From a virus (taxonomy: Duplodnaviria; Caudoviricetes), in the IMG/VR virus record IMGVR_UViG_3300031860_000069, positions 1-38,837 of that record: DNA of 38,837 nt; one strand, written 5' to 3'. Shown here one piece after another: positions 1-38,837 of the stretch; position 1 is the first letter of the stretch; the number at the start of each line of letters is the position of its first letter. The translations under genes were made by a program, and so were the position numbers. A model generated the notes under the pieces. That model did no database searches, was not told the origin of the DNA, and saw only the letters and a program-made list of their open reading frames with translations.

Positions 1-55
1 GGTCATCCGACGTTGGCGAGCGCCTTGCCCAAGGGCGTTTTCTTGAAAATCAGGC

Positions 56-81
56 AAAGAAAAAGCGCCCCGCAGGGCGCT
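56..81 (-). terminator. Rho-independent terminator closing the minus-strand late operon
   Basis: Minus strand AGCGCCC-TGCG-GGGCGCT followed by TTTTCTTT, about 25 nt after the stop at 105. Confidence 0.8.
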
Positions 82-104
82 GTCGGACTAATTCGTTAGC
101 TATA

Positions 105-1571
105 TCAGGCGGCGAGCGATGTCTTGGCGACGCCGCTGGTGATCGACTCGATCTCCGAGTCCTCGATGATCTCGCGGACCATCTGCATGACACTGTCCCA
201 ATCGCCGGGAACCGGCTGCTTGACCAGTCGCATGCTCGGATACCACGGGGTGTCGTCACGCTCGGTAAGCCAGCGCCAGCAGTGCCAGTTCGCCAGCATC
301 ACGATCGTCGGCCGGCCAAGCGCACCCGCCAGGTGCACCACCGAGGTGTCGACCGATAGGACCAGGTCGACCTGCATCAACGCCGCCGCCGTGTCGGCGA
401 AGTCACCCAGGACCCCGGAGAGATCGCCGAACCCCGAGCGCAGGCCGTCGCGTTGGATGTCGCCGGCGCGCTCGCCCTTTTGCAGCGAGACGAAGGCGAG
501 CTGCGGCATCTCCGCCAGACGCATCAGGTGCTTGAAGGGCATCGAGCGACGCATGTCGGGGATGTAGCCGGAGGACCCGGCCCAGACCACGCCGACCATC
601 AGCTGGACCCCCGGCGGCTTGAGAACCGGGATACCCAGACCGGTATCGGGGGCGCGCAGATATGGCGCCGACGGCAGGGTGTCGAGCGTGGTTTGCAGGT
701 GCAGCGGCACCGACATCATCGGGCAGTGGTAGTGCGCCGGCGGCGGCGGCCCGTCGACCAGGACGACCTCGTCGGCGAGGCCCGAGATGCTGATCAGCCG
801 CATCAGCGGTTGCGGCACCGCGGCGATGACATGCGCCCCGCCGGCGCGCAGCTGCGGCAGAAACCGGCAGAATTGCAGCGTGTCGCCAAAGCCCTGCTCG
901 TGATGAACGATGATCGTCTTGCCCTCGAGGTCCTCGCCGTCCCAACGCGGGATGCCGCTGTCCCACACCGGGTATTTCGCCAGGTCGTCCCAGCGCGCCT
1001 CGTGGTGCAGCAGGCCTTCGGGTAACTCACCGCAGGCGAGCAGGCCGATGCCGAGGTCGCGGCGGATCCGCTGTTCCTCGGGGGCCAGGTCACGGGCCCT
1101 GCGAAAGCACTCGACGGCTTGTGTGGGCTTGCCGGCGGCGACCCGCGCCAGGCCGAGGTTGTGCCACAGCCCGGCGACGCTAAGCGGGTCGATATCGGCG
1201 CCAAGGGCTTTCTTTTCGCCGACGATCTTGAGCGCCGCCATCTGCGCGGCTCCGGCCTCGACGTAACGATCGGCGCGAAACAGCGCGTTGCCGAGGTTGC
1301 CCAGATAAGCCGGGTTTTGCGGCTCGAGGTTGACCGCGCGCTGCGCCAAGGCGACCGCAGCATCGAATTGCCGGCGGTCGCCAACGATGCACGCCAGGTG
1401 GGTCAGCGCCGCGTGATGATTGGGGTCGAGGCGCAGTGCCGAGACAAAGCAATGCTCGGCCGCACCGAGATTGCCGCGGTCCTCATATTCCTTGCCCGAC
1501 AGAAAGTAGCGGTGCGCCGTCGGAATGAACTTGCCGTCATCGGCTGGCGCGGTCAGCGGCGCATGGATCAC
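105..1571 (-). CDS. TPR-repeat glycosyltransferase (GT-B, GT9/heptosyltransferase-like C-terminus)
   Basis: N-terminal TPRs; W-DGEDLEGKTIIVHHEQGFGDTLQFCRF; VGVVWAGS; DFADTAAALMQVDLVLSVDTSVVHLAGALGRP; WRW..R.DTPWYPSMRL; GTGA overlap with upstream gene. Confidence 0.85.
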   Translation of the reverse strand: MIHAPLTAPADDGKFIPTAHRYFLSGKEYEDRGNLGAAEHCFVSALRLDPNHHAALTHLACIVGDRRQFDAAVALAQRAVNLEPQNPAYLGNLGNALFRADRYVEAGAAQMAALKIVGEKKALGADIDPLSVAGLWHNLGLARVAAGKPTQAVECFRRARDLAPEEQRIRRDLGIGLLACGELPEGLLHHEARWDDLAKYPVWDSGIPRWDGEDLEGKTIIVHHEQGFGDTLQFCRFLPQLRAGGAHVIAAVPQPLMRLISISGLADEVVLVDGPPPPAHYHCPMMSVPLHLQTTLDTLPSAPYLRAPDTGLGIPVLKPPGVQLMVGVVWAGSSGYIPDMRRSMPFKHLMRLAEMPQLAFVSLQKGERAGDIQRDGLRSGFGDLSGVLGDFADTAAALMQVDLVLSVDTSVVHLAGALGRPTIVMLANWHCWRWLTERDDTPWYPSMRLVKQPVPGDWDSVMQMVREIIEDSEIESITSGVAKTSLAA

Positions 1572-1996
1572 TCGCCGCGCTCCGCGTCGACCTCGTGCTC
1601 CGCAGCCTCGAGCTCTGCCTCGGGCGCGTCCTCAAAGGCTTGCCCTACGGCATGGGTCTCAACGCTTTCAGCTGCGGCGGTATCGACCTCTGTCTGCTCC
1701 TCCGGCAGCACTTCGCAGCCAACCCGGCGCAGCGCGGCCACGTCGTGAATATCGATGTCACGGATCACCCGGTTCTCGTCGGCGTAATAGGAATTGCCGC
1801 TCACCAGGTGGAACGACTGCCCGGCAACACGCGCCAGCATCTTCAGTGGTTCAGATCCCATTGGTTCAGATCCTTTTGCGGGAATTGGTTCAGACCCTCT
1901 CTCGGGAGGGAGGTCGGGCAGCAGCCCGACCAGTTGTTTGCCGCCCGGCAGCCATCGTGCGATGACGCGACGGATCTCGCGGCAGGGACAGCCCAT
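1568..1996 (-). CDS. Hypothetical protein with GSEP repeats, SG.SY..D motif domain and acidic tail
   Basis: ORF coupled to the TPR-GT; motif shared with ORFs at 15489, 15905, 22739 and 24495. Confidence 0.6.
   Translation of the reverse strand: MGCPCREIRRVIARWLPGGKQLVGLLPDLPPERGSEPIPAKGSEPMGSEPLKMLARVAGQSFHLVSGNSYYADENRVIRDIDIHDVAALRRVGCEVLPEEQTEVDTAAAESVETHAVGQAFEDAPEAELEAAEHEVDAERGE
1847..1896. repeat. Three copies of TGGTTCAGA(T/C)CC (encodes GSEP x3)
   Basis: Copies at about 1847, 1862 and 1886. Confidence 0.8.
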
Positions 1997-2024
1997 GTGC
2001 TAAGGTCTCCGTGCTGCAGCCTGC

Positions 2025-2059
2025 GAAAGGCGGGCCGGGTTGGGACCCGCCTTTCTTTA
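2025..2059. terminator. Hairpin GAAAGGCGGG...CCCGCCTTTC, possible (bidirectional) terminator
   Basis: 10-bp inverted repeat just after the stop of 2065..2496; T-tract on the plus side. Confidence 0.55.
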
Positions 2060-2064
2060 TGCCG

Positions 2065-2496
2065 CTAGGCCAGCCCGCCGCTGCGTTTGTCGCCTTCGGC
2101 GAGCACCCGGGCGAATTGCCGATTGCCGAGTGCTACGCCTTTAGCCTGATATTCGGCGCGTTCATCGGCGCTCATGCGCGCGACAAACATGCCGCAGTGG
2201 AACGTGCGGCAGGCGAGCGGCCGGCGTTCGTAGATCGTGCACCCGGTCTCGCCCAGATAGACACAGCCGCCATCGGGACCGCGCTTGAGCAATTTGCCGT
2301 CGGCCTCGGTCTGGTATTGCGAGGCGTCATCCCAGGGCAGCAGATACACGCCCAGATGGCAGCACGCGGTGCACGTACCGCAGTCGACTGCATGCGCCGG
2401 CGGCGGTTCGTCGGCCACTGGCGACGGTATGACCTGGGCCTGCGCCAGCTCGCCACCGATTGCCTTGAGCTGGGCGGCGAACGAGAGCAGGTCCAT
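2065..2496 (-). CDS. YkgJ-family (CxxCxxCC) cysteine-cluster protein
   Basis: CGTCTACC ... CVYL...GCTIYERRPLACRTFHC. Confidence 0.85.
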   Translation of the reverse strand: MDLLSFAAQLKAIGGELAQAQVIPSPVADEPPPAHAVDCGTCTACCHLGVYLLPWDDASQYQTEADGKLLKRGPDGGCVYLGETGCTIYERRPLACRTFHCGMFVARMSADERAEYQAKGVALGNRQFARVLAEGDKRSGGLA

Positions 2497-2499
2497 CGG

Positions 2500-3102
2500 C
2501 TAATGCCGGGTGGCCCAGAACGCCGCCAGTTCAACGGCGTCGCCATTGAACCGGCTGAGATCGCAGAACCCGTTGTCGCCGGGCACTCCAGGCACGACCC
2601 CTTGGTCGGTGTATTGCCACAGGGTATAATTGGACCAACCGAGCGGCGGCACCGGACGAGTGCCGTACTCGGGCAGCCATAACTGACACTTCGAGAGCAC
2701 GCGGTTTGGCAGACCGGTGCCGATGCCGTCTGGCCCATAGCGGTTGATGTAGAGCAGCGGCAAGGTGCCGCGAACCATGCCCAGCCGAGTGACGATCTCC
2801 GCCGTCTGAGCGACGGTGATCGTGTTGCTGCCATTCGCCTCGACATCGAGGGCGAGGAAGGGCAGGCATGAGACGAGCTGCAGAAAATGCGCGGCTTGCG
2901 CGGCCGGTGGGTTCGCATCGCAGAAATGATAGACTGCGTAGGGAAGGTCGACGCGCTCGGCACCGCGCAGATTGGCGAAAAACTCAGGGTCGACCCAGGT
3001 GTGGCCCTCCGTCGCCTTGATGATCACGCCGTCGACGAGCCCGGAAGCCTTGACTGCGTCCCAATCGATTGTTCCATCCCAATGGCTAATATCGATGATC
3101 AT
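2500..3102 (-). CDS. GH25 muramidase (endolysin)
   Basis: IDISHWDG, IIKATEG, YHF, LDVE, LWLPEY, LWQYTDQG, DLSRF. Confidence 0.92.
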   Translation of the reverse strand: MIIDISHWDGTIDWDAVKASGLVDGVIIKATEGHTWVDPEFFANLRGAERVDLPYAVYHFCDANPPAAQAAHFLQLVSCLPFLALDVEANGSNTITVAQTAEIVTRLGMVRGTLPLLYINRYGPDGIGTGLPNRVLSKCQLWLPEYGTRPVPPLGWSNYTLWQYTDQGVVPGVPGDNGFCDLSRFNGDAVELAAFWATRH

Positions 3103-3106
3103 TGGG

Positions 3107-3286
3107 TCACCCCCAGGAACACTTGCCGGTGCATGCGGTGCAGTTGGTCTCGCACTCGGCGCAGCTGCCGATTTCCTCGCCCTTCAAATTGACGTGCTTT
3201 CGCTCTTGGGATTTGGCAGTCTCGCGTCGTAGCTGGATCATGCGGGCATGGATCGTCTCAAATTCGTCGGCGGCGCGTCTGCTCAC
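3107..3286 (-). CDS. 59-aa protein with Cys-rich C-terminus (not in ORF track)
   Basis: GTG start with AAGGA RBS; MSRRAADEFETIHARMIQLRRE...GSCAECETNCTACTGKCSWG; stop 4 nt before the endolysin start. Confidence 0.6.
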   Translation of the reverse strand: MSRRAADEFETIHARMIQLRRETAKSQERKHVNLKGEEIGSCAECETNCTACTGKCSWG

Positions 3287-3302
3287 GGGGGTATCCTTGG
3301 AA

Positions 3303-3500
3303 ATGCTGAAAACTTACGACCTTGAGGTCGAGGTGCGGGGGCGCTACACGATGCGCGTCCAGGCAGTGGACGACGTTGCCGCGCGCGATCTTGCCCGCGC
3401 TTTTCTCGACAAACCCAGGGAACTGAGCAGTGTCGTGCAAGTGACCGGTCGCCGGCCCTTTGATGTGATCTCGCTTGGTATGCCCGTGGAGGTCGAATGA
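3303..3500 (+). CDS. Small hypothetical protein (beta-beta-alpha motif)
   Basis: MLKTYDLEVEVRGRYTMRVQAVDDVAARDLA; ATGA overlap with next ORF. Confidence 0.55.
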   Translation: MLKTYDLEVEVRGRYTMRVQAVDDVAARDLARAFLDKPRELSSVVQVTGRRPFDVISLGMPVEVE

Positions 3501-3694
3501 CTGCAGCCACACGTCAGCCCGGTTACTATTGGGTCAAAGAGCGAGAGCAGGGTTGCGCTTGGCAGATCGCACACTGGAACCCGCACGCCGCGCTCGTCAT
3601 GCCGGGTTGGTGGATCGCTGGCCGGATTAGCGGCGAATACAGCGACGAGTCGTTTGCCGAGATCGACGAGCGTCAGCTCAAGAGGCCCGAATGA
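3497..3694 (+). CDS. Small phage hypothetical protein
   Basis: RQPGYYWVK...WQIAHW...EIDERQL; ATGA overlaps on both sides. Confidence 0.65.
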   Translation: MTAATRQPGYYWVKEREQGCAWQIAHWNPHAALVMPGWWIAGRISGEYSDESFAEIDERQLKRPE

Positions 3695-4221
3695 CCGTCG
3701 AACGGATGTCGGTCGAACAGCTGGAAAAGTGGCGCGCCGATCCCGGCTGGACCGCGATCACGCTCGAGGTGATGCCGCATACTGCGGTCACCGAGTCGTT
3801 TCCCGACCGCGACCTCGACGAGGCGCTGCGCGAGTTCGAGACCCAGATGAAGATCACCGAGGAGCTGAGGAAAGATCTCGCCTTCTACGCCGGCATGCGG
3901 CGCCAGACGGTCCGGCAGCTCGCCCCGGCAGTGGCGCGCTTTGACAAGAGCGCGATCTCAAACTGCGGGGTTGCCGCACTCTGGTGCGTGCTCAATCACC
4001 CGAACGACCAAGGCGCGATGCGGCTGAAGATGGACGCGCTGCGAGCGGAGGGCTTAGCCCCGCATTTCACGCTGTGCCGCGGCCCGGGCCAGACGGCGAC
4101 CTTTGGGACGGCACTCGGCGACCGCTATGTCGACATCCGTCGCGACGTGCAGCACCGCGTCGGCGCGAACAGGACGATCTTTGCGACAAGGCCCTATCCA
4201 AAGGCGCCGTCCTACATTTGA
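3691..4221 (+). CDS. Hypothetical protein
   Basis: 176-aa ORF, GC3-rich codons, coupled to the previous ORF. Confidence 0.65.
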   Translation: MTVERMSVEQLEKWRADPGWTAITLEVMPHTAVTESFPDRDLDEALREFETQMKITEELRKDLAFYAGMRRQTVRQLAPAVARFDKSAISNCGVAALWCVLNHPNDQGAMRLKMDALRAEGLAPHFTLCRGPGQTATFGTALGDRYVDIRRDVQHRVGANRTIFATRPYPKAPSYI

Positions 4222-4418
4222 GCTGGGTCTTCGCCGCTCGCATCAGCGGTTGTCGCCGCACCAGCGGTCCGACCGAACGCGTCTGTGTTCGCCCGGGCCG
4301 GCGGGTCAAACCGCTCGGCACCCGGCGAGGGGAACTGCGTCACCTGGCCGTCGGTCGCCACATACATCTTGATGCCGAGGCTGTCGGCGACGCGTTGCGC
4401 TTTTTCTTGTGGAGTCAT
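4212..4418 (-). CDS. Small hypothetical protein
   Basis: 68 aa, GGAG RBS, ATGA overlap. Confidence 0.5.
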   Translation of the reverse strand: MTPQEKAQRVADSLGIKMYVATDGQVTQFPSPGAERFDPPARANTDAFGRTAGAATTADASGEDPAQM

Positions 4419-4513
4419 GGTGTTTTACTCCGCTGAGCCGCCCGCTGGCGACATTCCTTCTGTGCGCGTTTCAACCGACGCTTTGCGGCGTGGCGCTGGC
4501 GCGAGCGCTTCAT
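4415..4513 (-). CDS. Very basic 32-aa peptide
   Basis: MKRSRQRHAAKRRLKRAQKECRQRAAQRSKTP; GGAG upstream, ATGA overlap downstream. Confidence 0.35.
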   Translation of the reverse strand: MKRSRQRHAAKRRLKRAQKECRQRAAQRSKTP

Positions 4514-4519
4514 GCGGCT

Positions 4520-4684
4520 CTACTCCGAGAGAAAGCTGAGCAGCTTCACAACAACATCAAAGGCGACACCCTTGACGTTGCCGGCGACCAGTGCCGAATA
4601 AAATTCTGCCAGATCGGCGCGCGTCTCTAGCTTGATGGTGGCGCCACGCTTTGCGCTGGTGTCTTGTTCAACTGTGATCGCCAT
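4520..4684 (-). CDS. 54-aa hypothetical protein
   Basis: MAITVEQDTSAKRGATIKLE...; TGATG overlap with the methyltransferase stop. Confidence 0.5.
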   Translation of the reverse strand: MAITVEQDTSAKRGATIKLETRADLAEFYSALVAGNVKGVAFDVVVKLLSFLSE

Positions 4685-5259
4685 CAGGCGACCACGCCTT
4701 CGAGGGTCATCGTCTCAAGCTGCAGAAACCCCGGTGGCATGCGCCCGTCGTTTTCGAGGTCGCGCAATTCGGGGTCGCTGCTCTGTCCAATCAGGTGCTG
4801 AGTGATGCTGGCAAAGCCGGCGCCGACCAACGCGCGGTGCAGCAGTGACACGCTGTAGATGAACTGGTGGCCAAAGCCATTGGCCAAGTTGACCCCGACA
4901 TCGAGCGCGGTCTTCATGCCGAAATGCTGTTTCGCCCAAGCGACGTAGCGCCAGTCAGTGTCGGTCAGCTGCTCAGCCGGGCCGCATAGCCGCTGGATGA
5001 ACGCGCGATCGGGGCACGAGATGCGGATCCGGCCACCCGGCTTCATGACCCGGTGGCACTCGGCGAGCATGGTCAAGCCGCCGGCGTGCGGGACATGCTC
5101 GATCATGTGCTCGCTAAAGGCGTAATCGAACTCGCCGTCGGCAAACGGAAAGTGCTGTGTCGCATCCATGCGCAGGATGTCGGGCCGCCACGGGTTGAGG
5201 TCAGTGTTGGTCCAACCCGGCAGAGGATGGTTGCCGCAGCCAATGTGCAGTTTTTTCAT
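4684..5259 (-). CDS. Class I SAM-dependent methyltransferase (type 11-like)
   Basis: KLHIGCG..PLPGWTNTDL; FSEHMIEHV; RVMKPGGRIRISCPD. Confidence 0.88.
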   Translation of the reverse strand: MKKLHIGCGNHPLPGWTNTDLNPWRPDILRMDATQHFPFADGEFDYAFSEHMIEHVPHAGGLTMLAECHRVMKPGGRIRISCPDRAFIQRLCGPAEQLTDTDWRYVAWAKQHFGMKTALDVGVNLANGFGHQFIYSVSLLHRALVGAGFASITQHLIGQSSDPELRDLENDGRMPPGFLQLETMTLEGVVA

Positions 5260-5834
5260 GGTGCGGTGTCCCTGATGAACACAAGACCGGACTCTGAAAA
5301 ATATTTCGGCCCGGTTTCGGCGTGGGCGATCGTGCGGTAGAGGTCGTTATCAGTGGCCAGCGTGTAGCCCATCTGCTGAACGTGCTTTACCCAATATTCC
5401 TTGGGCTGCAGGTTGACATGATGATGGCCCCCGTCCACCCCCGGCAGGCAATGCGTCATCGCGATGATGCGGCCATTGCTCAGCGTCTTGATCAGCGACT
5501 CGAGATAGCACTCCTCAATGTGCTCGACGACCTCGACGCAGAGCACGAGGTCGACAGGCATCGTGTAGGGACCAGCCTTGAGGTCGTGCAACGCGATCGG
5601 GAAGACTGCGCGTTCCACATTGAGCGGCAGACCATCGATCCCGTGAGCGTAGACGCCTTGACGATTGAAAAACGCGACCGCGTGGCCTTCCCCGCAGCCG
5701 ACGTCCAACACCGAGCGGACGCCGAACCTGTCGATCAGATAGCGCCATAGCGTCGGGGTAAAGCTGCAGCTGTCGCCGCCGCGTAGGTTACCGCCGAGAT
5801 CCGGCCTCGCGCGATCGACGACACAGAAATCCAT
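5256..5834 (-). CDS. Class I SAM-dependent methyltransferase
   Basis: SVLDVGCGEG; DLVLCVEVVEHI; HHVNLQPKEYW; start re-called to MDFCVV at 5834 (AAGGAGG RBS). Confidence 0.85.
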   Translation of the reverse strand: MDFCVVDRARPDLGGNLRGGDSCSFTPTLWRYLIDRFGVRSVLDVGCGEGHAVAFFNRQGVYAHGIDGLPLNVERAVFPIALHDLKAGPYTMPVDLVLCVEVVEHIEECYLESLIKTLSNGRIIAMTHCLPGVDGGHHHVNLQPKEYWVKHVQQMGYTLATDNDLYRTIAHAETGPKYFSESGLVFIRDTAP

Positions 5835-5856
5835 CACGCGGCCTCCTTGGGGTTGC

Positions 5857-6690
5857 TCATCGCCACGGCTCCCCGTCGGCTTTGCCAAACCACGGTTCGC
5901 CAAGGGCATCGTTCTCCTGTTCGATCGCTTGGCAGAACTGGCGGAAGACCTCGTGGCCGTTGGGCTGGGTCGCTTCCCAGCGCTTGAGCCCGTCGACGAT
6001 GTCGTAGAGCGCGCGCAGCAGCCCGACCGCCTGGACGTAGGGGTCGGCGCCGACCGGGACCAAGCCGATCTGATGCCGGGCAAAAATCGCCAGATCCGCC
6101 GGCAATTTCGCCCCGCTGCGCTCCGGCCGCGAGGTGTAGCGGTTGGTCTTCTCGAGGTAGGCCGCGACATCGGGATGGGAGAGGTGATCGAGCCAGATGC
6201 CCTCGACCTTGACCCGCTGCCGGCACTCGGGATCGACGACCGCGGAGGCGTGTACCTCAGTGGGGTAGTGGATCATGCCGCGGCGATAGAGGGCCGGCCG
6301 CAGCTCCTCGGGGTAGCTTCGCGGGTCGAACCGCCCGAGGATGTAATGGCGGATCGGGAGGTAGAAGACATCCGCCTCGGGGCATTTCGCGATGACCTCG
6401 CCGATCCCCTCGGGTGCCGTGGGCGAGAGGATCTCGTCGTCGTCGAGGCAGATGATCCACTCGTGCGAGCACAGGCTCTGCGCGTAGGCCCGGGTATCCT
6501 CGACGACCGGGGTCCACGGCACCAGCTCATAACGGTCGGCGAGCTCGCGCGCGACCATGGGGGTCTCGTCCGTCGAAGACTTATCGACGACGATGAGCTC
6601 GTCGACAAAACGCACCCGCCGCAAGCAAGCGCGAAGTAATTCCGCCCGGTTATAGGCGATCACGAAGGCGCTCATCTTTGGCGGCCTCAT
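5857..6690 (-). CDS. GT2 glycosyltransferase, WaaE/LgtF (beta-1,4-glucosyltransferase)-like
   Basis: SAFVIAYN...DELIVVDKSSTDET...EWIICLDDDE...YLEKTNRYT; ATGA overlap with the CmcI-like gene. Confidence 0.82.
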   Translation of the reverse strand: MRPPKMSAFVIAYNRAELLRACLRRVRFVDELIVVDKSSTDETPMVARELADRYELVPWTPVVEDTRAYAQSLCSHEWIICLDDDEILSPTAPEGIGEVIAKCPEADVFYLPIRHYILGRFDPRSYPEELRPALYRRGMIHYPTEVHASAVVDPECRQRVKVEGIWLDHLSHPDVAAYLEKTNRYTSRPERSGAKLPADLAIFARHQIGLVPVGADPYVQAVGLLRALYDIVDGLKRWEATQPNGHEVFRQFCQAIEQENDALGEPWFGKADGEPWR

Positions 6691-7343
6691 CGGATCTTCC
6701 GCCAATAACCGTCGGGGTTAAAGGTCACGTTCTGGCCAAAGAAATCGCAATATTCGGCGGCGCGCACATAGTCGACGCGGCGCTCGGCCATGAATTCGTT
6801 GAGCCCGGTCAGCGGTCCGCCGCGGCGGTGCCGGCCGGGATAGAGCTCGTCGGCGTTGCCGTCCTCGACCACGATCATCTCGCCCGGCCGCAGCCAGGGG
6901 TCGAAGAAGTGCAGCACCGCGAGCGTGGTCTCGGGCTCGTGTGAGCTGTCTTCGATCACCAGCAACGGCCGCGCCATCTCACTGGCGAGCCACTGCGGCG
7001 GGATCGTCCTGCCGAGATCGTGTGCGTCACCCTGCAGAAAGGCGAGGCCGGGGATGGTCGTGCTCGGCGGGTTGACGTCGATCGACATCACCATGCAGGG
7101 GGTGATCCCCATCGCTACCTGCATGTCGCGGAACCACAGCGCTGAGCCACCAAAGGCCGAGCCGATCTCGATGATGGTCCGCGGCTTTTCGCGCCACAGC
7201 AGCATCGAGTAGAGCGCCAGGTCAAACGGATCTTTCCAGCAGGGATGGCCCTTGTAGGTAAAATTCTGTGCGCCTTGCTGGATCGCCTCGCGCAGTGCCG
7301 CGTTGCGACGGCCGCCGATCAGCGAGTCGAATTGCGCGGTCAT
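6687..7343 (-). CDS. CmcI / cephalosporin-hydroxylase-family (sugar O-)methyltransferase
   Basis: YKGHPCWKDPFDLALY..LLW..KPRTIIEIGSAFGGSALW; VIEDSSH; VVEDG; TFNPDGY. Confidence 0.88.
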   Translation of the reverse strand: MTAQFDSLIGGRRNAALREAIQQGAQNFTYKGHPCWKDPFDLALYSMLLWREKPRTIIEIGSAFGGSALWFRDMQVAMGITPCMVMSIDVNPPSTTIPGLAFLQGDAHDLGRTIPPQWLASEMARPLLVIEDSSHEPETTLAVLHFFDPWLRPGEMIVVEDGNADELYPGRHRRGGPLTGLNEFMAERRVDYVRAAEYCDFFGQNVTFNPDGYWRKIR

Positions 7344-7555
7344 CAAGCGGTGCCCGCAGCCCCGTCCTGCATGGCGCGCAGGAACACCACAAACTCGGCA
7401 TAGGCCGCGGCAAGGACCTCGTAGAAGGGCAAGATCGTCTTGGCAGTCTCAGCCCTATCCTCGAGGCTCAGCTCGAGGAACACCCCTCTGGCTTGGCTCA
7501 GCGTGCTGCGAATGCGCTCGGCGTCGAGGGGGGTGCCGGGGACCACTGCCATCAT
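7343..7555 (-). CDS. Small hypothetical protein
   Basis: 70 aa, overlaps the neighbouring start and stop codons. Confidence 0.5.
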   Translation of the reverse strand: MMAVVPGTPLDAERIRSTLSQARGVFLELSLEDRAETAKTILPFYEVLAAAYAEFVVFLRAMQDGAAGTA

Positions 7556-8226
7556 AGACTCCCGCACCAATCGACGAGCCCGGTGCCGGTGTGGTGGCCA
7601 TAGCTCGTCAGGTCCATCTTGGGCCGCGCAATGCCGCGCCAGATGTCGATCATGTTCATGACCCGGATGTCGTCGAAGACCACAATCGGGGAGCGGCGGA
7701 ACGGGACGGCGGCCAACCGAGCGAGGAATGTCCGCTCGGTTAGCCCGTCTTTGGGGCCATCGACGAAGATCAACTCGGCCCCGGCGATACACTCGCCCCA
7801 GGTCGCGAACAGGTCTGGGGCCGCCATATCTTTCACGACCTGAGTCACCCGCGCGTCCGCAAAGTCCGCCTCGAGGAGCCAGGGATCCTGTTTGGTGCAC
7901 CAGGGCTCGATATCGACGGTGTAGATCCGCGCCAGCGCATTGCCCTCGAGCATGGCAACCGCGCTCATCCCGGTATCGGTGCCAAACTCCCAGATGATCC
8001 GCGGGCCGAGCACCACGGAGATCGCGGTCAAGAGGTGGTAGTGCTGGCCCGGAAAGACCTCGAACCAGCGCCGGCCGGCCGAGGGCCGTGCACCGAGCCT
8101 GCGGTGGGTGATCCTGGGTGCCAGACCCGCGATGTCATGGGCCAGCGAATAGAGCCGCTGCGACGGCCGCCAGGGCTCGTCGTCGAGGCTTAGCAGCCGG
8201 CTCGGCTCGTTGCCCCGCGCCCTCAC
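7552..8226 (-). CDS. SAM-dependent methyltransferase (Methyltransf_24-like)
   Basis: IWEFGTDTGMSA; IYTVDI; LIFVDGPKDG; VVFDDIR; GHHTGTGLV. Confidence 0.8.
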   Translation of the reverse strand: MRARGNEPSRLLSLDDEPWRPSQRLYSLAHDIAGLAPRITHRRLGARPSAGRRWFEVFPGQHYHLLTAISVVLGPRIIWEFGTDTGMSAVAMLEGNALARIYTVDIEPWCTKQDPWLLEADFADARVTQVVKDMAAPDLFATWGECIAGAELIFVDGPKDGLTERTFLARLAAVPFRRSPIVVFDDIRVMNMIDIWRGIARPKMDLTSYGHHTGTGLVDWCGSL

Positions 8227-8417
8227 GCGCTGCCCTCCGCCTTATCGAGAATTTCCAGCCGGAAGATGAACTCGTCGCCCTCCTGCCGGCATTCATGCAG
8301 GCGGACTTTGTAAGTCGCCCCGCTTTGGTGCCGCAGGGTTCCAATCCGCCCGTCGTGCAATAGACCAAAGGTCTGATAAAAGGCGTTGCACGCCATCCGC
8401 TGCTCGTCGGTGATCAT
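8223..8417 (-). CDS. Small hypothetical protein
   Basis: 64 aa from MITDEQR, 4-nt overlaps on both sides. Confidence 0.55.
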   Translation of the reverse strand: MITDEQRMACNAFYQTFGLLHDGRIGTLRHQSGATYKVRLHECRQEGDEFIFRLEILDKAEGSA

Positions 8418-9064
8418 GCGCGGCCCGGCACGACGATGTCGGCGTAGTACTCGCCGGGTGCAAAGCGCTTGCCCATGTTGACCGAGCGCGCCTCGCCCTC
8501 GCCGCGGTAGAGCCGGTACGGCAGACACCGGAAATCAAAGCTGACCCGGCTAAAGCGCTCGCCGTTGATCTCGTTGCCGTGGCGCGTGGCGATCGCGTCA
8601 AACACCACGACGTCACCGGGCCAAGCACTGATCGAGCGTCGCCGGTTCGGTCCCTCCTCAAGGAAGACCGAGCTAGTGCCCGAGGCCCGCGTCAGCGGCA
8701 GCCAAAAATTCGTCTCACCTGCCGGATGCCCGTAGTCGCCGTCGCTGTGATACTCGCCGACCGCGACATTCCCCGGCTGATGCACCCGGAAGGTCGGGAT
8801 CGCCTGGACGAGGAAGGGTTCGCTGAACTGCCGGGCAACGAACTCCATCACAAAGTCGGTATAAAGCGGTGCCCAGAGCTCGCGCGTGGCATAGAACCGC
8901 TCGTGCCACCGCGTCTTCTGGTCGGTCGCGCGCGTATGCAGTGGCAGCTCGTCGCGCAGAAACGACAGGTCCTTTTCGCCGAGCAGTTCGGTGATCAATG
9001 CCGGGAATGGGTATTGCGTAAGCTCATAGGTCAGCACGGTGTAGAGCGTGTCGGGCGTGATCAT
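8414..9064 (-). CDS. 2OG-Fe(II) dioxygenase-like protein (StrG-like)
   Basis: PTFRVH; H-x-D (YHSDGDYGH); NFWLPLT; distal H (RHGN) and R-x-S (RVSFDFR). Confidence 0.75.
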   Translation of the reverse strand: MITPDTLYTVLTYELTQYPFPALITELLGEKDLSFLRDELPLHTRATDQKTRWHERFYATRELWAPLYTDFVMEFVARQFSEPFLVQAIPTFRVHQPGNVAVGEYHSDGDYGHPAGETNFWLPLTRASGTSSVFLEEGPNRRRSISAWPGDVVVFDAIATRHGNEINGERFSRVSFDFRCLPYRLYRGEGEARSVNMGKRFAPGEYYADIVVPGRA

Positions 9065-9741
9065 GCCTTCGCCCTCCGCTCGTACATTGCCTGCAGCATC
9101 TGCGGGTACTCGACGCGGCTGGTGACATAGTCATTGAACAGCGCAATGCGTTCGCCGAGTTGCCGCATGCTCAGCACACGCGGGAAGTTCCACAGGCCGT
9201 GAAAGCCAAAGCTTGGTTGGCTCAGTTCCCAGCCGGTGCGCTCGCGCGAGAAGCGGTAGGCGACGGCATCGGGTGCGAACAGCAAGTCACCGCGCAGCAG
9301 TGGCCGATAGCGGCGGCACAGCCAGTCGTCCTCGGGGAACTTGACCGGGAACACCTCGGCGTTATCGCGTAGGTACAGCCCCAGGCGCTTGCTACGCAGC
9401 GAGAAGCCGCCATTGCCGACTTCGGGTCCGCCGCGGTGCCAACCCCACGGTGCGCCGATGTAGTCGTAGCCAAGAAAGTCGTCGGACCAAGCTGCCGGGT
9501 TGATGATCCAGCTGTCCCACTGGATCACTAGGTAATGGCTGGTCTTGATCAGCTCCGGCACGGTGTGCCAGATCGCCTTGTTCCAGGCGTCGATGCCGTC
9601 GATCGGCGCGGGCAGGTGCCCGCTCGACAAGACATCGGCAAACCGGACGTGATCGAGGCAGTCGTTGATCGCCTGGTCGACGAGATCGGCAACCGGACCG
9701 GCATCGATCGCAACCAGCGTGACGTCAGGTAGATCGAGCAT
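9061..9741 (-). CDS. DUF5672-like putative glycosyltransferase
   Basis: LVIQWDSWIINPAAW.DDFLGYDYIGAPW; VGNGGFSLRS; PEDDWLC; FGFHG. Confidence 0.8.
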   Translation of the reverse strand: MLDLPDVTLVAIDAGPVADLVDQAINDCLDHVRFADVLSSGHLPAPIDGIDAWNKAIWHTVPELIKTSHYLVIQWDSWIINPAAWSDDFLGYDYIGAPWGWHRGGPEVGNGGFSLRSKRLGLYLRDNAEVFPVKFPEDDWLCRRYRPLLRGDLLFAPDAVAYRFSRERTGWELSQPSFGFHGLWNFPRVLSMRQLGERIALFNDYVTSRVEYPQMLQAMYERRAKA

Positions 9742-9784
9742 CAGCCGGCGTGGTAGAGATGAGTGGTCATTTCGGAGAACCCCC

Positions 9785-9985
9785 TTGATAAAGCGGATTA
9801 TTCAGATCGCCGCCTCTGCGAACACGCTGTTTGCGCTGTGCTCTGACGGGTCGGTTTGGTGTCTTAGCCCGACAGAGTCATGGAAGCGGCTGCCGGACGT
9901 CCCGGGAGACCCGACGCCGGAGGCCACTGCAGAAAGCCTTGACCCTCGGCGGTCTGCAGCCCGTCAACGACGTGCACATGGATAG
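9785..9985 (+). CDS. Small phage hypothetical protein
   Basis: TTG start after GGAG; KRIIQIA...LFALCSDGSVW...WKRLPDVP. Confidence 0.55.
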   Translation: MIKRIIQIAASANTLFALCSDGSVWCLSPTESWKRLPDVPGDPTPEATAESLDPRRSAARQRRAHG

Positions 9986-10166
9986 CCGCCGCCTCTGGCT
10001 GCCCGGCATGTTGGACCGCATCGACGCGGCCATGGCGCAAGGGGTCGACTTCTCGGCCTATGAGATCAGTGCCACAAAGCTGCGTCAGGTCATTCGCGAC
10101 AGCCCCGGCAGCGACGAGCTGAAGCGCAGTTTGATCGCCTATCTGAACCGGCGGGTGCGCAACTAG
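9978..10166 (+). CDS. Small hypothetical protein
   Basis: 62 aa; stop shares CTAG with the convergent gene. Confidence 0.5.
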   Translation: MDSRRLWLPGMLDRIDAAMAQGVDFSAYEISATKLRQVIRDSPGSDELKRSLIAYLNRRVRN

Positions 10167-10612
10167 GGCACGAGAATCCGCACCGGGATGACGGCACCAC
10201 CCTGGCCGTGGTCGATGTCGACGTCGCTGATCGCCTTGACCGTCGCACCGTCGATGTAGACCGCCTGCACCAGCCCGCCGAGTGTCTGCGTCTGGTGCAC
10301 ATAGTTGTCCGGGGCGAATGCCGCCTCGACCGTGTCGATCAGCGGGTTGAGGATCGTCGCACCCGGCGTATAGCTGTCGTTGTTGTAGTAGACGATGATG
10401 TACCAGACCTCCCACCAGCGCCTGCGCAACCCGAGCTCGGCGCCCTCGGTCTTCTCGGGCTGCTCCCAGCTCATCAGACACGGGCAGTTGATCGCCTCGA
10501 CGGCCGAGGGGCGAGTGTAGCGGCGGGTCGTCAGCGCAAAGCCCGGCAGCCCGTTGACCAGGTTGAAGACCGCGCTGAAGACCTGCTCGCGGGTCGGAGG
10601 ACACGTCGACAT
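10163..10612 (-). CDS. Putative tail-completion/terminator protein
   Basis: Position after the gp10-like gene; TREQVFSAVF...LNPLIDTVEAAF...QTLGGLV...VIPVRILVP. Confidence 0.65.
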   Translation of the reverse strand: MSTCPPTREQVFSAVFNLVNGLPGFALTTRRYTRPSAVEAINCPCLMSWEQPEKTEGAELGLRRRWWEVWYIIVYYNNDSYTPGATILNPLIDTVEAAFAPDNYVHQTQTLGGLVQAVYIDGATVKAISDVDIDHGQGGAVIPVRILVP

Positions 10613-10623
10613 CGAAACCCCCG

Positions 10624-11112
10624 CTATGCGGCCTGGGTGACGTTCCCGGCGCCAGCGACGGCCTCCCGGAACACCCGCATGATGTCGTCTTCGCGCTGCT
10701 TGAGCGCCGAGCGCAGATAGGAGCGCTCGGGGATAACCACGTCATGCGCCCGGGCATGCTTGGCGAAAACCTCGTCACCCTCCTTGCTGATCCAATGCAG
10801 CGCGTTGGCCTGGACCGGGAAAATATCCGGCAGGTGGATCGTGCCGCCCAATTCGTGGATCCGGGCATAGGGTGTTCCGCCGGCGGTGATGTCGGCGGTG
10901 ACCGTGTCGCCGCTGCGGGTCACCTGGACCGAGATGTCGGCGACCTTCCCGGAGCCCTTGAACAGGCTCCGCTGATTGTCGCGCGCCTGCGAGGCGACGA
11001 GTTCGCCGGAACCGCGTGTCGCCAGATTGATCCGATGCCGGATGTCCGGCGAGGCGCGTCGCAGACGGTCGAGGAGCTCATCCAGACCCTTCCACTCGGC
11101 AGCGAAGCTCAT
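10624..11112 (-). CDS. HK97 gp10-like neck/morphogenesis protein
   Basis: GLDELLDRL; PYARIHELGG; IPERSYLRSAL. Confidence 0.75.
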   Translation of the reverse strand: MSFAAEWKGLDELLDRLRRASPDIRHRINLATRGSGELVASQARDNQRSLFKGSGKVADISVQVTRSGDTVTADITAGGTPYARIHELGGTIHLPDIFPVQANALHWISKEGDEVFAKHARAHDVVIPERSYLRSALKQREDDIMRVFREAVAGAGNVTQAA

Positions 11113-11723
11113 TTCGGCACCTCGCCAAAAAGGATCGCCTCGACCAGACCGCAGATCGCGTGCGCCGCGACCAGGTGCAGCTGCTGCACCAGCGGGGTTT
11201 CGGTGGACGGGGCGACGATCGTGAGGGGACAGGCGTCGGCCAGCGGGCCGCCCGGGCGCCCGGTCATCGCGATGATCGGGATGCGGTCCAAGCGCTGCGC
11301 GGCCTCGACCGCCCGCAAAACATTCTGCGACTTGCCCGAGGTCGAGATCGCGACCAAGACCGTGCCCGGGCGCACCAGTGCGATCAGCTGGCGCTCGAAG
11401 ACGTGGGCGAAGCCATAGTCATTGGCGATCGCGGTCAGGCTCGCGACATCGGCACCGAGGGCGATCGCCGGAAGCGGTGCGCGGTCGCGCGCGAACCGCC
11501 CGACCAGCTCGGCGGCGAAATGCTGCGCCTGCGCGGCGCTGCCGCCATTGCCGGCGATCAGGATCTGGCCGCCTTCTCTGAGCGACTCGGCAATGATCCG
11601 GGCGCTGACTCCGATCGCCTGGATCAACACTTGGTCGCCGATCGCCGCCTCGATCACGTCATGCGATTGGTAGAGAAACTCGCAAACCGGCGTGCGCAGC
11701 GACAGTTCTTCGAGGGGCGTCAT
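11109..11723 (-). CDS. gmhA: D-sedoheptulose 7-phosphate isomerase
   Basis: GNGGSAAQAQHFAAELVGRF; TAIANDYGF..VFERQ; ISTSGKS; VQQLH...H; start re-called to MTPLEE. Confidence 0.9.
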   Translation of the reverse strand: MTPLEELSLRTPVCEFLYQSHDVIEAAIGDQVLIQAIGVSARIIAESLREGGQILIAGNGGSAAQAQHFAAELVGRFARDRAPLPAIALGADVASLTAIANDYGFAHVFERQLIALVRPGTVLVAISTSGKSQNVLRAVEAAQRLDRIPIIAMTGRPGGPLADACPLTIVAPSTETPLVQQLHLVAAHAICGLVEAILFGEVPK

Positions 11724-12073
11724 CAGAGACCATTCTCCAGCCGGCGCCGCTCGGTCTGCAGCTTGGGATGTTGCCAGCACCGCCAGTCGGGCTGGACCTC
11801 GGGCCAGAAGCTCGTGACGCCGAGCACCACGACCTCGGGCTTGGGTGGGATCAGCCCGCCGCCCGCGGTGAGCACCGGCGTGTTTTGCTTTGGCGGTTGG
11901 ACCATGACGACCGGCTGAGCGCGCACCGAGCTTTCGTGGCAGTAGAGCTTGCCGTCGTCCTTGTCGGGTTCGGCATACGGGCAGTTGGCGCAGCGCGGCA
12001 GGGCGCGCAGCTCGTCATACTGCAGCGGCACGTCGAGGATGATCGGATAGTCTTGGCCGGGCAAGGCTGACAT
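11723..12073 (-). CDS. Hypothetical Cys/His metal-binding protein
   Basis: CANC...C...FWPEVQPDWRCWQH; TGATG overlaps on both sides. Confidence 0.6.
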   Translation of the reverse strand: MSALPGQDYPIILDVPLQYDELRALPRCANCPYAEPDKDDGKLYCHESSVRAQPVVMVQPPKQNTPVLTAGGGLIPPKPEVVVLGVTSFWPEVQPDWRCWQHPKLQTERRRLENGL

Positions 12074-12945
12074 CAGAAGCCCCTTGGCATTGGCGAGACT
12101 GGCACGACCGACTTGAACTGCTGCAGATCTCTGCACATCCAGGGGTTCATATCCTTCTGGCTGTAGGTAACCCCGTCGCCGGCGGCGGTGCCGATGTGGT
12201 CGGCGACCACACCCGGGTGCTGGCGTTCCATCCGATAGCGCAGCGCCACCAGCTCGATGCAGGCCTGCTCGATCTCGTAGGGAACCGTTGCATAGCCCGC
12301 CTGGTAGATCAGGCTGACGCACTGCTGCACACGTGGGATCGGATAGCCGGTGATGACCAGCTTGGTCGGCGTGAAGGTGTAGCCGGCCGGCGGATAAAAC
12401 GTGGTTGGCAACGCGTTGACGAGCGAGCCCGGAGTCGGCTGAAAGACGATCAGATCGCCGCTCGACACACCAGCGCTGCCCGCACCCTGGCTCATCACGA
12501 CGGTGGTCGAGGTCGTCGACTGCACCGTGGTGTTCGCCTGGATCGCGTTCAATGTCGTCGGGTCGGTGATCTGGAGGCCTGCGACGATCCAGCTCGGCAC
12601 GTTGGCGAAATGCAGGGTCGCATTGCCGGCCGCGGTCGTCGCGTTGGTGGTCAGGGTGCCGCTGGTTTGCGGGATCGGCGGGATCGAGACGCCGGCGACG
12701 ACGACGCCGTAGACCTGCTGCACCGGGTAATTGGCGAACACAAAGGCGTTCGAAGCGGGGCCGTAGGCGTCGCGCAACTCGCTGTAATTGGTCAGCACGA
12801 CATCGCGGCCGAGATAGCGCGCCAGAAACCCGCTCGCCGCGGTGACCAGCCGGGTCAGCGTCGTGTCATCGGTCGAGCCGAAAGTGCCCGTCGTGTTGAG
12901 CCACGTCTTGACGTTGGCAAGGCTTGTCAGGTCACCAGCGGCCAT
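12073..12945 (-). CDS. Head-tail adaptor (gp6/gp15-like) with Thr-rich insertion
   Basis: DLTSLANVKTWL...DDTTLTRLVTAAS; YQAGYATVPYEIEQACIELVALRY. Confidence 0.8.
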   Translation of the reverse strand: MAAGDLTSLANVKTWLNTTGTFGSTDDTTLTRLVTAASGFLARYLGRDVVLTNYSELRDAYGPASNAFVFANYPVQQVYGVVVAGVSIPPIPQTSGTLTTNATTAAGNATLHFANVPSWIVAGLQITDPTTLNAIQANTTVQSTTSTTVVMSQGAGSAGVSSGDLIVFQPTPGSLVNALPTTFYPPAGYTFTPTKLVITGYPIPRVQQCVSLIYQAGYATVPYEIEQACIELVALRYRMERQHPGVVADHIGTAAGDGVTYSQKDMNPWMCRDLQQFKSVVPVSPMPRGF

Positions 12946-12957
12946 GACGCTCTCCGA

Positions 12958-13398
12958 TCAAATTTCTTCTTCGGACCATTGCGCCACCGTGGTTGCCGGC
13001 GCGCGTTCGACAGCGCGGTAAAAGCGCCGGCCGTTGCCACGATCTTCCCCAATCGCGACTTCCCCGACCGGAAACAGCCCGTAGCCGAGGTTGTGTTGGG
13101 TGGCGATCGCGAACGGTGAGCCGCGAAGCCTCGCCCGCAGCCGGGTGACGTGGACCTTGGTCGAGTCGGTGCTGCCGCCATCGAGCGGATCGGCGGCCGA
13201 GTATTGCGCGAGAAAGCCGTGCGGCACGAAGCGCTCGAAGCGTTCACGCAGCAACAGCAAGACCCGCCACGGCCCCGGCCTGACGTAGCGCTGCTCCTCG
13301 CCGACGATGATGCAGTGGTAGCGATCGTCAAAGCAGGGATGCTTGAGCGGCTTGCGCGCTCCGCTGTCGATTGGGCCCCCACAGTGTGGACAGTCCAT
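12958..13398 (-). CDS. OmpR-type winged-helix DNA-binding protein with N-terminal CxxC
   Basis: CPHCG; STKVHVTRLRARL...IATQHNLGYGL. Confidence 0.7.
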   Translation of the reverse strand: MDCPHCGGPIDSGARKPLKHPCFDDRYHCIIVGEEQRYVRPGPWRVLLLLRERFERFVPHGFLAQYSAADPLDGGSTDSTKVHVTRLRARLRGSPFAIATQHNLGYGLFPVGEVAIGEDRGNGRRFYRAVERAPATTVAQWSEEEI

Positions 13399-13405
13399 TC
13401 GAATT

Positions 13406-13846
13406 TCATTTCAACGAAAGTGGCCGTAACGCCGTCATCGCTTTCTCGATCGCGCGTTCGGCCGCCCAGCGGGTCGCGTAAGTGTTTAATGCCACGCGCG
13501 CGCGATAGCGGCCCTGCTTGGTTCGCTCGATCGAGCCGCGCGGCCAGCGGTTGGTGCGCGGGAAATTATCGATCGCGTTCTGCGCCGCCTCGGGGGTCAA
13601 GAATGACCCGAGCGCATACCGCTCGCTACCATCGGTGACGCGCGCGTAATAGGTCTGTTGCGGCAGCGCCCGCTTGTAGCGGTAGCCGTTGCGGATCTGT
13701 GACACCAGCGACGGCGAGACGCCAAGCTCGCGCGCCAGGCGAGTGCACGGCTCCCAAGGCAATGCCCTGATGCGGGCGACTTGCGGTTCGGTGAGCTTGC
13801 GCGCCGGCCGGCGCCACTGCCGCGTGTGAACGGTGGCCGGCTGCAT
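13406..13846 (-). CDS. HTH plus AP2-like DNA-binding protein
   Basis: KLTEPQVARIR...LARELGVSPSLVSQIRNG; YYARV...YALGSFLTPEAA. Confidence 0.65.
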   Translation of the reverse strand: MQPATVHTRQWRRPARKLTEPQVARIRALPWEPCTRLARELGVSPSLVSQIRNGYRYKRALPQQTYYARVTDGSERYALGSFLTPEAAQNAIDNFPRTNRWPRGSIERTKQGRYRARVALNTYATRWAAERAIEKAMTALRPLSLK

Positions 13847-13849
13847 CCA

Positions 13850-14170
13850 TTACGCCTCGGCGACGGCGACGGGGAACTGGCTGCCTGGCCCATAAAGCGC
13901 GGCGGCGACGACCGCTTCGTCTCTGGCCTCGATGACCTCGCGCTCGGCGAAGGTGATCATGATGGCCTGCAGAACGTAGTCATGCAGGTCCGCGACCGTG
14001 CCGGTCTGCACCGACTGGATCAGGATCAGTTTCTGCTCGATCGCATCGGCCAGGCGGCGCAGCTCGGCGGCGGCGTTCTTGGCGTCGAGACCAAAGCGGA
14101 GGAATGACTGCTGACCGTCGTTGAACGGTGTCGGAGTGGTCGGCGTCGCGAATTTTCCAGCGTCAATCAT
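13850..14170 (-). CDS. Hypothetical protein
   Basis: 106 aa, ATGA overlap with the GT gene. Confidence 0.6.
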   Translation of the reverse strand: MIDAGKFATPTTPTPFNDGQQSFLRFGLDAKNAAAELRRLADAIEQKLILIQSVQTGTVADLHDYVLQAIMITFAEREVIEARDEAVVAAALYGPGSQFPVAVAEA

Positions 14171-15255
14171 CGTGCGGTACTCGTCAGCATGGTCGACCAG
14201 GCGGCGAGCCCTGCGGCGTTGTGCGCCTTTAGATGGGTCAGCCCGGCCTCGACCGCGTTCGGATCGTGCAGCAGGTGGATCCCGACATTGGCGATGTCGT
14301 CGGCGTTATCATCCGTTGCTTGCCATCGCCTGGGAACCCAATCAATCGCATCTGACGTTACGGCCGGAACGCCTTCGGCGACGCCATCGGCGACGACCAT
14401 ACAAAATGACTCGGTATAGCTCGGCTGCAGTAGCAGTGACATGCTGCGCACGACCCGGCGGAATTCTGCCCAGGACTGCCAGCCGTCCTGCACCAGCCTG
14501 GCGGTCGGCAGATTGGCGTAGAGCGCCAGCAACGCCTTGGTGATCGTGTCGCCGCCACCTTCGGCGCGCCCAGAGGACACATGGAATTCGAGGTCCGCTT
14601 GCAGGCGCGAGGCGATCTCGAGTGCGGCGGCGCCGGCGGTCAGAATGTTCTTGAGTGGCCGGGTGGCACCGAATGAGCCGATCCGCAACGGTTTGCCCGG
14701 TAACCAGCGCTGCGGCACGGTTTGTGCCGCGCTGAGGTCGTACATGTTCGGCAGCCAGCGCATCGGCGTGCGGTAGACGCTCTGCCACCAGTCGATCAGT
14801 TTGCGGTTGTTGGCACCGATCTGGAAATTGATCGAGCTGGTCTGCAGATCGCCGTCTTCGCGCAGCAGCGTCACACCATTGGGGTCGGCTTGCAGAAACC
14901 CGACATTGCTGTGGCTGACGACGTAGAACTGCGTATCGGACCATTGCATGGTCAGCTGCTGCAGATCCTTGGTCGGGATCCATGGCGCACTGATCACGAC
15001 GTGGCTGATCGGCGCTTGGCTCTGCTGGGTGTTGGTGGCCCGGCTCTTGTGCAGCCGGTCGTTCAGATCGGCGGCCGAGAGGATTGGCCAGACCTCCGTC
15101 CAGTAGCCGGCGGCGTTGAGGATCTTCGCATTGGTCAGCGCGGTGACCCCGAGGCCGATATGGCTAATGTGCTTGTGGGCGGCAAAGTTTTTGTAGCAAA
15201 TCACGAGATGGGCGCGCTCTCCGCTAGGGCGCACCGGTTGCGGCAGGTATTGCAA
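14167..15255 (-). CDS. GT-B (GT4-like) glycosyltransferase
   Basis: FGATRPLKN; LLQPSYTESFCMVVADGVAEGVPAVTS; probable TTG start after AAGGGGGG. Confidence 0.78.
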   Translation of the reverse strand: MQYLPQPVRPSGERAHLVICYKNFAAHKHISHIGLGVTALTNAKILNAAGYWTEVWPILSAADLNDRLHKSRATNTQQSQAPISHVVISAPWIPTKDLQQLTMQWSDTQFYVVSHSNVGFLQADPNGVTLLREDGDLQTSSINFQIGANNRKLIDWWQSVYRTPMRWLPNMYDLSAAQTVPQRWLPGKPLRIGSFGATRPLKNILTAGAAALEIASRLQADLEFHVSSGRAEGGGDTITKALLALYANLPTARLVQDGWQSWAEFRRVVRSMSLLLQPSYTESFCMVVADGVAEGVPAVTSDAIDWVPRRWQATDDNADDIANVGIHLLHDPNAVEAGLTHLKAHNAAGLAAWSTMLTSTAR

Positions 15256-15464
15256 AGCAACCCCCCTTGGGTTTGATCGAGATGGACAGAAAAGGCGCCC
15301 GGGCCAACCGTAACTGCCGGGGAGCAAATGCGATCCTCCACAGTCAAGCGGCGACGGCCGCCGGGTTGGCCCGAATTTTGGTTATTCGGCGGATTGTTCG
15401 CCGGGTGGTGGCTCGGTCAGCACCGGCTACGGACCGGGGTGGCCGCTCGGGCTGGCCCCGCTGG

Positions 15465-15492
15465 CTAGGCTAGCTAGGCTAGCTAGTGCTAG
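15465..15492. repeat. Cluster of six CTAG tetramers
   Basis: CTAGGCTAGCTAGGCTAGCTAGTGCTAG. Confidence 0.85.
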
Positions 15493-15923
15493 TTTGATCC
15501 GGCTGGGTTGGCTGACTGGGATGCCTGAACCTCGGCTTCGCTCGGCGGCGGTCCGAGCGCCGGTTGCGGACCACCCTCGGGGTGATCGCCCTGCGCCGAG
15601 AAGACCGTAGAACGCACCGCGCCGCCTTCGGTCGTCTGGCCTGCCGGCCTGCCGCCGATCTTCGACGTCAGCGCCTTCGGTTTGGCGGCCGGGTCACGCA
15701 AGGCTGGCGCCGCGATCGGCGGAAGCTCGACCTGCTCGGGCACGCCTTCCATACCGTGCGACTGGGTGAGCTCCTGCACTGCCTCGACCGGCACCATGAC
15801 GACGCCGCGCTCGTCGGGCTCAAAGCTCATGCCGCCCCACGACACTCCGCGCGGCGGGCCATCCTTGTGGCGCAGCGCGACGAGCGGATGGGCGGACCGA
15901 AAGATTACTGTTGCTGCTTCCAC
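15489..15923 (-). CDS. Hypothetical (putative virion-associated) protein
   Basis: VSWGGMSFEPDERGVVMVP motif, Pro/Ala/Ser-rich tail; downstream of the capsid gene. Confidence 0.6.
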   Translation of the reverse strand: MEAATVIFRSAHPLVALRHKDGPPRGVSWGGMSFEPDERGVVMVPVEAVQELTQSHGMEGVPEQVELPPIAAPALRDPAAKPKALTSKIGGRPAGQTTEGGAVRSTVFSAQGDHPEGGPQPALGPPPSEAEVQASQSANPAGSN

Positions 15924-16105
15924 GGGTAAAATCCTGCGTTGTGCATGAAGTAGCGGGCGTGCTCGGCCAGGACGTCGACGAGCCAGGTCTGGATTGCGCT
16001 GGGGTCGGTGTGGTCGGCGCGATAGGGGATGTATTGCGTGGTGCCATGTGAAATCGGGTACTCGCTTGCCCCTGGTGGGCAGACAAGTGTCACGAAATCA
16101 GCCAT
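15905..16105 (-). CDS. Small hypothetical (putative virion-associated) protein
   Basis: Strong GGAGGTGA RBS; 66 aa. Confidence 0.65.
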   Translation of the reverse strand: MADFVTLVCPPGASEYPISHGTTQYIPYRADHTDPSAIQTWLVDVLAEHARYFMHNAGFYPWKQQQ

Positions 16106-16116
16106 AACTCACCTCC

Positions 16117-16338
16117 ATGAATGACGACGCTGAAAAGCGGTGCTCGCGTTGCGGCAAGTCGCTACCGCTATCAGCATTCGGCCGAGATGCCAGAAAGCGC
16201 AGCGGGCTCAGGTCACACTGCCGAGAGTGCGTGGCGTCCTACGATGCAGCACGCTACGCCGCAGTGGTGGGCCAGGGAGGATTTGAACCTCCGACCTCAC
16301 GCTTATCAAGCGCGCGCTCTAACCAGCTGAGCTACTAG
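16117..16338 (+). CDS. Zinc-ribbon ORF (HNH-endonuclease N-terminus-like), runs antisense into the tRNA
   Basis: KRCSRCGKSLPLSAF.RD..KRSGLRSHCREC; C-terminal 24 aa are the antisense of the tRNA. Confidence 0.45.
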   Translation: MNDDAEKRCSRCGKSLPLSAFGRDARKRSGLRSHCRECVASYDAARYAAVVGQGGFEPPTSRLSSARSNQLSY

Positions 16339-16341
16339 CCC
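16265..16341 (-). tRNA. tRNA-Ile(GAT)
   Basis: GGGCTAGTAGCTCAGCTGGTTAGAGCGCGCGCTTGATAAGCGTGAGGTCGGAGGTTCAAATCCTCCCTGGCCCACCA; 77 nt, full cloverleaf, encoded CCA. Confidence 0.97.
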
Positions 16342-16343
16342 CT

Positions 16344-16517
16344 TCAGTGAACTGCGCTTGACGGATCGGTGGTCTCGACAGGCGTGAGTTCGATCACTGC
16401 CTGGTGCTCGAGGTTGTTGATCGCGATGCGCTGCGCCATCCGGCGCGCTTCATCGAACGATGGCGCCTCGAGCGTGAATTCGGTGCGGTATTCGACCGTG
16501 GCCTGGAACAGCGGCAC
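16344..16517 (-). CDS. Small hypothetical protein (beta-beta-alpha motif)
   Basis: GTG start after GGAG; FQATVEYRTEFTLEAPSFDEARRMA. Confidence 0.55.
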   Translation of the reverse strand: MPLFQATVEYRTEFTLEAPSFDEARRMAQRIAINNLEHQAVIELTPVETTDPSSAVH

Positions 16518-16559
16518 GGCGTATCTCCGGTTTGTGTGGACGTTGTGTAGATAAATCCC

Positions 16560-16620
16560 GCCCCTGGCACGCCGCGTCGTGGCCAGGGGCGGGTCCCGCC
16601 GGGGTTTCGCGGCCCCGGCG
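16560..16620 (-). other. Two tandem GC hairpins just downstream of the capsid gene
   Basis: CGCCGGGG...CCCCGGCG and CCCCTGGC...GCCAGGGG inverted repeats; no U-tract. Confidence 0.5.
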
Positions 16621-16626
16621 TATCGC

Positions 16627-18141
16627 TTAGCCGTTGGCGATGTTGCTGATGACGCCCATCGCAAACGGGGCATAGACCGCGAGCACCTCTTCGGCATAGA
16701 CGCCGACCTGGCGCTGACGGGTCACGATCGGCCAATCGATCTGGTAGTAATCCTGACGTGTCTTGATCTCAGCCACGTTCGGCACTTCGTTCGACTGGTA
16801 TTGGATGGGCAGGTTCTCGGCCCAGCCGATGATCGTCCCCGGCGGTACGCGCGGGTGGATCTTGATCGGGATACGCAGCCCGCCATTGATCGCAAACGGG
16901 TTGTAGTAGAACTGCACAACACCGGATGCGGTGACCGTGTACTCGCCGGTGCTCCCATCAGCGGGAGAGTCGTAGCGCAGCAGCGGGGCGGAACTGGTCG
17001 ACAGCACCTTGGTGGTGATGTTCTTCAGCTCCTGGCTGTTGACGTAGAGCACGGTCGGGCTGAGCTCGAAATTGTCCCACATCTTCTGGAACATCGTGTC
17101 GATCTCGCTGACCGAGCCGCGGCCAGAGGCGGTCAACGTCGTGCCGGTCCCGGCGGTGCCGGTCGCCAGCATGTTGACATAGGCGTTGCTGCCGCTCTTC
17201 AGCGCGGTGGTCAGGAGCCCGTCATAGGCGTAGCTCGAGTTCGCCGAATTGTCGGCGGTGACCGCCGAGGCGGCTTGGTTGCCGGTCGCCAGCGGGACTG
17301 ACTGGACATAGCTGTTGATCGTGGTGATCGCCTGCAATGTCTCGGTGCCGGCGCTGTTGACCGCGGAGATGAACCAGGCGTAGGCAACCGCACCCTGGAC
17401 GGCGGTGGTCGTCATCGCCAGCGCGTTGGTGGAGATCGTCACCAACTGCCCAGCGCTCTCGAGCGAGATGTTGGACGAGCCGCCCGACAGGGTGTAGTTC
17501 TTGCCATCGGCGCCGGTCACAGACTTGCTGGTCGCCACACCGGCGGCGACTGAAGAGTTCTGATACCCTTCGAGGGTCAGCGCCACCACCTTGACGTAAT
17601 ACGTGCCAGTCGGCAGCGTGCTGCTGGCGTTGGTCTGCGCCGAGAGGGTCGGGGTTGCCGGGACGCCCAAGGTCATTGAGGCGTTGCCGGCGAGGATCGC
17701 CATCTCTTCCTTGAGCATCATCTTTTGCAGCAGACGGAAAGTCATCCGTGCCTGGATGTCTTCGAACTGGCGGCCAGCCGAAATCGCCTCAAAGGTCGCC
17801 GCGTCTTCTTCGCCGATCGTGACGTAAGTCGCGGACTTGTTCGAGGTGTTGTAGCTCATCTGGCCACTGCGCTGACCCTCTGGGACCCAGCCCATTGCGT
17901 CAAAGCCGGAGCCAATGATCGCGTTGACCTGCCGCCAGTTTGTTGCAGCACCCGTGCCGCCACCAACCCGCGGCATCGCATTGCGGATCGGTGTCACAAA
18001 CGGATAGAGGTTTTTGGCCGGTGCCTGCAGGTCATAAGCGAGCAGGCCCGTCGCCGTGGAAATCGACTTCGCCAGGTCGTCATTCGGCTGCGCAAGCGCA
18101 GACTTCATCAGATCCAGCGATTCTTGGGTGATCGGGTTCAT
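16627..18141 (-). CDS. Major capsid protein with Ser/Thr-rich beta-sandwich insertion
   Basis: 504 aa after the protease; YDLQAPAKNLYP; TRQDYYQIDWP; GVYAEEVLAVYAPFAMGVISNI; strong RBS and codon bias. Confidence 0.85.
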   Translation of the reverse strand: MNPITQESLDLMKSALAQPNDDLAKSISTATGLLAYDLQAPAKNLYPFVTPIRNAMPRVGGGTGAATNWRQVNAIIGSGFDAMGWVPEGQRSGQMSYNTSNKSATYVTIGEEDAATFEAISAGRQFEDIQARMTFRLLQKMMLKEEMAILAGNASMTLGVPATPTLSAQTNASSTLPTGTYYVKVVALTLEGYQNSSVAAGVATSKSVTGADGKNYTLSGGSSNISLESAGQLVTISTNALAMTTTAVQGAVAYAWFISAVNSAGTETLQAITTINSYVQSVPLATGNQAASAVTADNSANSSYAYDGLLTTALKSGSNAYVNMLATGTAGTGTTLTASGRGSVSEIDTMFQKMWDNFELSPTVLYVNSQELKNITTKVLSTSSAPLLRYDSPADGSTGEYTVTASGVVQFYYNPFAINGGLRIPIKIHPRVPPGTIIGWAENLPIQYQSNEVPNVAEIKTRQDYYQIDWPIVTRQRQVGVYAEEVLAVYAPFAMGVISNIANG

Positions 18142-18163
18142 CGTTTAAACTCCGATTGGGCAA

Positions 18164-18185
18164 TAAAAAACCCGCCAGCGGCGGG
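18164..18185 (-). terminator. Terminator-like hairpin between protease and capsid genes
   Basis: CCCGCC-GCT-GGCGGG-TTTTTTA on the minus strand. Confidence 0.65.
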
Positions 18186-18209
18186 CCATCGGGATTGCGG
18201 GTTAAAAAA

Positions 18210-20705
18210 TCAGCTTCGCGGAGCAACACGCATCGGGCCGGGCCCGTCCGTAAAGCCGTGCATGACCAGCGGCTTCCGATAGCTCCGCTTGATCAATGTC
18301 TTGGTCACCTCCTCGTCGGACATCTGCGCCAAGGCGTCGGTGACGTCGGTCGGCCCGTTCGAGCCGCCATTGTCCTGGCCCTTGGTGAGCCCGCTCCCGC
18401 CAGAAACGCGCTGAATGGCGCGCGGCGGCAGTGGGGTTTGCGCGATGTCCTCGACGCGGGCGCGCAGGTCCTGGTTTTGTTTGGCGAGGGCTGCCATGCC
18501 GGCGGCCATCTCTTGCACCGTCTTGGCGATTTCGGCCAAGGTCGGGTCTGCAGTCGGCGTCGCCGGTGCTTCAGTGGTCTTGGCGAGATCGCCTTCGGCG
18601 GTCGCGGCATCCTTGCCGGGCTCGCCAAGGTCAGTGCCCTCGCCGCCGGCAGTTGCTTGCGTGCCCTGGCTCTCGGCCTCGCCGGCGGGCTCGGGTGAGC
18701 CGCCCGGCTGCTCATTGGCCGCCTTGCAGGCCATCGCCATGCCGTCGCACTTGGTCAGGTGGAAATGTGCGGTGTCGACCGCGGCCATCGTGGCCCCGCT
18801 GTGGCGCGAGGGCTTGACGCCATCGGCCTTGCAAGTGGCCCCGTCTGAGAACGCGGCGAGCGCCTTATGGGCGATGTCGATCAGTGGCCGGTGGCCGGCA
18901 CCCGCCTTCTCGACTTCCGTGCCGGGAAGGGCGAGCAATGTCTCGAGGACCTCGAGCGCAGTGCTGGTCTTGCGAGCGTCGCCCGGATACTGGGGCATTG
19001 ACGGCACCGCACCGGTCGCGTTCGGCACGCTGGTGCTGGCGTTGCGGCCGGTGTCGGTGGTGCTGTTCTGGGTGGCTGAGCCGGCGCCCTGCTCGGGGTT
19101 GCCATCGGTCAGCATCTCGCGGCCGTCGGCGCCGAGATCGGTGGCGCCGGCGTCAAGCACCACCTTGTGGCAGTCGGCCAGGTGCATGCGATCACCCTTG
19201 GTGACCGATGCCATGTTCATGGCCTTGTGCACCGCCAATGCGGCGAGATCGAGTAAATGTTGGTCGCGGGCGCTGTGCCTAGCGCCCGCCTTCAGGAGAG
19301 TAGTCACTAGCTGCTCCGCTGTTTGTGGATCGGGAATGGATTTCAGTAATGCGTCGGCGATCGCCTCCAATGCCTTGCTGGCGAGGCCGACTGGCTCGTC
19401 GATTTCGGTGCCCTCGAGCACCTCGGCGGTCTCCTCAGCGACCAAGTCGCGGAGGAATTGACAGAGCTGCGCGCAGCAATCGCGCGCTTTGGCGGGGGCG
19501 CTCGAGGAGTCGCCCTCCATGGCCGCTTCGAACTCGAGGCTTTCCTCGATGCGGCGTAGCGCGGCGATCATCATTGCGATGTCGCCGATGTCCAACAGGG
19601 ACTTTGTTATATCGGCGCGCGAGGCCTTTTCACTGGCGCTCGGCGGCCCGTCACTATCGATGACGTCTTTCCAAGCCGCGACAATGCGCGACTTGATCGC
19701 GCTCAGATGCTCATTGGAATACTTGCCGGCGTTCTTGGGCTTGCTGATGTAATTCCACGCGGCGCGGATGTGGCGCTCGGTGTCGATCGGGTATCTCTTT
19801 TTGCCGTCGGACTGGTAGCCAGGGTCGGCATATTTGACATCGCCATAAGGTTCGCTGCCGTCGCCCGGCGCGTCGCCGCCTTTGGCAACGAACTGGCCAT
19901 CGACCAGCGCGCCCACCGCGTCCGACGGAATAGACGCCGTGAGCGTGGTTGTGCCCGTCTTGGCGACCGCCCCGCTGGTGGTTTCGATCGCCACCTCGCC
20001 GGCTTCGATCGATGCCAGTGCCGCGTCCATTGCCACTTGCAGCGCCGTGGCGCCCTCGGCGGCGTGCTTCTCGATCGCGGCCGCAGCCGCTGCGGGATCG
20101 ACGGGATCGCTCTTGGCGAGCGGCTCGTCGGTGGTCGCCGGCAACGCAGAGCGCTTGGCGATGCACTTGATCGCGTCGGCCTTGGCGCGGTGCTGGTGTG
20201 CGGCGTCGCCACATGCCCAAATCTGCACCGGCGCATGAGGTGCGGCAGAACCTGCCGCTTGGGGTTCTGCCATGGTCGCTTTCCAACAATCAAAAATCGC
20301 TTCGGGATTGGCCGGCCGGTCGACCAGTGAGATCTCGTTGAGGACGAGGCCAGTGATCATCTTGGGATTGCCCGCTTCGCGCTTGGTCACGCGACCGCCG
20401 ATGCTGAACCCCCTGTAGACCTGGTTCTTGACCTTGCTGACCGCGGTCGGGTCGACGATGTGCGCAACGATGCGCGTGATGTTGTCGTCGCCGACCTCGG
20501 CCTCGAGCGCGGTCCCAGCGGCCTGCAACTGGTGCATCTCGCGGACCGCGGGGAATTTCATGTAGTCGGGCAAAGCCTCGCGCATCGCTTCGGCTTTGAC
20601 GACTTCCCCCTGGTCGTCGGTCGACTCCGTGCTGGCGATGCCGTGCACGCGCACGGTCCCGTCAGCTTGCGCCTCGACCTTTTCGATGGCACCGTATAGA
20701 CGCAT
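18210..20705 (-). CDS. Prohead protease fused to DUF6582-like domain and scaffold
   Basis: VHGIASTE..DDQGE; REMH; YRGFSIGG; EISLVDRPANP; YGDVKYADPG...RYPIDTE.HIRAAWNY; C-terminal coiled coil. Confidence 0.85.
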   Translation of the reverse strand: MRLYGAIEKVEAQADGTVRVHGIASTESTDDQGEVVKAEAMREALPDYMKFPAVREMHQLQAAGTALEAEVGDDNITRIVAHIVDPTAVSKVKNQVYRGFSIGGRVTKREAGNPKMITGLVLNEISLVDRPANPEAIFDCWKATMAEPQAAGSAAPHAPVQIWACGDAAHQHRAKADAIKCIAKRSALPATTDEPLAKSDPVDPAAAAAAIEKHAAEGATALQVAMDAALASIEAGEVAIETTSGAVAKTGTTTLTASIPSDAVGALVDGQFVAKGGDAPGDGSEPYGDVKYADPGYQSDGKKRYPIDTERHIRAAWNYISKPKNAGKYSNEHLSAIKSRIVAAWKDVIDSDGPPSASEKASRADITKSLLDIGDIAMMIAALRRIEESLEFEAAMEGDSSSAPAKARDCCAQLCQFLRDLVAEETAEVLEGTEIDEPVGLASKALEAIADALLKSIPDPQTAEQLVTTLLKAGARHSARDQHLLDLAALAVHKAMNMASVTKGDRMHLADCHKVVLDAGATDLGADGREMLTDGNPEQGAGSATQNSTTDTGRNASTSVPNATGAVPSMPQYPGDARKTSTALEVLETLLALPGTEVEKAGAGHRPLIDIAHKALAAFSDGATCKADGVKPSRHSGATMAAVDTAHFHLTKCDGMAMACKAANEQPGGSPEPAGEAESQGTQATAGGEGTDLGEPGKDAATAEGDLAKTTEAPATPTADPTLAEIAKTVQEMAAGMAALAKQNQDLRARVEDIAQTPLPPRAIQRVSGGSGLTKGQDNGGSNGPTDVTDALAQMSDEEVTKTLIKRSYRKPLVMHGFTDGPGPMRVAPRS

Positions 20706-20736
20706 GGTAATGAACTCGTGCAAATGAGTTGAACAA

Positions 20737-21060
20737 ATGGACGAACAGACACTCGATGCGATTAAGGATCAGATCCTCGCGTCATTTCCGTTGGAGAGCC
20801 GGTGGTACGACTGCCGGAACGACACGGTCGGCACCGTGGTTCTGCACTTCAAACCGCGCGGGATTGTTCTGCGCGAGACCTGCGGCGACTTGGTGCGCTA
20901 CCGCTACGATCAGTTGCTCGCTGGTCGCCTCACCGAGCGAACCGCTAAACCGCACGAGGCCTTTGACGCCTATCGCGAGGGTTTGAAGCGCATCGACCAG
21001 CAATACACAGCGGCGCTGGCTGCTGCCGGCCTCAACCCCACGGTCTGGGACGATGCCTAA
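20737..21060 (+). CDS. Hypothetical protein
   Basis: 107-aa ORF, first of a coupled plus-strand run. Confidence 0.6.
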   Translation: MDEQTLDAIKDQILASFPLESRWYDCRNDTVGTVVLHFKPRGIVLRETCGDLVRYRYDQLLAGRLTERTAKPHEAFDAYREGLKRIDQQYTAALAAAGLNPTVWDDA

Positions 21061-21241
21061 AGCGATGAGTGCCGACGAGAGGCGGCCCACCCCGGAAGCG
21101 CTGAGCCGGGCCGAGCACGCCTACAACCTGTGGCTCGCTGGCACTGGCACACCCGAGGATTTTTTGCGACCGGCGCAGCGGATCGCGCTGATCTGTGAGA
21201 TCGCCGAGGCGCTCGATGACTTCAGACGAGCAAATGAGTGA
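21053..21241 (+). CDS. Hypothetical protein
   Basis: 62 aa, overlaps its neighbours. Confidence 0.55.
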   Translation: MPKAMSADERRPTPEALSRAEHAYNLWLAGTGTPEDFLRPAQRIALICEIAEALDDFRRANE

Positions 21242-21849
21242 TAAGAGGTTTCGAGTTCGCGAACTGCCGGAGCTCGGCTTTGACGAAATCAAAATCACCA
21301 CCGACGCCCGATGATGGACCGAAGAACCTGCTCGAAGAGTGGATGAACCCGCCGCCCTCGATATTCTGGCGGCTCGACGAGAACCACACGCCGGTCAGGT
21401 GCGAGACCTTTGAGGAATATTTCGCGTGGGGTCGGGAGTGCGGCGAGAGCGGTGCGGGCTTTCCGCCGCACATCGGCTACACGCACATCGGCAATGGTGA
21501 AGGCGTTCTGATCTCGACGGTCTTTCTGGTGTCGCCAGCTGGCGTTGGCATCATCGAAAATCCGCTGTTCTTCGAAACGATGGTGTTTGGCGGTCCGCTC
21601 GACCAGCTCCAGACGCGCTACCCGACCTGGGACGAGGCGGCCGCCGGTCACCAGCGGATATGCGAGGAGGTCCGCAAGCTCTTGGCGCTGTCGCCCGAGG
21701 AGTTGAAGGCGCAGATGGATCAGCGCGCCAAAGGCCGCTTTCGTTTTATTCGCGAGCAAGCGCTGGCCATTGGCCTGCCGGAACACATCGCCGATCAGCT
21801 TGGGCGCGTGGTTTCACTCAGCCGCTACCGCAAGCGGCGGAAGCGTTGA
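21238..21849 (+). CDS. Phage hypothetical protein
   Basis: ISTVFL...PLFFETMVFGG...RYPTWDEAAAGH; start uncertain. Confidence 0.65.
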   Translation: MIRGFEFANCRSSALTKSKSPPTPDDGPKNLLEEWMNPPPSIFWRLDENHTPVRCETFEEYFAWGRECGESGAGFPPHIGYTHIGNGEGVLISTVFLVSPAGVGIIENPLFFETMVFGGPLDQLQTRYPTWDEAAAGHQRICEEVRKLLALSPEELKAQMDQRAKGRFRFIREQALAIGLPEHIADQLGRVVSLSRYRKRRKR

Positions 21850-21850
21850 C

Positions 21851-22231
21851 GTGGTCGCGTATAGCTTCAAGCCCCGCTTTGCCGAGCCGATCCTAGCCGG
21901 CACCAAGGGCGGCACTATCCGCGCCGATCGCCGGCGCCATGCGCGGCCGGGCGAGGAGATGCAGCTCTATGTCGGCATGCGAACCAAGCAATGCCGATTG
22001 ATCACACGCACGACCTGCATCGCGATCGAGCCGATTGAGCTCGATTTCGAGTTTCACTTTATCCGGTGGCCACAGGCGCGGGTGATCGTTTCCACGACCG
22101 ATCTCGATGCCCTGGCGGTGTTCGACGGGTTCCAATCCTTCGAGGCGATGGAGGATTTTTGGTTGACGACGCACCACGCCCCGCAGTTCCAGGGCTGGCA
22201 CATCCGCTGGTTGCCCCGTGAAAATCTTTAA
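21851..22231 (+). CDS. ASCH/PUA-like domain protein
   Basis: AYSFKPRFAEPILAGTKGGTIR...PGEEMQLYVGMRTK...AVFDGF.SF. Confidence 0.72.
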   Translation: MVAYSFKPRFAEPILAGTKGGTIRADRRRHARPGEEMQLYVGMRTKQCRLITRTTCIAIEPIELDFEFHFIRWPQARVIVSTTDLDALAVFDGFQSFEAMEDFWLTTHHAPQFQGWHIRWLPRENL

Positions 22232-22439
22232 GATTGCCGTCGAAGTGCACGGCAAGCGGCGGATCTGGCGCGTGCACACGACCGATGCGGAAACGGCGCA
22301 AACGGTCGCTCAAGATTTCTTGCCGATGCTGGACCCGGCGGCAAAATTCGGCACGCCCGAGGAGGAGGTCGATGGATTATTCTCTCGACTGAAAGCCCTC
22401 TCAGGCCGCCTCCTCAATCGGCTGAGTCGCCGCCAGTAG
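22218..22439 (+). CDS. Small hypothetical protein (beta-beta-alpha motif)
   Basis: KIFKIAVEVHGKRRIWRVHTTDAETAQTVA. Confidence 0.5.
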   Translation: MKIFKIAVEVHGKRRIWRVHTTDAETAQTVAQDFLPMLDPAAKFGTPEEEVDGLFSRLKALSGRLLNRLSRRQ

Positions 22440-22739
22440 ATTTTTGGCCGCCTGGCGCTGCAGCTCCACCGCCATTTGCCATGCACCATCTTCAGTCGCC
22501 GGGTTTAGCACCTTGGCGGCGCCGTAGAGGTCGTTGATCTGCGGCCGGCAGTTGCGGATCTCGACCCGCACGACATGACTTTTGTCGACGCCGCTGCGTG
22601 CCGCATACTCGGGGTAACTCAAGCCCAATTTGCGCCGCTGCTCGCGCAGCAGTCGCGCGATCTCGCGATCGAACAGATGTGACAGCTGGGGACGCTGGCG
22701 GGCAGCCGCGGCGAGCAGCTTGAGCGGATCGGGCTTCAC
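22401..22739 (-). CDS. XRE-family HTH regulator
   Basis: LREQRRKLGLSYPEYAARSGVDKSHVVRVE...PQINDL. Confidence 0.75.
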   Translation of the reverse strand: MKPDPLKLLAAAARQRPQLSHLFDREIARLLREQRRKLGLSYPEYAARSGVDKSHVVRVEIRNCRPQINDLYGAAKVLNPATEDGAWQMAVELQRQAAKNLLAATQPIEEAA

Positions 22740-23092
22740 TAAGCTGCGGTCCCTGTGATGTCGACCCAGCCGGTCGAGCTGCGCTGGTTGCCGACGAAGT
22801 AGACTTCCTTTGCAAGTGTCGAGTCGTGAAACGGCAAAGCCAGTCGGGGAAATGGTGCGAGGTTGTTGATTGCCCCGGTCAGCGCCGTCGCCGGCTGCGT
22901 CGCCGGCCGATCGGTTGTCGCACCGCTCGCCCCGACGAGACGAACCTCGGCATTAACGCCTTGCAGAGACTGTGCATCGGCCGGTGTGACGCCGGTGATG
23001 ATGCCGGCGGCATTGGGGGTGTAGCTGACACCCGCGGCACTAACCGCATTGGCGCTCGCCGGGATCACCAGGAACACATAAGTAAGAGCCAT
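22739..23092 (-). CDS. Putative virion structural/decoration protein
   Basis: Ala/Thr/Gly-rich; GVSYTPNAAGIITGV; GATTDRP...FHDSTL...WVDITG C-terminal motif typical of phage fibres. Confidence 0.65.
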   Translation of the reverse strand: MALTYVFLVIPASANAVSAAGVSYTPNAAGIITGVTPADAQSLQGVNAEVRLVGASGATTDRPATQPATALTGAINNLAPFPRLALPFHDSTLAKEVYFVGNQRSSTGWVDITGTAA

Positions 23093-23094
23093 GA

Positions 23095-24498
23095 CTAGGA
23101 AACCTCCGTCAGTTCGGGAAAGCTGAAATCATCCAAGGCGCCATGCAGTTCGAGGTCGCGGACACGGTTGCACACGAGTTGGCGCAATTGCGCACAGGGC
23201 TCGGACCAGTCGCCTGGTGCCGCTTGACGCAATAGCCGCATGGTCGGATACCAAGGCGTTCGATCGGTATGAAAGCCCCAGCGCCAGCACGGCACGTAGG
23301 GCAACAGGCCGACGCAGGGGCGACCCAAGGCGCCGGCCAAATGCAATGGTGCGCTGTCGACCGAGACGATCAGATCGAGGGCTTGCATGTAGGCGGCGGT
23401 GTCGTGCCAATTGCGCAGTTGGCGTGACAGATCCCGGACGAGCACACCTGGGCCGGCTTCAAGCTCGCGCGCCGCAGCGCCGACTTGCAGGCTATAAAGT
23501 GCTGCGCCCGGGATTGCCGCCAGCTCGAGGAGCATGCCGAGCGGCACGATCCTGCGGGCCGAAACCTCGCCGAGCGGCCGCGGCGCCCAGACCAGCCCGA
23601 TCGTGAGTTTGGTCCCCGAAGGGGGTGTCGTGAACCAGGTCGGCGGCGAGTCGAAATAGCGCCGAAAACGCGTCGTTTCCGGCGGCAATTCGACACCGAG
23701 ATGGCGCACATAGGAGCAGATCGGCGAGTGGTAATCGGCCTCCGGCAGGTCGCCCTCGATGTCGAGGGTCCGCCAGCGACCGCGCGCGGCCGCCCGCATC
23801 AGTGACATCAGATCACTCGGTACAGCCAAGCTGATCCTGGCACCGCGCTCGACGAGATCGGGCAGAAACCGGGCGAGTTGAATATCGTCGCCGATACCCT
23901 GGTCGTGGTGCACCAGGATGTGCTTGCCGGCGAGGTCCTCGCCTTGCCATTCGGGGATCCCGAGCTCCCAGACCTGGGTGCGGCCGATCTCGGCAAAGCG
24001 GTGTTCGTAAAGCGCCAGGCCACGCTGGTAGTCGCCCGAGGCGAGCACCGGATAGGCCATCTGCGTGAGGGCCCGGGCATGCTGTACCTCAGAAGGTGCG
24101 GAGCAGACCGCCTCGATAAACCAGCGCTCGGACGCCGCCAGGTCGCCCAAGGCGTAGCAGGCAGCACCGAGGTTGAAGGCGATCTCGTGGTCGCCGGGCC
24201 GCGCGGCGATCGCCGCCTCGAGCCAGCCCCAGGCCTCGTCGTAGCGCTGCATCCGGTAAAGGACGCAGCCCAAGTTCTTCAGCGCGTCGGGGTGCCCGGG
24301 GTCGGCGTCGAGCGCCTTTCGAGCACACACCAGCGCTGCCTCGTGCTGCCCGCGATCGGACAGCAGCGAGGCCACCGAAAACCACGACTCGGGCTGCCCT
24401 GGAGCAGCCCGAAGCCCTTTGGTGTAGTAGGGTAACGCGCCGGCGAGATCACCGGCGACGTGGCGGCTATGAGCCGCCTTGAGCGCGGACGAGGTCAG
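23095..24498 (-). CDS. Second TPR-repeat glycosyltransferase (GT9-like)
   Basis: TPRs; WQGEDLAGKHILVHHDQGIGDDIQ; SVDSAPLHLAGALGRP; TPWYPTMRL; TPR-like reading frame extends 41 codons upstream of the GTG at 24375 to a CTG at 24498. Confidence 0.82.
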   Translation of the reverse strand: MTSSALKAAHSRHVAGDLAGALPYYTKGLRAAPGQPESWFSVASLLSDRGQHEAALVCARKALDADPGHPDALKNLGCVLYRMQRYDEAWGWLEAAIAARPGDHEIAFNLGAACYALGDLAASERWFIEAVCSAPSEVQHARALTQMAYPVLASGDYQRGLALYEHRFAEIGRTQVWELGIPEWQGEDLAGKHILVHHDQGIGDDIQLARFLPDLVERGARISLAVPSDLMSLMRAAARGRWRTLDIEGDLPEADYHSPICSYVRHLGVELPPETTRFRRYFDSPPTWFTTPPSGTKLTIGLVWAPRPLGEVSARRIVPLGMLLELAAIPGAALYSLQVGAAARELEAGPGVLVRDLSRQLRNWHDTAAYMQALDLIVSVDSAPLHLAGALGRPCVGLLPYVPCWRWGFHTDRTPWYPTMRLLRQAAPGDWSEPCAQLRQLVCNRVRDLELHGALDDFSFPELTEVS

Positions 24499-25187
24499 GG
24501 GGAGACCGTCGCGTACCCCACGGAAAACGTGTGCGTTCCGTTGGGTGCGGTATGCGGCGTCCAGATCCCGGCGGTGGTCAGCGTGCCGAGATTGGCCGAG
24601 GTGTCAGCGCTGTCGGTGATCTCCTTGAGGATCGTCACGTCGGCCGGAGCCACCGGAACGGGAACCGCGAGTGCCGCAGTCGTATCGATCTGGATCTTCG
24701 GGCTGGCGCCGCCGGCGGCTGCGGTGACCACGGCAGAGGCGACGGTCATTGCACCCTTGGTGAAGGGCACGGTCAGCAACGTCGAGGCCGCGGTGACGAG
24801 CGAGAGTGCGTCGACCTGGGCGGCGGTGCCGTCATTGGCGGCATAGGTGACGGTGCAGATGCCGGCGGTGATCGCACTGGTGCCGGGATCGACCCGCACC
24901 TGGCATTTGCGCATCACGTCGGGGTTGGCGGCGATGGTCAGCGAGGTGTTGGTCAGCGCCACCGATGCGACAATCGTACCGACAGCTCCGGCGGCTGGCG
25001 CAAATCCCGGTGTAAACTGGACGGTCTGGCGCCGCACCGGAATATAACCGGCCGACAGTGCAAAGCCCTGGTCGCGCGGATCGATCGTAAAGGTGCCGTC
25101 TGAATTGGCATTGACGGAGCCCGAGAACGGGCCCTGAAACGCACCGGCCGGGGTAACGCCGACGGCGCCGATCACATTAACAGTCAT
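24495..25187 (-). CDS. Putative capsid decoration/structural protein
   Basis: 230 aa, Ala/Thr/Val-rich, beta-like; GGAG RBS; located in the head module. Confidence 0.65.
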   Translation of the reverse strand: MTVNVIGAVGVTPAGAFQGPFSGSVNANSDGTFTIDPRDQGFALSAGYIPVRRQTVQFTPGFAPAAGAVGTIVASVALTNTSLTIAANPDVMRKCQVRVDPGTSAITAGICTVTYAANDGTAAQVDALSLVTAASTLLTVPFTKGAMTVASAVVTAAAGGASPKIQIDTTAALAVPVPVAPADVTILKEITDSADTSANLGTLTTAGIWTPHTAPNGTHTFSVGYATVSP

Positions 25188-25280
25188 GGGAACATCTACT
25201 CCATCGAGGGAAAAGACCCGCGCCGTCGCGGCGTTGGTCGGGGGGAACCTGGTGTTAAATTTAGGGGTTAAAAATCGCGG

Positions 25281-25946
25281 CTATGCTTCGGCGAGGTCGA
25301 AGACCTCCCACCAGCAACGGCAGTTGAAATGCGGCCAGTCGCCCTTCGGAAACTCCTCGTCAATGCCGATCAGCCCGGCGTTGGCGTTTTCTAGGCAGTC
25401 GTCCTCGACGAACTCGTCCTCTTGGGTGAACCACTTCTTGCCCCGCGCGACGTTGGTGCCGCGCATTGCCGTCTTGAGGCCGTCGCGCTCGGCCATGGTG
25501 GTCTCGTTGTAGGCGATGGTCTTGGCGCGCGCGCTGTTGAAGGCCGCGGCGCCGGCGATCGCGTCGACGAGCTGCTTGGCCGTCACGCTGGCGGTCAGTG
25601 CGTCGACGAGGGTCGTCAGCAGCATGCCGGGCGTGCGCTCTTTGAGCCCAGGGATCAGGTCGGCGGCTTGGCTCCGGGCCCATCGCGCAGCAAGCTCCGG
25701 CATCTCGGCCAAGATGGCTGGGACCTCCTCACCACCCTCCTCGAGCGGCGGCAGCCCGAGGTTGGCGCGCGCGTCGTTCCGAGTTTCCGGCACATCTCCA
25801 GTAAAGCCAACATTGCGCAGACCGTCTGCGTAGACGGGTGCCAGATCGGCGGCGATGTCGTCCTCGAGGACCGACCAGTCGCCGAGGTCCACCTGCGCGA
25901 GCAATTCGGCGGCGCGGCGCCGGCGTTGTTCCTCGGCATCGGCCAT
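25281..25946 (-). CDS. Mu gpF / SPP1 gp7-like minor head protein
   Basis: ARAKTIAYNET; KKWFT..DEFVEDDC.ENA..G.I.IDEEFP.G..PHFNCRC. Confidence 0.85.
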   Translation of the reverse strand: MADAEEQRRRRAAELLAQVDLGDWSVLEDDIAADLAPVYADGLRNVGFTGDVPETRNDARANLGLPPLEEGGEEVPAILAEMPELAARWARSQAADLIPGLKERTPGMLLTTLVDALTASVTAKQLVDAIAGAAAFNSARAKTIAYNETTMAERDGLKTAMRGTNVARGKKWFTQEDEFVEDDCLENANAGLIGIDEEFPKGDWPHFNCRCWWEVFDLAEA

Positions 25947-26146
25947 CGAGACCCCGCATGGTGATGGGTAAAGTCTTGGTGTGGTTGATCGGCGGCCGGC
26001 GGCTGATGCTGAGCGGCTTCGTCTTTGTGCTGTTGTGCCTTGGTGCCGCGGCGGGCGTTGCCGCGATCGGCCTACTCGTCGGCTCCGCTTTGCAGTAGCT
26101 CCTCGACCCGCAGCTCGCTGGCACCCTCGTCGAGCGCGCCCTCGGC
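25944..26146. repeat. Diverged copy of 30275..30413 (portal ParB-like C-terminus + spacer + RBS)
   Basis: Minus frame AEGALDEGASELRVEEL...E* versus AEGALEDGATEMRVQVL...E*; shared TCTTGGTsTGGyTGATCGGCGGC block. Confidence 0.75.
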
Positions 26147-26159
26147 GATCTGCGCCAGG

Positions 26160-26549
26160 TCAATCGAATAGAGGATCGAGGTTGGCCTGTGGGATTTCGA
26201 CCGTTGAATTGAGCGCGAGGATCCGGCCGTCGCTCAGCGTAACCTGCGCCTCGAGGACATAGGTGCCGCCCAATGCGGTGTCGGGAAATGTCCCGATCGA
26301 GGCGATCGAAAACGCGCCGGTGCGGGTTTCGATGCGGCCATCCGCCCAGCGTACCTGGATTGTGTCGGTGGCAATGACCGACAGGATGCGCGATGCCGGG
26401 TTGGAATCGGTTGCCGTCTGGAACGGCGCCAATGCGCATGACCAGGCCGTCGAAACGATCGTGGCCGCGCCGACATCCGCGGTGAAATCAAAGCAGAAGT
26501 TGTCGGTCTCGCCGATCTCGATCGGCGAAAACTGCCCGAGGATGTGCAT
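26160..26549 (-). CDS. Putative fibre adaptor / structural protein
   Basis: FSPIEIGETDNFCFDFT...YVLEAQVTLSDGR; follows the fibre gene. Confidence 0.6.
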   Translation of the reverse strand: MHILGQFSPIEIGETDNFCFDFTADVGAATIVSTAWSCALAPFQTATDSNPASRILSVIATDTIQVRWADGRIETRTGAFSIASIGTFPDTALGGTYVLEAQVTLSDGRILALNSTVEIPQANLDPLFD

Positions 26550-26555
26550 TGGCCG

Positions 26556-27575
26556 CTACCAGGTCGTAAGCGCCGCGCGCACCCACGTGTTGGTGGCGAT
26601 GCAGACGTAGAAGAAAGACGCGTCCCACGCGATCTGCCCGGCGGTGCCGACATCGTCCGATGCGGCCGGGGTGTGCGTGGCTACCGCGAGGCTGGCGCAG
26701 TAGACGAGGCCGGCGTGGTTGTCGACCTCGAGGGTCGCCGCCCCGCTGACGGGGCCGACCGCGAACCCCTCCCCGCTGCCGCTGCCGGTCGCGAGCGAGA
26801 TGGTGATGGGGTCGGACAGAAAGACGAAGGAGGCGAGCGCGCCCGTGTGCAGGCCGATGCGCCAGTTGGCGTCGGTCGGGCCGTTGAACCTGAGGTCCTT
26901 GCCGTTGTCCAGGGACAGGTTGGCGTTGACGACCTGGACGTAGTTGTTCACCAGGCCCTGCAGCCAGGCCGAGCCGTTCGCCCCGATCACCGCCTGGCCG
27001 GTGCCTAGCGTCGGCTGCATGTTCTGGCCGATGACGGTCGAGCCGTTGTTGCTGTTGTCGGTCGCGTTCTGCCCGATGACGAGCGAGGTGTCGCCCTGGG
27101 CTATCGCGGACTGCCCGATGGCTATGGAGGCCCCGCCGAAGGCCCTGGCGTACTCCCCGACGGCGACGTTGTCGTCGCCCACGGACTGGGCCCACCCGCC
27201 GAAGCACGCGTTGTTCCGGCCGCCGTCCGTCGGGCCCGCCAGGTCGCCGAAGCCCGCGTTGAAGCTGCCCGTGGCGTTGAGCCCGGCGTCGTAGCCGAAG
27301 TACGCGTTGCTGTTCCCGACGTCGACCTGGCCGGCGTTCGTGCCGAAGTAGGTGCTGTAGCGGTTGCCGTTGGTCCCGCCGTTGGCCGCGCCCGCGTTGA
27401 GGCCGACGCCGAGGTCGTTGGAGTTGTTGAAGTAGGGGACGGTGAAGCCGGTCGACAGCGCCGCAATCGCGCCAGTGGTCGTTTTCGCATTGGCGCCGCT
27501 TTGGACAACGCGGACGAGCTCGCTGCCGTTGAGCGTGCCGGCGGCAGGTTCCTGGCTGGTTTTCAGATTGGCCAT
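26556..27575 (-). CDS. Fibre/adhesin-like protein with YadA-head-like repeats
   Basis: N-terminal KTSQEPAAGTLNGSELVRVVQSG; repeats NVAVGEYARA-SIAIGQSAIA-SLVIGQNA; C-terminal GTAGQIAWD...YVC.ATNTW.R.AL.TW. Confidence 0.75.
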   Translation of the reverse strand: MANLKTSQEPAAGTLNGSELVRVVQSGANAKTTTGAIAALSTGFTVPYFNNSNDLGVGLNAGAANGGTNGNRYSTYFGTNAGQVDVGNSNAYFGYDAGLNATGSFNAGFGDLAGPTDGGRNNACFGGWAQSVGDDNVAVGEYARAFGGASIAIGQSAIAQGDTSLVIGQNATDNSNNGSTVIGQNMQPTLGTGQAVIGANGSAWLQGLVNNYVQVVNANLSLDNGKDLRFNGPTDANWRIGLHTGALASFVFLSDPITISLATGSGSGEGFAVGPVSGAATLEVDNHAGLVYCASLAVATHTPAASDDVGTAGQIAWDASFFYVCIATNTWVRAALTTW

Positions 27576-27748
27576 TATTCTCGCTCCTCCAGACCGCCGT
27601 CCTCGCGCAGTTCAAACCCGCCGTCTTCGCGCAGTTCGAGATTGTCGCCCGGTGAAAGCCCGCCCGGCGGCTGCCCGGCACCCAAAGGCGAGAGCACGCG
27701 CACGCGCCCGGGCGAGGTGAGAATGCGGCCGAGCCCGACCGAGATCAT
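27575..27748 (-). CDS. 57-aa protein with (E)LREDGG repeat
   Basis: ...LELREDGGFELREDGGLEERE; TAATG overlap with the fibre gene. Confidence 0.55.
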   Translation of the reverse strand: MISVGLGRILTSPGRVRVLSPLGAGQPPGGLSPGDNLELREDGGFELREDGGLEERE

Positions 27749-27750
27749 GA

Positions 27751-28278
27751 TTAGCTGCGCAGATCGGCGAGCATCTGATCAGTCGCCGCCTTCAGCGCTT
27801 TCTTTTTGCCGCTGGTGTCGACTGACATGTCTGCCTGCACGGCCGCCTGGCGGCGGTCCATCGGTTTGCCGGGGTCGTGCAAGCCGCCATCGTCGGCGCG
27901 CACGATGTGGCCGCCCATCCGCTTGATGGTGGCCGCTTCGACCGGAGACCGTACCCCGTCGACCACAACCGATTTTCCGGCCGCAAGCCGCTTTTGCACG
28001 CGGCGCTGCAACACGACACTCGTCGCATTGGGTGCCGCACTGTGCGTGGCGTCGCCGACGGCTTCCATCAGATCGCGCGGCGCCGCACCGCCCAGGCGCA
28101 GCGTCGGGTTGTCGCGCAATTTGCCCTCGGTCTGCGCCTTGTTCAGACCGGCGAGCGTGCGCACGGCCTTCTTGACGGGCGCGCCGGCATGCAGCCGGGT
28201 GAACCCATGCGCTGTGCAGAGGTGCTTGCAGACGTCGGTCTTGCGCGCACCGGAATGCCCGGTGATGCCGATCAGCAT
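27751..28278 (-). CDS. Deoxynucleotide monophosphate kinase-like protein
   Basis: LIGITGHSGARKT P-loop; F..LH.GAPVK; PRDLMEAVG; VVVDGVRSPVEA..IKRMGG. Confidence 0.7.
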   Translation of the reverse strand: MLIGITGHSGARKTDVCKHLCTAHGFTRLHAGAPVKKAVRTLAGLNKAQTEGKLRDNPTLRLGGAAPRDLMEAVGDATHSAAPNATSVVLQRRVQKRLAAGKSVVVDGVRSPVEAATIKRMGGHIVRADDGGLHDPGKPMDRRQAAVQADMSVDTSGKKKALKAATDQMLADLRS

Positions 28279-28310
28279 GATATGCTCCGAATAGAAAGGG
28301 GGGTCGCCCG

Positions 28311-28874
28311 ATGCGTGAATTTGTTCAATCGGCCCAGCGCGAGCTGACGCGCCTCGACCAAGAGATCGACCGTCTTGGGAAGGAAGCCCAAGAAAACTAC
28401 GGGCGCCGGGCGCTGCTCAGATCATTGCTGGCCCTATACGCGTGCGATGCGCGCCAGCCAGTGTCGGGATCGCCGCTTGCGCTGGACTCGACCATCCCGT
28501 TGCCGCCGATCCGCCGTTCGGTGACCATCCGCGCCGCTGCACGAACCCCAGTGACTCTGACCCTGCCTCAGCAGCGGAAGGCCGCTCATCATAAGCCGCG
28601 GCAGCAGCCCCCGCCGCGCCAGAAGGTGACCCGCGAGGAGGTCATCGAGGCGGTGCGCTCGTTATCGACGGATCATTCCGAAGGGGTCGGTCCGACACAG
28701 ATCATCGACAAGCTGAAGAAGCCTGACCAATACATCGACTATCCGCAGGTCCAGACGCTGATGGCGAACCTCGCCAGAGGCAACGAGATCCGCAAGCTCG
28801 GCGCCGGACGCTATCTGCCGCTCAGGTCTGCCGGATCTCGACGAGGATCGTCTGACCCCAGGGGTCCTGGATGA
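28311..28874 (+). CDS. Hypothetical protein, coiled coil + C-terminal winged helix
   Basis: N-terminal helix, Pro/Gln linker, VQTLMANLARGNEIRKLGAGRY. Confidence 0.65.
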   Translation: MREFVQSAQRELTRLDQEIDRLGKEAQENYGRRALLRSLLALYACDARQPVSGSPLALDSTIPLPPIRRSVTIRAAARTPVTLTLPQQRKAAHHKPRQQPPPRQKVTREEVIEAVRSLSTDHSEGVGPTQIIDKLKKPDQYIDYPQVQTLMANLARGNEIRKLGAGRYLPLRSAGSRRGSSDPRGPG

Positions 28875-29025
28875 AGACCATCGGGTGCGGATTATTGGCG
28901 ATACGCTGGCGCACCGGCGGCGGGCAGTGGTCGTAGCCCATCATGTTGCGCACCGAGTCGATCGCCGGATAGGGGTCGAGCCCGGTCAGCACGACCTCGT
29001 CACGCAGCGGCCGGCGGCGGATCAT
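28822..29025 (-). CDS. Small hypothetical protein
   Basis: 67 aa from MIRRRPL, 2 nt after the upstream stop. Confidence 0.5.
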   Translation of the reverse strand: MIRRRPLRDEVVLTGLDPYPAIDSVRNMMGYDHCPPPVRQRIANNPHPMVFIQDPWGQTILVEIRQT

Positions 29026-29027
29026 AG

Positions 29028-29435
29028 CTATCGAAAGTGCTGCTCGAGGATGCCGAGGGCCGCGATCAGGATCCCCGAGGCGGCTTCCTGGCTGACCCGG
29101 TGGCCGCTCCAGCCCTGCTCGAGCGCCCATTCCTTGACCGAGCGCTCCCAGCCGACGACGTGCCACAGGACGGAGCCGCCGGGTGAGCCGATGCCGCCGA
29201 CGGCCAGGATGGCACCCCACACCCGCTCGCGCGCTGCCTCGATCCCGGTGCCGCGGCTGGAAGGCGCGGGACTGCCGCGGGAGGGTAATCTGGTCATGTC
29301 GCTGGCGCGCAGCGGATCGAGTTGCGCTAAGCGGAAATAGTTGCGGAAGATGTCGCCGGCGCGGCGCATCTCGGCAGTGATCGAGCCGCGCCGCTCCATC
29401 GTCTTGAGTGTGTCGATGGCGCGGCGACTGGTCAT
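29028..29435 (-). CDS. DUF6456-like protein
   Basis: DTL..MERRGSIT; AVGGIGSPGGSVLWHVVG.ERSVKEWA...GILIAALGIL; ATGA-coupled start. Confidence 0.72.
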   Translation of the reverse strand: MTSRRAIDTLKTMERRGSITAEMRRAGDIFRNYFRLAQLDPLRASDMTRLPSRGSPAPSSRGTGIEAARERVWGAILAVGGIGSPGGSVLWHVVGWERSVKEWALEQGWSGHRVSQEAASGILIAALGILEQHFR

Positions 29436-30121
29436 ACTTTCGCCAGCCTTCGCCCAATCCGACTTTGCATCCGGTGCGAGCGTCGCGACACGCGGCCGAG
29501 CTCGTCGGGCTTGGTGATCTGTGTCCATTGGCCGTCGGGCAACTCGATCCCGAGGTAGCCGCCCGACAGCAACGCCGGCGCCGGCGCTCTCAGGCGGCGC
29601 ATTGCGTCATAGGGGCCAGGCCCGCCGGTGAAGTAAGCCGGGTAGCAGAAATCGGTGAGCCGCACCGTCGGCCAGCGGTGTTTCGCATAGCCATTGCGGT
29701 CGGCCTCGACCGCGTCGCAGACTTCCTGCAGGCAGTGATATTCACTGTAGGGAGCCGGCAGCGGCAGGATCGTGTTGGCGTCGGAATCGGCGAGCATCTC
29801 GAGGAGCTCGTGCGTCAAGTCGATCGTCCACGCCTCGCCATATTGCATGGCGTCCGCGGCAAAGACCTTGCCCTCGGGTGTGCCGGTGTCGTCGTCGTGG
29901 TAGCCGCCAGCGCCGGGCACATCGGTGGTGTCGAGGATGTAGAGCGGCCAGCCGGCGGAACTCGGCACCGCAGCGCGAAGACCGGCGAAGTGCAGCGTCG
30001 CGCTGAACTGCCAGTGCGGTGCAAAATCCTCGAGGACCTGCGCTTGAAAGGCCGGGATGCAGGCCTTGATCTCCGCATCGGTGAGAACCGTGCAGCGGTT
30101 GACGATGACGATGTCGGTCAT
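29432..30121 (-). CDS. Zincin-like metallopeptidase
   Basis: GGYH; THELLEMLAD (HExxE); EVCDAVE; DFCYPAYF. Confidence 0.6.
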   Translation of the reverse strand: MTDIVIVNRCTVLTDAEIKACIPAFQAQVLEDFAPHWQFSATLHFAGLRAAVPSSAGWPLYILDTTDVPGAGGYHDDDTGTPEGKVFAADAMQYGEAWTIDLTHELLEMLADSDANTILPLPAPYSEYHCLQEVCDAVEADRNGYAKHRWPTVRLTDFCYPAYFTGGPGPYDAMRRLRAPAPALLSGGYLGIELPDGQWTQITKPDELGRVSRRSHRMQSRIGRRLAKV

Positions 30122-30130
30122 TGCGCGTCC

Positions 30131-30277
30131 TTACTGCGGGTAAACTGCGGTTACCGGCGGCATGGTCTTGACGAGCAGCACCAGCAGGTCGAGGACGGCG
30201 AGGCCGAGCGCGCCCATCAGCAGGTAAGGGTTGAGCTCGCCGGCGGCGCGGTCGAGACTGCGGGCCAATTTGCGCAT
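30131..30277 (-). CDS. 48-aa single-pass membrane protein
   Basis: MRKLARSLDRAAGELNPYLLMGALGLAVLDLLVLLVK...; GAGG RBS. Confidence 0.5.
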   Translation of the reverse strand: MRKLARSLDRAAGELNPYLLMGALGLAVLDLLVLLVKTMPPVTAVYPQ

Positions 30278-30341
30278 CGCTAGCCTCGCATGGTCATGGA
30301 CAAAGATCTTGGTCTGGCTGATCGGCGGCGCCCTGGTCGGC

Positions 30342-33300
30342 TTACTCGCTTGGCTTGCCGGTCAATACCTGGACCCGCATCTCGGTGGCACCGTCCTCGA
30401 GCGCCCCCTCGGCGTGGTGATGGCCGGCGAGGATGTAGTATTTGCCCTGGCGCTCAATGACGAACGGCGTCTCGTCGCCTTGCCCGTGCTGACGAAAATC
30501 GGCCGCGTCGTCCTCGACCCGCTTGTCGTCGACCACGCGTTGGGTCGCGACGAGATCAGCCATCGGTACAGTGCGGGTTTCAGTTTTCGGCAGCTCGCCC
30601 CGTGCCATGGCGTCACGAATCAGCTGCCAGGCTATGTGCTGAACGTCTGCCTCCGTGACGTCGGGGGCCAGCGGCAGCTCGGGCGGCTCCGCGTTCTCTG
30701 GGGCAACATGGCCACTGGTCTTCGCAGCGGCGTCTTCGAAGAACCGGCAGTGGCCATTGGGCGAGATCTCGCCGCGCACTAAGGTGCAGCGGGAGGCCTC
30801 GCCATCGACCGGGTGCGGGACGTAGTCCGCCTCGTCCTGGCTGATCGTGTCGCCGGCTTTGCTAACGATGCCGCTGATCAAGCGCCACGGCGGCGGCAGG
30901 TCTACAGCTTCTCCCAGCCCTCCAGCCGCAGCTCCTGCGCCAGTTGCTTGGCCACGTACTGCGCCCGCCCGGCGAAGAAGTGCTCGAGCCTCCTCTGCAA
31001 TCGGGTCTTGGTCTGGTCCAGCAGGGCGATGTTGCGGCGGCTCTCCCGCCGCTTGGCGAAGAGGGTCGTCGGCGACTTTGCCTACCCCGTCCTGGTCGGC
31101 GATTTTCTTTGTGCCGGCGCGTTGTTTGCCGTTCGGTTTACCACCTGCTCCGCCGGCTTCGGCGCCGCCCTCGGGCTTCGGCGGTTTCTGCCGGTTTTTG
31201 CCGTTTGTCGCCGGCGGCGATTTTTCCGGCGATTTTTGGCCGGGGTTGGCGGCCGCCGGCGGGCTCGGCTTTTTACCCTGCTGCGTGCTCGAAGTTGGCG
31301 GTTTTCCTGGTCCCCCGGGTTGAACGTTTTGCCCATTTTGACCCGGCGCGCCGCGCGGTGGCGGCAGCATCGGCATGATCGGCTCGGGCGGGTTGAGGAT
31401 CGAGTCGAGCGTCACCGGACCGGTGCCGGTCTTGAACAGGACCTCGTCGCCGCCTTCGACCGGGTCCATGCCGAGCTGGTCGCGCGCCTCGTTGAGCGTG
31501 TAGATGCCGCCGGCGGTCAGATTGACCAGCATGTTGGCCTGGTCGGTCGGATCGATCGGCTTAATATCGCTCCAAGCAAACTCGAGATCCGGGTGGCCCA
31601 TGCGGCGCTGGATCACATGATCAACGAGCCGCTTGACCCAGCCCATCAGGGGTGCGAGGCCCTCTTCCAGCGCGGCTTCCTGCGCGGTCTCGGCGGTCGC
31701 TCGGTTGACCTGGCGGGTGAACGCGGTGGGCGGCAGCGAAAACGCAAAGCAGATGACCCGCGCGCGCCATTCGTCGTAATCGTCCTTTAAGGGCGGTTCC
31801 TTGATCGACTGGTACTTGGCGCCCTCGGGTCCCCATAAGAGCTTGGTGCGCTCGGCGGTGTTGCCGGCCAGTTTGGAATCGAACCAATCCTGGAACTGCG
31901 CGATCTGCTCACCGGTCCAGCCGTCCGGCGCATTGACCATGCCGGCGGGGATGTTGCCGACGGTGAAGTGCTGCAGCTGCATCACGCCGCGGCGGATGCT
32001 GGTGTTGATCGTCAGCACGATCTGCTCCACCGGGCTGTTGCCGCACCACGCCGGTTTGCCATTGCGGCGGACATAGACGATGCCGTTGGGGACCGTCACG
32101 CAATGAACCGTGCCGCTGTACCAGCTTTGCGATGCCCGCACCGACATCGCCGAGGAATACCGCACCGACACGACATAACTGTCGCGCACATTCGCGGGAC
32201 GTCCGCAGATCATCGCCTTGCCCGCCGTGCGGCGGTGTCTCACCGAAGCCGACCACCCTAATTTCTGCGCCAGTTCGACGAGCTGATCGGCAAGGCGGCA
32301 AGAAGTCGTCGTAATCCGAGTGGCGGGCTGTCCGGCTCTGTTACCTCTGCCGCTCTTATTGGGCCGAGCTTCCAGGCAACCGTCGCCGAGCACGAAATGA
32401 TCCCAGAACAGCCGGATCTGCCGCGGCGTTGCATCCATGATCTCAGTCGGCACGAACTTCTCGTGCGCGAGGCCGAACTGTCGAAAGTGCTGGGTCAGGC
32501 AGTACCGTGGAAACACGAACGCGCGGCCATCATGTTGCGCCGGCCCGCGCAATACTCGCGCCGCCAACCGAGAATAGGCTACGTAGCCCCTTGACCCTGG
32601 GTGCTGCGAAATTTCGATGCCGCCTTGTGCTCTAACGTTCCCCTCAGCGAGATAGGCACCCAGCAACGCGCAGTAGTCGTCGCCGCTGATCACAACCGGC
32701 TTTTCGCCGCCACGGTGGTGCAGATACTCAAGTGGCCTCGTCGTACCGTCAGCGTAGTGCCGCAACACGGCAACCATTGCGCGTGGCTCGGCAATCGCAA
32801 AACGCTTTTCGCCGACCTCGACACCTTGCCACTGCGAGGTCATCGGGATCTTGATTGCGCGATTGAGATGTGCGGCAAGATCTCCGGCTGAGACAATTGC
32901 CTCGCCGGCAATTCCACCGCGCTGGCCATTGCGATCGCCCTTGCCACCGCCGAGCGCTCGCGGCAGCGACGTCACCAGCATGCGGTGCTCGGGTGTCACC
33001 TGCAGATCGACCGCGCGCGAATGGAAGCGGTAGATCGGCCCATCGTGGGGCTTCGCGATAAGATGCGTCGGCCGCTGCCATTCGAATGCTTTGGTCGCCA
33101 TATTGCGAGTGGCGACCTCGTCCGCCAGCGTCACCGCTGAAATCTTCAGCCAGCCGCGGCGGGTCAATACCTCCATATCGGGAGTGTAGCAGAAGCCGTA
33201 GAGGTGATCGGCGCGCGGATTGCGCGGGAAGTAGATCAGCTGTTGATCGGTAAACTGGTTGAAGACCTCGCCTTCTTCGGTATTGGTGCGGGTCCCGTCC

Positions 33301-34013
33301 TCAAGCAGCACCCATGGCCGCCCGTGGATGATCTGCTCGAAGGCCGGCGCTGGCGGCCGCGGCCGCCGGCCGGTGTCATCGATCAAAACCTTGATCGTGG
33401 CGCCATCAATGATGTCGAGGCCGATGATGTCACCACCGCGGTTGAGCCGCGGCTCGATCGCCGGTGCATCGGTGACCAGCACCTGATCGGTCAATTCGCG
33501 CAGCCAGGTGGCGAATGGCGTGATCCCATCCGGGTATTGCCAGAACGCGGTCAGCTGCTGGATGCGCTTGTCGGTGCCGGCCTTCTTTGCCGCGTCTTCG
33601 TCGCGCTGCTTGATGGCCCAACCAAGCTTCTCGACCTGGTCCTTGCGCGTCTCGATGCAAAGCCGGGTGATGTCGTCATTGGCCAACCACTTGAGCTCGG
33701 GAAAGCCGATCGGCTCAAACGAGCGTGGCGTATAGATGTAATTGATGCCGACCGGAAAGTTGTAACGGCGGGTGCGCTCGTAATCGACCGGCACCAGTGG
33801 ATAACCCGGTGCAAACAATCCGCCCGATGGCTGAAAGACCGGCGCGAACTGGTTGATGTCGCCATTGGTCACCGGACGGGGGCTGCCAGCAGCACCACCG
33901 CCTTGGCTCCAGGCGTAGCTCGAGACCGGCGCGCCTTTGCCGCGACCGCGGAATGGCGCCATCAGTGTGTTGACCATGCCGACAAGCGAGGTCTGGGTTC
34001 CACCGCGCGGCAT
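30342..34013 (-). CDS. Portal protein with intein and C-terminal HiPIP-like/ParB-like extension
   Basis: CIETRKDQV; IDGATIK; LYGF/SPVEQI; WTGEQIAQFQDWFD; ICFAFSLPP; NRATAE; TLNEARDQLG; follows TerL. Confidence 0.9.
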   Translation of the reverse strand: MPRGGTQTSLVGMVNTLMAPFRGRGKGAPVSSYAWSQGGGAAGSPRPVTNGDINQFAPVFQPSGGLFAPGYPLVPVDYERTRRYNFPVGINYIYTPRSFEPIGFPELKWLANDDITRLCIETRKDQVEKLGWAIKQRDEDAAKKAGTDKRIQQLTAFWQYPDGITPFATWLRELTDQVLVTDAPAIEPRLNRGGDIIGLDIIDGATIKVLIDDTGRRPRPPAPAFEQIIHGRPWVLLEDGTRTNTEEGEVFNQFTDQQLIYFPRNPRADHLYGFCYTPDMEVLTRRGWLKISAVTLADEVATRNMATKAFEWQRPTHLIAKPHDGPIYRFHSRAVDLQVTPEHRMLVTSLPRALGGGKGDRNGQRGGIAGEAIVSAGDLAAHLNRAIKIPMTSQWQGVEVGEKRFAIAEPRAMVAVLRHYADGTTRPLEYLHHRGGEKPVVISGDDYCALLGAYLAEGNVRAQGGIEISQHPGSRGYVAYSRLAARVLRGPAQHDGRAFVFPRYCLTQHFRQFGLAHEKFVPTEIMDATPRQIRLFWDHFVLGDGCLEARPNKSGRGNRAGQPATRITTTSCRLADQLVELAQKLGWSASVRHRRTAGKAMICGRPANVRDSYVVSVRYSSAMSVRASQSWYSGTVHCVTVPNGIVYVRRNGKPAWCGNSPVEQIVLTINTSIRRGVMQLQHFTVGNIPAGMVNAPDGWTGEQIAQFQDWFDSKLAGNTAERTKLLWGPEGAKYQSIKEPPLKDDYDEWRARVICFAFSLPPTAFTRQVNRATAETAQEAALEEGLAPLMGWVKRLVDHVIQRRMGHPDLEFAWSDIKPIDPTDQANMLVNLTAGGIYTLNEARDQLGMDPVEGGDEVLFKTGTGPVTLDSILNPPEPIMPMLPPPRGAPGQNGQNVQPGGPGKPPTSSTQQGKKPSPPAAANPGQKSPEKSPPATNGKNRQKPPKPEGGAEAGGAGGKPNGKQRAGTKKIADQDGVGKVADDPLRQAAGEPPQHRPAGPDQDPIAEEARALLRRAGAVRGQATGAGAAAGGLGEAVDLPPPWRLISGIVSKAGDTISQDEADYVPHPVDGEASRCTLVRGEISPNGHCRFFEDAAAKTSGHVAPENAEPPELPLAPDVTEADVQHIAWQLIRDAMARGELPKTETRTVPMADLVATQRVVDDKRVEDDAADFRQHGQGDETPFVIERQGKYYILAGHHHAEGALEDGATEMRVQVLTGKPSE
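32037..33191 (-). mobile_element. Intein (385 aa) with LAGLIDADG homing endonuclease in the portal
   Basis: Starts CYTPDMEVLTRRGW; block B VTPEHRM; LLGAYLAEGN and FVLGDG; ends VHCVTVPNG..YVRRNGK...CGN followed by +1 Ser. Confidence 0.93.
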
Positions 34014-34014
34014 G

Positions 34015-35451
34015 TCAGGTCTCGGTATTGCGGCTGTTGATCATGTTGAACCACTCCACCGATCCTGGCTGCGGCACTGGCGCCGGCCGCGCCTGCTCGC
34101 GCTGTTGCGCTTCGCGTTTCGCCTGTTGCCGGTACAGTTCGAAAATTCCCTCGCCGGGCATTGGTGCGACGAGCAGATCGCTAAAGGCCCACACCAGCGC
34201 GTCGACGCGGTCGGGCGAATAGCCGAGCGCGACGCGGTCCAAATCGATCGTGAAGGCGCACATCTGGTCTTCGAGCGTCGGGAAGGTGCCGACGTGGTGC
34301 ATGCGGCCCTGCTCGTAGAGTGCGGCCACTGGCTCGGCGCGCATCACCTTGCCGCGCGAGGCATGCACGGCCTTGAACGAGATATTCTTGTCGACCATGC
34401 GCAGCGTGGCTTCGACCATGTCGCCGCCGTTATTGACCTCGGCGACGATGCGGTCGGCCTTGTGCTTGCGGTACAAACCAATGGCCGTGTTGGCCCACTC
34501 GATCGGCGTGTAGCGGCCGGAACTGTCGTCGAGCACATAGCCGTGCCCCTCGGCGTCCTTGCCGGCGACGATGATGCCGGTCTCGTCGGAATCCTCGCCC
34601 GAGGTCACCGCCGGGTCGATCGCCACGACAATGCGGACGAGCTCGGGCACGCTCCTATAGGCGGGCCAGCGCAGCTCCTCGAGGCGCGCGCGGTTCCATA
34701 AGGCGCCGGGGACATCGTCGAGGACCTCGGCATCTAGTTCCTGACGGCCCAATCGCGTGCCCTCGTACTTGCTGATGATCTGTTGCAGAAAGGCTGGTGC
34801 TAGATTGTCCCGGTTGGCGTAAGTCGAGCCGCGGACCACGACCGTTGTCGGGTCGGCCAGCAGCTCGCGGATGATCTTGACGGGCTTTGGTGTCGTGGTG
34901 ACGACGACGCGCGGATCATTGCCGAGACGAAGCCCGAACATCAGCATGTCCCAGGCCTCGGGATAGCGCCAGGTGGCGATCTCGTCGCACCAGGCGAGGT
35001 CGTGCTGCGGACCGCGCAGGCGCTCCGGCTCGTCGGCGCTGTAGGTCGTGGCGATCGCGCCGTTGGGCCAGGTCAGTCGCCGCTTTGACGGCTCGTAAAC
35101 CGGCCGCTCGGTTTCGTGACCGACGGCGAGCAGACCGCTTTCACCCTCCACCATGACGTCACGGGCATCGGCCGCGGTTGCCGCGACCAGCGCGATGCGC
35201 CGGTGGCCGTGGCGATTGACTCGATCGTGGATGTACTCAGCGCCGGTGCGGGTTTTGCCAAAGCCGCGACCGGCCAACAGCAGCCAAGTACGCCACTCGC
35301 CAGGCGGCGGCAGCTGTTCTTCACGCGCCCAATATTTCCACCGGCGCGCCAGAAGTTGGCGTTGGACATCACTCAGTTTGTGGAGGAATTGCTTGCGCAG
35401 CGCTGGCGGCGAGTAGGCGATCGATTTTGCGATCGAGATCGTCTTCGGCAT
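34015..35451 (-). CDS. terL: Terminase large subunit
   Basis: Walker A AGRGFGKT; LRGPQHDLAWCDE; VTTTP; RNase H-like VVAIDPA, AEVNNGG, SPDRVDALVWA. Confidence 0.95.
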   Translation of the reverse strand: MPKTISIAKSIAYSPPALRKQFLHKLSDVQRQLLARRWKYWAREEQLPPPGEWRTWLLLAGRGFGKTRTGAEYIHDRVNRHGHRRIALVAATAADARDVMVEGESGLLAVGHETERPVYEPSKRRLTWPNGAIATTYSADEPERLRGPQHDLAWCDEIATWRYPEAWDMLMFGLRLGNDPRVVVTTTPKPVKIIRELLADPTTVVVRGSTYANRDNLAPAFLQQIISKYEGTRLGRQELDAEVLDDVPGALWNRARLEELRWPAYRSVPELVRIVVAIDPAVTSGEDSDETGIIVAGKDAEGHGYVLDDSSGRYTPIEWANTAIGLYRKHKADRIVAEVNNGGDMVEATLRMVDKNISFKAVHASRGKVMRAEPVAALYEQGRMHHVGTFPTLEDQMCAFTIDLDRVALGYSPDRVDALVWAFSDLLVAPMPGEGIFELYRQQAKREAQQREQARPAPVPQPGSVEWFNMINSRNTET

Positions 35452-35815
35452 GTCTGATTTCGATTGGGTCCCCGCCCGCGAGCCCGGTGTGCGCATGGAT
35501 GCTGACCTCGCGCAGGCCCATGCGGGTTTTGGCAAAGAAGATCAGCAGCGTTGCTTCTGTCCGCGGGTCTTTAATGCCGCCATCGCGTCCGAGCATGGTC
35601 GCGGCGATCCTTTTACCGGCCAGCAACTTCAGTTGGGTCGCACCCGCGGCGATCTCTTCCTTGAAATACTTGCGCAATGTCTTGGGGTCGATCGCCTTGC
35701 CGCTCTCAGGGTTTTTGATGATGCGGCAAATGTCGGTTTCCGGGATGCCAAAACCGATCAAGAGCTCGACGTTCTCGCTCTGCTCGGCGGTCGGCTCAAA
35801 GGCACGTCGAGGCAT
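35369..35815 (-). CDS. terS: Terminase small subunit
   Basis: FEPTAEQ..VELL.GFGIP..DI; KTLRKYFKEE; IFFAKTRMG; HTGLAGGDPI; overlaps the terL start. Confidence 0.78.
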   Translation of the reverse strand: MPRRAFEPTAEQSENVELLIGFGIPETDICRIIKNPESGKAIDPKTLRKYFKEEIAAGATQLKLLAGKRIAATMLGRDGGIKDPRTEATLLIFFAKTRMGLREVSIHAHTGLAGGDPIEIRHAEDDLDRKIDRLLAASAAQAIPPQTE

Positions 35816-35877
35816 TGGCACTGCATAAGTTGTTGAAACAAAAAAGCCGACGGTCTTCCGGGCGCCGGCTGTCGTTC

Positions 35878-36087
35878 TCAGAGAAAGCGAGTTCGATCGA
35901 TCGCTTCTGGGTGCTCGAGCAAGTAGAGCATCGCCAGCCTGACGACGTGCGGGATCTCGACGCCGGGCCTCTCGTAATTCTGTACACACCGCCACGTGCG
36001 ATCCAACGCCGTGCCGGCCTCACGCTGTGTCAGACCGAGGCGCTCGCGCCACTCAAAAAAGGTCAGCTGCTGCTGCGCACGTTGCAT
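35878..36087 (-). CDS. XRE-family HTH regulator
   Basis: WRERLGLTQREAGTALDRTWRCVQNYE...IP. Confidence 0.78.
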   Translation of the reverse strand: MQRAQQQLTFFEWRERLGLTQREAGTALDRTWRCVQNYERPGVEIPHVVRLAMLYLLEHPEAIDRTRFL

Positions 36088-36162
36088 GCCGCCGCGAAGA
36101 ATAGCCGGTCATCCGCCGGGACGCAATATTTTCGTGCTAACACGCCGCGTTTACCATCTATA

Positions 36163-36230
36163 CCAGTGGACGGAGACGAAATTTTTTCGTATGATGCGCG
36201 GCATCAGAAACCGGAGCACACCGATGAAAA
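36163..36230 (+). promoter_or_regulatory. Sigma70-like promoter/operator/RBS unit, copy 1
   Basis: TGGACG-17 bp-TATGAT; ACGAAA-N3-TTTCGT palindrome; GGAG-N7-ATG. Confidence 0.72.
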
Positions 36231-36787
36231 CGACAGACCGCGTTCTTGGATTTGAGGAGTTTCAGCGCACCCGCACGCCATGCGCCGATCTCGGTCAGGC
36301 ACTCGCCGACGCCCGTTGGCCGGTCAAAGGCCCGCCGGGCAAGGGCTTTCTCTACTGCTGCGGCGAACCCGACAAGGACGGCTATCGCGGCGGCCTTTAC
36401 ATCGAGGAGATCGCCTGTCATCCGCCGACCTCGACGAATGGCGCGCGCCAATATCTCCTGATCATCGGCAACTATGAGAGGGTCAGCGAGGACCTCGCCG
36501 CGCTTGAACTCGACCTCTACGACTTCGCAGTCCGCGAGGGCTACTGCGACAAGCAGACCGGGGAGACCTCACCGCAAGCTGGCGATTTCACGATGAGGCC
36601 GATGACCGAGGTGTCGCAAGACCCGGTGCACGAGACGGATGTCGACGCCATGGTCGACGCCGCCTTTGCGGCGCTGGCAGCACTACACCCCGAGTGCACG
36701 AGCGGAGACATGAACCCAGAGGTTCTGCACCGCGTGCGCGAGGTTCTCCGGGCCGCCGCTGAACATTCGGTCGAGGTCAACCAGTGA
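36224..36787 (+). CDS. Hypothetical protein
   Basis: Start re-called to MKTTDRV after the promoter/RBS repeat. Confidence 0.7.
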   Translation: MKTTDRVLGFEEFQRTRTPCADLGQALADARWPVKGPPGKGFLYCCGEPDKDGYRGGLYIEEIACHPPTSTNGARQYLLIIGNYERVSEDLAALELDLYDFAVREGYCDKQTGETSPQAGDFTMRPMTEVSQDPVHETDVDAMVDAAFAALAALHPECTSGDMNPEVLHRVREVLRAAAEHSVEVNQ

Positions 36788-37062
36788 GCCCACAGGACCA
36801 TCCCGTCACCCTTGATTTTATCGCTGGGCAGCTACAGCGCGTGCTATCGGAGTTGCGCACGCTGCGCGACGATGTCGATGTGCTGAGCGAAATCGCCCGC
36901 CGGCACGACGCCAGCTTTGACCGGCTCGAAGAGCGGCTCGACACCGGCCTAGCGGGAGTGCGCAGTGAGATGCGCGAAATCCGCGCTGAATTGCGGGCGA
37001 TGAACCGCCAGCAGCAGCGCACCGCTGCACGCGTGCGCGCCGTTGAAGAGCGGTCGACATGA
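36784..37062 (+). CDS. Coiled-coil hypothetical protein
   Basis: LDFIAGQLQRVLSELRTLRDDV; GTGA overlap. Confidence 0.7.
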   Translation: MSPQDHPVTLDFIAGQLQRVLSELRTLRDDVDVLSEIARRHDASFDRLEERLDTGLAGVRSEMREIRAELRAMNRQQQRTAARVRAVEERST

Positions 37063-37086
37063 CACCGGCGCGATCGAGCCGGACGC

Positions 37087-38448
37087 CTAACGCGCACAAC
37101 CGCGAATGCGGTCGAGGATCCATCGCATGACCGGCGCGGCCATGCTGTTGCCGATGGCGCGGTAACGCGGTCCATCGGCGGCCGGCTTGCCGCGGAATTC
37201 GATCGCCGTCCAGTCGGCAGGCAGTCCCTGCAGCCGCTCGCACTCGCGCGGCGTCAGCCGCCGCGGGGGCGCTACCGACAGTGGATCGGCGACCACGGCG
37301 TCTTCATTGCCCTTTTGTCGGTATTGGTGGACGCAGCCGCCGCCATGACCGCCGCTGAGCGGCGGGGCGACGTTGAGCGGTCTCGATTGCCGGTTGCCGC
37401 CAAAGGCAAGCAGCAGATCCTGGTCGCCCTTGTCGGCGTCGGCCGACAGCGGCGTCACGACAGCTGGTGCGCCATCCTTGCCGCGCGTGAAATGCGACGC
37501 CTTGAACACCAGAGGGGCGGCATCGCCCTTGCCCGAGAGTCCCGACTGCGCCTTCAGCGGCGCGCCGCAGCCGTTGCGGACAAAGCGGCTCTCAAACGCG
37601 ATTGCCGGCGCGTGACCTGCGGCCGCCAAGGGATGGCATGGGCCACCGGGTTTTGGCTGGCTGCGGTTCTCGGGGTGCGTGATCTGCGTCGTATCGAAGG
37701 CGATTGCCTGCCCGTTTGCGCCAGTGTTGGCCGTTCGCAGAGCGTAGGCGATCGCCGGCGAGCCGTCCTGGTCGAGGCTCATCGCCGGATCGCCGGCGCG
37801 GCCGATGCCGCCACCGTGCGTGGTGCTGCTGCCGCTTGCGCGAAGAGGCACAGCCGCAAGGTTTCCGGCAATGTCTTGCCTCGCGTCTCGGCGCGGCGCA
37901 GGATCCCGGCGCAGGCTTTGGCGCTCAAATAGAACCGCTGCGGCAGCTCGCCAGTCTCCAAGACATCCGACAATGAACAGGCGTCGGCGGCGCTGGGGCA
38001 CTCCGAAGAACTGAGCGTCCAGAATTCGGTAGGCGAACCCATACCCGCATTTTGCCAGCGCCCCGAGGATGGCGCCAAAGTCGCGCCCCGCTCCCGACGA
38101 CAACAGACCGGGGACGTTTTCGAAGACAACCCAGCGGGGTCGAATTCGGCCAATAAGGCCGAGGGCGACAAAGGCCAGGTTGCCACGCGGGTCATCCAGG
38201 CCTTGGCGCTTGCCGGCGACCGAGAACGATTGGCAGGGCGAGCCGAAGACGACGAGGTCGACCGGCTCAATGGCGGCAGGTTTGATTTTTCTGACATCAC
38301 CAAGGTTGAGAAGGTGGGGAAAGCGCTCGGCCAGCACGGCTGACGCGAACGGGTCGATTTCGGCGCACCAGCGCCAGTCGATCTTGGGTGCTGCGGCTTC
38401 GGGCGCGCCGATGCCGCTGAACAACGTGCCGCCGGTGAGCTTGTGCAA
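37087..38448 (-). CDS. dcm: DNA (cytosine-5) methyltransferase
   Basis: LFSGIG (I), GSPCQ (IV), ENVPG (VI), QRRRR (VIII), RRLTPRECERLQG (IX), IGNS (X). Confidence 0.93.
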   Translation of the reverse strand: MHKLTGGTLFSGIGAPEAAAPKIDWRWCAEIDPFASAVLAERFPHLLNLGDVRKIKPAAIEPVDLVVFGSPCQSFSVAGKRQGLDDPRGNLAFVALGLIGRIRPRWVVFENVPGLLSSGAGRDFGAILGALAKCGYGFAYRILDAQFFGVPQRRRRLFIVGCLGDWRAAAAVLFERQSLRRDPAPRRDARQDIAGNLAAVPLRASGSSTTHGGGIGRAGDPAMSLDQDGSPAIAYALRTANTGANGQAIAFDTTQITHPENRSQPKPGGPCHPLAAAGHAPAIAFESRFVRNGCGAPLKAQSGLSGKGDAAPLVFKASHFTRGKDGAPAVVTPLSADADKGDQDLLLAFGGNRQSRPLNVAPPLSGGHGGGCVHQYRQKGNEDAVVADPLSVAPPRRLTPRECERLQGLPADWTAIEFRGKPAADGPRYRAIGNSMAAPVMRWILDRIRGCAR

Positions 38449-38473
38449 TTATCCCACTCGTTAAGGTTGTTTC

Positions 38474-38540
38474 CCAGTGGACGGAGACGAAATTTTTTCG
38501 TATCGTGCGCGGTACAGAAACCGGAGCACACCGATGAAAA
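38474..38540 (+). promoter_or_regulatory. Sigma70-like promoter/operator/RBS unit, copy 2
   Basis: Near-identical to 36163..36230 (TGGACG-17 bp-TATCGT). Confidence 0.7.
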
Positions 38541-38578
38541 GCGAGGGGGGCGGCAGCGTTTTTTTCGGGAGGTCTTCA

Positions 38579-38837
38579 ATGGCTCTTCGCAACGACCCGA
38601 CCCGCAAGGGTCAACTCGCCGCTCCCAAGCGGCTCTTTGGCGAGTACCACCGCTATGCGGTGGCGCCGGTTCACACGCGCTTCGGCGCGGTCGAGTGGAT
38701 CGTGTGGGACGCCCACACCTGGGACGCCCACGGCGTCAACCCGGCCGTCATTCGGCAGGCCTCAACCGAGGCCGAAGCCGTTGCCGGCCTCGACGACATC
38801 ATGCGTGTGATCGCGCCGAACCTGACGCTGGTCAGCC
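38579..38837 (+). CDS. Hypothetical protein, truncated by the window end
   Basis: GGAGG RBS; MALRNDPTRKGQLAAPKRLFG...; open to the end of the window. Confidence 0.6.
   Translation, partial: MALRNDPTRKGQLAAPKRLFGEYHRYAVAPVHTRFGAVEWIVWDAHTWDAHGVNPAVIRQASTEAEAVAGLDDIMRVIAPNLTLVS

Follow-up and report, generated by a model that had tools for sequence, protein, structure and literature searches.

What does a phage modify when it carries eleven genes for sugar and methyl transfer among the genes that build its particle? Proof of virion glycosylation exists for few phages. The window analysed here, a 38.8-kb stretch of DNA, is a fragment of the genome of an uncultured phage whose hosts are probably soil bacteria of the Stellaceae. 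Given that all eleven genes are intact and lie among particle-building genes, and that two of them encode a predicted protein-gripping arm, the phage likely sugar-coats its own particle; we consider late cytoplasmic O-glycosylation of its virion proteins to be the best reading, with a probability of roughly 0.6. This is the reading proposed in a preliminary description of the locus, which gained new support from gene pairing, protein fold and recurrence in unrelated phages, but whose detailed picture emerged weaker.

Eleven modification genes are embedded in the structural operon

All eleven genes were located on the minus strand together with the structural genes, across the whole span that had been described (Table 1). 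The proposed coupling through start/stop overlaps was likewise confirmed, each gene sharing 1 or 4 bases with a neighbor on at least one side and eight of the eleven doing so on the upstream side. The outer boundary at 24498 is correct, as TPR-GT9b begins at a CTG codon that overlaps the upstream TGA, and this start is conserved in both close relatives examined; the starts of the GT4-like gene in relatives lie about 70 bases further in. The placement of gmhA between the head-tail adaptor and the gp10-like gene also stood, except that a 116-residue, Cys-rich ORF separates it from the adaptor. The minus-strand run is broken by plus-strand genes at 3497-4221 and 20737-22439. A lysozyme gene, mobile genes and small unrelated ORFs are scattered among the cluster genes.

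TPR-GT9a is the final gene ahead of the tail tube: in contig L109, whose proteins are 100% identical, the tail tube, a chaperone and a 2572-residue tape measure directly follow it. It directly precedes the tube gene in all four contigs showing this junction, while a methylase intervenes in a fifth. The GC content of the cluster (0.62-0.68) equals that of the rest of the phage, its gene order is preserved among relatives of 60-95% identity, and dN/dS values of 0.12-0.55 across all eleven genes indicate purifying selection; together, these features argue against a chance assembly.

Consistent with the preliminary description, a simple hydropathy scan, as distinct from a signal-peptide predictor, detected no N-terminal hydrophobic stretch in the eleven proteins; the highest 19-residue values, 1.8 in GmhA and 1.7 in TPR-GT9b, fall within soluble folds. 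A family scan of the 51 ORFs in the window detected no flippase or polymerase, as had been claimed. Because LPS core transferases are likewise cytoplasmic, the lack of signal peptides fails to separate the possible targets. Gtr-type serotype-conversion morons consist of a membrane transferase and a flippase with their own promoter and deviant GC, and the cluster departs from this pattern in its families, hydropathy, promoter scan and GC. The promoter scan of the window gave no excess over chance, and no sigma-70-like promoter was found on the cluster strand within 1-18300, the consensus being a weak guide for this host.

Table 1 Features of the window discussed in the text.
Feature	Position	Strand	Remarks
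Terminator-like hairpin (intrinsic type)	64..81	-	TPR-GT9a/tail tube gap; consensus scan only
TPR-GT9a	105..1571	-	TPR arm (~19-195) and GT9-fold transferase; QGFGD, DTSVVH motifs
142-aa gene	1568..1996	-	coupled to TPR-GT9a; weak copy of ~50-aa anchor-like domain
SAM methyltransferase	4684..5259	-	Methyltransf_11
SAM methyltransferase	5256..5834	-	Methyltransf_23
GT2 glycosyltransferase	5857..6690	-	
O-methyltransferase	6687..7346	-	CmcI/rhamnosyl O-methyltransferase family
Methyltransferase	7552..8226	-	Methyltransf_24-like
2OG-Fe(II) oxygenase	8414..9064	-	StrG/PhyH-like; HxD...H kept; weak TIGR04324 match
DUF5672 protein	9061..9741	-	
Tail terminator-like gene	10163-10612	-	
Tail completion gene	10624-11112	-	gp10-like
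SIS/GmhA-like isomerase	11109..11723	-	
Cys-rich ORF	11723-12070	-	116 aa
Head-tail adaptor	12073-12945	-	
GT4-like glycosyltransferase	14167..15327	-	weak Pfam matches, below cut-offs
Major capsid protein	16627..18141	-	phrog_13692; assigned by position; 20% Ser/Thr
117-aa gene	22739..23092	-	anchor-like domain; directly after TPR-GT9b
TPR-GT9b	23095..24498	-	467 aa from CTG start; TPR and GT9-like; QGIGD, DSAPLH motifs
230-aa gene	24495..25187	-	small anchor-like domain and beta-sandwich; 21% Ser/Thr
C5 DNA methyltransferase	37087..38448	-	outside cluster

Two TPR-armed transferases adopt the GT9 fold

The claim that two of the enzymes are GT9-like was upheld by structure prediction. The TPR-GT9a model (pLDDT 90.7) has a GT-B fold of the GT9 type, its transferase domain matching the GT9 structure 3tov with Z 18.0 and rmsd 3.1 over 249 aligned residues, followed by WaaF (1psw, Z 17.6), WaaC (2h1f, 16.7) and the protein heptosyltransferase TibC (15.9); TPR-GT9b is assigned through its 37% identity to TPR-GT9a. 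Taken as a whole, the chain shows only a loose likeness (TM up to 0.39) to OGT and SPINDLY, protein transferases that combine TPR with GT-B. Both enzymes carry D(T/S)(G/A/S)xxH, a heptosyltransferase signature (PMC3559599), which is broken in L125 and L127. Residues D230, D408 and H413 are invariant in all 30 alignment rows, and D230 corresponds to the catalytic Asp D13 of WaaC, as judged from aligned ranges rather than from a residue-level alignment. The likeness to WaaC, WaaF and TibC thus comprises the fold (Z 15.9-18.0), the position of the catalytic Asp and the D(T/S)xxxH signature, whereas the phage enzymes are only 10-15% identical to them, have an added TPR arm, conserve no iron-binding Cys cluster and fall far under the NCBIfam cut-offs for LPS heptosyltransferases (WaaC, 23.2 of 185.3 bits; heptosyltransferase III, 18.2 of 170.2). 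TPR-GT9 is a large orphan bacterial family, common on host-group chromosomes, where 84 of 101 genomes carry it, and since these chromosomal proteins have the signature as well, it does not prove the use of heptose.

TPR-GT9b is paired with a predicted head decoration gene

Directly before TPR-GT9b lies a gene for a 230-residue protein, predicted from its position and fold to be a head decoration protein of the virion. Foldseek returned no clear solved match for it, only weak jelly-roll or BclA-like ones (TM up to 0.35), the best likeness being to uncharacterized phage proteins (TM 0.60). The pairing extends to phages with 31-56% capsid identity. In eight distant loci, the gene lies directly before TPR-GT9 in five, elsewhere in the head module in two and is absent from one, and the pair is visible in 9 of 16 metagenome loci, the other seven stopping within about 215 bases; most paired loci were located via TPR-GT9 or via queries built from paired phages, and a scan starting from the capsid gave one new case, L340. 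The gene lacks an adjacent TPR-GT9 in L203, L204 and L345. An apparent 421-residue decoration-TPR fusion (P0215) was discarded as a frameshifted record. The anchor-like domain copy in the 142-residue protein scores E 1.3 in this phage and 6e-6 in the L096 orthologue.

The 230-residue protein is the likeliest acceptor of TPR-GT9b, and the major capsid protein is a possible glycan acceptor. The abundance of Ser/Thr in virion proteins, initially offered as evidence, was dropped as an argument: capsid and tube fractions are 0.185 and 0.186 in relatives without GT9, which are equally rich, versus 0.184 and 0.180 in those bearing it.

The phage isomerase retains the zinc ligands of GmhA

The SIS protein groups as sister to the Stellaceae gmhA product, and its best PDB matches are GmhA (E 2e-46). 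Its identification as GmhA is strengthened by four zinc ligands, H69, E73, Q181 and H189, equivalent to His64, Glu68, Gln175 and His183, but is clouded by the loss of Asp61, a water-channel residue whose Ala mutant is described as retaining 6% activity in Burkholderia (PMC5705639). At this position, the phage clade has Gln in four of five rows, including this phage, and Leu in one, versus Asp in all four host rows; the Glu following Gln175 is replaced by Gln in all five phage-clade rows. Against TIGR00441, the protein scores 168.9 of 209.45 bits, and host gmhA products from heptose operons score 165-176. DiaA was ruled out by the presence of the Glu68 and His183 equivalents.

The window contains no kinase, phosphatase or nucleotidyltransferase; Stellaceae-type genomes encode HldE and GT9 in five of five cases and gmhA in four of five. 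The donor would be host ADP- or GDP-heptose, the supply of which phage GmhA may raise.

The accompanying sugar genes form an exchangeable cassette

Comparison with relatives did not bear out the view that the eleven genes make up a single fixed pathway. One relative, G001 (88% capsid identity), keeps both TPR-GT9s, GT4, DUF5672 and the oxygenase, has the galactofuranose genes Glf and DUF4422 in place of GT2 and the methyltransferases, and is without gmhA; absences in this genome carry little weight because its CheckV rating of 100% complete is doubtful, its ORF list being without replication or integrase genes. The gmhA, GT2 and methyltransferase genes are thus an exchangeable cassette. Across relatives, TPR-GT9 is paired with Glf, with DegT and an acetyltransferase or with an epimerase, and in L187 it is accompanied by kinase, cytidylyltransferase-like and SIS genes.

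The expected co-occurrence of the gene set with this capsid family also failed: TPR-GT9 was missing from all 80 chromosomal sister loci and present in just 4 of the 80 distant ones. Of 19 other phage groups, 14 have head or tail genes near TPR-GT9, as a raw count; eight of these 14 have them on the same strand, and four more capsid families are represented. In the podovirus MW202512, TPR-GT9 lies three genes after the capsid gene. DUF5672, a mostly viral family whose member here is a putative transferase, recurs beside TPR-GT9 in distant phages, as do methyltransferases.

Regarding the remaining enzymes, the best solved relative of the GT2 protein is GmaR (E 1e-12), its nearest solved relatives being protein or peptide transferases, and a host gene 28% identical to it adjoins the host GT9. 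The oxygenase gave no match to TET/JBP, no solved relative by profile search, and nothing on StrG chemistry was found in a literature search.

Weighing the possible targets

Modification of the host surface, be it LPS core, flagellin, pilin or S-layer, for superinfection block or surface change, is the usual reading of sugar genes in cyanophages, as put forward in PMC12801897, and it would suit the proximity of the GT9 fold to LPS heptosyltransferases, the GT2 homologue beside the host's own GT9, the prevalence of TPR-GT9 on host chromosomes and the flagellin target described for FlmG. We judge it unlikely here: the genes are tied to structural genes of the late phase, a stage at which a surface change would presumably help least; LPS heptosyltransferases have no TPR arm; the pairing with the 230-residue gene, found only in phages, would go unexplained; and the cluster has neither a GC dip nor, for what the consensus is worth in this host, a sigma-70-like promoter in the part scanned.

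The presence of heptose genes does not by itself imply a protein target, since heptosylation of phage DNA is in print (10.1101/2023.12.21.572611), where GT-B enzymes are described as adding mono- or di-heptose to 5hmC, in clusters that can adjoin structural genes. Hypermodification of the phage DNA from 5mC through 5hmC to heptose or other sugars, as protection against restriction, would draw on the C5 methyltransferase and 2OG oxygenase of the window, which recall those clusters by co-occurring in a genome with GT-A and GT-B genes and with heptose chemistry; in the relatives L098 and L121 the methylase even lies within the structural operon, directly after TPR-GT9a in L121. We nevertheless regard it as very improbable. 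The sequenced part contains no TET/JBP oxygenase next to the methyltransferase, the oxygenase present being StrG/PhyH-like and 28 kb away, and Tet_JBP was unmatched at E 0.1 in five of five records, although the window and G001 are without the replication regions where a hydroxylase might sit. Moreover, two distant phages, G006 (rated 100% complete) and G007 (93%), have the 230-residue gene and TPR-GT9 without Tet_JBP or this oxygenase family. There is equally little to recommend a split locus, in which TPR-GT9 and the decoration gene form one unit and a loose cassette of gmhA, GT2, methyltransferases and oxygenase acts on small molecules or does nothing coherent. Exchange of the cassette among close relatives, the interleaved unrelated genes and the below-cut-off family scores of GmhA and GT4 speak for it, but all eleven genes are under purifying selection, the replacement in G001 is again sugar chemistry, and DUF5672 or methyltransferases accompany TPR-GT9 in distant phages too.

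Virion glycosylation in the light of known systems

Virion glycosylation is known in mycobacteriophages (Freeman et al. 2023, as cited in PMC12619734 and PMC11256854), where phage-encoded glycosyltransferases are reported to act on capsid or tail subunits; a similar arrangement is suggested here, with the difference that the phage is an alphaproteobacterial one and has TPR-GT9, heptose and O-methylation genes within its late operon. The soluble architecture of TPR-GT9, an N-terminal TPR arm and a C-terminal GT-B domain, is that of FlmG, whose TPR arm is reported to select the protein acceptor (PMC7591256; 10.1101/2022.03.25.485807). For FlmG, the sugar is pseudaminic or legionaminic acid and the acceptor flagellin, whereas none of the 51 ORFs belongs to a pathway family for these sugars or encodes flagellin. 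A full-text literature search, with subscription papers mostly outside its coverage, found neither TPR-GT9 nor heptose on phage virions.

If the virion reading is correct, it would carry glycosylation over to soil phages of Gram-negative hosts, with other enzymes, name a specific enzyme-acceptor pair testable in E. coli, an ADP-heptose maker, and offer a first handle on DUF5672 and the widespread TPR-GT9 family. Many of the "LPS biosynthesis" genes of phages, now taken to be host-modifying, may then act on the particle instead.

Under the virion reading, the two soluble TPR-armed, GT9-fold enzymes would bind structural subunits and attach the first sugar, probably heptose; TPR-GT9b would act on the 230-residue protein and TPR-GT9a on a component of the tail or neck, as suggested by its place immediately ahead of the tube gene. 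The exchangeable cassette would extend and methylate this sugar, with GT4, DUF5672 and GT2 adding further residues and the four methyltransferases and the StrG-like oxygenase tailoring them. We infer donor, target and glycan alike. The likely benefit is an altered particle surface, which may affect adsorption to soil or slime, protection from proteases or grazers, or receptor range. A more speculative extension, which we find possible but doubtful, is that particles have "glycotypes": one TPR-heptosyltransferase would prime the head decoration protein and a second the tail, relatives would swap glycan cassettes, GmhA would work without half-site control, and TPR-GT9 would be a family of protein O-heptosyltransferases from which at least five capsid lineages have repeatedly captured members. 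Seen in this way, this phage has an O-methyl heptose cassette and others have galactofuranose or amino-sugar sets.

Eleven selected glycosylation genes in the late operon

The window is a 38,837-base fragment. Genes for terminase, a portal with an intein, the head, the connector and lysozyme lie on its minus strand. The proteins of contig L109 are 100% identical to those of the window, and beyond the window's end this contig continues with genes for a 248-aa tail tube-like protein, a chaperone-like protein and a 2572-aa tape measure; tube and chaperone were named by position, neither having a Pfam match. Family searches identified all eleven modification genes of the preliminary description, and the coupling it proposed extends to every one, with an overlap with a neighbour in 11/11. 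Their GC content is the phage's own, and dN/dS against orthologues (0.12-0.55, versus 0.13-0.45 for three structural genes) indicates purifying selection. Together the eleven genes form a genuine glycosylation set of the late operon, modular and under selection; the PF03692 protein near TPR-GT9a could be a twelfth modification gene. TPR-GT9b starts with a CTG codon overlapping the TGA of the upstream 230-aa gene; this start, kept in contig L002 and in the close relative G001, there after a purine-rich stretch, may hold TPR-GT9b low relative to its neighbour.

Positions of features in the window
Feature	Position	Strand	Observation
TPR-GT9a	105-1571	minus	TPR arm and GT9-like transferase
Gene coupled to TPR-GT9a	1568-1996		~50-aa domain, weak match
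CxxCxxCC (PF03692) metal-binding protein	2065-2496		Lies between the lysozyme gene and TPR-GT9a; counterpart close to the capsid gene in contig L007
ORF island in late operon	3497-4221	plus	ORF at 3691-4221 conserved in contig L096
ORF island in late operon	about 9880-10166	plus	
tRNA-Ile(GAT)	16265-16341		Immediately 3' of capsid gene
ORF island in late operon	20737-22439	plus	
117-aa gene	22739-23092		After TPR-GT9b; ~50-aa domain, weak match
TPR-GT9b	23095-24498	minus	CTG start at 24498
230-aa gene	24495-25187	minus	Predicted head decoration protein
Deoxynucleoside monophosphate kinase-like gene	27751-28278		Within head region
229-aa protein	29432-30121		No family match; directly after capsid gene in several relatives; HELLE motif, presumably zincin-like
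Portal gene	30342-34013	minus	Intein (Hint + LAGLIDADG), absent in relatives such as G001; long C-terminal extension

The host, judged from sequence, is probably a Stellaceae bacterium, because the capsid clade nests among, and the gmhA clade is sister to, Stellaceae-type sequences. Compared with elements of Stellaceae-type alphaproteobacterial genomes, among which the five-row phage clade (98/97) is placed, the capsid protein shows 66-85% identity. The sister gmhA genes come from four genomes of this type (quick tree, SH-aLRT 97).

Transferases and donor supply

Structure prediction for TPR-GT9a bore out the proposed GT9-type fold, the model (pLDDT 90.7) combining TPRs with a domain superposable on GT9 structures and on TibC (Z 15.9-18.0, 10-15% identity). 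Both TPR-GT9 proteins contain the heptosyltransferase signature described in PMC3559599, which suggests heptose without proving it, since the pattern occurs in 30/30 rows of one alignment and 48/59 of the other, cellular rows included. In FlmG, according to two reports (PMC7591256; 10.1101/2022.03.25.485807), acceptor binding is the task of the TPR part, and the donor is chosen by the GT-B part. The best solved relative of the GT2 is GmaR (E 1.3e-12), followed by SunS-type enzymes. These are protein or peptide transferases. A host GT2, 28% identical to the phage enzyme, adjoins a host GT9, as WaaE-type genes likewise do. The oxygenase is StrG/PhyH-like.

Phage GmhA keeps its zinc ligands and has lost Asp61; because it is under purifying selection, we read it as possibly slower or uncoupled, not dead. 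The rest of the heptose-donor pathway must be supplied by the host, and host genomes contained HldE over the cut-off in 5/5, GT9 in 5/5 and gmhA in 4/5. In 3/4 loci, host gmhA is flanked by a GHMP kinase gene on one side and a nucleotidyltransferase-HAD gene on the other (Pfam run on two of the loci), presumably a GDP-heptose-type layout.

A stable core, a candidate acceptor and the target of modification

G001 (63.8 kb; capsid 88% identical) retains TPR-GT9a (70%) before the tube gene, TPR-GT9b (63%) after the 230-aa gene, GT4 (70%), the oxygenase (67%) and DUF5672 (39%). The gmhA, GT2, CmcI and remaining methyltransferase genes of the window were not found in G001, whose cassette slot holds UDP-galactopyranose mutase and DUF4422. 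Distant phages accompany TPR-GT9 with DegT, acetyltransferase and DUF5672 (L122), epimerase and DUF5672 (L126), or DUF5672 and a methyltransferase (L129). Because these phages vary the accompanying sugar genes, what stays constant is the pairing of TPR-GT9 and the 230-aa gene, in many cases joined by DUF5672, and the genes for heptose and methylation can be swapped.

The 230-aa protein, with 137 homologues and no Pfam family found, is a likely glycan acceptor. Its model (pLDDT 94.5), a small N-terminal domain plus a beta-sandwich, resembles uncharacterised phage proteins (TM 0.60). The ~50-aa N-terminal domain would serve as a virion anchor. Weak copies of it stand at the start of the 117-aa gene and of the gene to which TPR-GT9a is coupled; therefore, both transferases follow a gene bearing it. 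In the distant relatives L122, L123 and L203, this domain is also found at the C-terminal end of the terminase large subunit. Ser/Thr richness, previously proposed for the glycan-bearing virion proteins, gave no support: the Ser/Thr fraction of GT9-bearing and GT9-less relatives was 0.184 (n 11) versus 0.185 (n 80) in the capsid and 0.180 (n 8) versus 0.186 (n 67) in the tube.

We favour O-glycosylation of virion proteins (probability roughly 0.6) and, given that, lean towards heptose as the first sugar. Mycobacteriophage virion glycans have been described (as cited in PMC12619734 and PMC11256854); our literature search found no publication on TPR-GT9 or heptose on phage virions. That the enzymes instead modify the host surface is unlikely, even with TPR-GT9 on 84/101 host-family chromosomes (a tally including the unpublished G029 and G100) and with phage sugar genes often interpreted in this way, as PMC12801897 indicates. 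Hypermodification of phage DNA is improbable: heptose has a precedent there (10.1101/2023.12.21.572611), and a DNA methylase occurs in the window and in relative G006, but Tet_JBP was found in 0/5 records and the window's oxygenase family in 1/5 relatives, and G006 and G007 have the TPR-GT9/230-aa pair without either.

Distribution of the module

The expectation that the gene set would follow the capsid family failed, with TPR-GT9 in 0/80 chromosomal and 4/80 distant-capsid loci; the TPR-GT9/230-aa module is accessory in this family. In the first capsid scan, 9/80 loci (88-100% identity) belonged to the window's clade, and both genes were absent within up to 10 kb in the other 71. The 230-aa gene and gmhA were likewise missing from all 80 chromosomal loci, nine of which have a GT4-like gene within their tail region. 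The 230-aa gene occurred in 4/80 distant-capsid loci. Among the 36 of these that span the region, 32 carried neither gene, two had both, one the 230-aa gene only and one TPR-GT9 only (Fisher p 0.014). The query already contained three of the four loci with TPR-GT9, L340 being the one new case; the TPR-GT9-only locus is the L122 contig, whose 230-aa partner lies just outside the flank. Within the capsid family, TPR-GT9 is nearly always accompanied by the 230-aa gene (adjacent in 5/8 distant loci, nearby in 2/8, not found in 1/8). The reverse pairing is looser, TPR-GT9 occurring in 7/9 viral loci found via the 230-aa gene (not in L203 or L204). The pair is visible in 9/16 metagenome loci; the other seven end too soon to show it.

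The capsid's sister lineage is mostly a single-copy chromosomal head-tail element in Stellaceae-type chromosomes (L221-L300, L115-L116, L317-L329), matched at any identity in 55/101 family genomes (including the unpublished G040). It has the same upstream XRE-like regulator in 8/8 genomes examined and clpB in 5/8. With a tape measure of ~510 aa and a tail of DUF2460/BR0599/NlpC type, it is a candidate undescribed gene transfer agent; a literature search found no publication on such an agent in Stellaceae.

Beyond this family, the TPR-GT9 profile matched 263 viral stretches, of which the best 80 were retained. Loci L128-L195 formed 26 groups at 70% identity, and a neighbourhood scan took in 19 representatives, each 9 kb or longer (94/126 ORFs listed, along with two more from L187). 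Head or tail genes occurred in 14/19 (eight on the same strand, six opposite) and in none of the other five, by raw count; the capsid families nearby were phrog_617, 1328, 9953 and 138. In a GenBank podovirus, a remote TPR-GT9 homologue lies three genes past the capsid gene, and FkbM and GalT-like genes come next. In an unrelated phage, L187:1577-11245, just before the head genes, carries PfkB kinase, cytidylyltransferase-like, SIS, TPP enzyme, PhyH, radical SAM, GT2 and TPR-GT9 genes. In the L161 group (29 loci), L181, L182, L188 and L194, on contigs of up to 300 kb, TPR-GT9 adjoins the phrog_138 major head gene on the opposite strand.
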